This document shows, piece by piece, positions 1 through 64,000 of a stretch of 64,000 nt of DNA. This DNA comes from a virus. The stretch is from the IMG/VR virus record IMGVR_UViG_3300045988_176782, positions 32,001-96,000 of that record; one strand, given 5' to 3'. Positions within the stretch are counted from its first letter, which is position 1. Every line of letters begins with the position of its first letter. Position numbers and translations under genes: made by a program. The notes beneath the pieces were generated by a model that saw only the letters and a list, made by a program, of their open reading frames with translations, was not told where the DNA came from and did no database searches.

Positions 1-1
1 T

Positions 2-298
2 ATTGATTTAATATTATATATTATTCAAGCAGTGAAAGATAAGTATCCAAAACGAGATATTTATCTCTGGACGGGCTTTACGCTTGCAGAATTATCCATT
101 CAATTAACTCTAGAGCAATATACCACTTTAAGCCACAATATAGATTATCTAATTGACGGTCCATATATTGAAGCACAACGCAATATTACTCTACCACTTC
201 GTGGAAGCGAAAATCAAAGAATTTATCATATAAAACATAATTTATTAGAAAATGGAACTGTTAATTACAAATATGAAGATATAACAGAAAAGTTTTAA
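2..298 (+). CDS. nrdG: anaerobic ribonucleotide reductase activase, C-terminal part (5' end upstream of window)
   Basis: Frame is open from the window edge. KRDIYLWTGFTLAEL...YLIDGPYIEAQRNITLPLRGSENQRI parallels E. coli NrdG KDIWVWTGYKLDEL...VLVDGKF...RGSSNQ. Stop TAA 296-298. Confidence 0.75.
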   Translation: MDLILYIIQAVKDKYPKRDIYLWTGFTLAELSIQLTLEQYTTLSHNIDYLIDGPYIEAQRNITLPLRGSENQRIYHIKHNLLENGTVNYKYEDITEKF

Positions 299-306
299 GG
301 AGAAAT

Positions 307-693
307 ATGGATTTACTAAGACAAAAGAAATGCGCAAAAAGTATAATAATTTATGGATATAATCACGAATGCGATGAGGTCATTCTTACTATTGATAAAG
401 CTTTTATTTCATACAATTCTATTAGATTAAGTAATCGTGCGAGCTTAAATCAATTAACTTTTCAATTCGCTTGTTTAACTGCGCAAGATTATGAAATTCT
501 AAAAGCAGCTTGCGAGGAACGACCTTATTGGTCTTTTACTGCTGTGCTTAAAGAAATTTGGAATTCTGTTACAACAGATGAAGAAAGAATTATTGAGCGC
601 AAGTATGGTCCATTTAATAGTATTCAATTAAGTTATGAACTTGACAACGAAACTCCAGCAGCGATATATACTCTAATTTTAAACAACAACTAA
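307..693 (+). CDS. hypothetical protein (128 aa)
   Basis: ATG shortly after AAGGAG. Intact ORF with no TAG, followed by the terminator at 695-722. No motif recognised. Confidence 0.6.
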   Translation: MDLLRQKKCAKSIIIYGYNHECDEVILTIDKAFISYNSIRLSNRASLNQLTFQFACLTAQDYEILKAACEERPYWSFTAVLKEIWNSVTTDEERIIERKYGPFNSIQLSYELDNETPAAIYTLILNNN

Positions 694-694
694 T

Positions 695-722
695 AAGAGG
701 CTTTATGCCTCTTATTTTTTTA
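695..722 (+). terminator. rho-independent terminator
   Basis: Stem AAGAGGC (695-701) / GCCTCTT (707-713), loop TTTAT, then a T-run. Confidence 0.7.
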
Positions 723-730
723 GAAAAAAT

Positions 731-759
731 TTGACAAAAAATATTTTTTAATTTATAAT
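731..759 (+). promoter_or_regulatory. sigma-70-type consensus promoter
   Basis: TTGACA 731-736, 17-nt spacer, TATAAT 754-759, just upstream of the gene starting at 787. Confidence 0.7.
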
Positions 760-786
760 AAGAAAAAAGGTTAGGGAGTAATCAAT

Positions 787-1794
787 ATGGCGCCTGGATG
801 GATTGTGGTTATATGTATTGTTGGATTTTGGATAATATCAACAACGGTTTTTAGTGTTTATTTATTTAAAAGTCTTAAGAAAGATAAACAACTCAAACAA
901 ACAATACAAGAAAAAGAAGAATATCTTGAAAAATTAGATTCTCAAATAAATAGCTTACATTTACAACTTACTGATTTAACTAATAGTTATAATTGTATTT
1001 GTGTAGATAAGCAATATGCTAATGATGAATTGCAACAACTTGTGCAACGATGCGACATACAATAGATTCAATTAAATAATCTTAATTCTACCATTAAAGA
1101 AAAGAAAGATTTTATTGAAAATGGAATTGAGTAGTTAGCCACGGCAAAGCATAATGAATTAAAATTACGCTTAGAAAACGAAACTAAAGAAGCTGACGAA
1201 AAAATTACAAAAGCACGATAGGATTGCGAATTATTAATTGCTAAATATACTTATGCCGCAAAAGACGCAAAAGATTAGTATCTTGCAGTTATAAGTGCGT
1301 TAAATAAAGTTGAAGAAAATTTAGTTAATATAATTAATATTTCTGATGCAGATAAATCAGACATAGAATTATTAACAACTTATGTAATTCCAAAAATTCA
1401 ACATACTGATACAATCTATAAATTGATTTGGTCAGAATATTATCAAACTCCGACAAACGAACTCTTAACAAATATTCTTCCAAATAATGATTGCTCTGGT
1501 ATTTACAAAATTACGAATTTAGAAAATAAAAAATGCTATATTGGCCGCTCCACAAATGTAAAGCGTCGTTTAATTGACCATATTAAAAGTTCTATTGGAA
1601 TCGGTACTATAGCAAATCAAAAAATACACGATGTAATGCGAGAAGAAGGGTTATGGAATTTCTCTTTTGAGCTTCTTGAAGAATGTGCAAAAGACCAATT
1701 AGGCGATAGAGAAAAATATTATATTGACTTCTTCCAGTCTAACCAGCCGCAATTTGGATATAATGTTGTGTCTGGTAGCGCATTTAAGGGGTAA
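787..1794 (+). CDS. membrane-anchored coiled-coil protein with C-terminal T5orf172/GIY-YIG-like nuclease domain (335 aa, 4 in-frame TAG)
   Basis: One frame joins ORF-track 787-1065 and 1423-1794 through TAG at 1063, 1132, 1219 and 1276, with no TAA/TGA. N-terminal TM helix, then coiled coil, then SGIYKITNLENKKCYIGRSTNVKRRLIDH (T5orf172-type GIY-YIG motif). Confidence 0.7.
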
Positions 1795-1796
1795 CA

Positions 1797-2213
1797 ATGC
1801 TTATACAACAATCAAAACCAGCAGAAAAAGATACCCAACTTTATATTAATGGAAACAATATTTCGTACTTTATTTCAGAACGCGGAGAAGGAAAAACCGC
1901 GGAAACTTTACGGCAAGCCATTTATCGTGGAAATGTTATTGTTGCACCTTGGGAAAAACCTTATGAACAATACGGTTTTAATAGATTTTGCGATAACGTA
2001 GTAAAACGAGACTATAAAATTACTTATTTAACACTTCATCAAATGGAAAAAATAAATGAAGAGGGCTTAGAAGAAAAATACAGTGAAAACCACCCTTTAG
2101 AAGTTTGTGTTGATGAAGGTCGTATTTTACTTCAAGAACTTTTACGAGAAAAAATTGGTGTGCCAGTTAAAGTTAATTTTATGGCTTTAGACACAGGAGA
2201 TATTGATACATGA
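1797..2213 (+). CDS. hypothetical protein (138 aa)
   Basis: ATG 2 nt after the previous stop. Intact ORF in an operon-like array. Confidence 0.55.
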   Translation: MLIQQSKPAEKDTQLYINGNNISYFISERGEGKTAETLRQAIYRGNVIVAPWEKPYEQYGFNRFCDNVVKRDYKITYLTLHQMEKINEEGLEEKYSENHPLEVCVDEGRILLQELLREKIGVPVKVNFMALDTGDIDT

Positions 2214-2518
2214 ATGAAACTGATTTTCAGAATTTACCTGAAATTACTGTCGCAGAAGCTACAGAAAAAGGATTAACCTCTATTGTGAATGCTGAGGATG
2301 CCGCGCCACCTCCTGATGTGTGGGTTCCCAATCGTGCAGAACGAAGGGCAATGAAGAAAAATTCTAAGAAAGCAATTAATAATATGCTTGCAGGAAATAA
2401 GTTTGCTCGCGGTTCAGCATTAGTGGATAAGAATACACGACAAGAACTTTATAAGGCCGCGTATGATAAATTAAAGGATTTTAAAACTGAAGAATATAGA
2501 CATCAAGCGAAAGGATAA
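2210..2518 (+). CDS. hypothetical protein (102 aa)
   Basis: ATGA start/stop overlap with the upstream gene. Intact ORF. Confidence 0.55.
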   Translation: MNETDFQNLPEITVAEATEKGLTSIVNAEDAAPPPDVWVPNRAERRAMKKNSKKAINNMLAGNKFARGSALVDKNTRQELYKAAYDKLKDFKTEEYRHQAKG

Positions 2519-2527
2519 GATAAGATT

Positions 2528-2743
2528 ATGGTAGGAGTATCTGAACTAATTAAGGAAACTAAGACTTGGCGTGTTGAACATGAAGAAGATGCAATTGAAT
2601 TAATTAATGATTGGAAAGAAAATGCTGTTGATGGTGGCTATATTGTTAAAAAGTCTGGTTATGTGATTAAACAAAAGAAGTCAAAGGGCGAGATAGTTAG
2701 TGAATATTTTCTCGTGACCGTAGAAGTAAGTTATGAACTATGA
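2528..2743 (+). CDS. hypothetical protein (71 aa)
   Basis: Intact ORF 9 nt after the previous stop. Confidence 0.5.
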   Translation: MVGVSELIKETKTWRVEHEEDAIELINDWKENAVDGGYIVKKSGYVIKQKKSKGEIVSEYFLVTVEVSYEL

Positions 2744-2753
2744 GGTATAAAAC

Positions 2754-4802
2754 ATGGATGAATTAGTTGCAATGATTGAACAATTACTTCAACTTGAAGA
2801 TTCAGTATTTAATGCTTCTCGTGAATTAATTGAAAAACGTATTCTTGAATCTCTTAGCGGCCCAGAAGGTGAGAAAGCAATTCACGCTACTGCGAATGTT
2901 TTCCGTCAAGAAGGATACAGCCGTATGGAAACTGTTCAAGCTTTAGAAACATTAAAAGAGAATTATGCTAATTTATTAGACTCTTTTAAAGGAAAAACCG
3001 AAAGCGAAGAAAAGAAGAAGTTTTTGGACAATCTAAAAGCCTCTTCGGTAGCATATTTTAATGCAGTTCTTCCCGTTTATGAAGCAGAACATCCCACAAT
3101 TTCTATTCAACTTCTGCGAGAAAGTGCAAAAGTCCCAACCTACGCGCATCATGGTGACCAAGGTTGCGATATTTACGCCGTAGAAGATACAATAGTAAAA
3201 CCGCGTACTTATGGTAATTTAATTCACACAGGAATTAAATTAAATATTCCACAAGGATGGGCCGTGGCGATTCGTCCTCGTTCAGGAATGAGTAAAAAAA
3301 CTCCTCTACGCTTGAGCAATTGCGTAGCAACCATAAACTAAAAAGGTTAAAAATAATGGCAAATTATTTACAAGGCTTAGATGATTTTATTCTTCAATAT
3401 TATCAAACTCTAAATACAAAACAAATCGCAGAAGCTTTCTCTTGTGACCCTGGAACAGTAAGAAAACATAAACAAAAATTAGGTATTTCTACTGAGCAGG
3501 AAAGAATTAAAAAATTACGAGAACAAACAGAATATATTTGTTCTCAATATGGAAAAAAGACAAGCACTGTATTAAGTAAAGAATTATCTTGTTCTACTTC
3601 TTTTATCTTTAAGATTTGGACAGAAAATCACTTGAGCGGGTCTATTTCAACAATATATTATTCTGATGAACAGCAATTTGAAACTATAGACACTCCTGAA
3701 AAAGCTTACTGGATTGGCTATATTGCTGCAGATGGTTGTTTATATGATAGACAAGGGCACCAGTCTTTACTTTCTTTATCAGTAGAGCAAACAGACGAAG
3801 AACTACTTCTAAACTTTAAAGAATTTTTACATAGCGAAAAACCCATAAAAACAGTTAAAGACGCTCGCAGAAATACTTATATGAGCTCATTGCAAATTAC
3901 AAGCAATAAAATAGGCAATGACTTAAAAAATATTGGAATTATTCCACAAAAAACTTGGGCAATTGATTTAAATGCAGTATTATCTCATATTCCAAATAAA
4001 TATTTCAGTGCATTTTTATTAGGATATATGGATGGTGATGGCAGTATTACTCGCGTTAATACTTCCAATACAATTTCTAAATGCCGAATCGCTATTGTTG
4101 GTCCAACAAGTTCTATGCAAGTTATTGCAAAGAAACTAACTGAATGGGGCATTGATGCTCATATAAATGAATTAAAAAGAGAGAAATATTCTAACTCTTT
4201 TAGCGAATTAAGTTTAACAAATAGTTCTGAAAAATATTGTTTTTTAAAATTGCTTTATACATACAACATTCCTTGTTTAAAACGAAAACAAGAAAGAGCG
4301 AATGAATTAATGCGAAGAATAAAAGAAAATGTTACTAATCGCGCGGAAAATAAAGAAGCCATTAAAAAGTATCAATCTGTGGTTGTAAAATGGGAAGAAT
4401 TGCTGGAAGCCTGAAATGGTAATCAGCAGCCGAGCCTAAAGCGTCAATAAATAACTTTAGGAAGGTTCAACGACTAACTGGTGAGTTAAGACAAACAATA
4501 ATCCAGACACGAGCATCCCACATCGTAAGATGATGATATAGTCTGAACAATAGAGAATAATAATCTATTGAAGTAAAAATTAAATGTTTTTACGATAACA
4601 TAATTGAGATAGCGGCTATCGCGGAGAAATTTGTGTGCTCTTTGATAATTTTTCTGATGAAGAAATAACAATACATCAAGGAGACCGAATTGCACAATTT
4701 ATTTTAGAAAAATGTTATAATGCTGATTTTGAACAAGTTACTGAAATTGCAGAAGATGAAACCGAACGTGGTTCAGGCGGTTTTGGGAGCTCAGGAAACT
4801 AA
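2754..4802 (+). CDS. dut: dUTPase with N-terminal extension, split by a group I intron: join(2754..3334,4607..4802), 258 aa
   Basis: Exon 1 ends ...YAHHGDQGCDIYA...IRPRSGMSKKTPLRLSNCVATI. Exon 2 reads DSGYRGEICVLF...GDRIAQFI...RGSGGFGSSGN*. Together they restore the dUTPase motifs (RSG, IDxxYRGE, GDRIAQ, RGxGGFGSxG). An in-frame TGA sits directly upstream of exon 2. Confidence 0.8.
3335..4606 (+). mobile_element. group I intron (1,272 nt) carrying a LAGLIDADG endonuclease
   Basis: On the + strand, in order: P AATTGCTGGAAG 4398-4409, Q AATCAGCAGC 4421-4430, R GTTCAACGACTA 4465-4476, S GATGATATAGTC 4532-4543. The 3' end is ...CGATAACATAATTG (omega-G 4606). Boundaries are fixed by dUTPase motif continuity, +-3 nt. 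Confidence 0.8.
3356..4414 (+). CDS. LAGLIDADG homing endonuclease (352 aa), intron-encoded
   Basis: Two LAGLIDADG motifs: YWIGYIAADGC and LLGYMDGDGSI. ATG 3356 follows AAAAGG. The ORF-track start at 3320 (TTG) lies in exon sequence. Confidence 0.85.
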   Translation: MANYLQGLDDFILQYYQTLNTKQIAEAFSCDPGTVRKHKQKLGISTEQERIKKLREQTEYICSQYGKKTSTVLSKELSCSTSFIFKIWTENHLSGSISTIYYSDEQQFETIDTPEKAYWIGYIAADGCLYDRQGHQSLLSLSVEQTDEELLLNFKEFLHSEKPIKTVKDARRNTYMSSLQITSNKIGNDLKNIGIIPQKTWAIDLNAVLSHIPNKYFSAFLLGYMDGDGSITRVNTSNTISKCRIAIVGPTSSMQVIAKKLTEWGIDAHINELKREKYSNSFSELSLTNSSEKYCFLKLLYTYNIPCLKRKQERANELMRRIKENVTNRAENKEAIKKYQSVVVKWEELLEA

Positions 4803-5530
4803 TGGCAATTAATATTTATACCGTCCAAAGCGATGCTATGGCTAATGGTTGGATTGTTTTGGACGAAGAATATAAAAATCTTAAAACCCCTATGAAGTGG
4901 TAGTGTCCGAAAGGGCATATCACTTCATAGACTTATGAAGATTGGAGAAAAAAACATCGGTGCGTAGAATGTGAAGAAGGCGGTTTATTTATTGCAAGAA
5001 ATAAGATTCTCCCACCAACTTCAGGCGTTTATCGTGTTTTATCTCTTGATGCTGCAACAGGAACAACAGGATGGTCAATTTTTGATAATAAGAAATTAAC
5101 TTCTTATGGAACCTTTTCAACAAATTCAGAACATTCAGCGACTGAGCGCATTAATGAAGTTAAAAAATGGTTAGCAAATAATTTAAAAATTTGGCAACCC
5201 AATGGCGTTGGAGTTGAGAATATTTAGTATCAACAACAACGTGGAGTCAAAACTTTTCAAACTTTAGCCAATCTCCAAGGCGTTTTAGTAGATTTTTTAT
5301 ATGAAAATGGATACAACTATTTACTTGCAGGTTCCTCCACTTGGCGCTCATATGTTGGTTTAAATCACGGCGATAAGCGAGAAACTGCAAAACAAGCAAC
5401 TCAAAATTGGATTTTATCACAATACAATATTTCAGCAACTCAAGATGAAGCTGATGCAATAGCGATGGGAGTTTATTTTTCTCATCAATTATATGATAAA
5501 AAGAAAATTACCTGGGGCGAAGAAATTTAA
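4802..5530 (+). CDS. RuvC-like Holliday junction resolvase with N-terminal zinc-ribbon-like segment (242 aa, 3 in-frame TAG)
   Basis: ATG overlaps the dut stop (TAATG). TAG at 4901, 4928 and 5225. VLSLDAATGTTGWSIFD ... GVENI-TAG-YQQQRGV ... QDEADAIAMG is the phage RuvC-type catalytic D/E/D pattern. Stop TAA 5528-5530. Confidence 0.7.
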
Positions 5531-5908
5531 ATGAAGATTACTTTGTATAATTTAATGCAATCAATGCCAATTTTCCAAAAGTTAGTCATCCAACCTTTCC
5601 CAGCTAAACAGGCTTTTTTATTAGCACGTTTAACAAAAAAGTTAGACGAGGAAATGACTAACTTCAATGATTGTCGCCGCGAACTTATTTTAAAGTATGC
5701 ACAAAAAGACGTAAATGGCGAAGCAATTTTTGAGAATGATTCTGTTAAATTAATGGAAGGCAAGGAAGCAGATTTTCAAAAGGAAAGTATTGATTTACTA
5801 AACACTGAAATTGAATTAGCCATTACTCCTATTAAGTTAGATTGGTTAGAAAATGCAACTTTAACTCCTCAAGAAATGGCAACTATTGAACCTTTTATTG
5901 AAGAATAA
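5531..5908 (+). CDS. hypothetical protein (125 aa)
   Basis: ATG immediately after the previous stop. Intact ORF, last gene before the convergent terminator. Confidence 0.55.
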   Translation: MKITLYNLMQSMPIFQKLVIQPFPAKQAFLLARLTKKLDEEMTNFNDCRRELILKYAQKDVNGEAIFENDSVKLMEGKEADFQKESIDLLNTEIELAITPIKLDWLENATLTPQEMATIEPFIEE

Positions 5909-5916
5909 AAAAATAA

Positions 5917-5947
5917 AGAGGGTAGCAGAAATGCTACCCTCTTTTTT
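5917..5947. terminator. bidirectional rho-independent terminator between convergent operons
   Basis: Stem AGAGGGTAGCA / TGCTACCCTCT with a GAAA loop, A-run upstream and T-run downstream. It abuts the stop of the - strand fibre gene (TAA 5946-5948). Confidence 0.75.
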
Positions 5948-8900
5948 ATGCTTCAACTAATTTTACAGTTTTTCCTTTACTTGTGATTGTCCCATCATAA
6001 TATAAGACAAATTCTGCTTGACTTGCATCTTGGCTACCAGCCATTAATACAACATCTTTAGCGTTCTTTGCGGTGCCGTTTAGGCATACATAACCTTCAC
6101 CGCTACCAATGGTTAATTTTCCCGTTAAATGTAAATTACCATTCTAATCAGTGTATAATGTTTTCTATTTACTCGTATTATACATCGCTAAACCATACTA
6201 AGAATTAGCATCAGTAGTTCCAGTGTAATGGCGGCCTAATTGGACTAAACGATTACCAGACTAATCATAGACTTCAAAACCATTTTCACTTGTAATACGA
6301 ACAGAATTATTTTGCGCGCCAATCCTTAATCCATTCCAATCTAAGGAAAGTAATTCTGTTCCCTTTTTCTGGAATAATAAGCCATTCTCATTGAATCTTA
6401 CGAAAGTTGTAGTATCAATATTTAAAGCATTATTAGTAGAGCTAACAGTAGTATCATCGCCAAAGGCATACAAGCCACTTTCATTCCATTGGAAACGAGT
6501 TTGATCACCGCTAAGAATACGAATAAATTTAGTATCAATTTGACCTGCGGTAATAAGCGAGGCGTTAATGCCTTTTGGTGTAATGCCCGTACTCCAAATT
6601 CGTTCGCCTTCTGCGTCAACAGAGTCAGAACAGAAGATGCCACCACCAATTAACTTAATCTAACCATAAACTCCATTGCGATAAGAGCTTTCATTGGTAA
6701 TAATCATACCGCCAGATTTATCTAAGGTAAGAGTGTTATTACCAAATTCAAAGTGCGCATTTGTGTTATCTAAAGTTTGTTGTAGTGTTTCTTGCGCAAT
6801 TTCGCCATTAGAAGTAAATGCCTATGCCGCAATATTATATTGAGTTTGATTTTGCTTCATTGCTTCATTTTGAGCAGAAATTGAAGAAAACAAATCTTCA
6901 AATTTTGTCTTATAATTAGCAATAGTGATTGTATCTTTAGAGGGCTAATCTAATTGATATTTTATGCCAGAAACATAACCACGCTCACGTTCAGCATCAA
7001 TTGTCCAGTCACAAACATAAACAAGTTGGCCAAGTTCAATATGTTCCATTTCGTCAGGAATATTTCCTATTTCAACTTCATAAGAATATTTAGGCTTGGA
7101 ATTATCCTTTGCAACTTGCCGCGCATCCAAATATAGCATCTCATTCGCACGAGAAACCTAATAAATAATATTATAATCAAAATCAAGAATATATTTAATT
7201 AGATTATTGTTTGTAACTTTTAAAGTAATATATGGTCGCCCTTCACGAAGCATAATTTGGTAATCTTCGTATTTAATTAAATCAGGATTATTTTCTACTT
7301 CGCCTTCAGCATTAATAGTATGCGTAGCATTACAATGAACAACTAAATTATCAGAATTATAATTAACATTTCTATAATCTAATTTAACTCGTGGATAAAC
7401 AATAGGATATTGAGTTATGTCATTAGAGGTAATTGTTAATTTTGGGTTATATTGTCGTACTGCTGTTGCGGACGCAGCATAAGATACTTGAGTGTAATTC
7501 TCATAATTAATGTCTGTAGCATTAAGTAATGCAACTGGAATAATATGAGGATTATCTTTATCCTTACTTGTATTTAAGAAAGAGAAAATGAAACCGCCAT
7601 TATTATAAAGACTTCTTACGCCTAAAAATTGTTGTAAGCCTGCAAAACGAGAGGTAATGTCGATTGCCAAAGAAGAAGCTTCCTCTTTAGATAACCATAA
7701 AATAGGTCGTAATGTTGTATTTGTGGGAGTATTATAATATAATAAAACTTTTCTAATATAACCAAAAATAGGAGTATTGTCTACAACGCCAGTATCACCT
7801 GGGTCTAATTTTAAATATAAATGCGAACCTTTAGGCAAAGTATCCGGAAGATTAAAATAGAAGAAATCAGAGTTATAACAAATTCTATATTGCTGAGTTT
7901 TTGTTAATCCAGATTCTTCCGTAATCTCTGCGCTAAATTCAGGATGCTCAAGTTCAATAACAAATTCTTCAACATTATCTAAAGCGTTAGACTGATATAA
8001 TTCTGAAAGATCAATATAAGGGTAATATTTATTTTCGTATTTTACCGCAGTTTCTGTATTAGCAATTACATAATAATTCTTCTATTCGTCCTCAAATAAT
8101 TTATCATCAAAAATATAATAAGTATTTGTTTCAGGATGACTATTCTCTCTTGAAAATACAGTATTAATGCCTTGGCCTGGATCTTCATAATCTTCTGCTT
8201 GCCAATATCCTTCACGAACCGCGGGGCCAAGTAAGCGTTCAAATTGGTAATTTAAATCTTCTTTTTCTTTCTATAATTCTTCACGAGCAAGAGTATTATT
8301 TTGTATCTATTGATTTAAACCGCATTTGGTAATGTTTGGATCTTCGTGGTCAATCTTTTCTTCAAGAAGTTTAATGGCATCTTCTTTTTCCACAATTGTT
8401 GCTTCAAAGCGCGTGCAAATTGCTGCATATTTATTCTTTGGCCAATAAGATAGTTTGAAATACACAATGGCGCCAGTTGAAAAATTATCAAAACCAGTTT
8501 GACTATTCTCTAAAGAAGTATAAACTGTGCTTGGGAAACCATCTTCATCAGTCATAATAAACCAATCATTAGGTAAAGAAGCGGCTTGCCCTGGAGAAGA
8601 TTTTACAAAATAAGGCGCCGGTATATTAGGGTCTGTGCTACCATATTTAAATAAACATTTTTTGCCTTTAGAAGGATTGTGTTCGTAGGCAGAATTGTTA
8701 TAGCATTCAATCGTAGAAGCATCAATACCAGTAACTCTAAATGTACCTTGGTTTATATTTGAAGCTGTTTGTGGAACAAGCGTAACAGAATAAGAGTTAT
8801 GCTCATCTTTTACAACGGGCTGTTTATAAGTATCATTATCGCGTAAAGTTTGATAATTGCCTAATTGCTCTTGTGCGCTTGCTAATTCCGCTTTTGCAGT

Positions 8901-10346
8901 AGCCAATTCTGCTTGAGTGTCATTTAAGGAAATAGTTAAATCATTATAATCTTGCTCTAATTTAATATACGCGCGATTGATGATATTTAACTATGTTTTA
9001 TAAGTATGTTCAATCCAATCATATTGTTCATCAGTGACTGAACCAATAGAATGAAGATAATCAAAGTTAAGAATAAATTCATCCAGTAAAGGATTACTTG
9101 GTGTATCCGCAATACTAACATAACCAGTATCAGAAATTTCAGACTGTAAAGGAGTTACATACAATTTCGTATAAATTTCACTGCTATCAATAGTGCGGCT
9201 AATAGACTGCAAATTATGTTGATAATTAATCGTATATGGGTCATCAGTTTTAATCGCGCGATTATAAAATACAACTCGTTTGCCTGTCCAAACGCGGCCA
9301 ATCTCATCCCAATAGGTGCCACGAAAATAGCCGTGGTCATCTACTTCATACTCATAAGTACAAAATACGCCAAAAGCTTCTGCAATGTCTTGGGTAATAT
9401 TATATTTATTGCTATTAGAACAATTTACATAACGCGCTTTTTCTTCAAAAGAGGTTACTTTTGTGGGTACTAATTGTTCATATAAAACTTTGTCATTTTT
9501 ATCTTTTACTGGCCAAGTAATCCAATTGGTAACATAAGCATCTTCGTAAATAGTTTCTTCATCACGAATTTGATACAACTATCTACTTGAGCCAGAATTA
9601 ATAACTAACCAATTTTTATCCTTATTATTTAATGTTTCTGCCGCGCCGCGTGCATTATAAAAACTACATCCATCTAATTGTGCGGCCATACCACCGTCAA
9701 TAAGGAAGTCACTTACATCCTAAAAATAACCGCGCCAGTCCATACGGATTTCATAACTCCAAGGAGTAAGCCAACGAATGACATTACCAGCTTCATCGCG
9801 GATATTCGGAAACACTTTATCTAGCCAATAATTAATATTGGCGACAGTATCACTATCTTTAGCAAAATCAATTTCTAATGTGTCTGCGGTTAGTTCAAGT
9901 TTATAACCAATTTTACCCAATTCGGCAAAAGCCAATCCATTACCAGTGACTTCTTTATAAACTCCAAAACTATTATCACGCCGATTTACAATTTTATCAA
10001 TAATGAAAGGAAAAACTTTTGTAATATAACCATCTTCAACAGAATCATCAGCGAATTGAATACTAACTTTTAATACTCGTGTATTTTCTGCTAATATTCC
10101 AGTTTCAATGTCTTTCCATCTTGGATTAGTAATTCGTTCATTAGGAACTTCACTAATGAAATATTTTGGAATTTTTAATGTTAAGGTCTGCGTTCCATCA
10201 TCCTTTATCTCCATCGCCGGTTCTACGACTTGACCCAAATAGTGGTCGTCATAGGACTACAAGTTTCCGATAAAATTGTCTTGTAGTCCATAGACGTCAA
10301 TCTTATATGGGCGGGATTTTTGAGATAGATTAAATTTAACGCTCAA
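5946..10346 (-). CDS. tail fibre / tail-associated (Tal-like) host-recognition protein, 1,466 aa, 15 in-frame TAG
   Basis: Single frame from TTG 10346 (6 nt after GGAGGG, with an in-frame TAA directly upstream) to TAA 5946-5948. I walked every gap between the ORF-track pieces and found only TAG, never TAA/TGA. It is the last gene of the tail module, after Dit. Confidence 0.7.
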
Positions 10347-10368
10347 TTAAATCCCTCCAATACTCTTT

Positions 10369-12051
10369 TTAAATGTAAGTATATTTATATTTTAATGTAG
10401 CGGTTTCAACAGTAAAAGTAGAATTACCTTTTTTAAAAATTAGATAATGGAAGGAATTGATTTTTCCTGTTTTTTTATCTAATGTGTCTCCACCATCTAA
10501 CATTAAGTAAGGGGACAAAGCCATATTACTGCAATTTTCTTTGATAGATGTTAAACATTGTAAGCCGCCAAGTAGGTCATTATTATATTTATAATCTACA
10601 GTACAAACTCCAAGTTCGCTATCAAAAGTTAAAGTATAATCATAAAAAGAATTAGTTAGAAATGTTTCATCCGTGAAATCATCAGATTTACGATTCGTAT
10701 TTGGACTTTCTCTACCATTGTAATCCGCAAACATACACAACATAATAACATTAAAGAAACCAAACCAATTTACTTCAATCTAAGCATTATTTCCAACTGG
10801 TCCAGTATAAATCTTAATCTTATTATTTGTAAAAGTATTAGTCCCTTCATTCTCATCTACTGTTTCACTTTCTGGAATGTAAAGTTGAGGGGATTTTTGC
10901 TTGCCATCATAACTCATAATAGTTTGAATTGCATTGGCGGCCCAACTTAATACTTTGCCATTAACAAGTTCTTCCCTTAATCTTTCTTCTAATGATACTG
11001 CGGCAGTAATTTCTTCTTGCTCATAGTAATCGTGTGCAATTTTTATTGCTTTATTTACTTGTTCAAAAGTTTCAGGCAAAGAAAATTTAAAGGTCTAACT
11101 TAATTGTTGGTTAGCTAAATCCCCTGTTGAAGAAGCTAATACAGAATAAGTTGTACCAATAACATTATATGGAGGTTCGGCAAATAAACTGCCAGATAAT
11201 TCCGCGGCGGTATTGTATTCATCATTTATTTCATTAAAATAAATCGGCTCGCAATTAGCAGATAACTATGGTAGCAATTCACTATTAACGGCGTGTCGCA
11301 AAGAAAAGCGAAGCACGGATTCACTATTATAAGTAGAAGGATTATAATAACGAAAAGAGCTACATTGAGTAAAAATGATGTCTTTAAAAGTGCCTTTCTG
11401 ATTAATTAACTAATTTGCGCCAATACAACAGTCCCCAATACCAGACCAACTATCTCGTGCAGGAATATTACTATGATACATCATACGAAGTGCAGCCTAT
11501 TGATTATCATTTGTTTTTGCAGTAGCTAAGTCTTTTATCGTGCTATCTAAAACGTGCTAGAAAGCGAACTAAAAAGGCTTATCCTAAATTAAGGTTAGCT
11601 TACATTCACCTTTATAAATTCTTGTTTTAAGTGGAATACCAGCAATAGTATCTTCCGTAAGAAAAGGAATAAAGGTAAAATTAACTACACTTTCAATTCT
11701 AACATAACAATAGCGGTCCCACCAAGTATCCTCATAAAATTGCCCATAATATCCTGGTCGGAAGAGCCGCTTAAATTCACTAAATTGCTGTTCTGTCATA
11801 CCATCTGTTGCTAGATTGTATGTATATTTTTTTGTCTTAATTGCTGTTCCCCAATAATATTGTCCCATAACGCCATTAATGGTTGATGTTTCATCTTCAA
11901 ATTCCGGTGAACCATCAAAAGAGTACCGGTCGCTACTTGTTGTAGCGACCAGTCCAAATTCACTAATGTGATGGCCATTGAAACTAAAATCAATGAACTC
12001 TTTTTCCCAAGGCATTAGGTTTTTAGTAAGTTCTTCAACCTAAATACCCAT
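10369..12051 (-). CDS. distal tail protein (Dit) with C-terminal extension, ~560 aa, 8-9 in-frame TAG
   Basis: Start is ATG 12051 (GGAGG 9 nt upstream) or ATG 12015. ...FIDFSFNGHHISEFGLV... is the siphophage Dit N-terminal signature. TAG at 10780, 11095, 11266, 11410, 11497, 11557, 11569 and 11584, checked codon by codon. Stop TAA 10369-10371. Confidence 0.7.
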
Positions 12052-12057
12052 AATCCT

Positions 12058-15000
12058 TTACCTCCGAGAAACACTGCGACTTGAGGATTTCGCAGCAATA
12101 GAATACATACGGTCCATAATGTCATTGGAGATGTCTTCAATGTCATAAGAATCGTTAAGCTTCGCGACGGAGATTTGAATGGCTCCATCGGAAATGTTGA
12201 TAGAGTTAGAGTTTGAAGTTGTATAATTTTGAGAAGCAAGATTACCAGCAAAAGAATCGTAATGAGCTTTTAAGACATTTACAAAGTCAGGATTCTTTTG
12301 AGTAAAGGCAACAAGTTGTTCTAAGCCGCGAGTCTGATTAGCATTTAAGATATATTCAGGATTTTGGGGAGTGCCATGTAACATTGCTAATCCAGTTTCA
12401 GAATTCATACCACCTGTAGAATATCCACGAATTTTTTTCTATATAGAATTAATACGTGCTCTACCTACAGTAGTTTTTTTATCATCAGCTTTAGCAGACG
12501 TTCTTGTGCCAGTCCCATTTTTAGTAAGTCCCTCTGCTGCTAATTTCTTGGCATCTGCATAAGAAACTGTAACTGTTTCACCAGAAATCATCGTTACTTT
12601 ACGATTAGAACCAGAGCCAAAAGAAGACTTACTAGAAGAGCTACTTCCACCAGAAGATCCACTAGAACTTCCACTACCAGAACTATTATTAGTCTAATTC
12701 TTTGCTTTCTCATTATCCTCGCGACGTTTCTTTTCTTGAGCAATATGTTCAAAGAAACTTTGTTCCGCTAAACGAGAAGCCTCTTTCTAAGCCGCAGCAA
12801 TCTATTCATCAGAACTTTGACCATTAATGTTCTTAAGCATATAAGAATTATAAGTGTCTAAGTAATCTCTATCCCACCCCATGCGGGTTGCGGCATCAAC
12901 GGAATCATAAACATTCTTATAGCCTTCTTTCCACTTAGAAGCGTCACTTGTGTTACCCTTTAATGTTTCAAAAGCAGGTTCAGCATACTTATTAGAAAGC
13001 ATAGTAGAACGTTCGTTTTCACTATATAAGCCAATCTTGAATGCCCATTCTTCTAGCATTTTCTTTTGTTCTAAGTTTGCTTTTTCTAAGAAACTATCCG
13101 CGCCAGCACCACTTAAGAAATCAAGCATAAAGGCGTTACCCTAATCCATGATTTCATAAACCTTAGTCCATAATATGCCATTTTCTTTTTCGTAATCTAA
13201 AGTATCTTGAAGTAATTGGACTTGCTGTTCCATTAGTTCAGTTTGCTTAGTATTGGCATCCTTAATAACCTCAAGCGCATCTTCTTGCTTTTGGAAGTAT
13301 TCGTCTTTTAGCTTTTCACTAATAGTTTTTTCTAAGTTCTAAATCTCACTTGCACTACCGCCACTACGACGAAGTAGAGAAAGTTGTCGTTGTAAGGTTT
13401 CCCGTTCAGCAATGTTTTGATTAGTAGAATATTGATTCTTTTCTTTCGTGATTGCATTTTGAATTGAATCAGCGTATGCTTTGTTCGCGTCGGTAATAAG
13501 TTTATTGGATTCTTTTAAATCTTTAATGACTTTTTCCTTAACTTGAACAATTGCATCATAAATCATTTGGCTAACTTCAATTTCATTATCACGAATTTCA
13601 TCATTAACTTTTTGAATTTCTTCTGCTAAGCTTTCTAATTTTTCCTCTGTCTCTTGTACAGAATCACGAAGACCATCATAATCATCAATTGGTTCTTGCA
13701 AAGCACTAAAGAATTCTTGAACATACTCTTCATCTGTCCATTCTTTCTTAGTGTATTCGCCATTACCAACTGTTTTACCGTTTTCATCTTCGGTTTGACC
13801 TTCTTCCCAAGTGAAGCCGCGTTTAAATTGACCATTAGTTACTTTCTCAATCCAAGCAACCTAATCTTTAATGGTATAGCGTTCAGGATTATCGCCCATA
13901 TCATTAAGTTCTTGTAAAACTTCAAGGGCGCCTTTACCACCATTAGTCTCATTGCCTTCAACATATTGTAATACGCCATCTGCGCCAACTTTATAGAACT
14001 TGCTAATCCAGTTGGAAGAATCATTAATTGCGTCAGCTTGACGCTTTAATTCATCTTGTTGATAACGGTACAAATCACGTTGAGTATTGAGTTGGTCTTC
14101 AAGTAAAGCTTGACTTTCTTTTAGATTGCGGAGATAAGCGGCACCTTGGTCAAAACCTTTAGAGAGATTATTGCGTTGCGCAACAAGAGTATTGATGCGA
14201 TTCTCAAGATCAACAATTTGTCTTGAAAGGTTATACCATTCTTGTAAATCTGCAATATAAGGTTTGAGGCTGGCGTTCTTTCCACTACCGCCACCTCCAC
14301 CTCCCCCGTCGCCACCAAGCATATCGGCAGCAGATAGAGAGTTAAGTAGATTTGTCCAAATTGATTTTGCACGACGAACTGCAGCAAGAGCAGAACCAAT
14401 ACCACCAGCATAAGCATTACCTTCAACAAGAGCATTTCCACTATACATTGAAGCACGTTTATAGGCAGCATTAAGTTGAGTGCCACGAATTTTATCAACC
14501 TTTCCATCAATAATACCTTGAGTTTGAAGATGATTAAAAACGATTGCATCAGAAGGCAGATTTACAAATTCTGCGCCATCTTCGCCAAGTAGATGATATT
14601 TATTATCATAAACTGCTAACTCCGGGCCAAGTTCGCCAACAAGAGTTTTACCTGCCAAAGCAGCACCATAAATTTGACCATTTACAAGAGCTTTACCATC
14701 TACATTGCCTGTATAATATGGCAAGTCGACATTTAAACCTGCACCACTCGGTGCAAGAGGCTTCCCACCAGTTTTTTTAACACTAACTGTGCCAGTGAAA
14801 CTGGTATTTACACTTTTAGGAATTTCAGCAATGATTTTTTTAACTCGTTCTACAACTGAAATTATATTCCCTACTATACCACTAAAAGAAGTCTCATGAC
14901 TTGAAGGAACAGATTCAACAGAACTAGTAATATCTTTTGCAGTTTTATCTACATTTTCATCTTTTGCAGAAAAAGTGGTTTCTACTGTAGCGTTTTCTGC

Positions 15001-18000
15001 ACTCATATTTCCAAGTAAGAACTACAAAGCAGAAGAAATTAAATCAATACCATTAATTGTAAAGTTAACGTTGATGTCTTTATTTTTTCCTGCAATAGCG
15101 TCTAACTCACCTGCGACCTTATCTAACTTACTTTCTGCTATTCCAGCATTAGAAGCAATTGTAGCAATTGAAGCTGCGACAACAGCTAAGCCTAAAGCAG
15201 AAGTAGAAATAGTAGATAATGCAGTAGAAATTGCATTTAAAGGCTCAGCATCTAAATTAGAAAAATCTAATTTAAAAGCGTCGCCAGACATTAGGTCAGA
15301 AATGGACTGTAGAGTGGCAACAATTTTATTTAGACTGACTTCAACAGAATCAAAAACAGTATAAGTAACATTACCAGTATCAGAAATAGTTATTGGCTTT
15401 CCTAAGTCCTTAGTAAGCTAATCTTCTGCTTCCTTCCTTAATTCATCAGAAAGAGGAGCGCCATTGGGACCTTCAACCTTAAGCTATCCTTCTTCTACAG
15501 TAAGTGTAATTGTACCAAAAGGAGGCGGGATAGTTTCGTCAGTACCAGTACCAGTTATATCAGCAATTTTTCTTTCTATTTTTGTGCCAATTCTATAAGT
15601 TACTGTTTCTTCACCGACATCTACAATATAAGATTGGTCAGATTCTAAAGAAGCGCCATAAACGGAATTAAGATAATCTTCTATGGTTGCACGATTGCTC
15701 TTATCTTTATTAATATAATCAACTAAATTTTCTCCTGTTAATTCATTGCCTTTATCGTCAACTAATATTAAACCACCAGGAGTTAATTTAATTTGTCTAT
15801 CAACGGTAGCCTCGCCATCTTTTAGCTTAATATTACTAATAGCTTTTCCGCCAGCTTCTGAAAGCATTTTAGAATACTATTCAAAATTGGCTTGTTGATC
15901 TAACAGCTTGGCAAATTTTGTAGGATCGCCAAATAAATCTAAGAAAAACTACTGTGCCTTAGCGGGATCTGTGAAGATAGCTTTGCCATCTTTAAATTCC
16001 CATTCAAGACCGGCTTTGCGCATGTCAGAAGCAAGTAAATCAAGCATTCCTTGAATGCCTTCCGCACCTAAATCTGACATTGTAACAAAGAAATCACTAC
16101 CAATTAAAAACTTCTCTGGATTAAATTTGCCGTCTGTGAAGAACATTGATTCAAAAAATTTATCTTCATCAAAACCAAAGTTCTAACCAAAAGTATTTAA
16201 TCTGTTAGCAATATCTGTTAAACCAGCATTACCTTTATCCCAAGCTACTCCTAAAACAAACTATAGTTCTTTTTTAACATCTTCATTGTCTTTGTTGGCA
16301 TTCCAGAAATCAACTAAATCACGGTAAGTTTCAATTGTCTCGCCTTTTCCATCCCCATCAACATCAATTCCGATGCCTAAGTTAAGCTTAACATCACCAA
16401 TATCTTCCAGTGATTGCATGGCAAGAAGCATTTGTTCTATACCATTTAAATAATCAATTTGTTGTTTAGCAACCTCTTTTAGGCCATCAGTCATTCCGGT
16501 TGCCATAGAAGATGCCGCGGCGCTAATATCAATCCCAACATCAACGAAGCCTTTTGCGTCAACTTTACCAATAGTCTCACTGGCAGCAACGACCTTATTG
16601 GCCCAATCTTGAATAGTCTGTCCAGATTTAAGCCATTCATCCTATCCAACATTACTTAAGAAAGAACCTGCTTGACCTAATCTATCAATTTGGTCAATAA
16701 TATTATAAAAATCCTTAACTCCCATTTCACCGCTTTTTGCAAAGCTTTGAAGGGAGCTCTTAAAGGTATCAATGTTATCAACTAATTGCGTCCAATGTTC
16801 TTGTTGTCTATTTGCAAATGGGTCTTGGCCCATAAAATCAAATTCAGCACTATCAGCAGATTCTTTCGCTGCGGATGCAGCAGCTTGAAGAGCCTGAGCA
16901 TAGCTCCACGCTTCTTGCGCTGCTTCACCAGTAGCGTCTCCCATAGCTTGAGCAGCGGCAAACGCTTCTTTTGCTGCATCTTCGGCATCTTGATAACTCT
17001 TATATAAAGGATTGTCAGAATCTTGCCACAAATTCCATAGTTCTTGGCCAAACTCGCCAACACCAGTTAAGCCAAAAGTATCTTGAACTTGGCGGCTCAT
17101 TTTTGCAATTAAAGCCTGTTGATTTTGAGAACCTAAAGTAATACCTTTGTAAGAAGAAATATTACCACGAGAATTTAATCCATATTGTTTTGCTAAAGAA
17201 AAGAATTCAGAATTAGTTAATTCACCAGAAATGCCTTTTCCTAATGCGTCAAGATTAGAAGAAAGAGAGTCACGAATAGCATCTAAGATAAGTTGAATAA
17301 TTTCAGTATATTTTTCTTGAACAATAGAAGCATCAATTGTACCAGCAGATACCGCTAAATCCATCTAACCTACAAGATAATTTAAAATACTTTCCAAACT
17401 ACCAGAAGTTAAAGTTGCGATTGCTTCCTGAGTTTGACGTAAGCCCATCTTATCTAATAAGCTTTGAGCATCACTTACACTCATCTTTTCGCCAGAAGCA
17501 GCTTGTTCTAAAGCAGAACTTACAGAAGACATATAATCTTCCGTTGCAGCTTGAACGGAAATCTTGGCTTGTTCAATTATTCTCTCACTATATGCTTGCG
17601 CGCCAGCAACATCACTAATACTGGATAGATTTTCTTCAAGTTTTCCAACATTTAGACGATACTTGCCATCTTCGCCAAGTTGTAAAGCATTATGATAATA
17701 TTGGCTAACTTTTTCACCAAAGGTAAGATAAATGTCTGCTAAAGCATCAACTAAGTCAGAAGCAGAGATACCTTCTGCACTTGTTGAAAGTTTTTCATAA
17801 GCAGAATCTAAACCTTCAATTTGGTCAGTAGTATATTCTTTAGCAATATCAGAAAAGCCTTCACCAAACTAATTAACTATCCCATCATAATCTAATGCAC
17901 GCTTAAATGCAGCAGAAGCAGTAGATTTAGCATCAGAATAAGAAATATCATGATCTGTAAGAGCTTCACGTGTTTTGGTTAATAATGAATTTACCGCGCC

Positions 18001-21000
18001 TTGAAGATCATTTTGGACATCTTTTAAAAATTCTTGAACTTTATTCTTATATTCGCCTTCATCAAGTTTATCTATGTCTGCTTGAGTGAATTCACCAGAA
18101 ATGATGTCAGCGGAAGTAGAGAGAACACTTTGTAAACGATAAACATAAGATTCTAAAATATTATCTGCCCAGCGTTCTGGGTCTTGAATATTAGATTTCT
18201 CAGCTATCGTGATTAAGCCATTTTTGCGAGACTGCGCCCAAGTCTCAGTTTGCTGGCCACTTAAAATATCTTCTAAGAAAGTTTGTTCATCTTGAGTTAA
18301 ATTTTTGTAAACATCAGTTCCTAATGCACTTTCAATGTCGGCCTAAGTAATATTTTTTTCAGCAGAAGACTCAGCCAAATCTTTCGCAGCAGATAATAAA
18401 CTATCAGAAGTAGATTGAAGAGTATTAACAAAAAGTTGCACAATTGTATCAACTGCAGATTGTTCAATTCCTGGTATTTGCGTTAAAATATCTTTAAAAT
18501 CGTTTTCAGTTAACTTTACATCGCCAAAAGCGTTAGTAGCAATTTCAGGTAATGAGTCAATTTGTTCCTTACTTAGTCCTGCCGTAGCTAATGCATTTTT
18601 TAAAGACTCAAGAGTTAACTGTCCACCTTGTGCTAAACTTTTAAAAGTGTCAGTTATCTCGAAACCCTCAAGAGTTTTTTCTCCAAAATGCTCAGAAAGC
18701 GCTAAATCAGCTTCTAATTTTTTAGTTCTATATTCTAATTGAGCATTAATTGTATCGCTAAAAGTGTTATTTAGATATTCTAAATACGCAGTAGCCTTAG
18801 TAGAATCAGTTGCATCTTCTGTTTCAGCTACTTTCTTAAAGGTTTGTTCAGCTTCATTTAATAAGTTAGAATCTTTACCTAATAAAGAAGTCAATAACAT
18901 ATCTGCAGCAGAAGAATACTATGCAATCAATTGTGTACTTTCTGCTTGTTTAGAAAGTTCTTGTTCTTGCTCCTCCAAACTCTAAATAGTAGAATCATAA
19001 TACCCTTCAACTTCAAGAGAAGTTCTATTACGCTCTATGCCTTCGCGAGTTTTATTTAAAGCTTCTTCACGTTTTTTAATATCATCAGCACTTAAATTAT
19101 CAGATTCATTAATAAGTGTAATCTAATCATCAATATAACCAGAATATTCTTCTTGCCAATTATCAAAATCTTTAGATAAAACTTTATTTAAAGTTTCTGC
19201 CGCGCCTATATAAGTGTAAGTACCTTTATCAAAATCAAAGAAATTAGTATCAGCTAAAGAAACCCCCAATTTTTTTGCAAGTTTCTAAGCTTCGCTAAAA
19301 TCCATCTAAGAAGAAACGATATCAAATTCTTTAATAGTATCATCCATTTTTTCGGCTATGCCGTCAACAAAAGCATTAATAGATGTTACCATATTTTCAG
19401 CATAAGGAGCCATTTCATTTAAGCCAGAACTCTTAATTGCTGTTTCGTCGATACCAGCTCTCTTTAACTACTCTTTAGCTTCTTTAATACCAGAATGAGA
19501 AGTTAAGTCCGCTTCAGCAATGATGTTAACTGCCTTTTCTCCCTATTGCGCGGCCCAAGACCAAAGTGTATCTTGAGCTTGCATTAATTCGCTTGCTTTT
19601 GCAGAAGTCATTCTGCCAGATACAACCTAATCACGAAGTTGCTTAGCATAAGAAGTGATTACAGATTGATAAATTTGTGGGACATTTTGACTTAAAGAAT
19701 TGGCTACTTCGCCAAAACCGTGTGCTGTCAAAGCTTTAGAGGTTAAATCAGCTACTTTAGAAAATTCTTCTTCGTAGGTTGCAGAAAATGCTTCAGGAAG
19801 TTTAATTCCTAAGTCTTCTATTTGACTTAAAAATTGTTGATAAGTAGTCTTTCCAGCGATGAGTCTTTGAACTGCATCATTATAATTGTCAACTTCACCT
19901 AATGTGACTAAAGAATCATATAGCCCAGAAATGGTAGAATCTAAATCTTCTAAACCATTATCAATAGTTGTATCATCTAATTTACTCCAATCGCCGTCTG
20001 CCCAACGAAGCAAGATTTTAGAAACAACTTCATCTGCACCGGTCAATTGCTCATAAGCTTGGCCGATTAAATCTCCTTCTAAAATTCTGTCCTAAATTTT
20101 AGAAGTAATTTGTGCTTGTGCAATTTTCGGTTCAGTAGTTTCAATAACAGCTTTTTGAGTGGCAATTTTCTATTCTAATATATTAGACTATTCGATGAAA
20201 TCTCGCCAAGAAGATGCAGAAGAACCTTTAATAATTGCTCTTGTATCCTAATCACGGTATTTATCTTTAATGGCATAAACGCCCGCGGATTTTAATAGTT
20301 CTAAGAAGTCTCCATAAAAACCTGCATTAGTATTATTATAACTTTTCTCGAAGAAATCATGAACAGCTTGATTATTAAAATCTAATATTTTAGTAATATT
20401 ATATTTTATTGCTGAGGCGGAAGAATATTTTCCATTATTAGTCTTTTTGAAAATAGGAATTTCTTCCGCAGAACTATAACCTAATTGTGCCGCAGTTGCA
20501 TTCCATTCTTCATTATTGGTAGGCAAACGAACAGAATTTACACCAGGCCCATAAGCACGTCGGGTTCCTAATAATTCTTCTTGCTCTGCTTCATATTTAG
20601 CTAAATCTTTCTAAGCTTTTTTTAACTCTGCTTTTGCAGAATCAATTGTAACCTGAGCGCTTTGCTTACGAGCAGCCGCCAAAGTGTTCTCAGCACTTGT
20701 TAAATCAATTATAGCATTTCCAGCAGCATCAAAAGAAGCACTTAATTCTGGTACAGATTCAAATAAAGAATTATTTGCATCAATCCATTCTTTACGAGCT
20801 TCTTCACTATCATATTGAGTGCTTTGTAAAGATTTAAGCTTTTCAATACCTTCTTCTAGTGTAGAAACTTTTTGTTTTGCTTCCGCTCGTTTCAAATTAG
20901 CTTCGTCATATTTCTCTGTAGCTTTTTGAGCTTCTTCTTGAGCTTTTTCTACTTTAGAAGGAATTGAGGAAATAAAACTAATTAAACCACCTAAGGCCCC

Positions 21001-24000
21001 TACTGCAATACCAATAGGACCCGCGGCACCAGCTAAGGTAGGGATTGCTGAAGCTAAAATAGATGCTGTAGAACCGATAGATAAAGCGTTACCAGCACCT
21101 GAAAATGCCGCGCCTAAAGTCTGATTACTTTTTGCAGCGTAAGATCCTATTGCAGAAAGAACACCGCCACCAACTTGGGCACCGATTAAAAGGCCACGAT
21201 GCTATTGAGCGAAAGTCAAATTCTAAGTAGAACCACCTTGACTATCAGTAATAGGCATCCACTACATTTTACCTGTTTGTGGATTCTAACTTACTTGCCA
21301 ACTGGTGGGAACATTTGACTAAGTTTGTACTCTAACGCCATTAGCAAATGATTGAGCGTTAGTTTTTCCGCCTTCTTCGCTAACAGTACGCATATTTTCT
21401 AACATACTTTTGTAGTTCATACGAACTTCACCAAAAGCATTAGCAAATGCACTTATACCTAAACTACCAATTAATTTAATAGCAGAAATAATTCCTGCTA
21501 CATTTAATAATGCAGTAGGTTTAGAAAGTTTGTTAAATCCTTCTAATACTGAATTTAAACCATCAAGAAAACCCTTAAAAAAGTCTCCATTGAAAATATC
21601 CATGTAAAATTGTTGGAAACTTGTTTTTAAATTTGCTTGCTTACTTTCCAAACTTTCCAAAGTTTTACTATATTGAATTAATCCCGCATCTTCTGAATCT
21701 TCTGCGGCGGTTGCAACTTCGCGTAAGCGCTTGCCATTACTGACCAGAGCGATAAAACGGGACTATTGACGGTTACCTGCTGCAATAGTTGCAACATAGC
21801 GTTGAGAACTCTTATCTAAAGTATCCCATTTATCAGCTAATTCAAAGATTACATCGTCAAAATCTCTAAATTGGCCTTGGGTATCCAGCAAAGAAACGCC
21901 AACAGAAGCAAGAGCAGTTTGGACTTTGTTTACATCTATAAGTTCGCCGTCTTCGTCAAAAGCGGAACCTTTCTTCATCTCGCCAAAACGGGAGATAATA
22001 CTCTTAAGGGCGGAACCAATGTTTTCCCTTTATGTTACGAAAAGATTCGCTATATCTTTCCTTCTACAGGCTTTCCCTGTAGAGCAGACTATATATTCAT
22101 CCTTGTTTTACAAGGCGGGAGCCTTTTCAGACCGCTTGGCCTTACGAGAGCGTAACTCTCTAGTCGTTGAACCTTCTTCTTGCGAAGCTTGGCTGCGGGT
22201 TAAGCAATCTTTAACTTTTTTACTGTACCAAAGCCACTACACTTTGCCGCATATTTTTGATATGTTTAGTAGTCAAAGCTCTAAGCCTTTCCCCGTCAAT
22301 TAAACTCCATTCATATTAAGGATTGCTCCTTAACGACCCTAATTCAAGAAACCTTGAAATTTAAGGACTTTCACGCGTTGCCTCTACCATAGTAGCGATC
22401 ATCGCGGTTGTATTTTCAAAACTACTACCAACGTTTGCTGCGCCGGAAGCAGTTTTAGACATGGCTTCAATTAAGTCTTGCGTATCAGACGCAGTTTTCG
22501 CAGCTACATTACTGTAAACATCCGTAACATGAGCTGCGTCAGTCATATCCATGTTGAACGCACGAATAGCTACAGTCATACCATCTGCAGCATCACTGTA
22601 AGAAATACCAGCAATACGAGCCATCTTTAATGTCTCGGTTGTTGTTGCCATTACATCCGCAGTTCCCAAGCCTTGTTGGTAATAAAGTTGTGTTACTTCA
22701 TAAACACCTTGGGTAGTTACACCATATTGTTTTGCGATGGCCATATAATCATTAATTTGGCCCCATAAATCCTCAACACTAAAATCAGTAACTACCGCAA
22801 TGTTAGTCATTGCTTTATCAAGATTTTGAATATCATTATAAGCTTCGCGGATACCCTATCTAATATAACTTACAATTTCTCTGGCACCCATCCAACGAGC
22901 AATAGACATTTGTAAATTACGCTTAAACATTTCTGCTTCATTTTGAGCTTGCTATGCCGCAGCGTTAAGGTCACCTTGTGCACGTAAATTATCTTCTGTT
23001 CCAGTACGATAATCTCTAATATTAGAATCAATACTCGTTGCGCCGCCAGTTTTTCTGACGCGAAGAGCATCTTGGTATCCTTGCTATTCTTGAGTTAAAC
23101 TATTTAATTTATCTTGTAATTCTTGTATTGTTTGAGCTTTTAGAATAGTAGAAAGATTCTCAAATTCTGTAGCAAGACTTCGTAAAGAAGGAATTAAAGT
23201 AGAAGTTATGCTAGTAATATCATTTTGGATATTAGCATACTCTTGTTCCTAAGTATTTAACTTCCCCTAATTTGCGCGGATATAAGTGTCTGCTTCATTT
23301 AATTGAGTTTGCGCAGTAGTGTAACGGTCAACGGATTGTTGAACCATAAATTTATTTGCGTAATTACGGCCCCAAGCGCTAACTTTTTGAACTTTCTCTA
23401 CACCTTCAACACCAAGGCCAATTCCATCATTTTCTAATTGAATGGCTTTAGCAATCGCGGCCATAATACTGTCTTTTAAACCAGCAACTGGGCCACTAAT
23501 TACAGATTGAATTTCGGCATTATCAATCTTAAATGCCTGCATCATCTATGTTACTACGTCTCTACCGACATCAGTTAGAGTATTGGAAGATTTATTGTAG
23601 TAATCAGTATTACTTGTAATTTCTTTTTGAATAGAATTAAGAACATTTCTTGCTGTATAATTCGCTGTCAAACCACTAACAGTTGTCGCTTGCGCTATAC
23701 TTGAAGCAAAGCGACTTCTATTATAAGTTTGACTGGTTACACCCATTTCAGTCTAAGCAGAAGTTCGTTTTGTCTATGCTGCAGCCATTCCTTGACGCAA
23801 TGGCGCTAATTTAGCCATAACATCAGATGCTTTTTGCTCTAAACTAGCAAGCTATTTTTCTGCATCACTAATACCAGCTCTAAATGCAGCAGCATTAGCA
23901 CTTAAAGATTTATCTGCATTAAAACCTTTAAGTTTAGTGGCAGTAGCATCTGCCAAAATAGAGCGGCCTGTTCTTCCTTTACCATCGTCATAAGTTTCTA

Positions 24001-24427
24001 AAAACTCTCGGCTATTTTTCTTTGGCTCTGCGCCGCCTTCAACAGCACGCAAATCCTTTTTAATGGCAGAAATTTTATTAGCAAAAGTATTTAAGTCTCG
24101 CTTTTCTGCATCGGTTAAAATAAAATTACTTAATCCCGCGTTTTGGACTTGTCGTGCGGAATTTTGAACGGTATCATAAAAAGATTCAACCTAACGAGTA
24201 GCTTTTTTTAATTGGTTGCTATCCACCATTGGTCCTGCTAATGTGTCAGCAAATTCTTGCGCTTTAGCTTTTAATTGGTCAAGCGTTTTAGACATACTGG
24301 TATACAAAGCAGTGCCAGGATTCATCTAAGCTAATTGAGATTCAAATTGTTGAACAATTTGATCCATTTGCTTTTTATTTGCAACGAAATCAACAGCTAC
24401 TGTATAACTTCTTGGTCCTGTGGCCAT
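12058..24427 (-). CDS. tape measure protein, join(24427..22364,22026..12058), 4,010 aa, ~48 in-frame TAG, one group I intron
   Basis: ATG 24427 follows AAAGGAG. All ORF-track fragments share one frame on each side of the intron. I checked every inter-fragment gap and found no TAA/TGA. The exon junction restores the TP901-type core ...ATMVEATRESP|ENIGSALKSIISRFGEMKKG. Stop TAA 12058-12060. Confidence 0.8.
22027..22363 (-). mobile_element. group I intron, ORF-less (337 nt), in the tape measure gene
   Basis: On the - strand: P AATTGACGGGG, Q AACCCGCAGCC, R GGTTCAACGACTAGA, S GAATATATAGTCTGC. A long P1 places exon U(-1) opposite a G. The intron ends ...CGTAACATAAAGG. A length of 3n+1 explains the frame change between the exons. 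Confidence 0.8.
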
Positions 24428-24449
24428 ATTTCTTCTCAACTCCTTTTAC

Positions 24450-24482
24450 CCAAAAAAATAAGTGCTCCCGAATGGGAGCACA
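24450..24482 (-). terminator. rho-independent terminator/attenuator between the tube-like gene and the tape measure
   Basis: Stem GTGCTCCC (24462-69) / GGGAGCAC (24474-81), followed on the - strand by T7 (24452-58). Confidence 0.65.
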
Positions 24483-24484
24483 TA

Positions 24485-25300
24485 TTATATACCAGAGATG
24501 TCTTCATCAAGATATTGTATTTCGCATACAACATCATCTCTTCCTTCCTTTGTCTCTGGCTACGCTATAACTCTAAAAGTAGACACCATAGGGTCTGCTC
24601 TTTCTCCCATTCTCAAATTAATATTACTCAATATACGAATTTTAGGCATACGCAAATAACCTGTGCGTAGTAAGCCCTCATTCTCATCCTTCATTTGAAA
24701 AGTGGCTTCAAGAGTATATAAATTCGTAAATCTCTCACGATTCATAGAATAAGTTATTATATCTTTTTTATATTCAAAATAATAATCGCACATAATGGTT
24801 TGGTCGGCAAATTCTTTTCCAAAATCAATCTTTAAATTGTCAATTAAAATAGGAAAAATGCGGCCTTGAATATTGTTGAAATCATAAGTAAAGAAAAAGT
24901 TTTTATATTCTATATCATTCAAAATAGGATGATACTTTAAATACCCTTTTCCATTCTCATCCAACATAATAACTTCATTATATGGTAAAATATTGTCGTC
25001 TACTTTATTTAACATATTCGCGCCAAGAAGTAGGTTAAAACTTATTGTATTTATCGTTCCATTAGAAAACGCAAATGTTGTTTCTTGACGGTCCTCCCAA
25101 ATAACGCGAGGTTCATTATGCCAACCGCCACGAGCCATAATAGGGCGGACATTTTCAGAAAGAAGCGCAATTTGTAAGTTATCAAAATAAATGACTGGTT
25201 CGCCTGCTTCAAGTAATCTTTCTCCGAAGGCGACTTCATTTTTTGTTTTTATACAAACGCGCTCAAGATTTTTTATACCAAGTTCTTCAAGAGTGTTCAT
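24485..25300 (-). CDS. tail-tube-like paralogue (271 aa, 1 in-frame TAG)
   Basis: ATG 25300 follows GGAGG. ARGGWHNEPRVIWEDRQETTFAFSNG and GERADPMVSTFRVIA echo AQGGWGNPKLVTWDYGKDINVTLEDA and AEGDPST...FSMTLNVL in the tail tube gene. TAG at 24560. Stop TAA 24485-87. Confidence 0.55.
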
Positions 25301-25316
25301 TATTTACCTCCGAAGA

Positions 25317-25356
25317 TAAAAAAATAAAGGGAGCAGGCGGATTAACGCCCGCTCCC
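25317..25356 (-). terminator. rho-independent terminator after the tail tube gene
   Basis: Stem GGGAGCGGGCG / CGCCTGCTCCC (25329-25356, one G-U pair), followed on the - strand by a T-rich run. Confidence 0.65.
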
Positions 25357-25396
25357 GCGGTTAGTTTCATTTTTAGTGTGCGTAAAGCACTTACCA

Positions 25397-29813
<4,417 letters not shown>

Positions 29814-29827
29814 ATTAAACATCCTCC

Positions 29828-30592
29828 TTATTTAAAAGTCATTGTTTTTATCCAATGAGAGAGTTTGTCTTTTCCTATTTTTGCTCCCGCCATTGCGGCG
29901 CGAGTATTTATATTAAACTCTTCGTGCCAACCCATACGCTTAAGTTGGTCTTGAAAAGCATAATAACTCAATTTCATAACAGATTGAAGCGTATATCCTG
30001 AAGTTCCAATTGGAAGAGAAGCTACCAAATCAGAAAAGTTAATTGTACTTTTATCTGATTTCTTTTGCTTTTCTTTTAGTTCTTTTCGTTTTTTTCTACC
30101 CTCAAGCATTTGGAGCTTTAGCTCTCTTACTTTTTGGGAGTCTGTATCTAAAAACTCTATACGCTCTTCTGAATAATCTTCCATCGCACAAGCTAAACCA
30201 ATATATGTTTGGAAATCATAGAAGTTATCTTTTGTTAAAATGCGTTTTTCAGATGGGTCGCCTAAAATAATACTTGAAGTTTCCAAAGAAATAATAATAG
30301 AATCTTGAGTAAATAAATAAAACGCTTCTTCTAACATTTTCTTTGTTTCTGACTCCATAGAACAAACAAGTAACAAATATTCAAAATCACTTAAATTTTT
30401 TAATACATCATTAACTTCTTTTTCTTCTACAAAAGGTTTCTCAATTAATAATAGAGAAATATCTTTATAAAATTTAGACAAACCAACAGAAATTATATCT
30501 TCTAATATAGGAGAATATATTAAACAAATATCTTTAAAAATTAACGGCTTACCACACAATAAACGCAATTTATCATCATCAATTAAAGTCAT
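29828..30592 (-). CDS. hypothetical structural-module protein (254 aa)
   Basis: Intact ORF with no TAG, immediately upstream of the tail tube gene. Lys/Glu-rich central segment. Function not recognisable. Confidence 0.55.
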   Translation of the reverse strand: MTLIDDDKLRLLCGKPLIFKDICLIYSPILEDIISVGLSKFYKDISLLLIEKPFVEEKEVNDVLKNLSDFEYLLLVCSMESETKKMLEEAFYLFTQDSIIISLETSSIILGDPSEKRILTKDNFYDFQTYIGLACAMEDYSEERIEFLDTDSQKVRELKLQMLEGRKKRKELKEKQKKSDKSTINFSDLVASLPIGTSGYTLQSVMKLSYYAFQDQLKRMGWHEEFNINTRAAMAGAKIGKDKLSHWIKTMTFK

Positions 30593-31070
30593 TAATCTAA
30601 TAATACATCGTATAGCCGCCCATCTAAGGAGAAAGGGTCAATGGAACACACTATACAAACTGTAAATTACCCAAACCACTAAGTTTCGCTTGATTAAATA
30701 GACTATCAATTTCCTACATTAATAAATAAGGCCGCAAATTACCTTCATCAACAATCCATTCTGTATAAGGACAAACAACCTCAAAGCGCACAGTAGAATA
30801 TTTGAAATCTGGATTTTGCGGATTGATAATATATTTATCAAATATAATTGTTATATAGGAGCGCTCTATATTATCAATTTCAGGATACTTTGGAACAATA
30901 ATGAAATTCTCATTCAACAAAGATAACCCATCTACATCCGGAAGTGTAGGGTCAAACGGATTAGAATTTTGATATTTAAGTAGACGACAAATGCGCTAAT
31001 TAGTCGTTAACTTATTAATAATCTTATATAAGTTTTCGCCCATTACGGCGAATCTGCGTTGTGTCGCCAT
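30579..31070 (-). CDS. putative head-tail joining / tail completion protein (163 aa, 5 in-frame TAG)
   Basis: ATG 31070 is 7 nt after GGAGG. TAG at 30996, 30714, 30651, 30624 and 30597. Stop TGA 30579-81 overlaps the next start. The role is assigned from position only. Confidence 0.5.
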
Positions 31071-31072
31071 AA

Positions 31073-32532
31073 TTAAGCCTCCTACCATAAAGCATAAATA
31101 TCAATTGATTTAGTGTAAGATTGACCATTATATTCTGTAGAAAGAATAACTTTGCCAAGTTTATTACGTTCATTTGCTTTGACAATACATTTATTGCCTT
31201 GATTCTGTATAGAAGCAAGAACTGTATTATCAATAACAAAATCTGTTTCAACTGCACCAATATCTGGCATAACTAATTCATAGGAAGCAGAGCGTCCCAT
31301 CCGAATAAAATTGTCGCCGTTGATATAACCAATCGGCGCGGCACCACCAATGATAACTTTAAGCGTAAGCATTAAGTTTTCATAAGTAAGCAATAATTCA
31401 GTTTCGCCCGCTTCAGTGGCAATTAATTCACCATTTTCATTGTATGATATTTTTTCACTTGGAACTAAAGTTGCTTTAAGGTCTTTTTGAATAACGCCAT
31501 TTTTTAATAAAGTATAAATAGGATTAATAATTTCTCCTACTTCTACTGATAATTGTAATGGAGCATTAATACTCCAAACTTGCAATTTATCAATATTAGC
31601 AATTTGTTCTTGTACGCTATCTCGCAATTCATTTACTTTACTTTCAGTAAAAGATAAGTAAATTGTGCCTGGAACAGATACACGGTCATATTCAATTAGT
31701 TCCCAAGCTTCATCATATAAAATGATTTCTGTTGATTTTTCAATTGGTTGATAAGGCATCAATACTTCCATAAACTTATTTGGCTGGGGCGTAATAAGCT
31801 CGTTCCACAATAGACTATATCTTCATCCATTTCTGGAGGCCACCACTTCGGCATTTGCCTACTCCTTTACGGATAGTCGTTGAACTTTACCTTTCGGTCT
31901 TAGCTGCTGATTGTTTATTTTCATCTGGCTTTTAGGATTACTCCATAAGCTATCTTTTCTTTTTTTTCTGCTTTCGCGGCATTCGCATTTAAGCCAAAAT
32001 GGCTTTCTGTTGTAGCAAGAAAAGCATTAAAATTTCCAGCAATTCAATGGCATTTTACTTAACCATTACTGGTTAAGGGACCTGGAACTTGTCAAGTCCT
32101 ATAATTCCCCTTAAGTTTGCTGTCTTTGGTCCCTACGATGTAGGCCGCGGACGAATGTAAATTACCTTTTGTATCAACCCAATTTATAATGTAATTACAC
32201 TAAACCATATAAAATTTATTGTGAGGCTGATAAGCAGACACAACTTTTTTATATATAAGCCAAGGTTTTTCGTTCCAAATTACTAAATCACCGGGTTTCA
32301 AATCCACCGATAACTCAGTTAATAAAATTTGAGAAACACGATTTTCATCCTATTTATCAGTCAAAATAACTCCATCAAAATAGTTATCCTCACATCGCAA
32401 TCCCCTGACTGTTGCTTGATTATAATATAAATTCTTTTTAAACTCTAACTAACCAGACTTAAAAGCCCGTTCTTGCGGAGTTACTCCTAAATGAGTTGCG
32501 CGCTAACGATAGACTTCAAAATATTCACTCAT
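31073..32532 (-). CDS. structural protein with C-terminal Ig-like (Big_2-type) domains, join(32532..32095,31807..31073), 390 aa
   Basis: ATG 32532 follows AAGGAG. Exon 1 has 4 TAG. The junction is ...GNYRT|WNELITPQPNKF. The C-terminal half (LQLSVEVGEIINP...GELIATEAGETELLLTYENLMLTLKVI) looks Big_2-like. One more TAG at 31082, then TAA 31073-75. Confidence 0.6.
31808..32094 (-). mobile_element. group I intron, ORF-less, 287 nt
   Basis: P GAATTGCTGGAAAT, Q CAATCAGCAGC, R AGTTCAACGACTAT, S GATGAAGATATAGTCTA. P1 pairs exon AGGACU with GGUCC (U-G at the site), and P2 is CTTAACC/GGTTAAG. The 3' site is only ~4 nt after S, so it is less certain. Confidence 0.7.
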
Positions 32533-32782
32533 TCGCACTCAACTCCTTAACTAAATTGATACACTCAAAAATAGTTTTTCTAAAATACTGATAATCCAAA
32601 TATTTTAGTTCAGAGAGTTTTCCAATAAGAGGCCAATAATTGATTGTTTTATCAATTTTTTCTAGGCCATAAAGTTCCAAAAGAATCGTTTCTAAAAATT
32701 TTTCCCAAGCCCCACCTTTTTCACGTTCACAAAGCAACCCATAAAGCCGCCCTTGAAGCTTATTGTAATAACCTTCAATCAT
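32525..32782 (-). CDS. hypothetical head-tail module protein (85 aa)
   Basis: Intact ORF with ATGA overlaps at both ends with its neighbours. Confidence 0.55.
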   Translation of the reverse strand: MIEGYYNKLQGRLYGLLCEREKGGAWEKFLETILLELYGLEKIDKTINYWPLIGKLSELKYLDYQYFRKTIFECINLVKELSANE

Positions 32783-33225
32783 GTATTTTTACCTGCCAAT
32801 TTACCAAAAATTTTATTTGGCTTATAGCGAATAGAGCGGTCATAACGGTCCAACAAAAACAAGCAATCATCCATACATTGGGCTTGGTCTTTGATGAGCT
32901 TGTCGAGGAAATTGGCCTAACTGAAATCCTTTGTTGAATAAAGGTGCCGAATGTTATCCCACGTATTCACGCAACGAGATAACCATTCATATTTCATAAA
33001 AGAAGCAAGAATCTGAATCTCGTCATTAGTTAATGTTTCGTCAAAACTTTCTGCTTTAACATCATAATCTAAAGAAATATGTGGGTAACGAAAACGCATT
33101 ATCGCCGCATCAAGCAGCATCTTCCAATCTTTTTTCACTATGTCCCAGTATTCTGTGGCCATCCAGTCATCGGTTTCAACTTTGGATAAGAACACATCAT
33201 ATACATCTTGAAAAGAGGTAGCCAT
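32779..33225 (-). CDS. head-tail adaptor/connector-like protein (148 aa, 1 in-frame TAG)
   Basis: ORF-track 32917-33225 continues through TAG 32917 to TGA 32779-81. ...TLTNDEIQILASFMKYEWLSRC... resembles gp6/gp15-type head-tail connector proteins. It is the second gene after the capsid gene. Confidence 0.5.
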
Positions 33226-33238
33226 AGAGCTTCACCCC

Positions 33239-33688
33239 TTACTTAATAGACATACGAACGGCTTCTAAACAATCAAAACCTAAATATTGCTTTAGAGCAT
33301 TGCTGCGGCCAAGATCTGTAATCTTTAGCTCACGAGCGGTTTCAATAAACTCGTCTTTTAGTGCAGGAGATAAGTCCTTGCCCTTAAGAACAGTAATTAA
33401 ATCCTTAACAGGAGCTTCAGTTAATAAATACTTTACATTAACATCTGCGCTAGTTTTAGCAGTGGGCTTTACACTAATTTGAGCCTTAAGTTCAGCATCT
33501 TCAGTAATAACTTGCAAAAAACCGTCCTTAATAAAAGCCTGACAGCCAGGGTCGTAATTGAATTCTTCAAATACATCTTCCGGCAGTGCAGTTTCTTGCT
33601 TTGGCATCAAATCGCGACGGAAACGCACATTAGGTAAATTAATACCAATTACAAATGTGCTTAAATTCTTAACTTTAACTTTACCCAT
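33239..33688 (-). CDS. hypothetical head-module protein (149 aa)
   Basis: Intact ORF with no TAG and an AAAGGAG RBS, directly downstream of the capsid gene. Confidence 0.55.
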   Translation of the reverse strand: MGKVKVKNLSTFVIGINLPNVRFRRDLMPKQETALPEDVFEEFNYDPGCQAFIKDGFLQVITEDAELKAQISVKPTAKTSADVNVKYLLTEAPVKDLITVLKGKDLSPALKDEFIETARELKITDLGRSNALKQYLGFDCLEAVRMSIK

Positions 33689-33715
33689 TATCTTTACTCC
33701 TTTTACTCATATGGA

Positions 33716-33738
33716 GGGAGGCCGACTCGCGGCCTCCC
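33716..33738 (-). other. GC-rich hairpin downstream of the capsid gene (stabiliser/attenuator?)
   Basis: GGGAGGCC / GGCCTCCC 8-bp stem. No U-run follows on the - strand, so it is not a classical terminator. Confidence 0.4.
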
Positions 33739-33756
33739 GCGAATTTATCTTAATCA

Positions 33757-34803
33757 TTAGGGATTTAGAATCTTATCGTTATCCCAACCGCCATCTTCAA
33801 TGGCGCTATTGTAATAAATGCCCCAGTAATAAGGCTCAGTTACAATAGCCATACCTAGCTTTTTGTAGAATTGAACTTCGGTGCTCCAATCCTTATTGTC
33901 AACATAACGCATATGGGAGTCACCAACCATAGCAATCTTAACAATCTTTTCCTTGCCAGCAGGAATTACATAAGCAAAGCGAGGATTGAAAATCATATGA
34001 GAGTTGGTTTCATCAGTGAAGCTATTAGGCATTACTACGATAGAAGCACCAGCAAATTTGCCAATATAGCCATTTTCACGGACTTCATCTGCATCACGGT
34101 CAGAAACCTTCCAATAATGCACGCCATCAGTCATAACATTGGACATTTGAGCAGCAAATTCATGACCACAATAAATAACAGGAGTGCCGTAAGCACTTAC
34201 AACAGAAATTAACTTAGACATCTTTGCAGCATCAAAGCCATTAGAAGCAGCCTTGTTTGCGCCAGGACGACCAGCATCATTCCAAGTAGCAAGTAGCATA
34301 CCTTGAATTTCTTGATAAATACGCTCGGCGAGACCATCAAGAATAATGTCATAAATTTCAAGAATATTTTCGTCACCATCAAGATAACGTTCAAAGTCCA
34401 TAATACCAGCGGCGCCGTAAGCAACTGGAGTTACTTCAAATTGCTCTTGATCAAGACGGAAAGTCTCATAGACACCAGCTGCGGTAGCACGAGTTACATA
34501 TTGCTTGCCACGTTCGCGGCCTTTCTTCTTCTTGAAGATTAGGCGGTCCTTGTTGCCAAATTGCTTTACTTCGGCAAACATACCAATTAAATCAATAACC
34601 TTACGAGGGAGAATTTCCTCAGCGGTTTGCTCTAGAATTTCAAATACTTCGGGGGCATTACGCTCAAATTGGTGACGAGTGCCCATTAGACGCTTTAGCT
34701 CATCACGAAGAGCTGCATCATAATCAATAGACTGATTCTCAAACTCGGTGGGGATATTTACACCACGAGCGCAATCTAATAGTTGCTTTAAGTTATTTTC
34801 CAT
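33757..34803 (-). CDS. major capsid protein (348 aa)
   Basis: Assigned from size and position (after the scaffold, before the connectors). Strong RBS, zero TAG codons, hairpin downstream. No motif-level proof from sequence alone. Confidence 0.6.
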   Translation of the reverse strand: MENNLKQLLDCARGVNIPTEFENQSIDYDAALRDELKRLMGTRHQFERNAPEVFEILEQTAEEILPRKVIDLIGMFAEVKQFGNKDRLIFKKKKGRERGKQYVTRATAAGVYETFRLDQEQFEVTPVAYGAAGIMDFERYLDGDENILEIYDIILDGLAERIYQEIQGMLLATWNDAGRPGANKAASNGFDAAKMSKLISVVSAYGTPVIYCGHEFAAQMSNVMTDGVHYWKVSDRDADEVRENGYIGKFAGASIVVMPNSFTDETNSHMIFNPRFAYVIPAGKEKIVKIAMVGDSHMRYVDNKDWSTEVQFYKKLGMAIVTEPYYWGIYYNSAIEDGGWDNDKILNP

Positions 34804-34822
34804 AATCTTATACCTCCAACTA

Positions 34823-35362
34823 TTAAGCTTCTAAGATGGTGTACTTAATCGCCTTTTCGCCGTTAGGAACAGTAGTATACTTTACTACCTGGCCATAAGC
34901 ACCGGAAGTGGGCTTAGTGGCGGTTACCTTGGGACGGCCATCACCAGCTACGGGTACAACATATAGAGGAGTAGTATCAAGAGCCTTCATAGCTTCTTCA
35001 AAAGTCTTTAAGTTGGCAAAATCACCCATATCAAAGCAGTTAGTGGTGAAAATGTCGCCAGAGTGTAGAATACCTACACGGGGATAAGCGCCAGCTACAT
35101 CAAAATGCTCTTTTAAACCATATACATAGCGGCCCCATTCCTTTTCAGTGGTGTAAACGATACCATATTGTACAGTATCAGCAGCAGGTAGCTTAATTTC
35201 TTGATTAGCAATATTAGCGTCTACCCACATACCGTTCTCACAAGGAGCAGCGGCAGTAAATTCATCAGACAGAGGAGTCTGAGAACGAACTAAACCATTC
35301 TTTAGATATGCCGCACGATTCATTTCTAGGCTGGCATACTTAGAAAGTGGAAACTTAGCCAT
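34823..35362 (-). CDS. head protein of unknown role (decoration/auxiliary capsid protein?), 179 aa
   Basis: Intact ORF with no TAG, between the scaffold and capsid genes. Confidence 0.45.
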   Translation of the reverse strand: MAKFPLSKYASLEMNRAAYLKNGLVRSQTPLSDEFTAAAPCENGMWVDANIANQEIKLPAADTVQYGIVYTTEKEWGRYVYGLKEHFDVAGAYPRVGILHSGDIFTTNCFDMGDFANLKTFEEAMKALDTTPLYVVPVAGDGRPKVTATKPTSGAYGQVVKYTTVPNGEKAIKYTILEA

Positions 35363-35378
35363 AATAAATTCCCTCCAA

Positions 35379-36677
35379 TTATTTCTTGTATTTGCTTAGA
35401 AGTTGAGCAAAAGCATTAGATTCCTTCGGTACTTGAGGTACACGAATTTCTTCATCTTGTTCTTTTGCCATAGAGAAAGAAGTGTATTCCATCGCCAAAC
35501 GAGTATTTAATTCATCTAAGGTCATATTAGCCATAGAATCATTAACTTCTTGCATTACTGGCGCAGGTAGGCACTTAGAGAACTTTTTGAGTAGTTCTTC
35601 TTTTTCTTCCTGTTCATACTTTTGGATGCGTTTAGAATAGTCAGAAATAGTTTCTTCCTTAGAAGCTAAATCTTGCTTTACAGCTTCGTAGAGTTGGTCA
35701 GCAACTTCCTTTTCTTCGGAAGTCTTGTTATAGTCTTCTTGTAGAGTTTTATGTTGCTCTACTAACGCATCATATTGAGTTTGGAGAGCATTGTAAGTCT
35801 CCAGTAGCTCGTTATATTTATCCTCAAAGTTAGGAGTTTCTTCCACAACAGGTTCTGTAGTGGATTCTTCAGGAGTTTCTTCTACAGTGCTTTCTGCCGC
35901 AGGAGTTTCTTCCTCTTCCTTCACCTCTTCGGACTCAGTAGGAGCGCTAGCTTCGGCTTCCGCAGGAGCCTCTACTTGTGTTTCTGCTGTAGGTTCGGTT
36001 TCCGTAAAGACTTCTTCAGTAACCTCAACAGAAGTTTCTTGCTTAACTTCTTCCATAGCGTCCTTACCTCCATTAAAGTATTTTTGCATAGCAAGTGTAA
36101 ATTGCTTATAACTATCGTCAGCTAAATCAAAGAACGCAGCACCCTCAAAACAAGGTTCGCGCTTGCCGAGAACACATAGCCCCTTAATTACGCCATCGGT
36201 ATATACAAATGCTTGGTCCTCAAAATCATTATAAATAATATCTCTCCAAGAACCTTTAATTGTATTCTTATCCAGTTCCATACTTTGTGCTTTTGAAAAA
36301 ATTTCTTTTGCTTCGTCCCAATATTCGGCCCAAACAATAACATCAAAAGTTGCATAAGTACGTTTCACACCATCGGGGTCAAGATGATCTTCCCAGGTTC
36401 CGCTGTTTGGAACAACTACCCCGTAAGCGCGCTTATCGGTGGATTCTTCGTGACCGCCAAAATCCTTTTCAGAGTACAAATAAGTCCCTACAATAGGTTT
36501 GAGATTAGCAGATTCAATTAACTTTTGTGCAAAAGAATCTGTAATATAACTGTAATTGCGATTCAAACCCTTGTAAAAAACTCTAACTTTGCCTTTCTTT
36601 AAGGTGGGGTCTTCCTGAGTAGGAATGAATGTTTCACCAAACTGAATATCAAATTTAAATGGAATTTGCTTTTCCAA
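35379..36677 (-). CDS. scaffolding protein, possibly with N-terminal prohead protease domain (432 aa)
   Basis: TTG start 6 nt after GGGGTGA. The C-terminal half is acidic (TEEVFTETEPTAETQVEAPAEAEAS...) followed by coiled coil (LQTQYDALVEQHKTLQEDYNK), which is typical of scaffolds. It lies between portal and capsid. Confidence 0.5.
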   Translation of the reverse strand: MEKQIPFKFDIQFGETFIPTQEDPTLKKGKVRVFYKGLNRNYSYITDSFAQKLIESANLKPIVGTYLYSEKDFGGHEESTDKRAYGVVVPNSGTWEDHLDPDGVKRTYATFDVIVWAEYWDEAKEIFSKAQSMELDKNTIKGSWRDIIYNDFEDQAFVYTDGVIKGLCVLGKREPCFEGAAFFDLADDSYKQFTLAMQKYFNGGKDAMEEVKQETSVEVTEEVFTETEPTAETQVEAPAEAEASAPTESEEVKEEEETPAAESTVEETPEESTTEPVVEETPNFEDKYNELLETYNALQTQYDALVEQHKTLQEDYNKTSEEKEVADQLYEAVKQDLASKEETISDYSKRIQKYEQEEKEELLKKFSKCLPAPVMQEVNDSMANMTLDELNTRLAMEYTSFSMAKEQDEEIRVPQVPKESNAFAQLLSKYKK

Positions 36678-36691
36678 TTTGATTCACCCCA

Positions 36692-38248
36692 TTAGGTAGC
36701 CCCGTCGATATTTTCATTAGTGCGGTCTGCACGCTCTTCAATACTCTTCGTAGGACGGCCACCTTCATTAGATAAGTTGGGAGTAGAAGTAGTCTTATTA
36801 GGAGTTTTTTCATTATTTTTAGAATTTTTATCGTTGGAACTTTGAGTATAACTATTATTTAATGGCACGAGTTTTTGGTCTAACTTCGCGGTCTTATTTT
36901 CATAATCAGAAAGTTCCATTAAATCTATAGCATCTAAGCCAAGTGCGCTACTAACCATTGTTTTTGGATAGCCATATTGCGCCGCTTTGAGATACATATC
37001 TACACTATCTTTTTGAAAGATTGTAGAAATTGGTAGAAACTTAATAGTGCAATAATTATTTTCAGATTTTGTGCGGTTGCGCAAAACCACATTCAACCAA
37101 ATCTCATACTACTTACTCCAAGAAAACATAATGGAAATATCTTTTTTAATAGAATAAGTAATCGCGGTGCTACCATTAGAAGAATTAAAGATTTGAGAAG
37201 TTATACCCATATCGTCATAAACGCTGGAAGTATATTTCTATAAACGACTTGTAGAGCTGTTCGCAGCGGAATCTGGTTCTTGTACGCTTTCCAAAGAAAT
37301 ATCTGCATAGGTTGTTAGAACATCAATTGTGTCGTTATCGCCTACCATATTGCAAACGCTTTGGTGCAATTCTTGCGCCTCTTCCAAAGAAAAAAGCAAT
37401 TCTCCTGTAGATTTGTCTACAGGTAATTTTTGGATTAGTAGTTTTTGTAGTTCATTTTTGTCGCGTTCTGCTTCTCTGTCACGGGCGCCCTAAAGGTCTG
37501 CAATAGCATCCATACCAGCAATAAGAGGAGGGACTCCTTCCTCATTAAACATAAAACACATCCCCCCTTCTACGGCGGGGATTTCAATCCAAAGTTCGCT
37601 CACTTTTTTCTTGCGATACAGAGCCTAAACATATTTTGGGAATAATTCTAAAATGCTTTTTCGTTCTGCCTCATCGTATGCGATATTATCAAAATAGGCC
37701 GCATTTAATTCAAGAACGGGCAAACCAAATTCATCATTAAACCTTGTGCGGCAATAGCGGACAGGCAACTAGTAGAAAATTGGTTGGTCTTTTTCTCCCA
37801 CTTTCATAAAGCCATAGTATATGCCTTCGCGTAAGATGACTTTATTAATTTTAGGCAAAAGCATCTCTAAATTCATAGATTTCAAGAATCTACAATTTTT
37901 GTTGTAAGTATTTTTTAAGTTTTTAGGCGCATTATCTAAATTATATTGCGGAATAACGATATAGTTATAAGTAAGTAATGTCGCCATATAGGCAATAATT
38001 CTATCATAAATACCGCTAAATCGCGCAAAGTAAAGTGATAATTGCCGAATAAGAGTTGGATTGCCAGAAGCAAGAATGTCATTAATTTCTTCTTTGGTAA
38101 AACCTTTTGTGGAAGTTGTACTATATACGCGGTTATACCTATCATTTAATGCACGTTCTGTTCTAGGCGCGCGATATGATGCCTTTTTTGCAAATTCAAT
38201 AAAAGCATTAATATCGCGAGGTTGGGTGTTTTCTGGCAAATTAATCAC
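36692..38248 (-). CDS. portal protein (518 aa, 5 in-frame TAG)
   Basis: GTG 38248 follows GAAGG. ORF-track 37769-38248 and 36692-37096 share one frame. The gap was walked: TAG at 37109, 37238, 37490, 37625 and 37769, no TAA/TGA. It follows TerL and overlaps the TerL stop. Confidence 0.65.
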
Positions 38249-41200
38249 CTGCCTTCTTTTTACTTGATGAGAAGAATGTCATTGCGCCAACACCAGTTCG
38301 TTTTTTGTTGCGACGGGTTTCTTTATCTTCGTATTCTTTAATGCGATAAAGTCCATAGGCTAGAGCAGAAACACGGTCTTTGTTTATACGTCTAGAAATC
38401 TATTCTACTGCTAACTGGTTAGCAGCGCCAGTGGGACGCAATTTTAGGTTATTAATCTCATCTATAAGTCGCGAGGTCATTATGTATGGTAAGAGGAATT
38501 TTTCTCTCTAATATAAATTCATTCGTTGGCCTTTTTTGGTTGATAGTAATTTTTCACGTGCGATTCTTTCATTGGCTAAAAGCAAAACATTTCCACTGTT
38601 CATTTGGATATAAAAGTTAGAATATATTTCGTTGTTAAGGGCAGCGTTGGCTTTTATGTTGTAGATTTTTGCCTCAACTCCACGAGGATGGGGATAAGTG
38701 TCGGGGTCATTAGAAACATAAAGTGCGCCGTATTGTTGCCCTTTAGGGCCAATGGAGGGAATAACAAGTTGGTCAAGTAGACCAGTACCGATAGTGTTTG
38801 CGTCAATTACGATGTCGCGAGGATTAAAGAGCTCGTTAAGTTCTTTAATGCGTGCGGCTTGTTCGGGGAAGGACATTTTTGTTAGATTTTCAGTATAAAC
38901 TACTTTCTTCGTCCAACCGTCTTGAGAAGGCAGGACTTTTATAATCATTACAGAAGTATCATTATTTCCTGTACGTGCTACGTCTCATTATTATTTCGGT
39001 AAGGTCGCTACGCTTACCGCATGGAGCTTTACATCTCTGTAAAGATTAGACTATATTTTCATCTATGATAGATGTTTCTTCTTTCGGGCGGCAATCGCTT
39101 CCGTCCTACTCCACATTGGGATAGTCGTTGAACCAATTTTCTAATATTTGTTCTATTTTACGAAAATTTGTATATGAAATTATTAAATAATTATAACCTT
39201 GCTGTTTAGCTTCTCGTTCTTTTAAAATATCTCGTTCTTGGCGTTCAGCCAAAGGTAATTTAGATTCAAATTTGACAAACTCTTTGTAATGTTGCTCTCC
39301 ATGGTATTCTATAATTAAATTATATTCAGGTATATAAAAATCATATCTATATCGTGGATTAGATTGCCATTTAAAAGTTGCTTCTTTTTGGAAAGAAATT
39401 TTTTGCGAATCTAAGTAATCTACAATTTTCTTTTCGCCATGACTCATTTTATCTGAGCATCTTGGACAACCAGCATGGCCTGATAGCAAAGCGTGAGGAG
39501 AAATTTTTCTAATAAAACCACATTTATGTCTCATTAGAATTTTTGTATCCGTGCCTTGATATTCTTCTAAAGGTTCGTAGTCTTGTGGAATTAAAGAGCG
39601 AAATACAACATCATTCATATCATGATGAGATTCACAAAAAGGACAAGTTTGGGTTTTTAAATAATCTTGTTTGCTTTTTTCAAAGATTTGATTACATTTT
39701 TCACACAGGACTTTTACAGTTTCCTTTTGTGTGTGTTCGCGGTATCCCCAATCTATAAAAGTTTGATTGGGATTATTATTAATTAATTGTAAAATTTTTT
39801 CTTTATTTTGTTTTTGTATGGCTTTATAAGCCGTCCTGCCTAAGCACTCGCAAATTGCTTGTCCATTCCTAATAAAATTATAAAAAGAAGAGTAAGTTCG
39901 TCTTTCTCCACAAGTTAAGCATTTAATTGTAAAAGGCTTACTAACTTTAGTATATTCAATAATTTCATAAGGTTGATTAGGGAATTTATTATTAATTCTT
40001 TGTTTAATTTCATCAATGATAATAATTTTCATAAATAGAATACCTCCAAAATTGGTGCTGATTGCCCTTTTGTAGCATTTAGGTTTACACCATGTGCCTT
40101 TTTGTTATTTGTTTCTGCTTTCGCGGCGTCATTATATTGAGGTAGATATAATTAGCATAACAAAACTTTCGGGGTTCCCAGCTTTTAAAGAAATTTTAGC
40201 ATCTCTTGTCACCAAGAGAGTCGGCAGAATTTTACCGAAATGATATAGAACATTTTTGGATTGCTTGAGGATTTAGCTTTTCTTTCAGCGTTAAGAAGCT
40301 TACGGATTTTGATAAGACGGTTAGAATTAAACCAGCTATCAGAATTACTACCTGTCCAAATTGACTGCGATTCCTTTATTTTTTTTCATATAAATTCGCT
40401 ATATTTATATCTGTTTTTACAGCTTATATTTTCATATAAGATAAGACTATATCTTCACCCTAAAATATTTAGGGGTTCGGCGTTAGAGCGCTTGCTCATT
40501 TAGTCGTTGAGCTAATAAGTCAGAATTTAATAATGTTTCATCATTATATGGTATTTTAATTAAAATAATATCATTATTTTTACAGTATTCAGCTTTATCT
40601 TTATCACATTGTTGCTGTTTAAGAAAAGCTTGCTCACCACCAAACCATTTAACAGGTTGGTAATGCTGGATGCCATTATATTCAATAGCATATTTCTTAT
40701 TGCTTTTTTCTAAATAGAAATCAAAGCGTAATACACGATGCTCACCACAAGGAATGATTTTTTGTTCTTCAAAAATAAAATTATATTTTTGTAAATATTC
40801 TCGTACTTTTCGTTCCCCTTTACTTGCCCTACAACGAGGGCATCCAGTGCGTTCCTTTAGAAAATGATAACAATCTACTTCCCAAATAAAACCACATTGG
40901 TTATGACGTACTTTAAAACGTCTTTGATGTTTAGAATTATGAGTGGTAGGTGCAACTCGGGTGTATTCATTGCCCCATGTTTGTTCAATACGATAATCAA
41001 TCATTTCATCGTTTAATAAAGCAAAGTTAGCTTCGCACCAAGGGCATTTTGTTCCTTCTTCTGTATAAGATACAGCAAAGGGCGCCCGAGAAAATGTATG
41101 CCCACATTTTCTACATTGCCAGTCTATTTTTTCTTTCCATGACCAACGGATGTCTTCAATTGCGAAATCTAATGGAATTAAAGAACTATTTTTAATAATT

Positions 41201-42517
41201 TCCATTCGTTGCTTTTGCAAGCCAGTTCTGCCAGCAGTTTCACATTTATTACAAATATCTAAATTACCACGTTTAGCCCGCTTCTTAAAATTACTGGCCA
41301 CTTTAAAAGTGAAATGAGAACCACATTTATTACAAACAATTTCACATGGATTTTCTGTACCATTAAAAGTTACAAAATCAAAATCAGATGTGGGTAAAGC
41401 TTCTTGTAAAATATCATGATATTCTTGTTGAGTATATTTCATATTAAATCCTCCTTATTAGTTGCTGATTGCCCATTAGCAAGCCCTTAGCGTTGCCGCT
41501 TAGGCTCATCCAAAAACTTATTTCTGCTTTCGCTCCGTCATAATTTAAGGTAAATTATTGTGGCATTTTGGCTTTAGGGGTTTCCAGCAGTTAACCGAAT
41601 TCTATAACTATATTACTATAGTTTCGCGCAAATCTACGTGCAAAGCTGTCCATATCAAAAGTCGCGCTCATTCGCTGTTCATTAAGAAACTTCTTATTAA
41701 GCAAACCATAATGCACAGGTAACTCATATGAACTGCCACAGACAAAATAATCGTCTGGGTCAATTACTTCATTAACTACTAGTTCAATTAATTTTTCATA
41801 AGCAAAGGTAGTTTTGCTACCCGCACTAGTAATATAAATTTGTTGGGCGTGAGGTTCGTCCGCATTCACGAAACCATTTACTTGAGGCCTAGGTACATTC
41901 ATCATGGGGATTATTACCTCATTCAGCAAAGTCCCATCTATCAAGGCAGCTTCCTCAACTACGCCACCCGTTGCACGCTAGCCACGACTTGAAGCAGAAA
42001 GAGCAAGAACGTGGAAAATGGAACCATTCTTAAATTTCATTTCAATATAATCGGTGCTTTGCTTTAAATATTCAAGCTCGTTTTTAAGTAGCGGCCACCA
42101 ACGAAAGATTTCTTCTATTTTTTGTTTTGCAATATCCAAAGATGCTTTTTTGTATTGAGAAACCAAAAAGCGCTTACTATTGGGTAGAAATATGCAAGAC
42201 AAGATTTGAGAGAGTATAGCAATGAAAGACTTTGAAGTTGCGCGTGTGAATGACCCGAAGAAGTATCTGTATCGCGCGCACGCTCGCAACATAACCCTCT
42301 GATAATACATTAATTTAATTGGACAATCGCGGCTTGAAATCATATCTAAAAAAAGGTCAGGGTAAAGCCGCCACTTCTCACAATAATATTGGATTAGGTC
42401 TTCATTCTATTCTACCCATCGTTCATCAAGCACAACACCTTTTTCTACTGGTATGCCGTCTCGTAGAACATTACCATTAACACGGAAGCTGTCAATTGGA
42501 TTAGTTAATTGCGTCAT
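38241..42517 (-). CDS. terL: terminase large subunit, join(42517..41636,40373..40234,38985..38241), 588 aa, 4 in-frame TAG
   Basis: GSFTRATSKSF (Walker A-like) ... SSRG-TAG-RATGGVVEEAALI (Walker B region) ... DSFAR|ESQSIWTGSNSDSWF ... KMFYIISV|DVARTGNNDTSVMIIKV (nuclease domain). Junctions obey U(-1)/omega-G. P1 of the downstream intron is perfect (UUCGGU pairs with GCCGA). Confidence 0.8.
38986..40233 (-). mobile_element. group I intron with zinc-ribbon/Vsr-like endonuclease (TerL intron 2)
   Basis: P AAAAGCTGGGAACCCC, Q CAATCAGCACC, R GGTTCAACGACTAT, S GATGAAAATATAGTCTAA. P2 is CTCTTG/CAAGAG. The intron ends ...AAATAATAATG. Confidence 0.8.
39046..40032 (-). CDS. intron-encoded endonuclease: multiple CxxC zinc ribbons plus C-terminal Vsr/DUF559-like PD-(D/E)XK domain (328 aa, 1 TAG)
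   Basis: CLTCGE...CEC, CEKC...CPFC and CPRC pairs, then YRYDFYIPEYNLIIEYHGEQHY (the D...E-x-x-G-x-Q-H pattern of Vsr-like nucleases). TAG at 39106. The ORF ends ...DENIV* inside the S element. Confidence 0.7.
40374..41635 (-). mobile_element. group I intron with zinc-ribbon/Vsr-like endonuclease (TerL intron 1)
   Basis: P TTAACTGCTGGAAACCCC, Q CAATCAGCAAC, R AGCTCAACGACTAA, S GGTGAAGATATAGTCTTA. P2 is AACTATA/TATAGTT. The 5' site after ...GCACGU is supported by protein continuity (FAR|ESQSIW). Confidence 0.75.
40483..41442 (-). CDS. intron-encoded endonuclease, paralogue of 39046-40032 (319 aa)
   Basis: Same architecture: CNKCGS...CNKC, CRKCGH...CPWC, CPRC, then LRFDFYLEKSNKKYAIEYNGIQHY. 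RBS AAGGAGG. Confidence 0.7.
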   Translation of the reverse strand: MKYTQQEYHDILQEALPTSDFDFVTFNGTENPCEIVCNKCGSHFTFKVASNFKKRAKRGNLDICNKCETAGRTGLQKQRMEIIKNSSLIPLDFAIEDIRWSWKEKIDWQCRKCGHTFSRAPFAVSYTEEGTKCPWCEANFALLNDEMIDYRIEQTWGNEYTRVAPTTHNSKHQRRFKVRHNQCGFIWEVDCYHFLKERTGCPRCRASKGERKVREYLQKYNFIFEEQKIIPCGEHRVLRFDFYLEKSNKKYAIEYNGIQHYQPVKWFGGEQAFLKQQQCDKDKAEYCKNNDIILIKIPYNDETLLNSDLLAQRLNEQAL

Positions 42518-43689
42518 CGTCATCATCCTCCAGGTCCATAGTATCTTCATATTCTATGGAACGAAGAGTTTCTTCTTCGGTGTCGGTATCTTCGTAGCTG
42601 CCGGTTTGTTCTAAGCGGTCAGCCAATTCAAGTTGCTTGCGGCGGTCTTCAACCTAATCGCCAATGCTACTTTCATTTTGCACCAAACGCTTAAGATGGT
42701 CTTGGATACATTTTATAGTAAAGTCTGCACTATCTTGCGGCTCAGTATGCCAATTCATCTTTTTGCCGCGTTTCTCCAAGTAAGTGAATAATTCACCTAC
42801 ACTGTCAAAATCGCCGGTTGATTTGCTGTTTTTCGGTTCAAAACCTTCAGCTTTGATAATATTATGATACATCATAAAATTTAAAAGAGTTCGCTAAGCT
42901 CTTCCCATGGGGCTGCATATTACTATGCAGATTAGACTATATCATCACCTTGCGGTGTTTCCCGTTTCAGCCCGCTTGGGCTTACGCCTTTCGGCTAGTC
43001 GTTGAACGTCCCTTATAAAAATAAGGTTTCGCTGCTGATTGACCATTGTTGTATGGTGTTCCCAGCAATTAGAGAAATTTTACATGGACGTGTATCAGTT
43101 CATCCATTTCTTTTTTAGCGTCTTGACCACTACGGATTTTCTTATTAATTAAGAGTCCGACCTCGCACAGTCTCTTGGCATCGTCGCGCTAAGTTGCTGT
43201 TACAAGGTTTTGCGTAGCAAGTAAATCATTATATAAATCTTCCAAATAATGATAATCTTCAACTGTTCTTTCAATTTCGGCGGGCCATTTTCGTTGCATT
43301 CTTAGCATAAAGGCTTCATCTGCGCCATCTAAAAAGTCGCCTAATGTTCCAAAACTTTCCTCTTCCTTCCACTTCTCATTCATTGTTTCCCAATCAACAG
43401 ATTGGTAAGTTGGATTTTCACTAATTTGTTTGGCGTAAAGGTGAAGTGTGCGCTCTTTTCCGGAGCGTGCTAACTTCGTCCAAAGCTCCACACTAAATGG
43501 CCAGTCAAGCCACTACATCAACTTATTAACTGCGGCCAGGTCATCGTATGGAACCATACGCTCCAAACAATCAGTACAAAAGAGGCTTGTGCCCGCGACT
43601 TGGAAGGGGCTTTTGGTTTTTAGATATTCGGTTTGGGTTTTTTCTATCTTGCATTTTGGGCAGCGTCTTGTTTTTTCTATTCCTGCCAT
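42501..43689 (-). CDS. putative small terminase / packaging protein with N-terminal zinc ribbon, join(43689..43102,42872..42501), 319 aa
   Basis: ATG 43689 follows GGAGG. RRCPKCK...CTDC, TAG at 43513, 43189 and 42654, acidic tail ...EDTMDLEDDDDDAIN*. It overlaps the TerL start. The TerS role is inferred from position only. Confidence 0.5.
42873..43101 (-). mobile_element. group I intron, ORF-less, 229 nt
   Basis: P TAATTGCTGGGAACAC, Q CAATCAGCAGCG, R CGTTCAACGACTAG, S GGTGATGATATAGTCTAA. P1 is perfect over 6 bp: exon AUGGAU pairs with GUCCAU (U-G at the site). The intron ends ...AATTTTATG. Confidence 0.8.
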
Positions 43690-45005
43690 TATTGAGTTTC
43701 CTCCTATTTTTTACAGTTTGCTTCTTTGCGTTGGCGCCGCATTTTTTGGCACACCTTACACTATACACAATAACCGGTTTTGGTCGCTTTGTTGCGTCCA
43801 TAATAGAGTTCGTGAAGTGGTTTAAGTTGTCCGCAACAAGTGCACCGTTGGAGAGGAATTTTTTTTGTTTCTGTATCGCTTTGTATCCGCAAAATAGTGG
43901 CGGTTTTAGCGATTTTTTGAGGAATTACTTTTTTCATTAGATTAGAAACTTGCTAATCAGATAAACAAAAACCTTCTTCAATTAAAATTTTTTGAATTAA
44001 TGCTATACTGCGGTGTGCAACACGTTGGCGCAATAGGAAGGTTTCAAGGTCGGTTAATTTCGTATTTTCAATAAGGCGTTCTAAGTCCCAACAAATCATT
44101 CGTGTGGTGCTGTCAGGGTGGGGATAAGAGCGCTTTAAGAGAGAAACATAATTATCAAGTAGGGCGATGATGTGTTCGTAATTTTCGTAATTTAATTTAT
44201 TGTCGGAAATCTTCCAATACATTTTAGAAGCAGAGTTGCGTTCTGCGTCCTCATAGGAAGGTTGCTCGGTGTCGTAGGGTTTTGGTTTGCGTTTGCGGAC
44301 GCACCATTCTTCTTCCTCAAGCCATAGGCCGGTGTTGCTTTCAAAATCAACTGGGCCTTTGGTTGGCGGCGCAATATTAAAGAAATGGAGGGTTGGATTA
44401 TATGAATCTTTAATGTAGTATTGTTGGCGGCGCAAATCAATTAAAAGATGTTGCATTTTATACAACTAATACTTCGTAATGGGGTGCGCCCTTACCCATT
44501 CGTCAGGCGGAATTTTGCCTCTATACATATCATAATGCAAAGAAATGCGGTCAATAGATTTCCAAAGTTCCCTCATAAAAGGTATTTCGTTTCCTTCATT
44601 GTCAAAGTCGTCGCCATATTCTAAAATGTTGCCGTTTTCATCGTATTTGGTGCGGCGAATTTCCTACTTAAAAACTTTGTAGGGGGATTTGTTTTCGGGG
44701 GAGACGGGTTTGGCGTTGTTTTCTATGTCTTGCGCCACAACCGGGTCTTCCAGGAGCGTGTCAAGGGATTCAGTTTCTTCGGCTTTGGTTTGGAAACTGC
44801 TGTAGCGGCGTTTAGGTTGGAGGATTTCTTTGGTGTCAACTACACTTAGATTTTGGTCGTCTTTGCCGTAGAGGATGTAATCCGCCATTTGCTCCAGGTC
44901 GGTGTGATTTGGGGTTTGGGGTAACTCATCCAATATTTCTGCTATGGCATCTATGCGGTCATAGGTTGAATATATATCGTAGTTTAAACTGTAAGCTTTT
45001 TTCAT
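43689..45005 (-). CDS. sigma-factor-like / late transcription regulator with C-terminal zinc ribbon (438 aa, 5 in-frame TAG)
   Basis: ATG 45005 follows AAAGGTGA. ORF-track pieces join in frame through TAG at 44664, 44466, 43953, 43761 and 43704 (gaps checked). ...TDLETFLLRQRVAHRSIALIQKILIEEGFCLSD-TAG-QVSNLMKKV resembles sigma region 4 (HTH). CTCCG...CVxCKVC tail. First gene of the late operon. Confidence 0.5.
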
Positions 45006-45099
45006 AGGGTCACCTTTTTTATTTTTCCCGGAAAGTATATCCGGGGTTAGGTTTGTTTTTTTGTTGTAGAGAAATTTGACTTCTTTTCTTTTTTGTTTT

Positions 45100-45128
45100 A
45101 TTTTAGAATAAAATTTTTGTTTTGTCAA
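45100..45128 (-). promoter_or_regulatory. promoter of the late-operon leader gene
   Basis: On the - strand: TTGACA (45128-45123), 17-nt spacer, TAAAAT (45105-45100), ~90 nt upstream of ATG 45005. Confidence 0.5.
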
Positions 45129-45221
45129 ATTTTTTGATAGGAGAAAGGGAAGAGAGTGGAAGAAGAAAACGAAAAATGAGTTCTGGCGGGAATTGACCAG
45201 ACCCGGCGTGTCTGGGCATTT

Positions 45222-45291
45222 GTCGTTTTTGGCCTCCCCGAAACCATACCCGCCATTGCCACATGTGGGAATGATAGCGGCCAAAAACGAC
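45222..45291. repeat. 70-nt nested palindrome in the divergent control region
   Basis: GTCGTTTTTGGCC (45222-34) pairs with GGCCAAAAACGAC (45279-91). It encloses the perfect palindrome CCACATGTGG (45259-68). A second hairpin, CCAGAC/GTCTGG, lies at 45197-45215. Confidence 0.6.
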
Positions 45292-45307
45292 AAATTCGCT
45301 TATTTTT

Positions 45308-45362
45308 TTTGTTCATAGTTTGTTTACAGTTTGTTCATAGTTTGTTTACAGTTTGTTCATAA
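45308..45362 (+). repeat. five tandem 11-bp iterons (TTTGTTCATAG / TTTGTTTACAG alternating)
   Basis: Exact units at 45308, 45319, 45330, 45341 and 45352. They end 8 nt before the -35 of the first early promoter. The period is one helical turn. Confidence 0.85.
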
Positions 45363-45369
45363 AAAACTA

Positions 45370-45398
45370 TTGCATTATTCTGCCGTTTATGATAATAT
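45370..45398 (+). promoter_or_regulatory. first early promoter (extended -10)
   Basis: TTGCAT 45370-75, 17-nt spacer, TGaTAATAT with -10 at 45393-98. A ~175-nt structured leader precedes ATG 45580. Confidence 0.65.
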
Positions 45399-45579
45399 AT
45401 AACCGTGCTCAAAAGAAAGCACAAGCCGGGAACGGAAACTAACGGGAACGGCTTGCAATTTGAAAACTAAATAGCCGGAACCCTTGTATGTTGAGCGAGT
45501 GCCTAGAAGTAGGTGAAACACTTGCGAGGAAAACAGACAAGGCAAGCGGAAACATAAAAAAAGAAAGAAGGTTTTCACA

Positions 45580-46245
45580 ATGGCAAAAATGGGAAAAAAG
45601 CAAACAGCAGAAAAAATCAATCAGTACGCGGCACTATCGCATGATAAGCTGCAAAGCGGCAGCAAAGACACGGCAATTTTGCCCAAATGGGTTGAGACTG
45701 TCAATCGCTGTGCATGTAATGGCGAGCGGCTCGCCGTCAATGACGTAAAAGCTCGTAAAGCGGATAAAACTGATATTATCATGATCATCAATGGAAAGCG
45801 CTGCAAAGTTGAGGTAAAATGCAGCGCTGGAGCTGTTTTTTATGCGAAAAAAGACGGCTTCGGAAATGCGCTGGACTTGCCGGAAACACTGGATAATTTT
45901 AATGAATCGGATATTTTGCCTGACGCTGATTTTGTTATCTACACGCCGGACACGTTTTCAGAATGGCTTGAAAACCCTGCACAGGTTATAAAAAGCTGTT
46001 TTGTAATGACGCGCCAAGATTTTATTGGATTGTTACTTGCCACAACGAAAGGCAAAAACTACGGTTTGAAAATTGACAAGGCGCGCGGACAAGTCACAAT
46101 GTGCAACATGGTGGATAAAAAGCGGAATAAAGAAACGGGCGAAATCAAGTACTACACCAGTCGGCTGGATAGAGCATGGGATTATATCGAATCCCACAAT
46201 TTCCCCACCGTGGAAAGCTGGCTCAAGGAATTGGGAAGGCTATAA
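45580..46245 (+). CDS. early protein with PD-(D/E)XK nuclease-like motif (221 aa)
   Basis: RBS GAAAGAAGG. ...KTDIIMIINGKRCKVEVKCSAGA fits D...(E)xK of restriction-endonuclease-like folds. The function is tentative. Confidence 0.6.
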   Translation: MAKMGKKQTAEKINQYAALSHDKLQSGSKDTAILPKWVETVNRCACNGERLAVNDVKARKADKTDIIMIINGKRCKVEVKCSAGAVFYAKKDGFGNALDLPETLDNFNESDILPDADFVIYTPDTFSEWLENPAQVIKSCFVMTRQDFIGLLLATTKGKNYGLKIDKARGQVTMCNMVDKKRNKETGEIKYYTSRLDRAWDYIESHNFPTVESWLKELGRL

Positions 46246-46290
46246 AAGCCTTCCCCTTCTTCCCACATTAAAAGAAAAGAGGTTAATAAA

Positions 46291-46464
46291 ATGAAGCTGG
46301 CTATTATCACCACTTGTCCTATTGGTAAAAAGATTCGCAACCGGCCGGGCTGGTATTTGGTGCGAATTGATGAAGTTGGCGCCGCATGTGCCTACGCTGA
46401 AATGTTAGCAGAAAAGCTAGACAAGTTGCCTGGTAGTTGGCTGGTTGATACGGTCAAGGCGTAA
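46291..46464 (+). CDS. small early protein (57 aa)
   Basis: ATG 46291 with stop TAA 46462-64 in a hairpin loop (GGTCAAGGC GTAA GCCTTGACC). Below the ORF-track size cutoff. Confidence 0.5.
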   Translation: MKLAIITTCPIGKKIRNRPGWYLVRIDEVGAACAYAEMLAEKLDKLPGSWLVDTVKA

Positions 46465-46497
46465 GCCTTGACCGACTTTATAGAAAGGTGGTTTACA

Positions 46498-46656
46498 ATG
46501 GTACTTCTAAAATGGTATGTAATGGGCTTGCTCAGACGATTGATAGGAACAGGAACGGCGCTCGCACTTGCTCAATGGGCAATCAGAAAGCTACGGAAAC
46601 ACCGGGAAGAAATAAAGGCGCTCATATTGAAAAAGCTAAATAAAGGGAAGGCGTAA
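46498..46656 (+). CDS. small membrane protein (52 aa)
   Basis: ATG 46498 follows AAAGGTGG. One hydrophobic helix, then a basic tail. Stop in a hairpin loop. Confidence 0.5.
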   Translation: MVLLKWYVMGLLRRLIGTGTALALAQWAIRKLRKHREEIKALILKKLNKGKA

Positions 46657-46692
46657 AGCCTTCCCTCCAATTCTGAAAGAGAGGTTAATAAA

Positions 46693-46920
46693 ATGAAAAA
46701 TTCAAACTACTATTCTAGGAAAATTCTTCATCAAGAAATCAAGTATTTGCATGGGTTACTTGAGCAACTTGAGCTTAAAAACAACCTACTTCATAAAGTC
46801 GCCGTCAAACATGGCTATACAACCATTATTGATATAAGCATAAATGCGAACAACCTAAATTGCAACTATTATCAAGGGCGATTGACGGGCATCAAGTTGG
46901 CATTAAAACTAATGCAATAA
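46693..46920 (+). CDS. hypothetical early protein (75 aa)
   Basis: RBS AGAGAGG. Last gene of the first early operon. Confidence 0.55.
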   Translation: MKNSNYYSRKILHQEIKYLHGLLEQLELKNNLLHKVAVKHGYTTIIDISINANNLNCNYYQGRLTGIKLALKLMQ

Positions 46921-46925
46921 AAGAA

Positions 46926-46951
46926 GAAGGGCGAAGGCCCTTTCTTTTTTT
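46926..46951 (+). terminator. rho-independent terminator of the first early operon
   Basis: AAGGGC GAAG GCCCTT followed by TTCTTTTTTT. Confidence 0.7.
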
Positions 46952-46961
46952 AGCATATAGG

Positions 46962-47092
46962 CGAACATATGTTCGGCGAATGTATGTTCGTATAGGAATA
47001 TATGAACAGTCATTCATATGAACAACCATTCATATATAAAGAATGAATATTCATACATGTATATACAATGTATATTTTGGCCATATTCATAC
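46962..47092. repeat. cluster of TTCATA/TATGAA boxes and palindromes
   Basis: CGAACATATGTTCG (46962-75, perfect palindrome) and CGAATGTATGTTCG (46977-90). TATGAACA at 47001 and 47017. ATTCATAT at 47012 and 47028. TGAATATTCA at 47043-52. ATTCATA at 47084. They share the GTTCATA core of the 45308 iterons. Confidence 0.7.
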
Positions 47093-47113
47093 CAGAAAAG
47101 ACAAAGATTTTTT

Positions 47114-47132
47114 CCTTATGTTAAACATAAGG
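47114..47132 (+). repeat. early-cassette palindrome copy 1
   Basis: CCTTATGTTAAACATAAGG flanked by T-run and A-run. Followed by TTGCGC-17-TGcTATAAT (47142-47170) and gene 47203. Confidence 0.9.
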
Positions 47133-47202
47133 AAAAGAAACTTGCGCTTTTATGCAAAGTATGCTATAATAAGGCGAAGCCGATAGAAAGAAGGTATCTA
47201 CC

Positions 47203-47433
47203 ATGTATAACTATGCACCCACTGCATCACTTTACCATGCTAAAGCGCTCACCCACCATGTCAATGTGCACCGTTTGCGCCTGCGCCGTTCCTACCACAG
47301 CGTTATTAACTGGCAGGGCGCGGGACATTACGGTTGCGAGCTGGGCTGGAAGCTGCTGAAGCTGCTATTGGTCGGAGCTGGAGCTGCTTCCTTCCCCGTT
47401 GCGTTTATCCTTTGGTGGTTCGGCATTGTATAA
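47203..47433 (+). CDS. small early protein with C-terminal TM helix (76 aa)
   Basis: RBS GAAAGAAGG. Sits downstream of cassette 1. The overlapping ORF 47018-47359 spans the promoter and is rejected. Confidence 0.55.
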   Translation: MYNYAPTASLYHAKALTHHVNVHRLRLRRSYHSVINWQGAGHYGCELGWKLLKLLLVGAGAASFPVAFILWWFGIV

Positions 47434-47454
47434 TGCCGAACTGCATTTGATTTT

Positions 47455-47473
47455 CCTTATGTTAGACATAAAG
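47455..47473 (+). repeat. early-cassette palindrome copy 2
   Basis: CCTTATGTTAGACATAAAG. Followed by TTTACA-17-TATAAT (47483-47511) and gene 47558. Confidence 0.9.
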
Positions 47474-47557
47474 AAAAAAGACTTTACAAAATCTCAAAAC
47501 TATAATATAATATAATCAACCCGAAAGGGCATAATTTAGAAAGAAGGTTAAACTATA

Positions 47558-47839
47558 ATGATGAACGCCGCCGCCGCTATGCGCAAGATAACCGAAACTG
47601 CTCGTTTGGATTTAGGCACGCAAGTCATAGACCATTGGATTGAGACAGTGGTTATTCCCGAAATGAAAGAACTGGCCGAACTCGGACTTTCCAATTATGT
47701 AGTTAATAATTGTCCCACTTTTCGCGATACAGAAATCAATAAGCAACTTTGCCAATATACTGGAAAAATTCTCAATGAAAACGGATACGACTACAGCACC
47801 AACAAAGAAAAAACCAAAATTGCAATCATCTATTGGTAA
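47558..47839 (+). CDS. hypothetical early protein (93 aa)
   Basis: Cassette gene with RBS GAAAGAAGG. The stop lies in the arm of a hairpin. Confidence 0.6.
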   Translation: MMNAAAAMRKITETARLDLGTQVIDHWIETVVIPEMKELAELGLSNYVVNNCPTFRDTEINKQLCQYTGKILNENGYDYSTNKEKTKIAIIYW

Positions 47840-47875
47840 GGCGCGAGCCTTACCATTTTATTTCATTTTCTTTTT

Positions 47876-47894
47876 CCTTATGTTAAACATAAAG
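47876..47894 (+). repeat. early-cassette palindrome copy 3
   Basis: CCTTATGTTAAACATAAAG. Followed by TTGCAA-17-TGtTATCAT, 5' hairpin GTTCC..GGAAC (47940-52) and gene 47985. Confidence 0.9.
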
Positions 47895-47984
47895 AAAAAA
47901 CCTATTGCAATTCTCCCAAAACTATGTTATCATATAATCGTTCCAAGGGAACACACCAATTACATTCTGAAAGGGGTTTATACT

Positions 47985-48176
47985 ATGTTTAGCGCTTACT
48001 ATGCTCCCGCCACCGTTTCCAAAGGGTATTTTGTTGATTCTGTTCTGCGCTCCACTTCCCGCCGTCTTTTGAAATACTTGGGCTGCGTCAATATTCAAAT
48101 TTCAAAAGTGGAAGATAATCGTTTTTTATCTTTCCTTTACTGCTCCGAACTATCCCGAAACCTTGAGCAAAATTGA
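47985..48176 (+). CDS. hypothetical early protein (63 aa)
   Basis: ATG 47985 follows GAAAGGGG. The ORF-track start at 47775 runs back through the previous gene and the promoter. Confidence 0.55.
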   Translation: MFSAYYAPATVSKGYFVDSVLRSTSRRLLKYLGCVNIQISKVEDNRFLSFLYCSELSRNLEQN

Positions 48177-48227
48177 ATTGGTTTTGGCCGCTTATGTCTA
48201 AGCGGCCACCTATTTCATTTTCTTTTT

Positions 48228-48246
48228 CCTTATGTTAGACATAAAG
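48228..48246 (+). repeat. early-cassette palindrome copy 4
   Basis: CCTTATGTTAGACATAAAG. Followed by TTGCGC-17-TGtTATACT, a 5' hairpin and gene 48332. Confidence 0.9.
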
Positions 48247-48331
48247 AAAAACCCCTTGCGCAAAACCCAAAACTATGTTATACTTGTATCGTTCCAAAGG
48301 GGAACAGAATTTATTGAAAGGTGGTCATACC

Positions 48332-48640
48332 ATGATTAACATTCGCACGATTCGCAAGCTCTCTAATAACGACGGTCTTACTCTCAAAAAAGGCAAGAAA
48401 ATTGCCTACAAAACCGGTTGGCAAGTAGCCGACCATGGTGTAGAATGCAAAACGCCGGAAGCTGCTATCAAAGCTGTGCGCGGGCTGGGCGGCGATTGTG
48501 GTATTTGGTACAGTGATGGAATTTACTATATTGACCACAGCTTCCGTGTAGATACCAAAAAGAAGGCGCTGGAAATTGGGCGGCGGCACAATCAGATTTC
48601 CGTTCTCGGTTGGCGTAAAATGAACTTGGCGTATTGCTAA
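48332..48640 (+). CDS. hypothetical early protein (102 aa)
   Basis: ATG 48332 follows GAAAGGTGG, in frame with ORF-track 48275. Stop in the hairpin GGCGTATT/AATACGCC. Confidence 0.6.
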   Translation: MINIRTIRKLSNNDGLTLKKGKKIAYKTGWQVADHGVECKTPEAAIKAVRGLGGDCGIWYSDGIYYIDHSFRVDTKKKALEIGRRHNQISVLGWRKMNLAYC

Positions 48641-48658
48641 TACGCCATCCCCTATTTT

Positions 48659-48677
48659 CCTTATGTTAAACATAAAG
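48659..48677 (+). repeat. early-cassette palindrome copy 5
   Basis: CCTTATGTTAAACATAAAG. Followed by TTGACA ... TATAAT and gene 48748. Confidence 0.9.
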
Positions 48678-48747
48678 AAAATAATCTTGACAACACTGTC
48701 CTATTTTAGTATAATACAATTACCAAATAACGAAAGGGGTTTTCACC

Positions 48748-48909
48748 ATGACGAATTACTACTACATCCACAACGAACACGGCTATCTTGTTACCTATGA
48801 CGAGATGATTGAAATTTGCCGCAACGAATATGATTGCGATGACCCTACTAATTCTCTAAGCTGGAAGGAATATTTCACCAAAACACGATATGTTGTGCCT
48901 TGCGAATAA
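48748..48909 (+). CDS. small early protein (53 aa)
   Basis: ATG follows GAAAGGGG. Stop TAA in the loop of CCTTGC/GCAAGG. Below the ORF-track cutoff. Confidence 0.5.
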   Translation: MTNYYYIHNEHGYLVTYDEMIEICRNEYDCDDPTNSLSWKEYFTKTRYVVPCE

Positions 48910-48924
48910 GCAAGGTCATATTTT

Positions 48925-48943
48925 CCTTATGTTTAACATAAAG
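48925..48943 (+). repeat. early-cassette palindrome copy 6
   Basis: CCTTATGTTTAACATAAAG. Followed by TTGCAC-17-TGtTATTAT, hairpin GTTCCAAAGGGAAC and gene 49027. Confidence 0.9.
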
Positions 48944-49026
48944 AAAAAGGTCTTGCACTTTCCGCGCCATTATGTTATTATGTAGGTGTTCCAAAGGGAA
49001 CGGAATAATGAAAGGTGGTTGTGATC

Positions 49027-49374
49027 ATGTTTGAATCTCGTGAAAATCTTCTAGATGAAATCATTTCGCAGGCCATTTCTGATGAAGTTTTCTGCCACAA
49101 CGTTCTCAAGCCCACCATTGAAGATTATGGCGATACAGCTGATGAAGCTGAATGGAAAACTACCGCGCAGGTCGCGGTTGGCGGCTATGTAAAGGATAAT
49201 TTTTCCGTGGAGCTGAGTCAAGCGTGGAAAATCGCGCAAAACCTTTTCACCAAGGAAGATATTGAGTATATGGCCGATGCCTTTATGAACTACTATGAAG
49301 AAGAAATTGAGGAAGCGCGAGCCGAATCCATTGAAAGGCATAAAGCAAAAATGAAAGAACTTTTTGGGGAGTAA
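49027..49374 (+). CDS. hypothetical acidic early protein (115 aa)
   Basis: ATG 49027 follows GAAAGGTGG, in frame with ORF-track 49015. Confidence 0.6.
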   Translation: MFESRENLLDEIISQAISDEVFCHNVLKPTIEDYGDTADEAEWKTTAQVAVGGYVKDNFSVELSQAWKIAQNLFTKEDIEYMADAFMNYYEEEIEEARAESIERHKAKMKELFGE

Positions 49375-49398
49375 AGTCCCCAATTTCATTTTTATTTT

Positions 49399-49417
49399 CT
49401 TTATGTTAAACATAAAG
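49399..49417 (+). repeat. early-cassette palindrome copy 7
   Basis: CTTTATGTTAAACATAAAG. Followed by TTGCAA-17-TATACT and gene 49503. Confidence 0.9.
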
Positions 49418-49502
49418 AAAAGAAGATTGCAATTTTCCCTTTAATATAGTATACTTATATCGTCCAAAAGGACATACCAATTTTAGAAAGAAGGTTTTTA
49501 CT

Positions 49503-49811
49503 ATGACAAAGGTTTCGGAACTCGTCTTTTCCAATCACTGTTTGCAGGAACGTCTTTACCGCATCAATCTAATTGAGGAAAAAATTGGTTATGGGCAGAT
49601 TGTAAAAGAATCCTATTGGCGCGGAAGTTATCATTTTCTAACTGACACTGGCGTGGCGTTTGTGGTAGATAATGATAAGCATTATATCATTACTCTTTAT
49701 TTGGTAGATGAAGGACAAGCAAATCGTTTGTACGGCGGAAAAATTCCTAAAAGTTTGCAAAAGAAAATCAGTAAAAATATTTCAATGGGATATGTAAAAT
49801 TGAGGGATTAA
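49503..49811 (+). CDS. hypothetical early protein (102 aa)
   Basis: RBS GAAAGAAGG. Stop in the loop of GAGGGAT TAAA ATCCCTC. Confidence 0.6.
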   Translation: MTKVSELVFSNHCLQERLYRINLIEEKIGYGQIVKESYWRGSYHFLTDTGVAFVVDNDKHYIITLYLVDEGQANRLYGGKIPKSLQKKISKNISMGYVKLRD

Positions 49812-49828
49812 AATCCCTCTCTGTTTTT

Positions 49829-49847
49829 CTTTATGTTAAACATAAAG
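49829..49847 (+). repeat. early-cassette palindrome copy 8
   Basis: CTTTATGTTAAACATAAAG. Followed by TTGACA-17-TATAAT and gene 49936. Confidence 0.9.
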
Positions 49848-49935
49848 AAAATCCCTCTTGACAAATTACGCCACTTCCTTTATAATTAAGACGTTCCCAG
49901 AAGGGAGCAACCAAAAACGAAAGGTGGTTTTCACT

Positions 49936-50271
49936 ATGATGACTTCTTCTACCTTCTACTTTGACCGTGCCCGCAATGGTTACGTATTCCGCCGTATGAA
50001 CCGCGCAGAATGGTACGAGACTTCTCATCTACTCCGCCGCTTCCACCTGACCGAAGGAATGGTGTTGGGGAGCTGGTACGAGGAACAGTTCTTCATGTTC
50101 TACAGTGGCTATGAGGGCTATGGCGTAGAAATCTCACCGTTGGACTCTGGCAAGACGAGCTACATCATGAGCTGCCGCCGTCTTTACCAGCTGGCCGAGA
50201 GCGAAGAAGAGCGGCGAACCCAACTGGAAAATGCACGCGAATGGTATAACAAATATATTAAGGCTCATTGA
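49936..50271 (+). CDS. hypothetical early protein (111 aa)
   Basis: ATG 49936 follows GAAAGGTGG, in frame with ORF-track 49858. Confidence 0.6.
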   Translation: MMTSSTFYFDRARNGYVFRRMNRAEWYETSHLLRRFHLTEGMVLGSWYEEQFFMFYSGYEGYGVEISPLDSGKTSYIMSCRRLYQLAESEEERRTQLENAREWYNKYIKAH

Positions 50272-50290
50272 GCCTTAATTTTATTTTCTT

Positions 50291-50309
50291 CCTTATGTTA
50301 AACATAAAG
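50291..50309 (+). repeat. early-cassette palindrome copy 9
   Basis: CCTTATGTTAAACATAAAG. Followed by TTGCAT-17-TGaTACTAT and gene 50395. Confidence 0.9.
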
Positions 50310-50394
50310 AAAATGGTATTGCATTTTCTTCCCCGATATGATACTATATAGGTGTTCCAAGGGGAACGAAATAAAGAAAAGGACGGTGCAAACT

Positions 50395-50616
50395 ATGTAT
50401 ACTAAAATTGATAAACGACAGGCGCGCAAACTCTGGAATGAGGGCAAAAATTTTACTATGGTATCTTGCAATCTGCGGCCAGAGTTTGGAATCAATGTAA
50501 ATTCTGCGAGCTGGAAGCAACTTAAGGACTTTGATAAGCTCATCAATGAGTTTAGCTATTATAACTGCGGAGACTCTGCGCGTGGCCGCTACCCGGCATT
50601 TTATGTGGAGCTGTAA
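50395..50616 (+). CDS. hypothetical early protein (73 aa)
   Basis: ATG 50395 follows AAAAGGA, in frame with ORF-track 50338. Stop in the loop of GTGGAGC/GCTCCAC. Confidence 0.55.
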   Translation: MYTKIDKRQARKLWNEGKNFTMVSCNLRPEFGINVNSASWKQLKDFDKLINEFSYYNCGDSARGRYPAFYVEL

Positions 50617-50631
50617 AAGCTCCACTATATT

Positions 50632-50650
50632 CTTTATGTTAAACATAAGG
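50632..50650 (+). repeat. early-cassette palindrome copy 10
   Basis: CTTTATGTTAAACATAAGG. Followed by TTGACA-17-TGaTATTAT and gene 50726. Confidence 0.9.
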
Positions 50651-50725
50651 AAGCTGGCATTGACACAAACAAAAACTTTTGATATTATATAGATGTTCTA
50701 AGGAACAAGAAAGGAAGTAAAAGGT

Positions 50726-51118
50726 ATGACGATTGGTGCTTGGATTTTGGTTATTATCTTGGGTATTATTGGAATTGGTTTTGCTATATTTTATTTTCTT
50801 GACGATGAAAAAACTCATGGACTGGTGGCTATACTAATTACTATTATTGTAATTGGTGGTCTAATCCTTGGTTTGTCTTGGTTTTATAATAATACTGGTT
50901 CTGGCCTCCGTGCAATGAAAGACCAGCAGAGCAATCTTAACAACGGTATCAACCGCGACATTAAAGTTGTTGAAAGCAATGGTTTTGTTTCCTACGAATT
51001 TAGCGGCAAGGCTGATTTGGAAACGCACGACGATTATATTGTATTTGAAAGTGAAGGTAAGCGCACTATTATTTACAAGAGTTATACTAGCACGATTGTA
51101 ATTACGGAAATTGATTAA
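50726..51118 (+). CDS. early membrane protein, two TM helices (130 aa)
   Basis: RBS AAAGGAAG. The N-terminal ~60 aa form two hydrophobic helices. Confidence 0.6.
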   Translation: MTIGAWILVIILGIIGIGFAIFYFLDDEKTHGLVAILITIIVIGGLILGLSWFYNNTGSGLRAMKDQQSNLNNGINRDIKVVESNGFVSYEFSGKADLETHDDYIVFESEGKRTIIYKSYTSTIVITEID

Positions 51119-51144
51119 AGGGAGACTTCTCCCTTCCTTAAATT

Positions 51145-51163
51145 CTTTATGTTAAACATAAAG
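51145..51163 (+). repeat. early-cassette palindrome copy 11
   Basis: CTTTATGTTAAACATAAAG. Followed by TTGACA-17-TGtTATAAT and gene 51227. Confidence 0.9.
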
Positions 51164-51226
51164 AAAAAATAATTGACACAAAAATAATTTTCTGTTATAA
51201 TCTTTTTACGAAAGGGGTTGAAAGAT

Positions 51227-51418
51227 ATGGATAATTCAAAGTACCCTATGATTTTTGGTCAAGGTGAGCGATTGGGATACTATGCCTATGTGTTGGACTG
51301 GAATAGTTGTTGCGTCAAGTTGCGTATTCCTGTTGGTATGTTTACATTTTTCTATGATGAATGGTATAGCTGGGATGAAGCCATGGAGCTGTATAATTTT
51401 GAAGGAGTTGAGCTGTAA
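51227..51418 (+). CDS. hypothetical early protein (63 aa)
   Basis: ATG 51227 follows GAAAGGGG, in frame with ORF-track 51218. Confidence 0.55.
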   Translation: MDNSKYPMIFGQGERLGYYAYVLDWNSCCVKLRIPVGMFTFFYDEWYSWDEAMELYNFEGVEL

Positions 51419-51603
51419 TGACAAATTTTGAGAGAGAAGAACAGGCAATTTTGACAGAAGCTGCAAGCACAAAAGCTAATATTTTCCGTATGATTAAAGA
51501 CCAGCTGCTAACAGAAGAAGAAGGCTACTTATGGCTCAATGACAAGCTGCTGATACTCCAAGAACGTTGGTTCCAGCTCCATCGCAAGTTGATGGAAGGT
51601 TAA
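51418..51603 (+). CDS. hypothetical early protein (61 aa)
   Basis: TAATG overlap with the upstream gene. Stop in the loop of GGAAGGT TAA ACCTTCC. Confidence 0.55.
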   Translation: MTNFEREEQAILTEAASTKANIFRMIKDQLLTEEEGYLWLNDKLLILQERWFQLHRKLMEG

Positions 51604-51619
51604 ACCTTCCACTCAAATT

Positions 51620-51638
51620 CCTTATGTTAAACATAAAG
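51620..51638 (+). repeat. early-cassette palindrome copy 12
   Basis: CCTTATGTTAAACATAAAG. Followed by TTGTAT-17-TGtTATTAT and gene 51708. Confidence 0.9.
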
Positions 51639-51707
51639 AAACAAACCTTGTATTTTTTCGCAAACTATGTTATTATCTAATTGTTCCAAGAGGAACAGAA
51701 AGGAAGT

Positions 51708-52127
51708 ATGAATATGAATCAGATGGACGGAAATTTCTCTCATCAGGTTTGGCAGAGCGCAGTGCAATTCCAGAAGGAAACCATTGGCAAGAACAATAAC
51801 TTGTATGAGTTCCTTCAGTGGGTTAGCGAGAAAGCTAACAACAAAGACACCTATCGGTGGGCTGATGCCGTCAATAACTATGCCGCAGGCCGCTACACCG
51901 TGGAAACCTTCGTGAAGGGCCGCAATGTGGTTGTGTATGTGGGCGATGAGGTTGATAATGTGTTCTGCCGTGGTTCTGCTCATTGCAACAAGGACGACCA
52001 CTTTGATTCTAATATTGGCCGCGCCATTGCGCTGTATCGTGCGCTTTCCAGTCTGGAAGATGGCAAAGACGACAGCGGTATCTACAATCCCAAGCGAACC
52101 GACCTTGAGCCGCCGTTTGACATCTAA
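51708..52127 (+). CDS. early protein with C-terminal C..D.FD.NIGRAIA..RAL motif (139 aa)
   Basis: ATG 51708 follows GAAAGGAAG. ...GSAHCNKDDHFDSNIGRAIALYRAL is shared with gene 52459. Confidence 0.6.
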   Translation: MNMNQMDGNFSHQVWQSAVQFQKETIGKNNNLYEFLQWVSEKANNKDTYRWADAVNNYAAGRYTVETFVKGRNVVVYVGDEVDNVFCRGSAHCNKDDHFDSNIGRAIALYRALSSLEDGKDDSGIYNPKRTDLEPPFDI

Positions 52128-52160
52128 TGGAAATGGGGATTTTCCCTATTTCATTTAATT

Positions 52161-52179
52161 CCTTATGTTAAACATACAG
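52161..52179 (+). repeat. early-cassette palindrome copy 13
   Basis: CCTTATGTTAAACATACAG. Followed by TTGACA-17-TGaTATTAT and gene 52256. Confidence 0.9.
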
Positions 52180-52255
52180 AAAACCATATTGACAATTTTC
52201 CCCCGAAATGATATTATATCACTGTTCCAATAGGGAACGAGGAAGGAGAAACACC

Positions 52256-52441
52256 ATGTATACCAAAAATGTTGAAGTCCTCAAGAAGGTTTTGGCTTCC
52301 CGTGTTCAACGGTTGAAGCAGGTATCTGTTGAAGTCAATAATCTTTCTAAAGAGGTTGGCACGCTCGCAGGTACAATGCAACGATTGGGCGTGTCGTCGG
52401 TAGAAGTTGGCAAAATTATCGCAGATAACTCTAAGTTCTAA
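52256..52441 (+). CDS. hypothetical early protein (61 aa)
   Basis: ATG 52256 follows GGAAGGAG, in frame with ORF-track 52208. Confidence 0.55.
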   Translation: MYTKNVEVLKKVLASRVQRLKQVSVEVNNLSKEVGTLAGTMQRLGVSSVEVGKIIADNSKF

Positions 52442-52458
52442 GAAAGGAAGCTGGGACT

Positions 52459-52704
52459 ATGAATACTATTGGTCAGTGGGCAGCTAGGATTAACAGCAAA
52501 TATAAGGAAAACGTCATCTGCACCTATCGCAAGCAGAAGAAAATCCGTGTTGTTCTTTGGAACGATTACGGTATTATGACGTGGGGCGATGCCTATTGCA
52601 AAAAGGGAGACCAATTTGATATTAACATTGGCCGCGCCATTGCAATTGCAAAAGCGTTGGAAATTCCCCTGCATCCAGACCTAATGCCAATTAAGACGGA
52701 GTAA
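52459..52704 (+). CDS. early protein, paralogue of the 51708 C-terminal domain (81 aa)
   Basis: ...GDAYCKKGDQFDINIGRAIAIAKAL. RBS GAAAGGAAG. Confidence 0.6.
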   Translation: MNTIGQWAARINSKYKENVICTYRKQKKIRVVLWNDYGIMTWGDAYCKKGDQFDINIGRAIAIAKALEIPLHPDLMPIKTE

Positions 52705-52721
52705 TTCCGTCTTTTATTTTT

Positions 52722-52740
52722 CTTTATGTTAAACATAAAG
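52722..52740 (+). repeat. early-cassette palindrome copy 14
   Basis: CTTTATGTTAAACATAAAG. Followed by TTGACA-17-TGtTATACT and gene 52827. Confidence 0.9.
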
Positions 52741-52826
52741 AAAATCTTATTGACACAAATGCCGCCTTCTGTTATACTAACATTGTTCCTAAGGGAACGA
52801 AATAAATAAAAAAGGTGGAGAGAATA

Positions 52827-53387
52827 ATGACCAATACTTACGGTGAAGTTTATGCCAAGGTTTCTTCCAAGGACTGCACGGTAAAAGACCTCCAAGAAAT
52901 CATCTGGAAGTATGCAAGTGAAGAAATGATGGAAATCCTCAAGTCTGGCAAGGTAGATGTTAATCTTGTTAAGACCCTCATGAACTATCACGGCAACAGT
53001 TACGGCGCACATGCTATGTTGCTGGATATGGGGTTCGGCAATTTGTATGAAGATATTCACATTCTCATCATGGAGTATGCAAGCACACACGAAAATTCTT
53101 GGCACGGCACTACTTGTTGTTATGACTTCAAAGATAACATGGATGCTTATATTAGTGCAAGGAAAACTAAAAAAATTGTTGCAGACAAAATCTGTGACAA
53201 TCCTCTGATTCAGAACTTGTATAAAAATGGCCACCGCACCTTTGCAAATAAAGCTATCTGTTTGCTTGCCAAGAGCGATGAAGAAAATAAGAGTGCAAAT
53301 AAAGTCCAGCAGAGAGCCTTGTATAATATGCGGGCAGAAAATTTCTTCAAGACTTTGGAAAAGGTTGTGGAGGAATTGGGAGAGTAA
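52827..53387 (+). CDS. hypothetical early protein (186 aa)
   Basis: ATG 52827 follows AAAAGGTGGAG, in frame with ORF-track 52815. Confidence 0.6.
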   Translation: MTNTYGEVYAKVSSKDCTVKDLQEIIWKYASEEMMEILKSGKVDVNLVKTLMNYHGNSYGAHAMLLDMGFGNLYEDIHILIMEYASTHENSWHGTTCCYDFKDNMDAYISARKTKKIVADKICDNPLIQNLYKNGHRTFANKAICLLAKSDEENKSANKVQQRALYNMRAENFFKTLEKVVEELGE

Positions 53388-53406
53388 TTCTCCCTTCCTT
53401 TTTTTT

Positions 53407-53425
53407 CCTTATGTTTAACATATAG
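53407..53425 (+). repeat. early-cassette palindrome copy 15
   Basis: CCTTATGTTTAACATATAG. Followed by TTGACC-17-TGtTATACT and gene 53493. Confidence 0.9.
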
Positions 53426-53492
53426 AAAACTTCCTTGACCTAATTTCATTTTCGTGTTATACTATTCACGAACTTGAAAGGAGGTTTGACCT

Positions 53493-54065
53493 ATGACCCA
53501 AAAGGAACACGCACTTAAACTCATTTCAGCTTTCTACGCCGAGTTCGGTATGGAGCGGGAATACTATGCTAATTACCCCAAAACTTCCAACCCTACCTAT
53601 AATCTGTATGCTGGCGTATTTCGTTTGACTATCGTCCCGAAAAATGCAAATTTCATCTTGAAGCTGGGCAAAACCGACACCGGAGACGAACAAAACGAAA
53701 ATGAAACCCGCATCTACAAGCTGGCGCAAGAGCAGAACTTGCAACACTGGTTTGCAAAACCTTTATTTATTATAAATGCTGGGCTATATACTTGGCACGC
53801 CTACGAGAAAGCATACTTCATTGGCGAAGCTGGGCAAAGCCCTTTGAAGGAAAAAGAAGTATCAGATGAAATCGTAGAACGCTATTGCAGTGCTTTGTAT
53901 ACTGATGAAATTGATAAATGGCCACATTATATTGCACATGAAAAAGTCGTTAATCGTCTTATTGACTTCTTTGAAGATTATGGGATTAACGACCTTCACG
54001 ACGGTAATTGGGGCTATTCTAAGCGGGCGCGTCATCTTATCTTCACCGACTATGCGGGATGTTGA
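53493..54065 (+). CDS. early protein with protein-kinase-like (APH-type) catalytic motifs (190 aa)
   Basis: GINDLHDGNWGY resembles the kinase catalytic loop (compare DLHPGN in APH kinases). IFTDYAG sits at the DFG-like position. The call is tentative. Confidence 0.55.
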   Translation: MTQKEHALKLISAFYAEFGMEREYYANYPKTSNPTYNLYAGVFRLTIVPKNANFILKLGKTDTGDEQNENETRIYKLAQEQNLQHWFAKPLFIINAGLYTWHAYEKAYFIGEAGQSPLKEKEVSDEIVERYCSALYTDEIDKWPHYIAHEKVVNRLIDFFEDYGINDLHDGNWGYSKRARHLIFTDYAGC

Positions 54066-54076
54066 AGTTAATAAAA

Positions 54077-54100
54077 TTGTAACAATTTTGTAACAATTTT
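54077..54100 (+). repeat. two overlapping TTGTAACAATTTT boxes (11-nt period) abutting a -35
   Basis: Units at 54077-89 and 54088-100, directly upstream of TTGACA 54105-10. This promoter lacks the standard palindrome. Confidence 0.7.
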
Positions 54101-54104
54101 GTGC

Positions 54105-54133
54105 TTGACAAAAAATTAAAAATATGGTATAAT
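54105..54133 (+). promoter_or_regulatory. promoter (consensus, extended -10)
   Basis: TTGACA 54105-10, 17-nt spacer, TGgTATAAT with -10 at 54128-33. Drives 54161 and 54346. Confidence 0.7.
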
Positions 54134-54160
54134 ATATATGTAAGATAAAGGAGGGATAGT

Positions 54161-54349
54161 ATGACTAAGATTTATTGCTTACCCAAAACTCCCGACGCAA
54201 ACGCAACTATGCGAAGAATCTGCGGACTTGTCCCTTGTTTGGGAAAAGTAAAGGCAAGTAAAAATTATATTTTCTTTTCCATCTCTTGCAGAGAAAAAGA
54301 CATTCAAATTGTAGAACGCATCTTGCGTCAAGGAGGTTATTTGGAATGA
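54161..54349 (+). CDS. hypothetical early protein (62 aa)
   Basis: RBS AAAGGAGGG. Confidence 0.55.
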   Translation: MTKIYCLPKTPDANATMRRICGLVPCLGKVKASKNYIFFSISCREKDIQIVERILRQGGYLE

Positions 54350-54525
54350 CGGAACGAGTTTATGTTATTATGTATGAAATTGAAGGCGAAAATTGGCTTA
54401 AATCGGTTGTTGATTGTGTTGTGCCCTCTTTAGAGCAAGCAGAAGAATACTGCTTGCGTAAAGAACGAGAACACCCTAATTTGATTTTCTATTGGGTTGC
54501 TTCCTTTCTAACGGATGAACCGTAA
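54346..54525 (+). CDS. hypothetical early protein (59 aa)
   Basis: ATGA overlap with the upstream gene. RBS AAGGAGG. In frame with ORF-track 54286. Confidence 0.55.
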   Translation: MTERVYVIMYEIEGENWLKSVVDCVVPSLEQAEEYCLRKEREHPNLIFYWVASFLTDEP

Positions 54526-54540
54526 GGTTCTCCCGGAAAT

Positions 54541-54559
54541 CCTTATGTTAAACATAAGG
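54541..54559 (+). repeat. early-cassette palindrome copy 16
   Basis: CCTTATGTTAAACATAAGG. Followed by TTGACT-16-TGcTATAAT and gene 54636. Confidence 0.9.
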
Positions 54560-54635
54560 AAGATTCGTTTGACTTTTCTTGTATCTATGCTATAATGAGT
54601 ATGTTCCAAAAAGGGACAGAAAGGACGTGCAGACT

Positions 54636-55052
54636 ATGCCGAAGAAAACCGAAGGTGCTTTGAAAACTGAACGCAGGGATTACTTTATGCAGAAAATCAA
54701 GGACTTCCTCACAGAACAAGGCGAAGATGTAGCTTTCATCAGTGGGAATACCATCAACCTCCCCACGGTAGATGAATACGAGAATGAACGCTGGATTGAA
54801 ATTAAAGTTTCCGTTCCTGCTGGTGCAAGGGGAGAAGAATATGACGGCTATTCTTTGCGAGAAGATTATGGCCTCAAAATCCGCGAACAGGCCGACAAGA
54901 AAGAACGACTTACAAAGGAAAAGGCGAAAAAGGCCGCAGAACAAAAAGTGAAGCGTGAAGCCCTTGCGAAGAAACGAGAAGAAGAACGAGCGGAGAAAGA
55001 CCGAATCAGAGCGGAACTTGACGCAAAGGAAGCGAACAAAGATGAAGAATAA
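54636..55052 (+). CDS. early protein with Lys/Glu-rich C-terminus (138 aa); family with 57941 and 62059
   Basis: ATG 54636 follows GAAAGGA, in frame with ORF-track 54579. Confidence 0.6.
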   Translation: MPKKTEGALKTERRDYFMQKIKDFLTEQGEDVAFISGNTINLPTVDEYENERWIEIKVSVPAGARGEEYDGYSLREDYGLKIREQADKKERLTKEKAKKAAEQKVKREALAKKREEERAEKDRIRAELDAKEANKDEE

Positions 55053-55275
55053 ATACTATGAGGTTGTTGCAGAACGCGCCCATCTTGGGCGCGGCAACAC
55101 CAATACAATAGCATTTTATTACAAGGCAGAAAACGCCCTTGACGCAATGAATAAAGTAAAACATCAAGGTGGAATAAAACGTTCCCGTGTGCCTTTAAGG
55201 GTGCAAGAGGTTTCGCAAGAAGAATACGAAAATAACATCAAGGTTTCAGCGTATGTTAGAGCGGGAGTTAGATAA
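55042..55275 (+). CDS. hypothetical early protein (77 aa)
   Basis: ATG 55042 overlaps the previous gene's end. In frame with ORF-track 54955. Confidence 0.5.
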   Translation: MKNKYYEVVAERAHLGRGNTNTIAFYYKAENALDAMNKVKHQGGIKRSRVPLRVQEVSQEEYENNIKVSAYVRAGVR

Positions 55276-55295
55276 GACTAACTCCCTTATTATTT

Positions 55296-55314
55296 CCTTA
55301 TGTTAAACATACAG
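55296..55314 (+). repeat. early-cassette palindrome copy 17
   Basis: CCTTATGTTAAACATACAG. Followed by TTGACA-17-TGcTATACT and gene 55391. Confidence 0.9.
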
Positions 55315-55390
55315 AAAAAAGTTTTGACAAAATCTAAAATCTTTGCTATACTATCATTGTTCCAAAAGGGACAGGAAAGGAGAAAGAACC

Positions 55391-55606
55391 ATGACACTAG
55401 ACGAATGTTGCCCTTATTGTGGAAGCGAGGATATTTTCTTCAAAGATTCCCGGCTTGACTATGTAGGTGGGATATTAGTAGAAACTAGTTTTGGCGTTTG
55501 TAAAAATTGCGAAAAAGACTTCAACATTGTAATAGATTACATTCCACGGATTCGCCGCTACTACAATCCTTCAACCTGCGACTATCTAAAAGGGGAGGAA
55601 TTTTAA
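55391..55606 (+). CDS. small zinc-ribbon protein (71 aa)
   Basis: CPYCGS...CKNCEK. ATG 55391 follows GGAAAGGAG. Confidence 0.6.
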   Translation: MTLDECCPYCGSEDIFFKDSRLDYVGGILVETSFGVCKNCEKDFNIVIDYIPRIRRYYNPSTCDYLKGEEF

Positions 55607-55607
55607 G

Positions 55608-55862
55608 ATGAATAGAACTTTCGTTTGTCATGTGTGGGATAAAGCAACCTATATTCTTGAGGCCGAAACCCCTGAAATAGCCGCAGAAATGGCACAAGAT
55701 ATGTTTGACGAGCGCAAACACGGTGTTTCAATTTCTGCACCGCAAACCCCGTGTCAGGTGGGGCAAGATTGCCCCGACAATTTGAATTGCACTTCTTGTG
55801 TAGCCTTGTATGCGAAAATGGATTCAGACGAAACCGAAAGGGAGGGCGTTTCTAATGATTAA
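55608..55862 (+). CDS. hypothetical early protein (84 aa)
   Basis: RBS GGGGAGG. Translationally coupled array. Confidence 0.55.
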   Translation: MNRTFVCHVWDKATYILEAETPEIAAEMAQDMFDERKHGVSISAPQTPCQVGQDCPDNLNCTSCVALYAKMDSDETEREGVSND

Positions 55863-56304
55863 GAAGATTGTTTATGTTACTGATGACGGCAAGACCTTTG
55901 AAAGCGAAGAAGATTGTTTGGAACATGAACAACGGCAACTTTATGCTAAAACCAACGTAAAGAATAACTTGTTTTGCTTTGATATGGAGAATAAGCGTTA
56001 CTTTCCTACTACCTATCAGGATTTTGAAAATCTTAAATCTTTCTTCTGTAAAACGCAAGAAACCTATGAGATTCTTCAACAGGTTGAAGAAAATGCAGAT
56101 GCAAGTTTTCTTCCTTTTGAAGGTGATAGCTATCAACCGCACGACTATGATGAAGAAGTCGTTCCTATCCTTAATGCTCATTGGGTATATGATAATGATG
56201 AATGGACTTGTTTAGAATATGAAGTAAAGAAAATTTCCGAAGCCATTCTTGAACAACAGAACCTTATTGAAGTTGCAAAGCAAAGTACAGGTTGGGAGAG
56301 TTAA
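55855..56304 (+). CDS. hypothetical early protein (149 aa)
   Basis: ATG 55855 follows GGGAGGG, in frame with ORF-track 55810. Confidence 0.55.
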   Translation: MIKKIVYVTDDGKTFESEEDCLEHEQRQLYAKTNVKNNLFCFDMENKRYFPTTYQDFENLKSFFCKTQETYEILQQVEENADASFLPFEGDSYQPHDYDEEVVPILNAHWVYDNDEWTCLEYEVKKISEAILEQQNLIEVAKQSTGWES

Positions 56305-56322
56305 TCTCTCCTAATTTTCCTT

Positions 56323-56341
56323 CCTTATGTTAAACATACAG
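56323..56341 (+). repeat. early-cassette palindrome copy 18
   Basis: CCTTATGTTAAACATACAG. Followed by TTGACA-17-TATACT and gene 56417. Confidence 0.9.
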
Positions 56342-56416
56342 AAAACAAAATTGACAAAAATGAAAATTTCCTATATACTATAACTGTTCTTAAGGGAACA
56401 GAAAGGAAGTTATTCT

Positions 56417-56617
56417 ATGAGAGATATTAGACGTATCCGCCGCATTACTGAACTTTTGGTAAAATTTTGGAATCGTCCCGAATGTCAAGATATGCGGTTT
56501 TGGCAGATGATGTCCTATCTTGGCGCCAAAGTGTTTGATGAAACCAAGTGCTCAGATTTCTTCTATCTGGAAGATGACGAGTTTGAAAGTTTTTTGAAAA
56601 AAATACTTGACAACTAA
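56417..56617 (+). CDS. hypothetical early protein (66 aa)
   Basis: RBS GAAAGGAAG. Its 3' end contains the tRNA-operon promoter. Confidence 0.55.
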   Translation: MRDIRRIRRITELLVKFWNRPECQDMRFWQMMSYLGAKVFDETKCSDFFYLEDDEFESFLKKILDN

Positions 56618-56635
56618 GAAAACTTATGATATACT
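56607..56635 (+). promoter_or_regulatory. early-type promoter of the tRNA operon
   Basis: TTGACA 56607-12, 17-nt spacer, TGaTATACT with -10 at 56630-35. Followed by the standard 5' hairpin GTTCC(56642-46)...GGAAC(56654-58). Confidence 0.7.
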
Positions 56636-56677
56636 AAATATGTTCCAAGGGTGAGGAACAAAAATAAAATCCCGCTT

Positions 56678-56765
56678 GGCGATGTGATGCAATAGGCGAG
56701 ACATAGCGCACTCAAAATGCGCCACATTAGAAACATTGTCGGTTCGAATCCGACCATCGCCACCA
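56678..56765 (+). tRNA. tRNA-Leu(CAA), type II (long variable arm), CCA encoded
   Basis: Acceptor GGCGATG/CATCGCC, 3-bp D stem, anticodon stem GCGCA/TGCGC with loop CUCAAAA, T arm GTCGG-TTCGAAT-CCGAC, then A-CCA. Confidence 0.8.
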
Positions 56766-57035
56766 AATGCCTTATGTGTTGGCGGCAGTTACATTAAAAG
56801 AACACTTCGGTTTATCCCCTCCGGAAGTGGGGTACATCCTGACCAAAAACTATCCGGGTTCAACTCCCGGCCTGCCTACGGGCGGGGCGTAGGTTGCATA
56901 GTGAGTAAGGTGGAGAAAGATAGGAATAAGTATCTACGCCAATAGATTTACTGTTCTGACCGCTTTCAGGGATGGACGTACCTTGGCGGGTACGTTTTCA
57001 AGGGAGAAAGGTGCGCAACTTTCTCTCATTCTTTT
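56766..57035 (+). ncRNA. unassigned structured RNA segment inside the tRNA operon
   Basis: Hairpins CACTTCGG/CCGGAAGTG (56803-29), tRNA-like T arm CCGGG-TTCAACT-CCCGG (56854-70), CCTACG/CGTAGG (56874-92), ACGTACC/GGTACGT+TTTT (56969-94), GAGAAAG/CTTTCTC (57005-26). I could not close an acceptor stem or find any CUA loop. Confidence 0.4.
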
Positions 57036-57111
57036 CGGTCATTAACTCAGTTGGTAGAGTATCGCACTTTTAATGCGAGAGTCATGCGTTCAAGTCGCAT
57101 ATGACCGACCA
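57036..57111 (+). tRNA. tRNA-Lys(UUU), CCA encoded
   Basis: Acceptor CGGTCAT/ATGACCG, D arm ACTC-AGTTGGTA-GAGT, anticodon stem TCGCA/TGCGA with loop CUUUUAA, T arm ATGCG-TTCAAGT-CGCAT. Confidence 0.9.
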
Positions 57112-57114
57112 TTT

Positions 57115-57190
57115 CGGAATAAGGTGATGTGGTTCGTTGCAACTGGCTTATATCCAGCGATTCGGGGTTCGATTCCTCGTATTCCGACCA
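57115..57190 (+). tRNA. tRNA-Ile(UAU)-like, CCA encoded
   Basis: Acceptor CGGAATA/TATTCCG, anticodon stem (A)CTGG/CCAG(C) with loop CUUAUAU, T arm CGGGG-TTCGATT-CCTCG. The D stem is weak (G-U pairs). Confidence 0.75.
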
Positions 57191-57196
57191 ATTTTT

Positions 57197-57215
57197 CCTT
57201 ATGTTTAACATACGG
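57197..57215 (+). repeat. early-cassette palindrome copy 19
   Basis: CCTTATGTTTAACATACGG, 6 nt after the last tRNA. Followed by TTGACT-17-TGtTATACT and gene 57292. Confidence 0.9.
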
Positions 57216-57291
57216 AACAATCCTTTGACTTCCTCCCCATCTTATGTTATACTTTAGTTGTTCCAAAGAGAGCAGAAAGGAAAGAAAAGAT

Positions 57292-57732
57292 ATGAAAAAA
57301 ATTCTCGCGGTTCTCCTTACGGTAATTCTCCTATTCGGTTGCACTTCGGCTTTTGCCGCTTCTGACCCTGACTTTGAAATTCTTACTGTCAAAACCGTTT
57401 CTGATGCCCAAGAGTGCTATACTGCATTCAACGATTACGGATATAATGCAGAAATGTACCTGACCGCTTTCGGCGGCGCGCTTCTTGACATAGATGCCAT
57501 TAAATATTTTGATATTTGGCTTATCGGTTTTGAAGATTCAGGGCTTAAAAAGTATGATGTTGTATATGGTTGGTCAGAGTCTGTTAGTAAATTTGTTGTA
57601 GCCACTAACGATGTTATTATGCTTTTCCCTGATTGTTATGATAAAGATGATTATACTACATATCAACTCTTTCTCGGCGCGGTTCTGAATGAAGTAAATG
57701 TGACTTATACTGAAATGAAAACGGATGTTTGA
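57292..57732 (+). CDS. early lipoprotein (146 aa)
   Basis: MKKILAVLLTVILLFGCTS is a signal peptide with an L-F-G-C lipobox. ATG 57292 is in frame with ORF-track 57244. Confidence 0.65.
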   Translation: MKKILAVLLTVILLFGCTSAFAASDPDFEILTVKTVSDAQECYTAFNDYGYNAEMYLTAFGGALLDIDAIKYFDIWLIGFEDSGLKKYDVVYGWSESVSKFVVATNDVIMLFPDCYDKDDYTTYQLFLGAVLNEVNVTYTEMKTDV

Positions 57733-57757
57733 AACATCCGTTTTCTTTTTTTTAATT

Positions 57758-57776
57758 CTTTATGTTTAACATACGG
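57758..57776 (+). repeat. early-cassette palindrome copy 20
   Basis: CTTTATGTTTAACATACGG. Followed by TTGACT-16-TATAAT (57786-57813). A second promoter, TTGACA-18-TGtTATACT (57882-57911), follows before gene 57941. Confidence 0.9.
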
Positions 57777-57940
57777 AAAATAAATTTGACTTTCAGGAAA
57801 AATTGAGTATAATAATAATTGTTCCTGATGAGGGGCAAGGATAACCGGCAGACCGCAACCGAAAAGATTTTCAAAAAAGTCTTGACAAAGCGTCCGCAAA
57901 TGTGTTATACTCTAACCGTCCCCAAGAGGGAGAAATAAAG

Positions 57941-58492
57941 ATGCGGTTAAACCGCAAGAAAGAGGTATGTATGACTACTAACGAAATCATTTCCAAGATT
58001 CTGTCCGACTATGAAGGTTCTGCACTGGTTCGCCCCGACAAGGCCACTTTTATCGCTGTCCCCACCGAAGAAGGTACTTACATCAAGATTGCCGTTTCCA
58101 AGCTCGCTTCTAAGGACGTGGAGCGCAAGGACGGCAAGGTAATCCCTGCTTTCAACTTTGAAACCGCTGTTGAAGGTTACAAGACTTTCGTCGCAGAACA
58201 GGAAGCCAAGGCCGAAGCTCGTGCCAATGCCCCCAAGAAGGAGCGAGTATCCAAGGCTGACCCCGAAAAGGTTAAGATGCGGGCAGAGCGTCAGGCTAAG
58301 TTGGCAGCTTATTTGGAGACTATCGCAGGAATGACTTTCACTTCTACCGACATTGCCAACACTTGTACCGACATTTATCCCGATGGTAATGTGCTAAATG
58401 TAGGCGCGGATTTGGCAACGATTGCCAAGACCGATGACCGTCTTGTGATGGAAAAGATTGAAGGCAAGAAGCACTGGACTTTCAACAAGTAA
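57941..58492 (+). CDS. early protein, family with 54636 and 62059 (183 aa; alternative start 57971)
   Basis: ATG 57941 follows GAGGGAG, or ATG 57971 follows AAAGAGG. Lys/Ala/Glu-rich linker. Confidence 0.55.
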   Translation: MRLNRKKEVCMTTNEIISKILSDYEGSALVRPDKATFIAVPTEEGTYIKIAVSKLASKDVERKDGKVIPAFNFETAVEGYKTFVAEQEAKAEARANAPKKERVSKADPEKVKMRAERQAKLAAYLETIAGMTFTSTDIANTCTDIYPDGNVLNVGADLATIAKTDDRLVMEKIEGKKHWTFNK

Positions 58493-58541
58493 GATTAAAG
58501 GGAAGGACAAAAAGTCCTTCCTTTTTTTTATTAGATTTTTT

Positions 58542-58560
58542 CCTTATGTTAAACATACAG
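58542..58560 (+). repeat. early-cassette palindrome copy 21
   Basis: CCTTATGTTAAACATACAG. Followed by TTGACT-17-TATACT and gene 58637. Confidence 0.9.
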
Positions 58561-58636
58561 AAAAAATATTTGACTTTTCTTTTCTTTTCCATTATACTAA
58601 TAGTGTCCTAAAGAGGACAAGAAAGGAAGTTTTAAT

Positions 58637-59050
58637 ATGTTGCATTATTATCGGGTTCTCTCTACGACTTATAACAATGGAGTTACTGTTGGTAAAAGAT
58701 ATGGCTCTGGTATTATAGACGAAAGTGAAGTCAAAGAAGAAACTATTTCCATTACTTGGGAAAACCTTGAAGAAGTTTATTATGACTATGGCTTAAAACT
58801 CCCCTTTAATATTTGGAACTTCAAGCGCGGTCGTGTTATTAGTTTCTTTGAAGGTGGCCTCACTGACAAGAATCGCCGCGATATTAAAGAATGGAAAACT
58901 CCTGAACTTAATATGAAACTTGTTATCACTTATGAAGTTATGCCTTATTCTCTTAATGATATTCTTAACTATTGGGACAGCGAAAAAGCAATCCAATATT
59001 TGCGTGAAAGAAATTTGTCTTGCCCTATTGACATCTTGAAAAAGTCGTGA
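58637..59050 (+). CDS. hypothetical early protein (137 aa)
   Basis: RBS GAAAGGAAG. Its 3' end carries TTGACA...TGaTATAAT for the next gene. Confidence 0.6.
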   Translation: MLHYYRVLSTTYNNGVTVGKRYGSGIIDESEVKEETISITWENLEEVYYDYGLKLPFNIWNFKRGRVISFFEGGLTDKNRRDIKEWKTPELNMKLVITYEVMPYSLNDILNYWDSEKAIQYLRERNLSCPIDILKKS

Positions 59051-59088
59051 TATAATCAAGGAGAACTTGAAAGAAAGGAAGTTTTGAT

Positions 59089-59556
59089 ATGAATGCAAAT
59101 TTTACCCTAATCTTTGATATGGATGGAACAATCGTATCTTTGTATGATGTTCCCGACTGGCTTAAAAAAATTCGCAATGAAGATACTTCCCCTTACCTTG
59201 ACGCCGCCCCAATGTGGGATATGGCAGAACTTTCCACCATTTTGAACAAATTGTTGGAAATTGGTGTAGAAATTAAAATTGTAAGTTGGTGCGCAAAACA
59301 CGCAACGAAGACTTATGATGATGAAGTCCGCAAGGCAAAACGTGAATGGTTGAAGAAGTTTGACTTTCCTTGTTCTTCCTGTCGCATTACACCTTATGGT
59401 TATCCCAAAGAATACTTGAGAAACAAGAACCGTATCAATATTCTAATTGACGATAACAAAGAAGTTAGGGAAAATTTCCAGCGGTTTGATGGTTGCGAAA
59501 CGATAGACCCAACAAAGATTGACATTGTAGAGTGGTTGAAGGGTTTGATGGAGTAA
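59089..59556 (+). CDS. HAD-superfamily phosphatase, 5'(3')-deoxyribonucleotidase-like (155 aa)
   Basis: LIFDMDGTIV is HAD motif I (DxDGT). ILIDDN is motif IV. The size fits the small NT5C-like phage enzymes. Confidence 0.6.
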   Translation: MNANFTLIFDMDGTIVSLYDVPDWLKKIRNEDTSPYLDAAPMWDMAELSTILNKLLEIGVEIKIVSWCAKHATKTYDDEVRKAKREWLKKFDFPCSSCRITPYGYPKEYLRNKNRINILIDDNKEVRENFQRFDGCETIDPTKIDIVEWLKGLME

Positions 59557-59573
59557 TCCATCAAACCATTTTT

Positions 59574-59592
59574 CTTTATGTTAAACATACAG
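59574..59592 (+). repeat. early-cassette palindrome copy 22
   Basis: CTTTATGTTAAACATACAG. Followed by TTTACT-16-TGcTATACT and gene 59671. Confidence 0.9.
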
Positions 59593-59670
59593 AAAACACA
59601 CTTTACTTTTTCCTAATTTATGCTATACTATACTTGTTCCTAAGGGGAACAGAAAGAGAGGAAGAAAGAC

Positions 59671-60075
59671 ATGGAAAACACCACTTATCTGATTCGGTTC
59701 CTTATCTTGAATGACGAGAACGAGGTTCTCAAGAACTTCATTCTGACTGAACGTAAATACAATACCCGCGAAGAAGCCGCCGAAGCCGCACAGACAGTGT
59801 GCTGTGTGCTAATGAACCATTGCGGATGGAATGTATTCTATCGTATTGTTAATCCCGTTGCTATTTGTACAAGTGGCTTTCACGAGATGACCGCAGACGG
59901 TAGCATCGTTAGTGATGATGAATTACACGAAGAAGAAGAAAACGAGGATGAGGACGAAGAAGAATACGAAGGTGAAGAAGAAAATGATTCCTACAACGAG
60001 CTTACGGACGAAGAAATAAGAGCCATTCTCCGGTATGCACCCAACTTTATTAGAAAGAAATATGAGGACGAGTAA
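59671..60075 (+). CDS. early protein with strongly acidic tract (134 aa)
   Basis: HEEEENEDEDEEEYEGEEEND tract. Standard cassette RBS. Confidence 0.6.
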   Translation: MENTTYLIRFLILNDENEVLKNFILTERKYNTREEAAEAAQTVCCVLMNHCGWNVFYRIVNPVAICTSGFHEMTADGSIVSDDELHEEEENEDEDEEEYEGEEENDSYNELTDEEIRAILRYAPNFIRKKYEDE

Positions 60076-60093
60076 TCGTCCTTTTCTTGTTTT

Positions 60094-60112
60094 CTTTATG
60101 TTAAACATACAG
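60094..60112 (+). repeat. early-cassette palindrome copy 23
   Basis: CTTTATGTTAAACATACAG. Followed by TTGACT-16-TGaTATAAT and gene 60190. Confidence 0.9.
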
Positions 60113-60189
60113 AAAATTCCATTGACTTCCTCCCTAAATATGATATAATAAATTTGTCCTTGAGGGGCAGAAGAAAGAAAGGAAGTTAA

Positions 60190-60792
60190 ATGCATGATTT
60201 TCAAGACTTACGAACCACCACTCTGACCGACCGCGCTTCTATTGGTGTTGCTACTGTAAAGTTTAATGCTGTTTGCCGTGCCTGCGGAAAGAACAAGCCA
60301 AACAAGAATGATTATATTGATTACTGTTTTAATAAATTGGGAGCAATGGAAAAATGCAAACTCAAACATGACTGGCTTCGTGATGAAGATGACCTTGACC
60401 GCGCCGCTTGGGAAGCACAGTGCCAACAGGAATGGTATAACATTCTTGATACCATTCGTTCCAATGATTCTTCCCCTATCTTCGCAGTTTATATCGCTAT
60501 TCTTCCTTCTGGCGTGAAGTGCGGCGAAACTAAGAACTTGCGTCAGCGCTATTCTTCCTTGAAAGCAAGCAACGACATTCTCCACATGTACTACTTGCCT
60601 GTAGAAAACAAGGAACAAAGCACCGCCGCAGAAGATGCCCTTCACTATATTTTTGACCACGCTAAAGGTATGCGGCGAGAGAAGAACAAAAAAGACTACT
60701 ATTCTTGCGAAGAAGATTATGCCCGCAAATTTATTGAGCGAAATAAGCGAGAAATTTATGATGCGATTATGGCAGAAATTGAGGGAGACTGA
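60190..60792 (+). CDS. T5orf172/GIY-YIG-like domain protein (200 aa)
   Basis: FAVYIAILPSGVKCGETKNLRQRYSSL fits the T5orf172-type GIY-YIG core. Confidence 0.55.
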   Translation: MHDFQDLRTTTLTDRASIGVATVKFNAVCRACGKNKPNKNDYIDYCFNKLGAMEKCKLKHDWLRDEDDLDRAAWEAQCQQEWYNILDTIRSNDSSPIFAVYIAILPSGVKCGETKNLRQRYSSLKASNDILHMYYLPVENKEQSTAAEDALHYIFDHAKGMRREKNKKDYYSCEEDYARKFIERNKREIYDAIMAEIEGD

Positions 60793-60810
60793 TTCTCCCT
60801 TTTATTTTTT

Positions 60811-60829
60811 CCTTATGTTTAACATAAAG
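60811..60829 (+). repeat. early-cassette palindrome copy 24
   Basis: CCTTATGTTTAACATAAAG. Followed by TTGACT-17-TGtTATACT and gene 60906. Confidence 0.9.
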
Positions 60830-60905
60830 AAAATCTCTCTTGACTTTTCGTGTCTTTCCTGTTATACTATCAGTGTTCTAAAGAGAACAGAAAGGCGGTA
60901 ACTAC

Positions 60906-61907
60906 ATGGCCAAACAGAAATTACTCTTAACCTTTGATACAGAGACTTGCACTATCTCTGTACCTGATTCTTGGAATCTGACTGCCAACGAGAAGAAAAA
61001 AATCTGTATTACCCGTCCGCTTATTTATGATATTGGCTGGACAATTTCTTCTCGTTCTGCTGGTATTATTGAAAAGAAAAACTATCTCATTGCCGAAACA
61101 TTCTCCGTTCCCTCCGTTTTCAATACTGCTTACTATAAAGAAAAACGCCCCATTTATCTTGATATGATTAACAACGGTGAGTTGACTGTTCGTTGTTGGC
61201 GCGAAGTAATGGAAATTTTTCTCGCAGACTGCGAACAGGCAGATTTAATCTGCGCTTTCAATGAACAATTTGACCTCCGTGCAATTAACTTTACCGAGCT
61301 TTATATCAACAAACTTTATAGTCCTAACTATCAAAGTTGGTATGAAAATCAGGTTGCGCTCTGTTGGAAAATCGCCCATCAACCCTACAAAAAGAAAAAT
61401 GACAAAGACTTTGACCCCTTGTATTTTACCTTCCGAAACAAACAGTATAAGGTGATGGATATTTGGGGCTTAGCTTGCGAAAACATTATCAATACCCCTA
61501 CATATAAACGAGCTTGTCTTGAACATTCTCTTATTTCTCCGTCTGGAATGTATTTTAGCACTAATACCGAAAATGTTAGACGCTTCATCTATAAAGAATA
61601 CGGCTTTATTGAAGAACATACAGCACTTTCTGACGCAGAAATTGAAACAGAAATCCTTCTTAAAGCCCTCAAGCGTGGCAAGAAGGTTGAAGGAATTGAG
61701 TTTTTTCCCTTCCGAAAACTTGGTTATGTTTCTGATTTTATTGTAGAAGATAGCCGCATTACTCCCGCTATGGCACAAAATGCACTTGATATTCTGAATG
61801 CCTATATTGACCAGCATAGCGAACAACAAACACCGTATTTGTCGCAAGTTATCAACCATACGGCGCGGATAGAAAAAAGACGTGATTCTCTTTTGTGGGA
61901 CGAATAA
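60906..61907 (+). CDS. DEDDh 3'-5' exonuclease (DnaQ-like fold), 333 aa
   Basis: Exo I LTFDTET, Exo II AFNEQFDL, Exo III HTALSDAEIE (H-x4-D). Confidence 0.6.
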   Translation: MAKQKLLLTFDTETCTISVPDSWNLTANEKKKICITRPLIYDIGWTISSRSAGIIEKKNYLIAETFSVPSVFNTAYYKEKRPIYLDMINNGELTVRCWREVMEIFLADCEQADLICAFNEQFDLRAINFTELYINKLYSPNYQSWYENQVALCWKIAHQPYKKKNDKDFDPLYFTFRNKQYKVMDIWGLACENIINTPTYKRACLEHSLISPSGMYFSTNTENVRRFIYKEYGFIEEHTALSDAEIETEILLKALKRGKKVEGIEFFPFRKLGYVSDFIVEDSRITPAMAQNALDILNAYIDQHSEQQTPYLSQVINHTARIEKRRDSLLWDE

Positions 61908-61934
61908 TGTCCCACCTTTTTATAAAAATTTCTT

Positions 61935-61953
61935 CCTTATGTTAAACATACAG
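61935..61953 (+). repeat. early-cassette palindrome copy 25
   Basis: CCTTATGTTAAACATACAG. Followed by TTGACA-17-TGtTATACT and gene 62059. Confidence 0.9.
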
Positions 61954-62058
61954 AAAAAGATTATTGACAAAAAATAAAAATCTTGTTATACTATATATGT
62001 TCCTTGAGAGAGGAAAAAAGAGGAAGGACACCTCACAAACCAGAGAGGAAGAAAACAT

Positions 62059-62595
62059 ATGAAAAAGGATTTTAAGGCGGAAGTTCTGGCACTGGCTGAA
62101 TCTATGGTGGGCATTCCCGAAGGTGCTTTCAAGGTTCTCCACTCCAAGCAGGAATGTTATTGCTTTGACACTGGCAAGAAGGATGAAGAAGGCCGTCCCG
62201 TTCCGGCTCTGTTGTATGTGAAGATTCCCGACATTGAAGGAACGAAAACTCGTGATGGTTTTGACGTGGAACTTGCGAAAGCCGCCTACGAAGAAAAGAT
62301 GACTGCCGCCGCAAACAAGCCCGCGAAGAAGTCCGCGCCCAAGGGCGGTGACCCGGCTGTGGCTGAAAAGCGTGAAGAACGCATGAAGGTTCTGCGCCGT
62401 TGGTGGGAGAATGAAGCCGAATATGGTCACGATTACACCAGCACCGAAGTATTCAACGCTCTGCCTGATATTTACGGCATTGACGTTAATACGCAGGGCG
62501 CAATGCTGACAGGCCGAGACCTTGCCCAGCTTGCGAAGGAAGGGCTTGCCGAAATGAATATGATTGAAAAGAAGAAGTGCTATTCCAAGCGTTAA
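62059..62595 (+). CDS. early protein, family with 54636 and 57941 (178 aa)
   Basis: Same layout: N-terminal domain, Lys/Ala/Glu linker, C-terminal domain (...TSTEVFNALPDIYG... compared with ...TSTDIANTCTDIYP...). Confidence 0.6.
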   Translation: MKKDFKAEVLALAESMVGIPEGAFKVLHSKQECYCFDTGKKDEEGRPVPALLYVKIPDIEGTKTRDGFDVELAKAAYEEKMTAAANKPAKKSAPKGGDPAVAEKREERMKVLRRWWENEAEYGHDYTSTEVFNALPDIYGIDVNTQGAMLTGRDLAQLAKEGLAEMNMIEKKKCYSKR

Positions 62596-62639
62596 GGTAA
62601 GAGGGGACGAAAGTCCCCTTTTATTTTAAGAGTAGGTTT

Positions 62640-62658
62640 CCTTATGTTAAACATACAG
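62640..62658 (+). repeat. early-cassette palindrome copy 26
   Basis: CCTTATGTTAAACATACAG. Followed by TTTACA-17-TGgTATTAT and the 62732 operon. Confidence 0.9.
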
Positions 62659-62731
62659 AAACAGACCTTTACATTTCTGCGGCGATATGGTATTATATCA
62701 ATGTTCCAAGGAACAGAAAGGAAGGTAGAAT

Positions 62732-62983
62732 ATGAAGATTAAACACGCAGACACATTAGGCATTCATTGCTTTAAGAATCTTAAAGCAGGAGATACTTTT
62801 TACTATAACGACAAACTTTATATAAAAGTGCATTCTCTCTCTGTTACTTTTGCCTATAAGAAAGTCATTATCGCGAATGCTCTAAGTTTAGAGGTTTTCG
62901 CTTTAGCTTATATTAAAGATGATGAAAAAGTCGCTTGTGTTGAAAGTGAGCTTACTGTTAGTAATTATAGGAGGATGAACTAA
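62732..62983 (+). CDS. small early protein, paralogue 1 of 4 (83 aa)
   Basis: ...LKAGDTFYYNDKLYIKV... motif, shared by the next three genes. Confidence 0.6.
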   Translation: MKIKHADTLGIHCFKNLKAGDTFYYNDKLYIKVHSLSVTFAYKKVIIANALSLEVFALAYIKDDEKVACVESELTVSNYRRMN

Positions 62984-62984
62984 G

Positions 62985-63218
62985 ATGGAAATCATTTACG
63001 CCTATCAAACTCAATCATTTTCTAAAATTATCGCGGGAGATATTTTCAAGCACGAAGATGAATACTATATGAAGCTCGCGCAAAAATCGGAACCTGTTAT
63101 TGTTTTTAATAACAACTTTGTCCCTAATGCCGTTGGAATGAGAGACGGCGAACTAATTTATTTTCCTGCTGATACAAAAGTGATGTTTGTTCCTGCAAAA
63201 CTTCAAGTAGAAAGGTGA
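62985..63218 (+). CDS. small early protein, paralogue 2 of 4 (77 aa)
   Basis: ...IIAGDIFKHEDEYYMKLA... Confidence 0.6.
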   Translation: MEIIYAYQTQSFSKIIAGDIFKHEDEYYMKLAQKSEPVIVFNNNFVPNAVGMRDGELIYFPADTKVMFVPAKLQVER

Positions 63219-63223
63219 AATGT

Positions 63224-63466
63224 ATGCAAATTACTACTGTTGATAAAGAAAAAGAAATTTCTCTCCATTGTATTGACTATGGTGCAGTATTCAAATATTA
63301 TAATGAATATTACATAAAACTGAAATATGCAGATACCAGTAATTTACCCCGATACGAAAGCGGAGCTTACCCCACTGTTGTTTGTTTAGAAGATGGAAGT
63401 TTAACTTGTTTTGCAGAAACGACTTTAGTGGAAGTCGTAGATGCAGAGTTAAGAGTAAAGGAGTGA
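63224..63466 (+). CDS. small early protein, paralogue 3 of 4 (80 aa)
   Basis: ATG 63224 follows AAAGGTGA (ORF-track GTG 63215 is in frame). ...DYGAVFKYYNEYYIKLK... Confidence 0.55.
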   Translation: MQITTVDKEKEISLHCIDYGAVFKYYNEYYIKLKYADTSNLPRYESGAYPTVVCLEDGSLTCFAETTLVEVVDAELRVKE

Positions 63467-63471
63467 AAGAT

Positions 63472-63708
63472 ATGAAGGTTCTTTCCGAAGATTTTTGTAA
63501 GAGGACTTTTCAGGAACTTCCTGAAGGTGAAATTTTTCGCTATGGCAACAACTTTTTTATTAAACTTGTCCAATTAGAAAAAGTCATTATGCACGATGAA
63601 GAAGGTTATCCTATCAATGCCGTTAATATTGGAAATGGCGTTCCTGCTTATTTCCAAGAAGGTGTTATTATTACTTACTTTGACGACGAAGTTATGGCAA
63701 TGAGGTGA
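63472..63708 (+). CDS. small early protein, paralogue 4 of 4 (78 aa)
   Basis: ATG 63472 follows AAAGGAG, in frame with ORF-track 63382. ...PEGEIFRYGNNFFIKLV... Confidence 0.6.
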   Translation: MKVLSEDFCKRTFQELPEGEIFRYGNNFFIKLVQLEKVIMHDEEGYPINAVNIGNGVPAYFQEGVIITYFDDEVMAMR

Positions 63709-63911
63709 AGTACATGCACATTTTAGTTTGTATCTTTCTTGCCTTTTACTTTACTGAATGTATTTCTTCCGCTTTTGAAATTGCAGGAGAAGATTGTCCA
63801 ACACTTTCACTTACGGATACTTTGCTGTTTCTATTGTGTTGTATTGTACCGATGAAGTGCATAGCCAAGGCATACAAGAAACTTGATAATTGGGTAAGAG
63901 GACTTGAGTAA
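63705..63911 (+). CDS. small membrane protein (68 aa)
   Basis: Two hydrophobic helices. GTGA/ATG-type overlap with the upstream gene. Stop in the loop of GGACTTG/CAAGTCC. Confidence 0.55.
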   Translation: MKYMHILVCIFLAFYFTECISSAFEIAGEDCPTLSLTDTLLFLLCCIVPMKCIAKAYKKLDNWVRGLE

Positions 63912-63919
63912 GCAAGTCC

Positions 63920-63938
63920 TTTTTGTTTTCCTTATGTT
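63920..63938 (+). repeat. early-cassette palindrome copy 27 (no promoter follows)
   Basis: CCTTATGTTTAACATAAAG. Followed by the convergent terminator instead of a -35. Confidence 0.9.
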
Positions 63939-63969
63939 TAACATAAAGAAGAAAAAGGAGGAAGATTTA
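63936..63969 (-). terminator. rho-independent terminator of a - strand gene entering from the right
   Basis: GGAGGAAGA / TCTTCCTCC stem (63947-55 / 63961-69), followed on the - strand by TTTTTCTTCTTT. Confidence 0.7.
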
Positions 63970-64000
63970 ATCTTCCTCCACAATCCAATCATCTACAGTT
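63957..64000 (-). CDS. 3' end of a - strand gene (partial)
   Basis: The - strand reads ...TVDDWIVEED then TAA (63957-59), which lies in the loop of the terminator hairpin. The rest of the gene is outside the window. Confidence 0.4.

Follow-up and report, generated by a model that had tools for sequence, protein, structure and literature searches.

A human-gut SPbeta-like siphovirus in which UAG is very probably read as glutamine late in infection

The 64,000-nt window analyzed here, from IMGVR_UViG_3300045988_176782, is part of a ~165-kb phage genome from the human gut; its features are collected in Table 1. Plus-strand genes at 1-5908 are followed by minus-strand tail, head, packaging and sigma-like genes and then by a plus-strand early-type block with almost no Pfam matches. 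Two labels taken over from a first-pass annotation of this DNA, 'Dit' and 'fibre', stand as positional names only, with no PHROG match for the fibre protein and no PHROG or Pfam match for Dit, while its 'T5orf172' label corresponds to a GIY-YIG domain. The host of the phage is probably a member of the Bacillota, for which the host search returned weak matches to metagenome-assembled genomes.

Table 1. Features of the window, with in-frame TAG codons per gene.
Feature	Position	Strand	TAG	Details
Coiled-coil protein, C-terminal GIY-YIG (T5orf172-like) nuclease domain	787..1794	+	4	Ends TAA; Pfam GIY-YIG 3.2e-09; PHROG homing endonuclease 1e-18
dUTPase, intron-split	2754..4802	+	0	Exon 2 ~4606-4802
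LAGLIDADG homing endonuclease in dUTPase intron	3353-4411			LAGLIDADG_3 match
Group I core in dUTPase	4327-4570			49.6 bits
RuvC-like Holliday junction resolvase	4802..5530	+	3	Ends TAA; Pfam RuvC 1.2e-05; PHROG 159 1e-16
Tail protein, 'fibre' by position only	5946..10346	-	15	1466 aa; ends TAA
Protein downstream of tape measure, 'Dit' by position only	10369..12051	-	9	560 aa
Tape measure exon 2	12058..22026	-	37	3322 codons; ends TAA; PHROG 4211 positions 769-1165
Tape measure intron	22027..22363	-		Rfam RF00028 65.5 bits; core 22064-22359
Tape measure exon 1	22364..24439	-	11	692 codons; PHROG 4211 positions 560-767
Tail-tube (YomU-like) gene region, short exons	25400..29700	-		L017 tube protein; Rfam matches
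GIY-YIG homing endonuclease, tail-tube region	25603-26322	-	0	Presumed intron-borne
GIY-YIG homing endonuclease, tail-tube region	26742-27710	-	2	Presumed intron-borne
Predicted ORF-less group I introns, tail-tube region	28253-28478, 28540-28866	-		Rfam
HNH/NUMOD homing endonuclease, tail-tube region	29013-29612	-	1	Presumed intron-borne
YomW-like, virion/head-tail	30579-31088	-	5	
Virion or head-tail gene	31073-31810	-	1	
Predicted group I intron at gene boundary	31805-32104	-		Rfam
Virion or head-tail gene	32092-32538	-	4	
Virion or head-tail gene	32779-33225	-	1	
Major capsid (YonB-like), putative decoration, scaffold (YonD-like)	33757..36677	-	0	~960 codons
Portal	36692..38248	-	5	Ends TAA; PHROG 2739 1.9e-73, residues 12-516
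Large terminase (TerL)	38241..42550	-	4	599 aa; exons 42550-41636, 40373-40234, 38985-38241
DUF723/HNH-type endonuclease in TerL intron	39046-40032	-	1	
Group I core, TerL region	40423-40577			
DUF723/HNH-type endonuclease in TerL intron	40483-41442	-	0	
YonG-like, upstream of TerL	42501..43689	-	3	319 aa spliced; Pfam YonG_N on homologue
Predicted ORF-less group I intron in YonG-like gene	43101-42873			Rfam 93.6 bits
Sigma-factor-like	43689..45005	-	5	438 aa; ends TAA; PHROG 5767 1.5e-13; L017 homologue aligns at 44993-43716
Early-type block, ~29 short genes	45300..64000	+	0	Stops 20 TAA, 9 TGA
tRNA-Leu(CAA)	56678-56765			Early block
tRNA-Lys(UUU)	57036-57111			Early block
tRNA-Ile(UAU)	57115-57190			Early block

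Group I introns, predicted to be self-splicing, split the tape measure, TerL, YonG-like and dUTPase genes as well as the tail-tube region, and at least 10 cores lie in a 45-kb part of the window. Five matches to Rfam RF00028 exceed the curated score (56-94 bits), and six further matches of 22-50 bits adjoin homing endonuclease genes. The tape measure intron, with predicted boundaries based on the U/G splice rule together with the protein profile, starts with TAA and contains more stops; joining its flanks between ESP and ENIGSALK restores continuity of the PHROG 4211 profile, from position 767 to 769, and yields a protein of 4014 aa. The part of the dUTPase gene upstream of its intron covers only positions 2-60 of the 129-position Pfam dUTPase profile, and the C-terminal motifs are translated downstream. 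In the tail-tube region, with at least five cores, the three presumed intron-borne endonuclease genes differ in their presence among relatives, and a partial exon map is given by the tube protein of the related contig L017, which maps to 28044-27748, 26629-26498 and 25462-25400. TerL exons were mapped on the one-piece L017 TerL and on the TerL of phage phAss-1, revealing two introns of ~1.25 kb, each with an endonuclease recognized by PHROG matches. Intron A of TerL is missing from relative L002, while L001 lacks both TerL introns and, precisely, the intron of the YonG-like gene. Once spliced, the tape measure, TerL and YonG-like gene models stay in frame and are free of internal stops.

Restricting stops to TAA and TGA lengthens the longest ORF from 434 codons to 3323, a length beyond chance given that the DNA has 37% GC and off-frame ORFs reach at most ~165 codons. 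Greedy gene calling over 1-45300 gave 85 genes at a coding density of 0.747 under code 11 and 46 genes at 0.949 with TAG as a sense codon, a comparison of the kind proposed in the first-pass annotation (translation table 15 versus 11); reading TGA as sense gave no comparable gain (0.774), and the density of 45301-64000 was insensitive to the reading of TAG (0.817 versus 0.823). Over all gene models there are 112 in-frame TAGs, every terminator is TAA or TGA as had been claimed, and TAG terminates no gene in any block, off-window genes included. The per-gene TAG counts reported earlier for the tape measure (48), fibre, Dit, portal, TerL, sigma-like, RuvC-like and GIY-YIG genes were all reproduced, although that for the tape measure requires two ORFs to be joined, because the gap 22363-22027 is a group I intron; for TerL, the ORF 41591-42712 and the spliced gene both hold four. 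Between the TAGs of these ORFs, no TAA or TGA occurs. The accompanying statements that every break between fragments of a gene is TAG and that no gap contains TAA or TGA thus hold for the recoding breaks, but not for the intron splits listed above. One TAG of the sigma-like gene lies five codons before its TAA, and such near-end TAGs are indistinguishable from true stops.

The recoded genes are unevenly distributed. With TAG counted among the Gln codons, it accounts for 106 of 605 (17%) in the late block, alongside 449 CAA and 50 CAG, versus none of 100 (57 CAA, 43 CAG) in the early block (Fisher test, 3e-8). TAG-bearing late genes encode virion and packaging proteins, the sigma-like factor, the RuvC-like resolvase and some homing endonucleases. 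Beyond the window, the genome was followed through a closed tiling of near-identical contigs, which is a mosaic of several strains rather than the window's own contig; there, the lysis cassette is recoded too, with five TAGs each in the SpoIID and NlpC/P60 lysin genes. TAG reaches 30 per 1000 codons in lysis and tail genes and is absent from the genes for the most abundant virion proteins, namely major capsid, scaffold and decoration. In view of these TAG-free virion genes and of the replication genes, the earlier description of TAG as a sense codon throughout the replication and late blocks is overstated: only two of the ten genes at 1-5908 contain TAG, and ligase, gyrase, DnaB, Pol III alpha-like, RecJ-like and RNase H genes on near-identical contigs have none in ~6000 codons. 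Since they contain no TAG, as sense codon or as stop, the early and core replication genes are readable in the standard code of the host.

About 12 tRNAs were found genome-wide in the tour through near-identical contigs. No tRNA(CUA) came to light in the window or the closed tiling, whether with ARAGORN, with Rfam or with a custom search for cloverleaf structures; as a control, ARAGORN recovered all three CUA tRNAs of phAss-1. In addition, a crude motif scan of the reconstructed genome found neither a release factor-like GGQ motif nor class I aminoacyl-tRNA synthetase motifs. A missing tRNA(CUA) is not unusual, as suppressor tRNAs have been detected in only ~40% of published TAG-recoded genomes.

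The lack of a detected suppressor tRNA, release factor or synthetase would also be expected if UAG were a leaky stop, with poor read-through attenuating the late genes and leaving mostly truncated products, and complete avoidance of TAG by the most abundant virion proteins likewise fits a costly decoding. A leaky stop is nevertheless very unlikely, given 48 TAGs in the tape measure and 15 in the fibre gene: at 50% read-through per site, the full-length yield of the indispensable tape measure would be ~1e-15. Moreover, past the first TAG of each gene, 967 synonymous and 213 nonsynonymous differences separate relatives (82% synonymous), purifying selection being equally strong before and after the TAGs, and no real terminator is TAG. 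A second explanation consistent with the search results for the reconstructed phage genome is that UAG already means Gln to the host, or that the host has an amber suppressor, and that the phage matches its host with no switch. Such a host would always read UAG, however, and the partition between TAG-free early and core replication genes and late and lysis genes, in which TAG makes up 17% of Gln codons, would then be pointless; the standard code is used by those hosts of such phages that have been published, and code 15 is not known from any bacterium. An altered host code is accordingly regarded as highly improbable.

The identity of the inserted amino acid was addressed with L003 and L017, relatives ~53% identical, by DNA-level alignment with X set at TAG, so that the alignment was blind there. 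CAA or CAG lies opposite 26 of 54 aligned TAG positions (48%), compared with 41.7% conservation of ordinary Gln codons and a Gln background of 4.2%, in agreement with the match to published TAG-recoded gut phages read with code 15 that had been proposed. No other residue exceeds 11%, and the log-likelihood for Gln is ~60 units better than for the next-best amino acid (-111.6 versus -171.3). In relatives with ~95% nucleotide identity, most TAGs are kept and exchanges are mainly with CAA or CAG, the opposite codon in 15 of 23 TAG/non-TAG differences; CAA, two base changes away, is the commonest partner of TAG. Fibre genes of close relatives have TAG or CAA/CAG at the TAG sites, the positions in the gene at 787..1794 are TAG or CAA in L007, and all three TAGs of the RuvC-like gene are kept in L007. 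Among 119 portal homologues, Gln makes up 80% and 60% of the columns at two of the TAGs. The two sites singled out earlier as plausible for Gln bear up well: SSRG-TAG-RATGG of TerL is SSRGQRATGG, with CAG, in two relatives, and ENI-TAG-YQQQ was confirmed within the RuvC-like gene. Family profiles also span the TAGs, that of the portal running end to end over all five and that of the tape measure being contiguous. The evidence thus strongly supports TAG as a sense codon for Gln, the reading assigned to it by code 15.

A sense reading of TAG as pyrrolysine, Tyr, Lys, Glu, Trp or Leu could draw on the presence of the single-step neighbors AAG, GAG and TGG among the replacements in close relatives, and on the label 'Pyl' that ARAGORN gives to any CUA tRNA. 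It is extremely unlikely in view of the predominance of Gln codons opposite TAG, the likelihood difference, and the commonest partner lying two mutations off; no pyl genes were seen. Assembly or sequencing errors and decaying pseudogenes, suggested only by the fragmentation that the genes show under code 11, have a negligible probability, since the same TAGs recur in independent assemblies (25/30 in L001, 31/34 in L002, 26/30 in L007, 20/23 in L008 and 35/35 in L018) of a lineage whose proteins were seen on hundreds of contigs, recoding breaks are exclusively TAG and never TAA or TGA, and selection is purifying.

The window is thus very probably from an SPbeta-like siphovirus of the human gut, with a genome of ~165 kb, in which UAG is read as Gln in the late phase of infection. 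Following the model of Borges et al., in-frame TAGs would block late and lytic proteins until the cell has been switched to UAG reading. RF1 must be outcompeted or disabled, because a tape measure with 48 TAGs needs near-complete read-through at each site. From the lack of a canonical tRNA(CUA), release factor or synthetase, it may be supposed that this lineage reassigns UAG efficiently with some unrecognized agent for the switch, a rather doubtful proposal. Candidates neighbor one another off-window: a tRNA-Phe-like gene of 116 nt whose anticodon loop has a 50-nt insert; a ROOL RNA; and a free-standing YqeY protein (GatB C-terminal-like, of a tRNA-Gln-binding type), which adjoins an RNA-ligase-like protein and the tRNA cluster. 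Another possibility is that the phage disables RF1 and leaves UAG to be read by the host tRNA-Gln(CUG) through first-position wobble.

Because the standard code shatters its hallmark genes into >80 fragments, such a phage would be misannotated or missed. As a probable late-phase reader of UAG, it offers a well-resolved case for the model in which stop-codon recoding times late and lytic expression, and it exemplifies the unsolved part of that model, heavy recoding without a recognizable suppressor tRNA; the example is concrete, as contigs allowed the genome to be followed in full. Since lineage proteins are present on hundreds of human-gut contigs, it is also practical for proteomics or tRNA sequencing. 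Separately, proteins of this lineage were noticed in the protein collection searched, with Gln at the TAG positions.

Gut phages with TAG read as Gln and with recoded late and lysis genes have been described (10.1101/2021.08.26.457843), proteomics has proved Gln at TAG for crAss-like phages alone (PMC9523058), and phAss-1 has likewise been described as reading TAG as Gln (PMC10607447). With the code 15 gut phages (crAss-like, Lak, and the Firmicutes-infecting Agate, Sapphire and Jade clades of Borges et al., the last compared by description only), the present phage shares Gln opposite TAG, recoding concentrated in structural and lysis genes across several modules, early and replication genes that fit the standard code, loss of TAG as a terminator and low GC, and the Agate size range includes its genome of ~165 kb. 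It differs in its SPbeta-like virion module and very dense introns, and some Agate and Lak genomes have a suppressor tRNA or RF2, of which none was found here.

Another large siphovirus of the gut is phAss-1 (OQ749652), for which the genus Phassvirus has been proposed and which NCBI lists under 'Caudoviricetes code 15 clade'. Its TerL, portal, tape measure and fibre genes all have TAG read as Gln, its tape measure is very long (3149 aa), it encodes class III RNR, RuvC and dUTPase, and proteomic trees place it near Spbetavirus. It is distant, with amino-acid identities of 38% (capsid), 39% (TerL) and 29% (portal), and has 36 tRNAs including three tRNA(CUA), against ~12 with none CUA in the present lineage; its description makes no mention of introns (PMC10607447). 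A megablast search of the phage collection gave no match. Membership in Phassvirus was rejected, given hallmark proteins 29-39% identical, no nucleotide match and a different gene order.

Precomputed Pfam matches on near-identical and related contigs reveal the families YonG_N, YonD_N, YonB, YomW, YomV_2nd, YomU_Tube, YorF and YorH in common with SPbeta (Spbetavirus), which resembles the present phage in being a large siphovirus and in the great length of its tape measure. In SPbeta, group I introns lie in nucleotide-metabolism (RNR) genes; SPbeta uses the standard code, whereas in the present phage introns also interrupt virion and packaging genes. In an unsystematic look through the gene lists, no integrase was noticed. 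Staphylococcus phage Twort is a further intron-rich phage. Cluster J mycobacteriophages are reported to have spliced capsid and tail genes (PMC3706429). As in these phages, structural genes here are interrupted by group I introns, part of which contain homing endonucleases, but with at least 10 cores per 45 kb, including those in the tape measure and two in TerL, and in combination with recoding. The phage is thus a previously undescribed, SPbeta-like addition to the phages known to read TAG as Gln.

Across the window (GC 36.9%, 64 kb), the longest stop-to-stop ORF spans 434 codons under the standard code and 3323 codons when only TAA and TGA are treated as stops. Greedy gene calling over positions 1-45300 returned 85 genes at a coding density of 0.747 with translation table 11. 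When TAG was read as sense, the number of genes fell to 46 and the density rose to 0.949; for positions 45301-64000 the density was nearly unchanged (0.817 vs 0.823). Reading TGA as sense yielded a density of only 0.774 over 1-45300, and neither TGA nor TAA reassignment gave a gain in ORF length or density comparable to that for TAG. All nine TAG-bridged ORFs in the table terminate with TAA or TGA, as the first-pass annotation had stated, and its TAG counts per gene were reproduced exactly. The pattern is real and beyond chance.

Coordinates of features in the window and on other contigs of the lineage
Feature	Sequence	Position	Strand	Detail
TAG-bridged ORF	window	12058-22029	-	37 TAG
TAG-bridged ORF	window	22361-24445	-	11 TAG
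TAG-bridged ORF	window	5946-10346	-	15 TAG
TAG-bridged ORF	window	10369-12057	-	9 TAG
TAG-bridged ORF	window	36692-38278	-	5 TAG
TAG-bridged ORF	window	43689-45299	-	5 TAG
TAG-bridged ORF	window	41591-42712	-	4 TAG
TAG-bridged ORF	window	4760-5530	+	3 TAG
TAG-bridged ORF	window	697-1794	+	4 TAG, from start codon 787
Spliced tape measure model	window	12058-24439	-	4014 aa, 48 TAG
Group I intron	window	42913-43156	-	above Rfam threshold
Group I intron	window	31805-32104	-	above Rfam threshold, 56 bits
Group I intron	window	28540-28866	-	above Rfam threshold
Group I intron	window	28253-28478	-	above Rfam threshold
Group I intron	window	22064-22359	-	above Rfam threshold
Intron region	window	2754-4802		
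Intron region	window	22027-22363		
Intron region	window	25400-29700		
Intron region	window	31805-32104		
Intron region	window	38241-43689		
TAG-free late region	window	33757-36677	-	neighbours heavily recoded
TAG-free late region	window	27670-28155		neighbours heavily recoded
TAG-free late region	window	29828-30592		neighbours heavily recoded
tRNA-Leu(CAA)	window	56678-56765		
tRNA-Leu(UAA)	L010	5021-5106		same locus
abiF RNA motif	L042	11809-11845		
ROOL RNA	L042	12080-12650		RF03087, 310 bits, full length
YqeY-domain and RNA-ligase-like genes	L042	13981-15775		both TAG-free
tRNA-Phe-like gene	L042	19021-19136		116 nt, Rfam tRNA 52 bits
Weak tRNA match	L042	19853-19923		resembles degenerate Ile(GAU)
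Radical-SAM group	L046	10271-12148		
Radical-SAM group	L048	1-2614		
Radical-SAM group	L016	16629-19353		
Fibrous/Ig-like module	L011	11282-20656		
Fibrous/Ig-like module	L016	12247-15922		

To establish which amino acid TAG encodes, the window was compared with related contigs. Most of its TAGs are conserved in close relatives (a comparison that also took in the fibre, RuvC-like, and GIY-YIG genes), and in 15 of the 23 cases where only one of the two genomes has TAG the facing codon is CAA or CAG; CAA, two base changes away, is the commonest partner. Two more distant contigs, L003 and L017 (~53% protein identity), were aligned with X placed at TAGs to exclude bias. Of the 54 TAG positions aligned there with a sense codon, 26 (48%) are matched by CAA or CAG, against a background Gln frequency of 4.2% in the same columns, and ordinary window Gln codons are conserved at 41.7% (n = 309). 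Among the 20 amino acids, Gln had the highest likelihood (-111.6), followed by Asn (-171.3). The TerL site previously offered as a plausible Gln, SSRG-TAG-RATGG, reads SSRGQRATGG with CAG in both contigs. In 119 homologues of the portal, Gln accounts for 80% and 60% of the residues at two TAG columns, a count that alone is partly circular because the protein collection writes TAG as Q for recoded contigs; the DNA-level test is free of this circularity. Furthermore, past the first TAG in each gene, 82% of the differences from close relatives are synonymous (967:213), as compared to 70% upstream, which indicates that translation continues beyond the TAGs.

TAG usage, counted with spliced gene models, differs sharply between gene classes. 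In the late block (virion, packaging, and some nuclease genes up to 45.3 kb), TAG accounts for 106 of 605 Gln codons, reaching 27-29 per 1000 codons in the richest genes, as compared to 0 of 100 in the plus-strand early block at 45.3-64 kb (Fisher, 3e-8), where genes stop with TAA (20) or TGA (9) and never TAG. The early block is also GC-richer (~0.40 vs 0.35) and less densely coding (0.82), with CAG making up 43% of CAA plus CAG codons versus 10% in the late block (45300-64000 vs 5946-45300). The first-pass claim that TAG is sense throughout the replication block was overstated: on the plus strand at 1-5908, TAG is confined to the GIY-YIG and RuvC-like genes, and in near-identical contigs the off-window ligase, gyrase A/B, DnaB, Pol III alpha-like, RecJ-like, and RNase H genes contain none in ~6000 codons. 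Off-window SpoIID and the NlpC/P60 lysin carry five TAGs each, and a 764-aa protein carries 14. TAG is absent from four late-block genes (major capsid, scaffold, decoration, and YomV-like) and from one tube exon, with 49 Gln codons in total and ~9 TAGs expected at the block average, which suggests that the late proteins with the highest expression are under selection against it.

Not every interruption is a TAG. The earlier statements that every break between fragments is TAG, and that no gap contains TAA or TGA, hold for the TAG breaks and fail for introns in the tape measure, TerL, and other split genes. At least 10 group I intron cores occur in 45 kb, an unusual density: five exceed the Rfam threshold, and six weaker ones adjoin homing endonuclease genes. 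The six intron-associated endonucleases are LAGLIDADG, GIY-YIG (two), HNH/NUMOD, and DUF723/HNH (two), and intron presence differs among relatives with ~95% identity. The introns split dUTPase (with the LAGLIDADG endonuclease), the tape measure, the tail-tube region, a YonG-like gene, and TerL; nrdD is likewise split in relatives. The tape measure is one gene of two exons: the upstream ORF covers profile positions 560-767, the downstream ORF covers 769-1165, and a predicted splice at U22364/G22027 joins ESP to ENIGSALK. The spliced product is longer than the 3149-3209 aa reported for phAss-1, a published TAG-recoded gut phage, and its relatives. By a rule of thumb of ~0.15 nm per tape measure residue, the modeled protein would predict a tail of ~600 nm. 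TerL, mapped on the one-piece L017 gene, comprises three exons (599 aa, four TAGs) and two introns of ~1.25 kb, each with a DUF723/HNH-type endonuclease, and its predicted splice junctions are FAR|ESQ and IISV|DVAR; both introns are absent from the close relative L001 and one from another, L002. The intron at 43101-42873, exactly absent in L001, interrupts the YonG-like gene upstream of TerL (predicted junction EMD|MYH) and not TerL itself. For the tail-tube region (25.4-29.7 kb), the exon map is partial: a mosaic of short exons with at least five intron cores and three endonuclease genes. The 56-bit intron lies at a two-gene boundary, overlapping the last codons of 32092-32538 and ending before the start of 31073-31810; L001 and L002 have ~770 extra bases at this site.

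The portal matched its family over its full length, through all five TAGs (1.9e-73), and family matches were also obtained for the tape measure, sigma-factor-like protein, RuvC-like resolvase, several homing endonucleases, dUTPase, and an NrdG fragment. The gene first labeled T5orf172 matches the GIY-YIG nuclease family, its count of four TAGs standing. The TAG counts for "Dit" and "fibre" were likewise confirmed; these labels reflect position only, as profile searches found no family match. TerL had no match in Pfam and nothing relevant by sequence among solved structures, and its label is based on homology to the phAss-1 TerL, position beside the portal, and a weak PHROG match. Precomputed Pfam matches in the virion module of L018 (99% identical) and L017 (53%) are to families named after Bacillus phage SPbeta proteins (YonG, YonD, YonB, YomW, YomV, and YomU), and YorF and YorH matched in the replication module.

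Decoding must be nearly complete at every UAG for a protein with 48 of them to be made, so an efficient decoding agent must exist. The window encodes three ordinary tRNAs (Leu-CAA, Lys-UUU, Ile-UAU). The rest of the genome was toured in near-identical contigs, through viral-contig and metagenome scans, exact protein look-ups, and contig look-ups, until the tiling, a mosaic of several strains, closed; the right-end window gene, sought as an anchor, had no record. Off-window tRNAs comprise a cluster (Trp-CCA, Asn, two Met, Ser-GCU, Leu-AAG, Pro, Leu-CAA), Thr-UGU, a 116-nt Phe-like gene, and a degenerate tRNA-like sequence. No tRNA with a CUA anticodon was found in the window or tiling; relaxed ARAGORN settings returned only noise, with CUA absent, and a custom search for stem-loops presenting CUA beside a T-arm returned nothing credible. 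ARAGORN recovered all three phAss-1 CUA tRNAs, so the search method works. In the Phe-like gene, 50 nt of structured sequence interrupt the anticodon loop, between the anticodon-stem strands (a 43-nt intron in Phe(AAA) according to ARAGORN); with its anticodon AAA or undefined, the gene offers no simple CUA reading and was rejected as a suppressor, as was the Ile(GAU)-like match. A crude motif scan detected neither a release-factor GGQ motif nor a class I synthetase signature. No recognizable code-switch gene was seen in the toured mosaic. In the literature, only 40% of TAG-recoded genomes have a detected suppressor tRNA, and some phAss-1 relatives also lack one.

Several other features of the lineage were observed. 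At the locus where the window and contig L009 encode tRNA-Leu(CAA), contig L010 has an unrelated tRNA-Leu(UAA), a cassette-like swap of tRNA genes. Upstream of the tRNA cluster on contig L042, a free-standing YqeY-domain protein, of the GatB C-terminal-like type that binds tRNA-Gln, adjoins a 442-aa RNA-ligase-like protein; that the pair handles tRNA in a phage reading TAG as Gln is a speculative possibility. A ROOL RNA and an abiF motif lie between the lysis cassette and this cluster. Radical-SAM enzymes with tSAM_targ_Cxxx_rpt partners, one carrying five TAGs, form a peptide-modification-like cassette. Far from the main virion module lies another group of large proteins (fibrous, Ig-like, or glycine-rich), many with TAG, that have in common a repeated N-terminal motif (MAEKILQTRIQLKYDT..NW); this second module resembles an extra set of tail fibres or surface proteins.

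No near-identical phage was found in GenBank. Two IMG/VR contigs (165.6 and 168.2 kb) share ~95% identity with the window, and one is circularly permuted relative to it, indicating a genome of ~165 kb, of which the window covers ~39%. Host searches of bacterial genomes produced matches of 30-38% identity, all to MAG contigs; most of these were Bacillota, and some were obviously mis-binned. Such weak sequence matches would favor gut Bacillota. Portal identity to large Firmicutes siphoviruses, e.g., Lactococcus 949/P1048 and Bacillus PBC2, is ~26%. The relationship to phAss-1 is distant (identity of 38% for the capsid, 39% for TerL, and 29% for the portal), and the lineage lies outside that phage's genus. 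It may belong to one of the large Firmicutes-phage clades of Borges et al., among which Agate has a fitting genome size.

The window represents a phenomenon already known from gut phages, in which late genes are recoded TAG-to-Gln (code 15); for crAss-like phages, proteomics has proved it (PMC9523058). The clean partition by gene class, the lack of a recognizable code-switch gene in the toured genome, and the intron density add some interest beyond this. The match to published TAG-recoded gut phages proposed in the first-pass annotation is borne out by the Gln alignments and the late-gene TAG pattern; the partition in this lineage is that published for recoded phages, in which late and lysis genes are recoded in several modules and replication genes remain standard.

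Follow-up and report, generated by a model that had tools for sequence, protein, structure and literature searches.

Eleven group I introns interrupt six genes of an uncultured, TAG-recoded SPbeta-like phage

Eleven group I introns interrupt six genes over 39.8 kb (positions 3335-43101) of the window analysed here, a 64,000-nucleotide stretch from a large, uncultured SPbeta-like siphophage in which TAG stands for glutamine and which probably infects a gut Firmicute. The introns, of subgroup IA as judged from sequence, range from 229 to 1272 nt and total 8,179 nt, or 21% of the span, a local density of one intron per 3.6 kb. Five lie in the tail tube gene, two in TerL, and one each in the dUTPase gene, a YonG-like packaging gene, the gene for a 390-aa structural protein and the tape measure gene (Table 1). 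The comparisons below establish that the elements belong to the family in sequence and structure, where exactly they begin and end, that their removal restores the reading frames, and that close relatives differ in intron presence and ORF content. We consider, with a probability of about 0.9, that these are mobile, canonical group I introns, predicted to excise themselves and restore six host proteins, in a heavily colonised phage genome. A sequence-only reading of this DNA had reached the same interpretation; our results support it as right and its claim of novelty as overstated, and its span of 45 kb was too long.

Table 1. Introns, their exons and the endonuclease reading frames within them (a bar in a peptide marks the splice junction)
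Feature	Position	Strand	Size	Gene or content	Junction	Basis
dUTPase exons	2754-3334 + 4607-4802	+	258 aa spliced	C-terminus RGSGGFGSSGN
I1	3335..4606	+	1272 nt	dUTPase gene	VATI|DSGYRGE	RF00028 at 4327-4570, 49.6 bits
I1 ORF	3356..4414	+	352 aa	LAGLIDADG		LAGLIDADG_3 5e-11 (Pfam); phrog_4645 'endonuclease' 3e-41
Tape measure exons	24427..22364 + 22026..12058	-	4,010 aa	spliced frame open
I2	22027..22363	-	337 nt	tape measure gene; no ORF	TRESP|ENIGSALK	RF00028 65.5 bits; L001 tape measure residues 686|688 contiguous across junction
I3	25464..26498	-	1035 nt	tail tube gene	GDPST|FSMTLNV	RF00028 match on 3' half; alignment A1
I3 ORF	25603..26322	-	239 aa	GIY-YIG + NUMOD1, P6 loop		NUMOD1 5e-11, SegE_GIY-YIG weak (Pfam); phrog_314 8e-23
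I4	26632..27749	-	1118 nt	tail tube gene	FPGTY|KVVGDAL	RF00028 matches on both halves; alignment A1
I4 ORF	26742..27668	-	~297 aa from ATG at 27635	GIY-YIG + NUMOD1		NUMOD1 1e-16 (Pfam); phrog_314 2e-25
I5	28221..28468	-	248 nt	tail tube gene; no ORF	TWD|YGKDINV	RF00028 71.9 bits; alignment A1
Internal tube exon, I6-I5	28469..28493	-	25 nt	AAUCCUAAAUUGGUCACUUGGGACU, encodes NPKLVTWD + 1 nt
I6	28494..28813	-	320 nt	tail tube gene; no ORF	GGWG|NPKLV	RF00028 78.5 bits; alignment A1
I7	28961..29783	-	823 nt	tail tube gene	FERYG|IKEVANV	RF00028 match on 3' half; alignment A1
I7 ORF	29013..29612	-	199 aa	HNH_3 + NUMOD4 + NUMOD1		Pfam; phrog_59 9e-40
390-aa structural gene exons	32532..32095 + 31807..31073	-
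I8	31808..32094	-	287 nt	390-aa structural gene; no ORF	NYRT|WNELITPQ	RF00028 56.1 bits; L001 homologue residues 151|152 contiguous
I9	38986..40233	-	1248 nt	TerL	FYIISV|DVARTG	RF00028 30.3 bits, E 2.6e-4; model R1 55.7 bits
I9 ORF	39106..40032	-	308 aa	zinc-ribbon/DUF723 (Pfam) + VSR-like nuclease		phrog_559 2e-47
I10	40374..41635	-	1262 nt	TerL	DSFAR|ESQSIWTG	RF00028 43.2 bits
I10 ORF	40483..41442	-	319 aa	zinc-ribbon + VSR-like nuclease		phrog_559 1e-50
YonG-like gene exons	43689..43102 + 42872..42501	-
I11	42873..43101	-	229 nt	YonG-like gene; no ORF, no P2	KKEMD|MYHNIIKAEG	RF00028 93.6 bits; alignment A2

Core motifs and predicted ribozyme structure

The conserved elements R (GTTCAACGACTA) and S (AAGATATAGTC) occur together, with at most one mismatch each, at exactly 11 sites, one on the plus strand and ten on the minus strand as the sequence-only reading had listed them, and at every site P, Q, R and S stand in the order it gave; in shuffled sequence, at looser R/S thresholds, the observed counts were reached in none of 100 shuffles. 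P is complementary to Q (forming P4) and R to S (forming P7), R and S contain 22 columns that do not vary among the 11 introns, and P itself is divergent in I2 (AATTGACGGGG) and I9 (AAAAGCTGGGAA). The covariance-model search that had been proposed as a check, with Rfam RF00028, confirmed the count by matching all 11 sites: five introns, at 56-94 bits, pass the 50-bit gathering score, and in the six that contain ORFs the core is interrupted by the ORF, which holds the score under that mark, at 29-50 bits (E 1e-9 to 5e-4, in a reduced search space). A family-specific covariance model (R1) finds exactly the same 11 in the window, and RF00028 has no match in the intron-less control (L001). A candidate twelfth intron at 27481-27739 was rejected, its weak RF00028 match being the 5' half of I4.

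The outer boundaries proposed earlier were reproduced (3335 for the start of I1, 43101 for the end of I11), as were the sizes and the division into six introns with endonuclease ORFs and five without (229, 248, 287, 320 and 337 nt). At the junction defined by homologues, all 11 introns end in the terminal guanosine (omega G). The two 3' end motifs said to be shared by most introns are present in six (ACATAA(n)nG in I1, I2, I5 and I7; AAAAATG in I3 and I4) and absent from the other five.

The predicted helices are consistent with a canonical fold. In P1 the guide G stands opposite U(-1) in 10 of the 11 introns (I1, for example, has the guide GUGGUU at intron nt ~1045 pairing with exon AACCAU, U.G at -1), and I3 has C-G instead, in a P1 of CUUCCAC/GUGGAAG. 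P1 strands pair better with their own partners than with those of other introns (5.6 vs 3.8 bp, p ~1.5e-4), and so do those of P3 (5.9 vs 3.5 bp, the observed mean being reached in 0 of 20,000 permutations), whose 3' strand lies 0-4 nt upstream of P8; shuffle tests of single helices were individually not significant, and an automated search found alternative P1 registers for several introns. The MFE fold of I11 recovers P1, P4-P6, P7/P7.1/P7.2/P8 and P9 (z = -3.5), with two hairpins predicted between P7 and P3'. The insertion between P7 and P3' measures 22-34 nt in the five RF00028 alignments listed, as expected where P7.1 and P7.2 are present, and an insertion of 25-35 nt at this place fits subgroup IA introns of the phage type (IA2/IA3-like).

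Restored genes and intron polymorphism among relatives

As the sequence-only reading had claimed, the flanks splice into continuous proteins: the products are colinear with uninterrupted homologues at all junctions, and all six genes are open. The junction references were alignment A1 for the tail tube gene, alignment A2 for the YonG-like gene, L001 for TerL, the I8 host gene and the tape measure gene, and Pfam for the dUTPase gene, whose Pfam dUTPase match spans the I1 junction. Spliced TerL has 588 aa, equal to the TerL of the relative L004, and the spliced YonG-like protein has 319 aa, equal to its intron-less relatives. The exons are properly readable only with TAG as a sense codon, a recoding that went unmentioned in the earlier reading. 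The tail tube gene is of YomU type; its 873-nt coding sequence is broken up by five introns, which make up 80% of the locus, and around its 25-nt exon homologues read GGWG|NPKLVTWD|YGKD. Truncated 'tube' and 'YonG' fragments of such phages are already present in public protein databases (P0001, P0128).

Relatives of the window phage are found on contigs of ~160-175 kb; some carry 4-7 introns of this intron family per 20 kb and others none. Natural empty-site alleles exist for six introns, at 94-97% nucleotide identity, and break exactly at the predicted boundaries. L004 lacks I9, I10 and I11, with empty sites that can be followed base by base (that of I11 exact at 43102|42872), and L002 lacks I3 (empty site AGCAC|ATTC), I4 and I5 (empty site TTGGGACT|ATGGTAAGG) and has an I6-like 3' end upstream of the same 25-nt exon; L008 is without I4 and L011 without I3. 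Variants with and without an ORF occur at the same site for I4 (ORF-less in L011), I7 (ORF-less in L008) and I8 (766 extra nt at the 3' end of this intron in L008 and L011); the sibling genomes capture a cycle of invasion, ORF loss and intron loss at single sites.

Because strains with differing intron complements coexist (L002, L004, L008, L011) and the intron cores share identical 11-12-mers, the extreme density could be imagined as an assembly artefact, the repeated cores having joined introns of different strains into a chimeric contig. We regard this as very improbable: exact shared repeats are short, the 3' halves of the introns being mutually only 42-71% identical; exons of 25 nt and 30 nt place adjacent introns on the same read or k-mer; the exon-intron junctions are all in frame; and L011, an independent IMG/VR assembly, has I8-I7-I6-I5-I4 contiguous at 95% identity, with the same arrangement around the 25-nt exon.

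Still less credible is the view that the elements are decayed, non-splicing relics and the host genes pseudogenes, the phage being defective or what is left of a prophage. Decay might be seen in the non-canonical C at -1 of I3, in the weak P1 of I10 (at best 4 of 5 exon-side pairs, with a 3-bp uninterrupted helix in a stricter scan), in the loss of ORFs from five introns, and in I8, which has just 5 nt after S and lacks everything past P7. Against it, all exons are open and conserved, and internal TAA and TGA are absent from all six spliced genes, including the one of 4,010 codons; the catalytic core motifs are the same in every one of the 11 introns, and the strands of P1 and of P3 show covariation with their own partners. 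The same introns persist in several diverged genomes (~140-170 kb), and in the I3 lineage L015 and L016 keep C(-1), the guide and G|N-TTY at ~70% exon identity. Relics would also mean that six essential genes had died simultaneously.

Endonuclease reading frames and the proposed mobility

The six ORFs represent four families of homing endonuclease. That of I1 sits in the loop of P1 and shares bases with the guide sequence, P3 and P4; those of I9 and I10 belong to one family (phrog_559), described as VSR-type (PMC11878797). The I4 ORF has one in-frame TAG within its catalytic domain and is continuous only with TAG as sense, the I7 ORF has an in-frame TAG upstream of its DNA-binding motif GKRKTAGGYVWKY, and the I9 ORF terminates at TAG or, with read-through, 20 codons further on.

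If the introns are mobile and self-excising, as we favour, each of the 11 elements would be transcribed within its host gene and each transcript would fold into a canonical ribozyme, in which the last exon bases pair with the internal guide as P1, followed by P3-P9 with P7.1/P7.2. Excision by guanosine-initiated two-step transesterification would then yield intact dUTPase, YonG-like, TerL, 390-aa structural, tail tube and tape measure proteins. In mixed infections, the homing endonucleases (LAGLIDADG, two GIY-YIG, HNH and two VSR-like) would cut the intron-less alleles of siblings, and recombinational repair would copy the intron into these. The five introns without an ORF may descend from introns that had one, or may rely on endonucleases acting in trans. 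Actual self-splicing, endonuclease activity and homing are what we infer from these sequence features.

A further suggestion, compatible with mobile self-excising introns and about function only, is that the introns persist by being of use to the phage: their endonucleases would cut late genes essential to co-infecting intron-less relatives (interference competition), and/or splicing and TAG-gated translation of the endonucleases would time late-gene expression. This is possible, and we put it forward tentatively. The packaging and virion genes that the introns occupy are essential; many sibling strains that differ in intron set are found together; and in the 15 nt upstream of I10 and I9, which both bear an endonuclease ORF, the exon has 5 and 7 mismatches to the empty allele where ~1 is expected, a clustering not seen at the ORF-less I11. 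Full-length I4 and I7 ORFs require TAG suppression, a dependence that matches the late-gating idea proposed for an intron endonuclease of an Agate phage (10.1101/2021.08.26.457843). However, internal TAG is absent from the other four endonuclease ORFs, and neutral selfish homing predicts all of these observations equally well.

A more elaborate version, specific to the recoded lineage, seems to us rather doubtful. In it the intron load would act as both weapon and timer. Because the I4 and I7 endonucleases are incomplete without TAG read-through, endonucleases directed against late genes that intron-less siblings cannot do without would be freed only after the phage has switched the cell to TAG=Gln, and the genetic-code switch would gate both homing and the exclusion of competitors; the tube gene, with five introns and a 25-nt exon, would need ordered splicing, or exon skipping could give alternative products; and the I3 lineage, with C(-1)-G conserved at its 5' splice site, would form a naturally occurring exception to the U.G rule.

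Comparison with known intron-bearing phages

Phage T4 has three introns in 169 kb (td, nrdB and nrdD (sunY)), all in nucleotide-metabolism genes, of subgroup IA2 and associated with I-TevI, I-TevII and I-TevIII. The window phage resembles it in ribozyme class, core motifs, P7.1/P7.2, ORFs looped out from the core (mostly P6), a GIY-YIG endonuclease akin to I-TevI (phrog_314), and conserved sites in protein-coding genes; it differs in having 11 introns in 40 kb, ten of them in packaging and virion genes, a TAG-recoded host code, and one ORF within the P1 loop. Staphylococcus phage Twort has three group I introns in one gene, orf142. The tube gene is likewise a single phage gene with several group I introns, but has five of them and a 25-nt internal exon, and 80% of its locus is intron. 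The T4 introns are reviewed in PMC3984707, and Twort is cited among the Twortvirinae in PMC11878797.

The Bastillevirinae (Bacillus Herelleviridae) have up to six introns per genome, in genes for DNA polymerase, TerL, thymidylate synthase and RNR (PMC11878797). They share with the window phage subgroup-IA-like introns, TerL split by introns (up to three in the Bastillevirinae), Firmicutes hosts (probable for the window phage), and the endonuclease families phrog_559 (VSR-type, in TerL introns), phrog_59 (HNH) and phrog_314 (GIY-YIG), whereas neither introns in tube or tape measure genes nor recoding is reported for them (PMC11878797). Also TAG-recoded are phAss-1 and 'Phassvirus', gut siphophages of ~136 kb with TAG = Gln, giant tape measure genes and predicted Clostridia hosts (PMC10607447), to whose TerL that of the window is distantly related (35% identity); they differ in that PMC10607447 reports no introns, the word 'intron' being absent from the paper.

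The earlier statement that intron density is far above that of T4, SPO1 and Twort holds for all three phages, but the density is not unprecedented, having precedents in two groups of gut phages (PMC7886860, PMC12880540). The crAss-like Zeta phages have up to 14 introns and three inteins per genome, with the MCP in five fragments (PMC7886860); no inteins were found in the window, unlike in these phages. Zeta and Delta resemble the window phage as gut phages (145-192 kb) with alternative codes, recoded stops inside intron ORFs and an intron/intein density called 'unprecedented', but are podovirus-like Crassvirales of Bacteroidetes, not SPbeta-like siphoviruses with a tape measure; their introns were recognised via protein domains (PMC7886860), and local density is greater here. 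The Jug jumbo gut phages average 18.5 group I introns per genome, of ~206 nt; they likewise have many short introns, terL in 2-3 fragments and HNH, PD-(D/E)xK, GIY-YIG and LAGLIDADG endonucleases, but are Bacteroides phages of 360-402 kb with the standard code and roughly one intron per 20 kb (PMC12880540).

Genomes such as this one are badly mis-annotated unless recoding and splicing are both modelled, and the intron set offers compact natural ribozymes (229-337 nt) and a conserved C(-1) splice-site variant. Set beside these systems, the window phage is an extreme, very dense case of a phenomenon already published for other gut phages. It extends the 'intron-infested gut phage' beyond Bacteroidetes Crassvirales and Jug to unrelated SPbeta-like recoded siphophages, and the five introns of its 873-nt tube gene surpass the densest single-phage-gene arrangement that our reading of the literature turned up.

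Detection and placement of the eleven introns

The conserved group I core elements R (GTTCAACGACTA) and S (AAGATATAGTC), searched with at most one mismatch each, co-occur at exactly 11 places, ten of them on the - strand and the other on the + strand, and at all 11 sites P and then Q lie upstream in the right order, with a divergent P in I2 and I9. The sequence-only reading, which had claimed an ordered P-Q-R-S core at eleven sites with this strand distribution, is thus borne out by the motif search; in a control with looser thresholds, none of 100 shuffles matched the observed R/S counts. The Rfam covariance model Intron_gpI (RF00028), run on both strands, matched all 11 sites: five exceeded the gathering threshold (56-94 bits), five additional sites matched with permissive filters, and a search restricted to 21.9-43.3 kb matched 10 of 10 minus-strand sites, the one at 39.1 kb at E 2.6e-4. 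A family covariance model, built from the introns' uninterrupted R-to-S halves, found the 11 introns and no other match in the window. A twelfth candidate at 27481-27739 (weak RF00028 match, E 0.23) proved to belong to I4: it is the 5' half of that intron, and the 3' half is found at 26.7 kb. We regard the eleven-intron finding as real and correctly interpreted, with splicing itself being predicted.

The host genes had looked broken up because TAG was not yet taken as sense. Reading through TAG yields ORFs of 9,972, 4,401 and 2,085 nt, and reading through TGA brings no comparable gain. At aligned positions of the window and a relative, TAG stands most often opposite CAA or CAG whichever of the two sequences carries it, and CAG is depleted; on these grounds TAG is a sense codon in this phage, most likely for glutamine (code 15), and code 15 was applied to all exon analysis. 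In-frame TAGs number 48 in the tape measure gene and 0 in the tube, MCP and dUTPase genes; the large minus-strand ORF 10346..5946 is a further recoded example. No TAG suppressor tRNA was found within the window, which has just three tRNAs, all at 56.7-57.2 kb (Leu-CAA, Lys-UUU and Ile-UAU).

All junctions were fixed through uninterrupted homologues; Rfam alignments were not used for boundaries because they extend spuriously 5' into exons at I6 and I11. This comparison overturned several placements made by reading frame only: an I7 junction after ...NAT, an I6/I5 internal exon QEKSAHRLANYVEHNES, an I3 junction after ...KVTA and an I11 junction after GGACT. The introns sum to 8,179 nt, or 21% of the intron-bearing span.

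Table. Predicted group I introns, with splice sites marked by a slash in the joined protein and minus-strand coordinates of the common-loop hairpin near the 3' end (A1, alignment of the tail tube gene with uninterrupted homologues)
Intron	Position	Strand	Host gene	Junction	Basis	ORF	Family	Hairpin
I1	3335-4606	+	dUTPase	VATI/DSGYRGE	one Pfam dUTPase match spans junction	LAGLIDADG		
I2	22363..22027	-	tape measure					22040-22062
I3	26498..25464	-	tail tube	GDPST/FSMTLNV	A1	GIY-YIG + NUMOD1	phrog_314	25478-25496
I4	27749..26632	-	tail tube	FPGTY/KVVGDAL	A1	GIY-YIG + NUMOD1	phrog_314	
I5	28468..28221	-	tail tube	TWD/YGKDINV	A1			
I6	28813..28494	-	tail tube	GGWG/NPKLVTWD	A1			28505-28527
I7	29783..28961	-	tail tube	FERYG/IKEVANV	A1	HNH_3 + NUMOD4 + NUMOD1	phrog_59	
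I8	32094..31808	-	390-aa structural gene					
I9	40233..38986	-	TerL			zinc-ribbon protein	phrog_559	38997-39021
I10	41635..40374	-	TerL			zinc-ribbon protein	phrog_559	40387-40409
I11	43101..42873	-	YonG-like gene	KKEMD/MYHNIIKAEG	homologues			42886-42904

The claim that the flanks join into continuous proteins withstood this analysis, since the spliced reading frames are open in 6 of 6 host genes and colinear with homologues. The tail tube gene (Pfam YomU_Tube, PF27173; 2,890 homologues) carries five introns between exons of 30, 147, 25, 471, 133 and 67 nt, such that introns make up 3,544 nt (80%) of its 4,417-nt locus. Proteins of L001, an intron-less 158.8-kb contig of a related phage that is TAG-recoded too, are colinear across I10 and I9 as well as across I8 and I2. 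Spliced TerL (588 aa) and YonG (319 aa) have the exact lengths of their uninterrupted counterparts, and TerL after in-silico splicing aligns as one unbroken stretch to TerL from cultured phages. The tape measure protein, encoded at 24427..12058 (-) and split by I2, is 4,010 aa long, and the L001 gene call is 6,441 aa, sizes that imply an exceptionally long tail.

Core structure, intron ORFs and the C at -1 of I3

The Rfam alignments contain canonical P3, P4, P5, P6, P8 and P9 pairings and an insertion of 22-34 nt between P7 and P3' (P7.1/P7.2). Such an insertion is characteristic of subgroup IA, the subgroup of the classical phage introns. The 3' terminal G is present in all 11 introns, and a U at -1 faces the guide G in ten. 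Unconstrained single-helix shuffle tests of P1 and P3 were uninformative (p often > 0.1), and a test pairing each helix with its own partner versus those of the other introns was substituted for them: guides pair with their own exon over 5.6 bp vs 3.8 bp with the other ten exons (p ~1.5e-4), and the long-range P3 helix reaches 5.9 vs 3.5 bp (0 of 20,000 permutations as high); the P8 value, biased by construction, was left out as evidence. The minimum free energy fold of I11 (229 nt) contains P1, P4/P5, P6, P7 around P7.1, P7.2, P8, then P9 and P9.1 (z = -3.5). Six introns have a hairpin near the 3' end with the common loop (A/C/U)UAGCGA(A/U/C), possibly a conserved motif for tertiary contacts in P9.x.

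Endonuclease ORFs had been claimed in six introns, and the ORFs of I1, I3, I4, I7, I9 and I10 indeed match known families. In I1 the guide GUGGUU is positioned 3' of the ORF, which therefore places the LAGLIDADG gene in the P1 loop; the five ORFs of the other introns occupy the P6 loop, between Q and R, and adjoin or overlap R. The I4 and I7 ORFs have one in-frame TAG each, which must be read as sense if the predicted proteins are to complete the catalytic domain or reach the DNA-binding domain; the remaining four have none. A study of Bastillevirinae describes phrog_559 as VSR-type and located in TerL introns (PMC11878797). Searched against PDB sequences, the I10 endonuclease gave only zinc-ribbon matches, which were spurious. 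Outside the introns, an ORF at 697-1794 (+) with six in-frame TAGs combines an N-terminal transmembrane/coiled-coil part with a C-terminal GIY-YIG-like motif (GIYKITN...YIGRS...REKYYI) and, judged by eye, may be a free-standing endonuclease. Just 3' of the dUTPase gene, an ORF at 4760-5530 (+) with three in-frame TAGs has, also by eye, an N-terminal zinc-ribbon-like and a C-terminal RuvC-like resolvase part (...QDEADAIAMG...).

The P1 of I3 is a perfect 7-bp helix, CUUCCAC/GUGGAAG, and by colinearity with homologues and the empty site (intron-less allele) of the close relative L002 the splice falls after C (5' splice site region 26494-26506, -). I3-like introns in two related contigs, L015 (11235-11355) and L016 (10580-10700), have the same exon end and guide in exons only ~70% identical, and the 3' junction reads G/N-TTY, with N variable, in all three copies. 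The alternative of G at -1 with an omega-A would leave two of the three homologous copies with a 3' terminus other than G and is ruled out; the shared G/N-TTY agrees with C at -1 and omega-G. This comparison makes the I3 lineage a naturally occurring, conserved exception to the U.G rule, in which C would pair with the guide G, and splicing is plausible because Y at -1 opposite guide G has been reported as tolerated in Anabaena intron engineering (PMC12355055). Another, HNH-encoding group I intron sits at MQA/EGDPST, 17 nt upstream of the I3 site (L002:690-1490; also L008 and L018-L021); among the loci examined it is confined to genomes that lack I3, as though the two introns were mutually exclusive at these neighbouring sites.

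Empty sites and sibling variants

L004, an 8.1-kb gut contig whose DNA is 94-97% identical to the window, is colinear with it save for gaps at 43102/42872, ~41640/40373 and ~40245/38985, and matches the spliced window base for base at all three corresponding junctions (I11, I10, I9). L002, with a tube protein 95% identical, is uninterrupted at the I5, I4 and I3 sites. At the I10 site (41636-41644, -), Arg is spelled CGU in the allele with the intron, giving the U at -1, and AGA in the empty allele (L004:4127-4135). Within 15 nt upstream, exon mismatches to the empty allele number five at I10 and seven at I9, vs about one expected, and ORF-less I11 has no such clustering; co-conversion or target-site divergence would produce this pattern, in what is a small sample. 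A stretch of L004 without alignment to the window contains a match to the twister-P1 ribozyme (112-164, -) that scores 53 bits (E 2.7e-9), short of the 67.2-bit gathering score.

Two IMG/VR siblings, L008 and L011 (~95% identical), differ in intron content: I4 is absent from L008 and I3 from L011, I4 is ORF-less in L011 and I7 in L008, and L008 has a larger intron with GIY-YIG-like similarity at the I6 site. I8 of the window stops 5 nt past S (31808-31812, -), and its copies in L008 (5482-6247) and L011 (6383-7148) have 766 extra nt at the 3' end, probably an ORF-bearing P9 region that was lost from the window's I8. In L011, an independent assembly, I8, I7, I6, I5 and I4 are contiguous, which argues against a chimeric contig.

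Kinship and comparison with other phages

The 3' halves of I1-I11 are 42-71% identical pairwise and, at this level of sequence divergence, the introns are best described as one structural family, not recent copies. Local mosaics (I3/I6, 87% over 119 nt; I5/I7, 75% over 131 nt; I4/I10, 88% over 59 nt) suggest recombination between introns. Pfam names of neighbouring genes (YonD, YonB, YomW, YomV, YomU, YonG) and TerL matches that include Geobacillus E3 (42%), Enterococcus phages, phAss-1 and Brevibacillus Sundance point to an SPbeta-like lineage of large siphoviruses of Firmicutes. Among deposited phages, Megablast detected no close relative. A tube gene scan of bacterial genomes gave only matches at 32% identity, to ~183 kb contigs in Ruminococcus/Oscillospiraceae MAG bins, too weak to assign a host. 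Across 30 related loci, the family model found 4-7 introns per 20 kb in those of nine distinct relatives (L023 repeats the matches of L018), a single intron in three others and none elsewhere; heavy infestation thus characterises a sub-lineage.

The density had been claimed to lie far above that of T4, SPO1 and Twort, and this holds; eleven introns also exceed the highest count per Bastillevirinae genome, six (PMC11878797). For the closest TAG-recoded siphophages described so far (phAss-1), the publication mentions no introns (PMC10607447), and a recoded intron endonuclease has been noted in Agate phages (10.1101/2021.08.26.457843). Jug phages carry a mean of 18.5 group I introns per genome, with splicing backed by metatranscriptome reads for 37 of 76 (PMC12880540). 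The introns of the window are an unusually dense case of a known phenomenon, not a new kind.

Follow-up and report, generated by a model that had tools for sequence, protein, structure and literature searches.

Is the part of this gut phage genome that avoids the amber codon set apart from the part that needs it, as a switch from early to late genes gated by recoding would look? A preliminary description, made from the letters alone, had proposed so, with the split running by strand and timing; such a switch is a published model (Borges et al., 10.1101/2021.08.26.457843). The window, i.e. the whole stretch analysed, is 64 kb of a 167,214-bp phage genome from human gut metagenomes; the phage is tailed and of virulent type, and it reads TAG as Gln (genetic code 15) in part of its genes only. 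Counting TAG as sense raised the coverage by ORFs of at least 100 aa from 55.8 kb to 82.9 kb, and the longest ORF from 435 to 3,324 codons. TAG was assigned to Gln by codon exchange, because the alternative codons that relatives carry at TAG sites are mostly CAA or CAG (CAA 15, CAG 5, TGG 2, others 3, that is, 20 of 25); in a second comparison with relatives, 19 of 26 changes were between TAG and CAA or CAG. Features are listed in Table 1.

Table 1. Features of the 64-kb window (positions count from its first letter)
Feature	Position	Strand	Remarks
End of replication/nucleotide-metabolism arc	1..5908	+	NrdG C-terminus, GIY-YIG, dUTPase, RuvC-like
GIY-YIG gene	787-1794	+	4 TAG
RuvC-like gene	4802-5530	+	3 TAG
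Late structural block, dependent on TAG read-through	5946..43689	-	Portal, head module, tape measure, tail
Group I introns in late genes	22064..43156	-	Rfam RF00028; above threshold: 42913-43156, 31805-32104, 28540-28866, 28253-28478, 22064-22359
Four homing endonuclease ORFs	40483-41442, 29828-30592, 27670-28155, 25603-26322		Intron-type; 0 TAG
Four contiguous putative head-module genes	33239..36677	-	No TAG; between portal and tail genes
Fifth endonuclease-like ORF	39046-40032		1 TAG
ORF, inferred terminase part	41591-42676	-	4 TAG; PHROG-unannotated
ORF, probably terminase exon 1	43069-43689	-	2 TAG
Sigma-like gene, 438 aa	43692..45005	-	Heads minus-strand block; PHROG match
Sigma-70-type promoter, TTGACA-N17-TAAAAT	45100..45128	-	11/12; upstream of sigma-like gene
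TAG-free early block	45580..63911	+	42 small ORFs and 3 tRNA genes; runs past window end
17 near-consensus sigma-70-type promoters	47483..61992	+	At least 11/12 matches; interleaved with intrinsic terminators
tRNA cluster, Leu(CAA), Lys(UUU), Ile(UAU)	56678..57190	+	ARAGORN, Rfam; conserved 270-nt spacer
5'-3' deoxyribonucleotidase-like protein	59089-59553	+	PHROGs/Pfam match
T5orf172 domain protein	60190-60789	+	PHROGs/Pfam match

When all three stop codons were allowed, 42 ORFs, most with an RBS resembling GAAAGGAGG, tiled the plus strand of positions 45,370-63,940. In agreement with the preliminary description, which had counted about 42 genes intact in the standard code and no TAG terminators, we found no in-frame TAG in 4,981 codons and stops of 31 TAA, 11 TGA and 0 TAG (P ~0.003 for 0/42, given a 13% TAG share among the off-frame stop triplets of the block). 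As a non-circular check, the ORFs were redefined by TAA and TGA stops only. This yielded 47 ORFs, 5,694 codons and 10 in-frame TAG, all located either upstream of an RBS-bearing start or in ORFs covering tRNAs or terminator/promoter spacers. Per frame (0/+1/+2), TAG occurred 0/52/35 times in early genes and 105/262/138 times in late genes, and the in-frame counts differed clearly (0 in 4,981 versus 105 in 10,570 codons, Fisher p = 1.5e-11). At the 19% TAG share of Gln-type codons seen in late genes, ~32 TAG would be expected in the early genes (P(0) ~5e-16). Early products mostly lacked known families, PHROGs and Pfam searches being mostly empty, and UAG is read by none of the three tRNAs of the block.

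The same pattern was observed in relatives. Six related contigs supplied 140 pairs of early orthologues, which share 49-100% identity over 17,625 aligned residues. TAG was absent from them, and the single stop, at aligned codon 4, was a TGA. Of the 451 Gln positions aligned, 49 had turned into a different residue or a gap, and none into TAG. These data bear on the idea that the block has another origin or mutational regime, for example as a mosaic module from standard-code phages that never accumulated CAG-to-TAG changes. Its composition is indeed distinct (GC 40% versus 33-37% in the late part, GC3 0.43 versus 0.26, CAG share of Gln-type codons 41% versus 7%). However, conservation and synteny of the block extend to every relative sampled, and its conservation without TAG, the lack of TAG terminators and the presence of off-frame TAG in its genes favour selection over recent import; we thus consider a foreign origin highly unlikely. 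In relatives, the TAG-free run extends ~3-5 kb beyond the window end. Although TAG-free throughout the limits first given to it, the block is therefore truncated by the window, and 63,940 is not its real end.

The two parts also differed in promoter class. With promoters called as consensus matches only, the plus strand of the early block carried 17 sites, mostly TTGACA-N17-TATAAT or TATACT with a TG extended -10, compared with 0.27 expected and a maximum of 2 in 200 dinucleotide shuffles, and the opposite strand carried none of at least 11/12 quality. Terminator-like sites numbered 52 versus 16.4 expected. In contrast, the late block contained 2 consensus promoters versus 0.73 expected, and promoter-like sites overall were at chance. 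The array lends independent support, at the level of sequence, to the label "early", and we infer an early timing of the block from promoter consensus only. In relatives, genes directly behind consensus promoters mostly have 0 TAG. Nevertheless, sigma-70-type promoters also precede three TAG-bearing genes, namely the sigma-like gene, the GIY-YIG gene (12/12 promoter at 731) and a 764-aa gene, so that promoter class and TAG content are not perfectly linked.

The host is probably a Bacillota member that uses the standard code, as the exclusion of TAG from early genes and the Bacillota-type expression signals suggest. Strong Shine-Dalgarno sites, TG-extended -10 elements and portal relatives among Enterococcus, Lactococcus and Bacillus phages fit such a host; a scan of genome contigs with the capsid-like protein gave no match. 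If the host itself already suppressed UAG, code 15 would apply genome-wide from the start and the TAG-free block would have no regulatory meaning. ARAGORN and Rfam detected no suppressor tRNA in the 64-kb window, as this scenario would have it, but a uniform code predicts uniform TAG use, whereas early, replication and endonuclease genes exclude TAG, and close relatives bring their own tRNA(CUA). No Bacillota lineage is known to read TAG as Gln, and we give host suppression hardly any credence.

Facing the TAG-free block with its host-type promoters is a structural block whose translation requires TAG read-through. The latter, including the sigma-like gene, accounts for the 105 in-frame TAG given above and uses TAA and TGA stops only. 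In-frame TAG number 5-37 per gene among the portal, tape-measure and tail genes and 1-4 per inferred terminase ORF. Portal and tape measure were identified by PHROG matches, the tape measure being ~4,000 aa long and spanning an intron. Besides the five group I introns above the Rfam threshold, late genes hold about six weaker candidates. To be translated in full, the gene that heads the minus-strand block requires five TAG read-throughs, exactly as first counted (codons 114, 180, 351, 415 and 434; first bases 44666, 44468, 43955, 43763 and 43706). Its designation as sigma-like held in part. The sole match was to phrog_5767 "sigma factor" (E 1.5e-13) over residues 266-421, the C-terminal third, while Pfam gave no match to sigma-70 region 2 or region 4 domains at E <= 0.01 and comparison with NCBIfam and PDB sequences returned nothing meaningful. 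The gene is a candidate late regulator. As for the layout of the locus, a host-type promoter heads the late block, and the first ORF is regulator-like with its five TAG and has a stop that overlaps the beginning of the following ORF, probably terminase exon 1, at 43689. The 39-kb late block has no strong terminators and, save for a second such site starting at 9290 on its minus strand, no internal consensus promoters.

Parts of the initial proposal required revision. The division by strand failed, since TAG also occurs on the plus strand, in the GIY-YIG and RuvC-like genes and, in relatives, in tail-like and lysis modules: LRR and tail-like genes with TAG lie just past the early block, followed further on by a TAG-bearing lysis cassette, whose lysis-type genes (PG_binding_1, SpoIID) have 2-5 TAG, and the 764-aa gene with 8-13 TAG. 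The equation of TAG-free with early fitted the block with host-type promoters but was too narrow, because replication genes, the putative capsid module and homing endonuclease genes are TAG-free as well. Upstream of the window, DNA polymerase III alpha, NrdD and RecJ all have 0 TAG; the dUTPase gene within the window is intron-split, with a LAGLIDADG endonuclease. The four intron-type endonuclease ORFs contained 0 TAG in 973 codons (P = 5e-4). In the putative capsid module, 43 CAA/CAG codons were accompanied by 0 TAG (P = 5e-5 at the late-gene TAG share); its role is deduced from position, as the PHROG matches are families without assigned function. Overall, enrichment of in-frame TAG concerns structural and lysis genes, its depletion early and replication genes.

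The TAG-free capsid module implies that factors besides timing shape TAG use, and these genes perhaps avoid TAG through their very high expression. More broadly, TAG avoidance could reflect translational efficiency, accuracy or expression level rather than timing: amber suppression would be leaky and slow, high-output genes or those needed full-length would avoid TAG whenever expressed, and the early block would be one such class. The capsid module, late by position and still TAG-free, and the TAG-free replication genes speak for this explanation. Yet it accounts neither for zero TAG in 42 small genes without assigned function and of varied likely abundance nor for the coincidence with the host-type promoter array, and terminase and portal, needed full-length, have 4-5 TAG each. 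As a replacement for timing we find it unlikely. All in all, TAG density is tuned gene by gene, and TAG is avoided by genes that act before suppression, by the putative capsid module and by mobile endonuclease genes.

A candidate source of suppression was found in relatives. The locus in question lies ~100 kb away in the genome, between the lysis region and a ROOL RNA, and is covered by four related contigs, all of which encode a tRNA(CUA) behind a 12/12 sigma-70-type promoter (TTGACA-N17-TATAAT). In two of the four, a group I intron interrupts the tRNA in the anticodon loop. No release-factor-like gene was found in the loci examined. We regard as probable, taken as a whole, an order in which TAG-free early genes are expressed first and suppressor tRNA(CUA) next, whereupon TAG-bearing late genes become translatable. 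Host sigma-70 RNA polymerase would transcribe many short plus-strand units, whose ORFs, being free of TAG as sense codon and terminator, would be translated independently of the amber suppressor and give the identical protein with or without it. The phage tRNA(CUA), seen only in close relatives, would be transcribed in the same host-polymerase class and, once mature and presumably charged, would compete with release factor 1 at UAG. Completion of the sigma-like protein, terminase, portal, tape measure and tail proteins, and of the lysis cassette in relatives, would then await suppression as the presumed rate-limiting step. Read-through damage would be avoided because all genes end in TAA or TGA. 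The long variable arm of both suppressor tRNA alleles, unusual for a Gln acceptor, counts against this explanation. Whether the code switch is the primary timer here, more than a safety layer over transcriptional control, is a further step, suggested by the layout of the late block described above; we hold it to be possible but rather doubtful. If true, the late block could be open to host polymerase from the outset, accumulation of tRNA(CUA) would license protein synthesis, and intron excision from the tRNA anticodon loop would add an RNA-level delay in some strains.

The observed pattern agrees with the published model (10.1101/2021.08.26.457843; PMC10607447; PMC9523058). Borges et al. described TAG- and TGA-recoded gut phages, among them the large, Firmicutes-infecting Agate clade of ~154 kb (10.1101/2021.08.26.457843). 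Shared with those phages are the concentration of in-frame stops in structural and lysis genes with replication machinery not recoded, recoded modules scattered round the genome, depletion of TAG as terminator, group I introns with endonucleases, and the proposed model of standard-code early genes followed by a code switch. They encode their own suppressor tRNA, whereas here tRNA(CUA) is known from relatives. The likeness to Agate is limited to genome size, host phylum and module layout. The Agate lineage analysed in depth by Borges et al. reads TGA as Trp, not TAG as Gln, and the RF2 reported in some TAG-recoded Agate phages was not found here in the loci examined. Borges et al. also reported preferential recoding of an intron endonuclease, while here TAG is lacking from four intron-type endonucleases and present in the free-standing GIY-YIG gene. 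Their paper makes no mention of a sigma-like regulator among recoded genes.

Phage phAss-1 of the proposed Phassvirus group (PMC10607447) likewise has a large, siphovirus-like human-gut genome with TAG read as Gln and with TAG in terminase, portal, tape-measure and tail genes. It is 136 kb long, with 36 tRNAs, three of its genes being suppressors of the tRNA-Sup(CTA) type, and a predicted host in Clostridia/Eubacteriales (PMC10607447). Although it is among the portal matches, its portal shows only ~29% identity to a homologue of this phage's portal, no nucleotide match was found, and an early block rich in sigma-70 promoters is absent from its description (PMC10607447). The crAss-like code-15 phages (Yutin et al. 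2021, PMC7886860; Peters et al. 2022, PMC9523058) also reassign TAG to Gln in late genes, in a similar strand- and module-wise arrangement, and their reassignment was confirmed experimentally by metaproteomics (PMC7886860; PMC9523058). They are unrelated, podovirus-like phages of Bacteroidota with their own RNA polymerase, whereas this phage relies on Shine-Dalgarno sites and promoters of the Bacillota type. TAG-recoded Lak megaphages (Prevotella hosts, genomes of ~550 kb) differ in that their replication genes are mostly recoded. This phage adds a clear new case to a pattern that recoded gut phages were already known to show; it leaves existing knowledge unchanged and extends it to a widespread gut phage lineage of 167 kb that had not been described. 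With a ~20-kb zero-TAG block, dense host-type promoters, a facing block untranslatable without amber suppression, a candidate late regulator as first TAG-bearing gene and, in relatives, a suppressor tRNA with its own host-type promoter, it offers an exceptionally clean system in which to test the code-switch model of phage development.

Reading TAG as a sense codon raised the coverage of the AT-rich window (GC 30-42%) by ORFs of at least 100 aa from 55.8 kb under the standard code to 82.9 kb, and lengthened the longest ORF from 435 to 3,324 codons; freeing TGA or TAA produced short additional ORFs only. By coordinates, the window corresponds to positions 40,331-104,330 of the ENA contig ERZ28573184 BRIT16-1_SAMN02334027_METAG-scaffold_49 (167,214 bp), to which it is 100% identical across the 5,000 nt compared, and human-gut assemblies frequently contain close relatives, 165-175 kb in size. 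INPHARED nucleotide searches with both the early and the late block gave no match, and neither did a search of genome contigs for the host. Portal homologues with 25-30% identity were found in large siphoviruses of Lactococcus (949), Enterococcus (EF1, VRE9) and Bacillus (PBC2, Thrax), in SPbeta-like phages and in the recoded gut phage phAss-1. The three parts of the window are listed in the table together with the features discussed below.

Features of the window and of its relatives. L-numbers denote related contigs outside the window; all other positions are those of the window.
Feature	Position	Strand	Description
Part A	1-5,908	+	Nucleotide-metabolism and recombination genes: NrdG C-terminus, GIY-YIG protein, intron-split dUTPase, RuvC-like protein
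Part B (late block)	5,946-45,005	-	Sigma-like gene, intron-separated terminase-like ORFs, portal, head module, tape measure, tail proteins
Part C (early block)	45,580-63,911	+	About 42 small ORFs and three tRNA genes
GIY-YIG gene	787-1794	+	
RuvC-like gene	4802-5530	+	
Head module	33,239-36,677	-	Four contiguous genes, putative head function
Tape measure	22361-24445 and 12058-22029	-	About 4,000 aa
Sigma-like gene	43,692-45,005	-	438 aa
Sigma-70-type promoter	45,128-45,100	-	95 nt upstream of the sigma-like start codon; one of the late block's two
Direct repeats	45305-45360		About 2.5 copies of ATGAACAAACTGTAAACAAACT (minus-strand reading)
Group I introns above Rfam gathering score (n = 5)	42913-43156, 31805-32104, 28540-28866, 28253-28478, 22064-22359	-	
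tRNA-Leu	56678-56765		Compared with L004 5021-5106 and L013 3959-4044
Spacer between tRNA-Leu and tRNA-Lys	56766-57035	+	270 nt
tRNA(CUA), allele a	L083 10,486-10,571; L082		86 nt, 6-bp anticodon stem, very small D-loop, no T-psi-C, long variable arm
tRNA(CUA), allele b	L077 20024-20370; L084		Canonical-looking; 253-nt group I intron in anticodon loop, between positions 35 and 36
ROOL RNA, full-length	L082 10869-11439; L084 11119-11693; L077 20639-21134		RF03087, up to 310 bits
tRNA with 49-nt anticodon-loop insertion	L081 4147-4263; L082 17810-17925; L084 18831-18947		Second tRNA cluster; Rfam 49-54 bits
Mtd_N-like-domain protein	L012 20441-20537; L020 10687-11946		419 aa
Adenylosuccinate synthase family protein	L069 19317-20447; L077 10001-11134		377 aa, PF00709

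The meaning of TAG was examined by aligning the TAG-bearing ORFs codon by codon to related contigs in two comparisons. The first revealed 69 conserved TAG sites, and 19 of the 26 changes were exchanges between TAG and CAA or CAG. In the wider comparison, covering 55 ORFs, the alternative codons were CAA (15), CAG (5), TGG (2), and CTT, GAT and GAA (1 each). Although CAA and TAG are separated by two substitutions, this was the commonest exchange, which fits synonymous drift within glutamine. An ARAGORN 'tRNA-Pyl' label and the long variable arm of the tRNA(CUA) described below had prompted the alternative that TAG encodes Pyl, Leu, Ser or Tyr. These readings were ruled out by the codon exchanges, Leu, Ser, Tyr or Lys codons accounting for at most one exchange in each comparison. 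TAG is thus read as Gln, in agreement with genetic code 15.

When the plus strand of part C was read with all three stops allowed, 42 tiled ORFs were obtained, most of them preceded by a strong GAAAGGAGG-like ribosome-binding site. These ORFs contained no in-frame TAG in 4,981 codons and terminated at TAA (31) or TGA (11), never at TAG, just as the preliminary description had stated for about 42 early genes. Because a three-stop definition excludes in-frame TAG by construction, the count was repeated with ORFs bounded by TAA and TGA only. The 47 ORFs of this recount (5,694 codons) included 10 in-frame TAG, all of which lay upstream of a start codon carrying a ribosome-binding site or in pseudo-ORFs over tRNAs or terminator/promoter spacers. 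Eleven plus-strand ORFs of at least 30 aa that end in TAG were likewise discarded, since all overlap longer ORFs, tRNAs or such spacers. The preliminary description had also proposed comparing TAG by frame between the two blocks. In the part C genes, 52 TAG were found in the +1 frame and 35 in the +2 frame, so TAG is not absent from early-block DNA. Late ORFs carried 105 in-frame TAG in 10,570 codons, equivalent to 19% of Gln-type codons. At the late share, about 32 TAG would be expected in the early genes (probability of none ∼5e-16; Fisher's exact test for early versus late, p = 1.5e-11), and the absence of TAG from the 42 terminators had a probability of ∼0.003 given a 13% TAG share of off-frame stop triplets. 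These results confirm that the early block is free of in-frame TAG. The extent first given for it, 45370-63940, did not stand: the TAG-free run extends another 3-5 kb past the window end in relatives, and the block is therefore cut by the window end.

Codon usage also differed between the early and the late block, with a GC3 of 0.43 versus 0.26, a CAG share of Gln-type codons of 41% versus 7% and a TTA share of Leu codons of 11% versus 48%. This contrast fits early genes suited to the host tRNA pool and late genes dependent on phage tRNAs. Searches of 20 early proteins against PHROGs and Pfam were almost entirely empty; the family matches in the block were a 5'-3' deoxyribonucleotidase-like protein and a T5orf172 domain.

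The claim that the genome is split by strand and timing needed correction in both respects. On the plus strand, the GIY-YIG gene has 4 TAG and the RuvC-like gene 3. In relatives, TAG-bearing plus-strand genes, including one for an LRR protein, follow directly past the early block and adjoin a protein that has no TAG and whose N-terminal domain is Mtd-like; further on lies a cassette of lysis type (PG_binding_1, SpoIID) whose genes carry 2-5 TAG each, and a 764-aa plus-strand gene carries 8-13 TAG. Nor are TAG-free genes only early ones: the Pol III alpha, NrdD and RecJ genes, which immediately precede the window, have no TAG, and neither do the four genes of the head module (P = 5e-5) or four homing endonucleases of intron type (P = 5e-4). 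That the putative capsid module and these endonucleases lack TAG shows that TAG use is also shaped by expression level and mobility. Just past the early block, the Mtd_N-like protein of the relatives adjoins LRR proteins, which hints at a candidate receptor-binding protein of the diversity-generating-retroelement type.

The two blocks also differ in their transcription signals. Between 47.4 and 62.0 kb, the plus strand carries 17 sites matching TTGACA-N16-18-TATAAT at 11 or more of 12 positions, most with a TG extended -10 element, and the opposite strand none; 0.27 sites were expected, and 200 dinucleotide shuffles gave a maximum of 2. Terminator-like hairpins in the early block numbered 52 against 16.4 expected. 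Together, the promoter array and the terminator excess indicate that part C consists of many short units for the host polymerase. In contrast, the 39 kb of the late block contain two sites of this quality (0.73 expected). Promoter-like sites at 25.4-45.3 kb were at chance level (76 versus 64.8 expected) and strong minus-strand terminators were not found there; part B seems to be transcribed as a single long unit or a few of them. Consensus sigma-70-type promoters also lie upstream of three TAG-bearing genes, namely the sigma-like gene, the GIY-YIG gene (12/12, at 731) and the 764-aa gene of the relatives. Exactly five in-frame TAG were counted in the sigma-like gene, as first described. Its only sigma match was one PHROG, over residues 266-421, and Pfam, NCBIfam, PDB sequences and tblastn against phages gave no support for this identity, so that the product is a weak sigma-factor candidate. 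The divergent region that separates this gene from the first gene of the early block contains direct repeats, possibly an operator or origin-like element.

The tRNAs of the window are Leu(CAA), Lys(UUU) and Ile(UAU) only. No suppressor tRNA was detected in the window by ARAGORN, with relaxed thresholds or with introns allowed, or by Rfam at E <= 10 around the tRNA cluster; the relaxed-threshold matches were noise. We then walked the genome for about 100 kb through related contigs until the circle closed, and a suppressor appeared in the last segment only. In 4 of 4 related contigs covering this locus, a CUA-anticodon tRNA is flanked on one side by a ROOL RNA (RF03087, 310 bits) and on the other by a 99-aa gene located after the lysis-type cassette, and every copy is preceded by a 12/12 TTGACA-N17-TATAAT promoter. 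Two alleles occupy the same position. The intron of allele b was assigned to group I by Rfam (45 bits, E = 4e-10). Group I introns require a U before the 5' splice site and end in G, and a single splice junction satisfies this rule. Splicing there gives the loop CUCUAAA, and ARAGORN with default settings then calls tRNA(CUA). Both alleles have long variable arms, though TAG behaves as Gln. The ROOL RNA has its own 12/12 sigma-70-type promoter; about 300 nt separate it from the suppressor gene upstream, and a small abiF-motif match falls in this interval. The loci fetched held no release-factor-like gene, and, in a limited full-text search, none of the ten papers listed dealt with an intron-interrupted phage suppressor tRNA.

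Other RNA features were also noted. Among relatives, conservation of the tRNA-Leu to tRNA-Lys spacer exceeds that of the two tRNAs on either side. Its features include a T-arm-like hairpin (CCGGGTTCAACTCCCGG), pairing that resembles an acceptor stem and a possible pseudoknot. The spacer matched no Rfam family (best, tmRNA_permuted, 17.7 bits); this score and the lack of a CUA-type anticodon loop argued against a non-canonical suppressor, a theta (HDV-like) ribozyme or a tmRNA, leaving a candidate new structured or tRNA-like RNA. The neighbouring tRNA-Leu has anticodon CAA in some relatives and is replaced by a quite different tRNA-Leu(TAA) in others, and one relative (L003) has a different tRNA-Lys; tRNA cassettes are being exchanged around a constant spacer RNA. 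A second cluster in relatives comprises Trp, Asn, two Met, Ser, Leu, Pro, Leu and Thr tRNAs, together with a tRNA that has an insertion in its anticodon loop and is missed by ARAGORN. The load of group I introns is unusually high (22064-43156, minus strand, and 4327-4570, plus strand), with about six weaker ones besides those in the table. Introns appear to split terminase, the tape measure and other late genes, and one, with a LAGLIDADG endonuclease inside, splits the dUTPase, which is an intact 257-aa protein in one relative (L006). Relatives also encode an adenylosuccinate synthase family protein, and a nucleoside deoxyribosyltransferase and a dCMP deaminase are encoded nearby; since the size of the synthase family protein is PurZ-like, the phage DNA might contain 2-aminoadenine.

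A recoding-gated early-to-late switch, as proposed in the preliminary description, is partly supported. Speaking for it are the separation of TAG-free from TAG-bearing genes, the reading of TAG as Gln, the promoter contrast and the tRNA(CUA) found in relatives, all of them observed; against it, the separation does not follow strand and TAG-free genes are not only early. In the most likely mechanism, the suppressor tRNA gene and the TAG-free units would both be transcribed by host RNA polymerase. The onset of suppression would not alter the products of TAG-free ORFs with TAA or TGA stops, and TAG-bearing ORFs would be finished only once charged tRNA(CUA) competed with RF1; the sigma-like protein would be especially delayed because of its five TAG. 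We infer the timing, the charging of the tRNA and a rate limitation by suppression. The greater significance of the arrangement would come only if the code switch were the primary developmental timer in this lineage.

As a general model, this interpretation is already published. Borges et al. (10.1101/2021.08.26.457843) described standard-code-compatible early genes, phage suppressor tRNAs and recoded structural and lysis modules, with replication genes spared in several clades and the reassigned codon lost as a terminator. Their Firmicutes-infecting Agate clade (∼154 kb), with scattered recoded modules and group I introns, resembles this phage, and phAss-1 (PMC10607447) is a distant relative with the same code. 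For crAss-like phages, PMC9523058 reports confirmation of code 15 by metaproteomics. Three features may go beyond published descriptions: the dense array of consensus promoters that coincides with the TAG-free block, the regulator-like first gene with five TAG and a host-type promoter, and the two suppressor alleles, one of them with a group I intron.

Follow-up and report, generated by a model that had tools for sequence, protein, structure and literature searches.

A lineage-specific 23-bp palindrome at a fixed position upstream of promoters in a phage cassette array: a candidate operator

The window, a stretch of 64,000 nucleotides, derives from an uncultured human-gut phage of ~165 kb that is TAG-recoded; the array described here reads in the standard code. 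The array spans positions 47112-63950 and contains exactly 27 copies of a palindrome found nowhere else in the window. The copies are built into units of constant order. An intrinsic terminator comes first, followed by the 23-bp palindrome (centred at about -54) with its A-run, then by a near-consensus sigma-A promoter and, in the mRNA, a 5'-terminal hairpin and a Shine-Dalgarno sequence ahead of one to five small orphan genes. The repeated module is ~120 bp long. The units are listed below with the palindrome coordinates first; the palindromes carry no strand, and their flanks are oriented along the + strand.

Copy 1: 47112-47134; -35 47142-47147 (TTGCGC), -10 47165-47170; gene 47203-47433
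Copy 2 (core variant TTAGAC): 47453-47475; promoter 47483-47511; small hairpin 47520-47529; gene 47558-47839
Copy 3: 47874-47896; promoter 47905-47933; 5' hairpin 47940-47952; gene 47985-48176; cassette missing from relative B
Copy 4: 48226-48248; promoter 48256-48284; 5' hairpin 48291-48305; gene 48332-48640
Copy 5: 48657-48679; promoter 48687-48715 (12/12 consensus match); no 5' hairpin; gene 48748-48909
Copy 6: 48923-48945; promoter 48953-48981; 5' hairpin 48987-49002; gene 49021-49374
Copy 7: 49397-49419; promoter 49427-49455; 5' hairpin 49462-49473; gene 49503-49811
Copy 8: 49827-49849; promoter 49858-49886; 5' hairpin 49893-49908; gene 49936-50271
Copy 9: 50289-50311; promoter 50319-50347; 5' hairpin 50353-50368; gene 50386-50616
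Copy 10: 50630-50652; promoter 50660-50688; 5' hairpin 50694-50707; gene 50726-51118
Copy 11: 51143-51165; promoter 51173-51201; no 5' hairpin; genes 51227-51418, 51418-51603
Copy 12: 51618-51640; promoter 51648-51676; 5' hairpin 51682-51697; gene 51708-52127
Copy 13: 52159-52181; promoter 52189-52217; 5' hairpin 52222-52241; genes 52256-52441, 52459-52704
Copy 14: 52720-52742; promoter 52750-52778; 5' hairpin 52783-52800; gene 52827-53387
Copy 15: 53405-53427; promoter 53435-53463; genes 53493-54065, 54161-54349, 54346-54525; palindrome-free internal promoter 54105-54133
Copy 16 (first base A, not T): 54539-54561; promoter 54569-54596; 5' hairpin 54602-54618; genes 54627-55052, 55042-55275
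Copy 17: 55294-55316; promoter 55324-55352; 5' hairpin 55357-55374; genes 55391-55606, 55608-55862, 55855-56304
Copy 18: 56321-56343; promoter 56351-56379; 5' hairpin 56384-56401; gene 56417-56617; internal promoter 56607-56635
tRNAs after the internal promoter of copy 18: tRNA-Leu 56678-56765; tRNA-Lys 57036-57111; tRNA-Ile 57115-57190
Copy 19: 57195-57217; promoter 57225-57253; 5' hairpin 57258-57275; gene 57292-57732
Copy 20: 57756-57778; promoter P1 57786-57813; hairpin 57819-57838; palindrome-free second promoter 57882-57911; gene 57941-58492, winged-helix paralog A
Copy 21: 58540-58562; promoter 58570-58598; 5' hairpin 58604-58619; genes 58637-59050, 59089-59556; internal promoter 59028-59056
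Copy 22: 59572-59594; promoter 59602-59629; 5' hairpin 59634-59652; gene 59671-60075
Copy 23: 60092-60114; promoter 60122-60149; 5' hairpin 60153-60171; gene 60190-60792 (T5orf172 domain)
Copy 24: 60809-60831; promoter 60840-60868; 5' hairpin 60874-60889; gene 60906-61907, a 333-aa protein with an FDTET motif, conserved clade-wide
Copy 25: 61933-61955; promoter 61964-61992; hairpin 62000-62015; long leader; gene 62059-62595, winged-helix paralog B
Copy 26: 62638-62660; promoter 62668-62696; 5' hairpin 62702-62715; five genes within 62732-63911, four of them tandem paralogs
Copy 27: 63928-63950; no + strand promoter; adjoins the minus-strand terminator 63957-63979

The gene whose terminator lies beside copy 27 is on the minus strand and continues past the edge of the window. 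Its promoter is driven, in relatives, by a further palindrome ~416 bp past the position of the window end, and the terminal copy is used symmetrically: one promoter on the minus strand lies 19 nt from it and one on the plus strand ~51 nt.

The conserved element is TTCYTTATGTT-W-AACATAHRGAA, and its information content (~2 bits per position) exceeds that of the -35 and -10 hexamers. When the window was scanned with TATGTTNNACATA allowing one mismatch, 27 sites were found within 47117-63945, together with one weak, chance-level match at 28497 (~2 chance matches expected, both strands counted). The full 23-mer, TTCYTTATGTTWAACATAHRGAA, returned only the same 27 sites at up to three mismatches, against 0.01 expected by chance, and there are therefore no degenerate copies. 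A preliminary description of this DNA had counted 27 copies of a recurrent 17-bp palindrome, always on the + strand. The count, the recurrence and the palindromy hold, but the element is 23 bp long, and the orientation is a property of the flanks only, the element itself being symmetric. In an exact-pattern scan of IMG/VR, two relatives of 165-168 kb contain 29 and 25 copies, with matches only within one ~17 kb stretch each.

The same description had placed a promoter after 26 copies and a 5' hairpin in most units, and both statements are confirmed. A sigma-A-type promoter lies beside 26 of the 27 copies: the -35 hexamer starts 12-13 nt past ACATA, or 19-20 nt from the dyad centre, and a spacer of 16-17 nt separates it from a TATAAT-like -10, with TG ahead of the -10 in 18 of the 26. 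This distance puts the dyad centre at about -54. It is 19 nt in 22 copies and 20 nt in four; of 206 unique modules from >25 gut metagenome contigs, 187 keep it at 19-20 nt, even though the bases between dyad and -35 are not conserved. The -35 is TTGACA or TTGACT in 16 copies and TTGCxx, TTTACx or TTGTAT in the remainder. The upstream terminator (hairpin and T-run) lies at a variable 11-29 nt from the dyad. It is plausible, without experimental data, that the T-run doubles as the tail of the terminator and that the A-run acts as a proximal UP subsite. About 22-23 of the 26 leaders open with a GTTCC..GGAAC-type hairpin 4-6 nt past the -10 (mean folding energy -5.7 kcal/mol, versus -1.2 for shuffled sequences). 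As inferred from established knowledge, the hairpin would most likely shield these short leaders against decay that starts from the 5' end. The positions of transcription starts and the "early" timing of these genes are likewise inferred.

Between close relatives, entire cassettes are inserted or deleted, in register with the modules. Relative B lacks cassette 3 and cassettes 6-8 and carries a 779-bp insertion at 59071 that includes a palindrome and a promoter of its own; an additional 208-bp cassette stands at copy 8 in relative A and four other strains, and two strains have a different cassette at the position of copy 23. The 30 cassette families are collinear, each wholly present or absent. 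Between strains, modules are 90-100% identical and gene bodies 66-96%, and the closest strain changes cassette by cassette, with divergence switching at module boundaries. Two crossovers could be resolved, one in the 5' hairpin (aagggga) and one in the -35 (ttgca), neither in the palindrome. The strain comparisons show that the ~120-bp modules act as homologous-recombination joints for the gain, loss or replacement of entire cassettes, and the plug-in cassettes resembling promoter-early-stem-loop (PeSL) units that had been proposed from a single genome are thereby supported. Since cassette order is collinear in all strains, this is evidence of gain, loss and replacement and not of reshuffled order. 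Across strains, orthologous modules differ at 0.026 differences per site in the outer palindrome arms, 0.020 in the -35 hexamer, 0.014 in the -10 hexamer, ~0.08 in linker and spacer, and 0.19 in ORFs. Judged by these values, the palindrome is under purifying selection comparable to that on the -35 and -10 hexamers.

The same architecture recurs in relatives with 26-69% identity in the shared early protein, but with lineage-specific palindromes around a common core, TGTT-W-AACA or, in some lineages, TGTA-W-TACA. At the same position stand TTAGAYGTTWAACRTCTAA in L155, AGATGTTNAACATCT in L157, L168 and L159, TATCTGTTNAACAGATA in L156, L169 and L170, and TTAGATGTAWTACATCTAA in L151; palindrome type cuts across backbone relatedness, and the A-run is not conserved in other lineages. 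The motif extends beyond this genome and keeps its position relative to genes; the opposite outcome, which would have refuted the initial proposal, did not arise. L156 and L157 share 88% identity in the marker protein and 66-82% in orthologous DNA, and their palindrome type differs at all but one of ~29 sites, one L157-type site being retained inside L156. From these alignments, the switch is a concerted change of the putative operator. No odd palindrome is present at -54 in 23 of the 54 surveyed loci. Even-length or other palindromes occur in part of those 23, and in others a TTAAC extension of the -35 takes their place. There are also relatives in which as many as about a quarter of the copies stand beside terminators without a recognisable promoter at a phased distance, a hint that the palindrome may have a boundary function as well.

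The distance from palindrome to promoter clusters at 18-20, 28-30, 39-41 and 49-51 nt, whole helical turns apart. At ten loci the dyad lies 18-20 nt upstream of 139 promoters, and 42 of 45 larger distances are 28-30, 39-41, 49-51 or 59 nt (binomial P about 2e-20). The phasing counts, here and in the wider survey, contain orthologous, non-independent sites, so the P values overstate independence. In the 31 loci that could be typed among the 54 surveyed (47 of the 54 from IMG/VR), 82 of 108 non-proximal distances are in phase, versus 28% expected.

We infer, with a probability of about 0.6, that the palindrome is the operator of a lineage-specific, dimeric, probably phage-encoded regulator that contacts RNA polymerase, although a protein that binds it has yet to be identified. 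A regulator site near -55 had been suggested before; the dyad fixed at -54, its hexamer-like constraint across strains, the lineage-specific palindromes at the same position and the whole-turn steps of the farther ones all favour it. The regulator dimer would bind the palindrome sequence-specifically on one helix face just upstream of polymerase, and would act through an alpha-CTD-type contact and not by covering the core promoter. One regulator would then join ~27 otherwise independent early promoters into one regulon. Whether it activates or represses is not settled. Several observations count against an operator: the promoters are near consensus and ought not to need an activator, the array contains four strong + strand promoters (54105, 56607, 57882 and 59028) that lack the palindrome, some relatives have promoterless copies, and 23 surveyed loci have no odd palindrome at -54. 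Scans of early proteins against Pfam or PHROGs gave no match to a DNA-binding family above the curated cut-off, and among the protein families encoded within 10 kb of the marker gene none follows palindrome type. The sole candidate family consists of three winged-helix paralogs, two of them inside the window. Their predicted models reach pLDDT 82-92 in the C-terminal domain only, with Foldseek E-values of 0.01 or worse, and structural support for the assignment is modest. The putative recognition helix hardly differs between lineages with different palindromes.

The same mechanism could operate with a host transcription factor as the binder, placing a host regulator site at -54 of every early promoter for immediate polymerase recruitment or host-state sensing, with lineage-specific palindromes mirroring different hosts. 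Early promoters must function before any phage protein exists, no phage family near the array covaries with palindrome type, and the phasing is consistent with a class-I-type activator; some relatives also bear a host-type site, TTGTTAAAAACTTAACAA, in individual early promoters, which we take to match the clostridial Rex box. We nevertheless consider a host factor unlikely, since the 23-mer is found in 0 of 185,579 species-representative genomes, and the L156/L157 difference would need a host switch plus concerted change at ~28 sites, with one L157-type site persisting within L156. Nor is a TGTT-W-AACA operator known to us for any Firmicutes regulator. Less probable again is a palindrome without any regulatory role, merely the most homogenised core of a PeSL-type joint in which gene conversion preserves identity. 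Whole-cassette indels and mosaicism with junctions within modules fit this explanation, as do promoterless copies at cassette borders in relatives and the PeSL precedent in T4-type phages (PMC2839356, PMC4122927), and long perfect identity would favour cassette exchange. Both resolved crossovers lie outside the palindrome, however; homogenisation should reach the flanks, yet identity drops sharply just beyond the 23-mer and the short A/T runs beside it, with the distance to the -35 nonetheless preserved, and recombination leaves dyad symmetry, helical phasing and lineage-specific sequence at a fixed position unexplained.

The remaining explanations are very improbable. T-run, palindrome and A-run might together form an optimised UP or curved-DNA element contacted by the alpha-CTD of host polymerase with no extra factor. 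The location is that of UP elements (-62 to -41), with A/T tracts near -65, -54 and -43, and where the dyad is ~50 nt upstream, T-tract/A-tract sequence fills -58 to -38; phased A/T tracts were reportedly described by Helmann in 1995 for Bacillus sigma-A promoters, and the array tracts match that phasing. But UP elements require A/T richness and not an invariant G/C-containing dyad, concerted lineage changes (TTATGTT, AGATGTT, ATCTGTT) would be meaningless for contacts of the alpha-CTD in the minor groove, the palindrome is also present at -85, with a separate UP-like stretch downstream of it, and the A-run lacks conservation elsewhere. It is a shade less credible that the palindrome acts as an RNA hairpin in read-through transcripts, as an RNase III site, decay barrier or anti-termination signal. 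It could form a 10-bp stem, and RNase III-recognised hairpins separate early cistrons in T7 and SP82. Lying downstream of terminators and upstream of promoters, though, it would rarely enter a transcript; the distance that stays constant is the one to the -35 and not that to the terminator, the predominant L155 form would give a C-A mismatch in + strand RNA, and no Rfam family matches the array region. We give least credence to a target for a cassette-moving site-specific recombinase or nuclease, integron-attC-like or homing-like. Small palindrome-bounded cassettes in an array, a core GTTWAAC similar to the integron GTTRRRY / RYYYAAC boxes, homing-endonuclease genes frequent in such arrays and palindrome types independent of backbone relatedness would suit it. 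Against this, crossovers are not at the palindrome, the cassettes have their own promoters and a collinear order in all strains, no integrase is present in the window or the examined flanks, and helical phasing with promoters is left unexplained. Integron attC sites are also 57-141 bp with unpaired bases, whereas the array site is 23 bp and perfectly symmetric.

The array with its proposed operator has parallels in two known systems. Like the PeSL cassettes of T4-type phages, the array modules behave as joints for cassette gain, loss and replacement, and the L156 and L157 palindromes appear to have changed in concert, as operators do in phage repressor systems.

The 27 copies of the palindrome lie within 17 kb. 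Searches with the TATGTTNNACATA pattern at no more than one mismatch found 27 sites between 47117 and 63945, plus one weak match at 28497, with ~2 expected by chance. Alignment of the copies revealed that conservation extends over a 23-mer, TTCYTTATGTT-W-AACATA-H-RGAA, whose information content, ~2 bits per position, exceeds that of the -35 and -10 hexamers downstream. When the 23-mer was searched with up to three mismatches, the identical 27 sites and no others were recovered (0.01 expected); since this search adds no site, the family is sharply bounded and without decayed copies. The copy number in the preliminary description is retained, but the conserved element is longer than was noted there. 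Every copy had also been placed on the + strand. The element itself is a true dyad, and orientation is real only for its flanks, where the left T-run, the right A-run, and an A or C at position +7 are strand-specific. For phage repressor operator arrays, one criterion is a short site that recurs almost unchanged many times within a genome, and it is fulfilled here.

Upstream of the palindrome is a terminator-like, G+C-rich hairpin with a T-run, whose last paired base is at a variable distance (11-29 nt) from the dyad center. The palindrome is followed by RGAAAA, ~5 unconserved bases, and a -35 hexamer, which starts 19 nt from the dyad center in 22 copies and 20 nt in four. If the first base of this hexamer is counted as -35, the dyad center is at -54. 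The sigma-type promoter proposed to follow 26 copies is found at this fixed distance: 26 modules contain a TTGACA-like -35 and a TATAAT-like -10 separated by 16-17 nt, with TG before the -10 in 18 of them. The 5' hairpin ascribed to most units is also borne out, with ~22-23 of the 26 leaders containing one when each sequence was folded individually. It starts 4-6 bases past the -10, most commonly in the form (U)GUUCC-loop-GGAAC(A), and the mean folding energy of the leaders is -5.7 kcal/mol, compared with -1.2 for shuffles. Where the hairpin sequence varies, G-U pairs or, in a few cases, double changes (for example GUUCU/AGAAC and GUCC/GGAC) keep the stem paired. Directly 3' of the hairpin is a Shine-Dalgarno site of the AGAAAGGAAG type, followed by ATG, and each unit contains one to five small genes.

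One palindrome copy has no + strand promoter, and four strong promoters within the array have no palindrome.

The palindrome copy without a + strand promoter and the strong array promoters without a palindrome
Palindrome copy 27: no + strand promoter, followed by the terminator of a minus-strand gene
54105, + strand: strong promoter without palindrome
56607, + strand: strong promoter without palindrome
57882, + strand: strong promoter without palindrome
59028, + strand: strong promoter without palindrome

In relatives, an extra copy ~416 bp to the right drives this minus-strand gene from the opposite side, also at 19 nt, and the same extra copy is ~51 nt from a + strand promoter. The palindrome-less promoters lie in or just past coding sequence without an upstream terminator, or are the second of two tandem promoters. 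All four have a perfect TTGACA, and among palindrome-linked promoters weaker -35 hexamers are frequent. Another small repeat, ATTGTAACAATTTTGTAACAATTTTGTG (54066-54104), immediately adjoins the -35 of the 54105 internal promoter and is kept at the orthologous promoter in two relatives (L154 ~3660-3706, L155 ~2790-2833). Just ahead of the array, four + strand genes (45580-46920) are headed by a palindrome-less promoter (TTGCAT / 17 nt / TGATAATAT) adjoined by ~2.5 direct repeats of TTTGTTCATAGTTTGTTTACAG (45300-45400), and these repeats with their promoter could be a separate regulatory class.

In exact-pattern scans, 29 and 25 copies were found on two IMG/VR contigs (165.6 and 168.2 kb, respectively) of a single metagenome, on each contig within one ~17-kb stretch; in genomes of 165-168 kb the site is limited to 17 kb. 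Multi-copy arrays are also present on more than 25 human-gut metagenome contigs. Confinement of the motif to a single genome, which would have spoken against its significance, can be set aside, and the promoter spacing is kept in these arrays. Over all contigs there are 30 cassette families, whose order is constant and which are present or absent as whole cassettes. In a three-way alignment of the window (W) with two close relatives, A and B, relative B lacks cassette 3 (window 47950-48301), with the crossover in the 7-nt aagggga of the 5' hairpin. Relative B also lacks cassettes 6-8 (48953-50318), with the crossover in ttgca of the -35, and, at 59071, has an insertion of 779 bp that includes a palindrome and promoter of its own. 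In relative A, a further cassette of 208 bp is present at 49853. Identity between genomes is 90-100% in the modules (-30 to +95) and 66-96% in gene bodies, and the closest pair switches among cassettes.

Identity between the window (W) and relatives A and B in four cassettes
Cassette 4: W-B 91%, W-A 74%
Cassette 14: W-A 90%, W-B 75%
Cassette 17: A-B 96%, W-A 78%
Cassette 19: W-B 96%, W-A 69%

With indels bounded by modules, crossovers within modules, and mosaic identity between the window and relatives A and B, the earlier view of plug-in cassettes resembling the promoter-early-stem-loop (PeSL) cassettes of T4-type phages is supported. Since the crossovers lie outside the palindrome, the recombination is homologous and not site-specific. 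We note that copy number also varies among strains for four tandem paralogous genes of 77-83 aa (62732-63708), of which 62728-63217 is missing from relatives A and B and 63469-63710 also from B; these breakpoints are at gene starts, not at palindromes.

Between strains, orthologous modules show 0.026 differences per site in the outer palindrome arms, 0.020 in the -35, and 0.014 in the -10, with ~0.08 in the linker and spacer and 0.19 in ORFs and terminator regions. The outer arms are an unbiased measure, because they were not used in finding the modules. In 187 of 206 unique modules the palindrome is 19-20 nt from the -35, while the bases between are free to vary. This pattern excludes recent duplication or blanket gene conversion and can be explained by selection on exact sequence and position.

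Nearly all dyads of the window's lineage are 19-20 nt from the -35, and a minority in other lineages are further off. Dyad-to-promoter distances at ten loci were 18-20 nt (139 sites), 28-30 nt (12), 39-41 nt (4), 49-51 nt (25), or other (4), with clear gaps at 22-27, 32-37, and 43-47 nt. Non-proximal sites number 45, and 42 of them deviate by no more than 1.4 nt from 19 + n x 10.33 (binomial P ~2e-20); in a larger survey, 82 of 108 such sites are in phase, versus 28% expected. We note that the phasing P values are inflated, as orthologous sites were counted repeatedly. Promoters with a dyad ~50 nt upstream have a T-tract/A-tract (UP-like) stretch between dyad and -35. Restriction to one face of the helix is a classical sign of a DNA-bound protein touching RNA polymerase, as for class I CRP sites, GalR, and phi29 p4, and the class I-type criterion, positions differing by integral helical turns, is fulfilled. 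At some of the ~50-nt promoters, TTGTTAAAAACTTAACAA is found between palindrome and -35 (L151 ~7690-7710 and 9885-9905; L156 ~17500-17520), which we take to match the clostridial Rex operator (consensus presumably TTGTTAA-N4-TTAACAA); there is no Rex-like site in the window.

For the marker protein (333 aa, cassette 24) there are 1,684 clusters of homologues, many of them on contigs of 166-189 kb. At loci of other phages with marker homologues of 26-69% identity, the unit architecture is common to all those read, and the dyad is lineage-specific.

Dyads at loci of other phages
L154: dyad as in the window
L155: TTAGAYGTTWAACRTCTAA
L157, L168, and L159: AGATGTTNAACATCT
L156, L169, and L170: TATCTGTTNAACAGATA
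L151: TTAGATGTAWTACATCTAA

The marker proteins of L156 and L157 are 88% identical and the DNA 66-82%, yet all but one of ~29 sites have switched type. The remaining site, at L156 13486 before a tRNA cassette, is a single AGATGTT-type dyad among ~28 of the ATCTGTT type. This cassette is no closer to L157 than its neighbors are, and the odd dyad may be either an ancestral leftover or a unit escaping common control. In a wider survey of 54 loci, 47 of which were from IMG/VR, an odd-length palindrome was found at -54 in 31, with at least eight types and half-sites that mostly end in TGTT and otherwise in TGTA. A motif that changes in concert between sublineages is a criterion for operator arrays, and it is fulfilled here. 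L174 has a different palindrome, TAGATGTTTAAACATCTA, at a similar distance, and even-length palindromes in more distant relatives include this one, ACATATATATGT, and ATGTACGTACAT. At L186 and roughly twelve further IMG/VR loci the -54 dyad is missing, and a conserved TTAAC extension directly adjoins the -35 (TTAACTTGACW), in 29 copies over 21 kb in L186. Because other surveyed loci have other palindromes or the TTAAC extension, the -54 palindrome marks a large sub-clade and not the whole group. A 10-kb contig with at least 13 AGATGTT-type dyads (JAZSRY010000023.1; L159/L165) is binned into an Oscillospiraceae MAG, a weak hint, and the sole one, to the host.

DNA similarity searches against GenBank phages, in both near and distant modes, yielded tRNA matches only and no phage match, and Rfam found nothing in the region beyond three tRNAs. 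Among large Firmicutes phages, Enterococcus EF1/H1/VRE9, Clostridioides LIBA2945, Brevibacillus Sundance, and the gut phage phAss-1 encode proteins that share 22-43% identity with a minus-strand structural protein; of these, phAss-1 is classified in the 'code 15 clade'. With TAG read as sense over the minus-strand 6000-45000 block, ORFs of at least 150 aa cover 30.8 kb instead of 19.8 kb and a 3,323-aa ORF appears, likely the tape measure, while the array region is unaffected. The late/structural block is recoded (TAG, genetic code 15), and the array is the standard-code part of the phage. ARAGORN detected no suppressor tRNA in the window. The array is presumably the early part, a timing that we infer from the standard code, the near-consensus host-type promoters, and the orphan genes; of the ~38 proteins it encodes, hardly any matches Pfam or PHROG significantly. 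The palindrome is absent from phAss-1 (OQ749652; L028-L030), in which ~25 copies of another highly conserved promoter, TTGACWTAAAAAAATTTTTRTGNTATAATATATATAGAAA, lie along replication and metabolism genes, with conservation in the spacer and the initial transcribed region; the phAss-1 paper mentions neither promoters nor repeats.

Cassette 18 contains a trio of tRNA genes for A/U-ending codons (56678-57190; Leu-CAA, Lys-UUU, Ile-UAU) served by a separate internal promoter at 56607. Relatives have retained the trio; most of these have anticodon UAA in tRNA-Leu, and some lack tRNA-Ile. Homing-endonuclease-like genes (39106-41442, 3320-4414, and 60190-60792) comprise two of HNH type (phrog_559), one LAGLIDADG, and one T5orf172, the last being the one inside the array. 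Relative B has nothing that corresponds to the segment 40374-41639, with one HNH gene; presence/absence polymorphism of this kind is typical of homing.

Several functions other than a regulator site were weighed for the palindrome. UP elements are A/T-rich stretches at -40 to -60 that do not depend on a particular dyad containing G/C. As an UP element or curved DNA, only the A-run, at ~-45 to -41, would fit a proximal UP subsite, and this explanation is rejected on the invariant G/C positions and concerted lineage changes. An RNA hairpin or processing site is not compatible with an element that sits between terminator and promoter, has its spacing tied to the -35, and in the L155 form would give a C-A mismatch. 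Nor is the palindrome itself an intrinsic terminator: it is A/T-rich and has an A-run after it on either strand, and the true terminators are separate upstream hairpins. In some relatives, copies adjoin terminators without a phased promoter, and the palindrome may therefore have a boundary or roadblock role alongside its inferred role as an operator.

Integron attC sites are imperfect palindromes of 57-141 bp with R''/L''-L'/R' boxes, promoterless cassettes, an adjacent IntI, and crossover at GTT. The array meets none of these criteria in its perfect 23-bp dyad, cassettes with their own promoters, and crossovers elsewhere; an attC-like or nuclease target is rejected on its crossover positions, wrong size, and collinear order, and no integrase was found in the stretches examined. 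A pure recombination joint would account for the cassette exchanges but leaves the dyad, the phasing, and the selection profile unexplained.

Dyad symmetry, near-invariance, fixed or phased position, two-sided use, and concerted lineage change together argue for a sequence-specific dimeric regulator in contact with polymerase. The preliminary description had suggested a dimeric regulator site near -55, and a constrained, phased, lineage-specific dyad at -54 agrees with it, although the regulator is unidentified and there are no binding data. A dimer on the dyad would act on the promoter by touching RNA polymerase, with both the alpha-CTD contact and the change in activity being inferred. Such a factor is more likely encoded by the phage than by the host, an inference that rests on the different types in close relatives and on the absence of the 23-mer from 185,579 bacterial and archaeal genomes. 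The sign of regulation is open. Near-consensus promoters and the usual need for early-gene shut-off speak for a repressor, or for silencing in a prophage or plasmid state; for an activator, the phased upstream geometry is more typical, and the -35 hexamers linked to the palindrome are often the weaker ones.

Nearly all early proteins were scanned against Pfam and PHROGs, and none matched a DNA-binding family above the cut-off. One candidate family has three paralogs per genome in every lineage read (57941-58492, 62059-62595, and a third just past the window). The AlphaFold model of the 62059-62595 protein has a C-terminal strand-helix-helix-helix-wing domain (pLDDT 82-92), and its best structural matches are the winged-helix regulators CodY, Fur/Zur, ArsR, PadR, and MarR, with Foldseek E-values of 0.01 or worse. 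The putative recognition helix barely differs among lineages with different dyads, and these predicted folds lend only weak support to the paralogs as the regulator. Pairwise identity of 29 protein families was regressed on sharing of palindrome type over the 54 loci, with control for backbone identity, and no convincing candidate near the array emerged; the top family was an antisense artefact of the marker gene itself. PDB sequence searches with two candidates gave no match. An AbrB/MazE-like early protein was rejected as regulator because it is found in some lineages only, not in that of the window. Its AbrB/SpoVT-like N-terminus (MKSTGIVRRIDDLGRVVIPKEIRR..., nearly a copy) is encoded at L151 3509-3904, L156 13068-13466, L157 12074-12475, and L168 13164-13586, and the window's lineage has homologues of the C-terminal domain only (51708-52127 and 52459-52704).

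A more far-reaching reading, to which we give roughly one chance in four, is that the palindrome is an address label or regulatory barcode: a lineage-specific phage-encoded transcription factor, touching host RNA polymerase from phased upstream positions, would turn all units of the host-takeover regulon on or off together. Were this so, the label would set compatibility or immunity groups among co-infecting relatives, because ~28 sites and the factor must match; it would decide which exchanged cassettes are expressed and so govern gene flow in a large clade of TAG-recoded gut phages. The phage group is large, has never been cultured, comes from gut and other host-associated metagenomes, and uses TAG as sense in its late genes; the array touches on how TAG-recoded phages time their standard-code early phase. 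A single 23-bp site may serve as bait for the regulator, transcription starts are predicted for ~30 units, and the natural dyad variants and helical-turn shifts form a ready-made mutational series. With its terminator, putative operator, strong promoter, presumably stabilizing 5' hairpin, and Shine-Dalgarno site, the compact module amounts to a natural, insulated unit for gene expression in Firmicutes.

Class I activator sites place CRP at -61.5, -71.5, -82.5, and -92.5, and repressors or regulators that contact alpha-CTD include GalR at -60.5 and phi29 p4. The array shares with them a dimer (inferred here) on a dyad upstream of the -35 at whole-helical-turn positions only, and differs in its positions (~-54, -64, -75, -85), its near-consensus promoters, and the sharing of one site by ~27 consecutive promoters. 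The SPO1 host-takeover module is said to contain dense small early genes with strong sigma-A promoters and ribosome-binding sites, and dense small early genes with strong sigma-A promoters and strong ribosome-binding sites are common to both; we know of no shared invariant upstream dyad in SPO1, and TF1 sites, to our knowledge, are without such a consensus. In phiC31, a temperate actinophage, early promoters are of a type other than sigma-70, and the repressor reportedly binds CIRs, 17-bp palindromic operators in many conserved intergenic copies near early promoters and terminators. A palindromic operator in many highly conserved intergenic copies is the shared feature, and we are not aware of a fixed -54 geometry, helical phasing, or a cassette-exchange role described for CIRs. 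The array also resembles the P1 C1 operators and differs from them in its symmetric site, restriction to the early region, and phase-locking to sigma-A promoters.

Stoperators of Cluster A mycobacteriophages (L5 gp71 type) occur in ~25-35 intergenic copies per genome, bound by one phage regulator, and motif and regulator specificity change together between sublineages (PMC9283540). The two systems share one short, highly conserved, multi-copy intergenic site with a motif concerted by sublineage. Stoperators are 13-14 bp, asymmetric, monomer-bound, oriented with transcription, and genome-wide, and they stop elongation (PMC9283540), whereas the site here is a 23-bp dyad of the early region only, phase-locked upstream of promoters, with its binding protein unidentified.

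PeSL cassettes are ~100-bp composite modules repeated many times around small orphan genes in T4-type phages (PMC2839356; PMC4122927), and their crossovers, too, occur at various points within the module (PMC2839356). At the level of sequence evidence, the array shares with them a terminator stem-loop, an A/T-rich stretch, and a strong host-sigma early promoter. It also shares small orphan genes and relatives that differ by cassette insertion, deletion, or replacement with crossovers inside modules. There is no sequence relationship, however, and the phage here is a TAG-recoded, siphovirus-like Firmicutes phage, not a T4-like myovirus. The array further adds the invariant 23-bp dyad at a fixed -54 and the 5'-terminal mRNA hairpin, and it is one contiguous, collinear 17-kb array in place of scattered hyperplastic regions. 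The modules are therefore analogous to PeSL and not a member of it, and the principle of repeated regulatory modules as gene-exchange joints extends beyond T4-like phages of Gram-negative bacteria. No description of the palindrome motif was found in the searchable literature.
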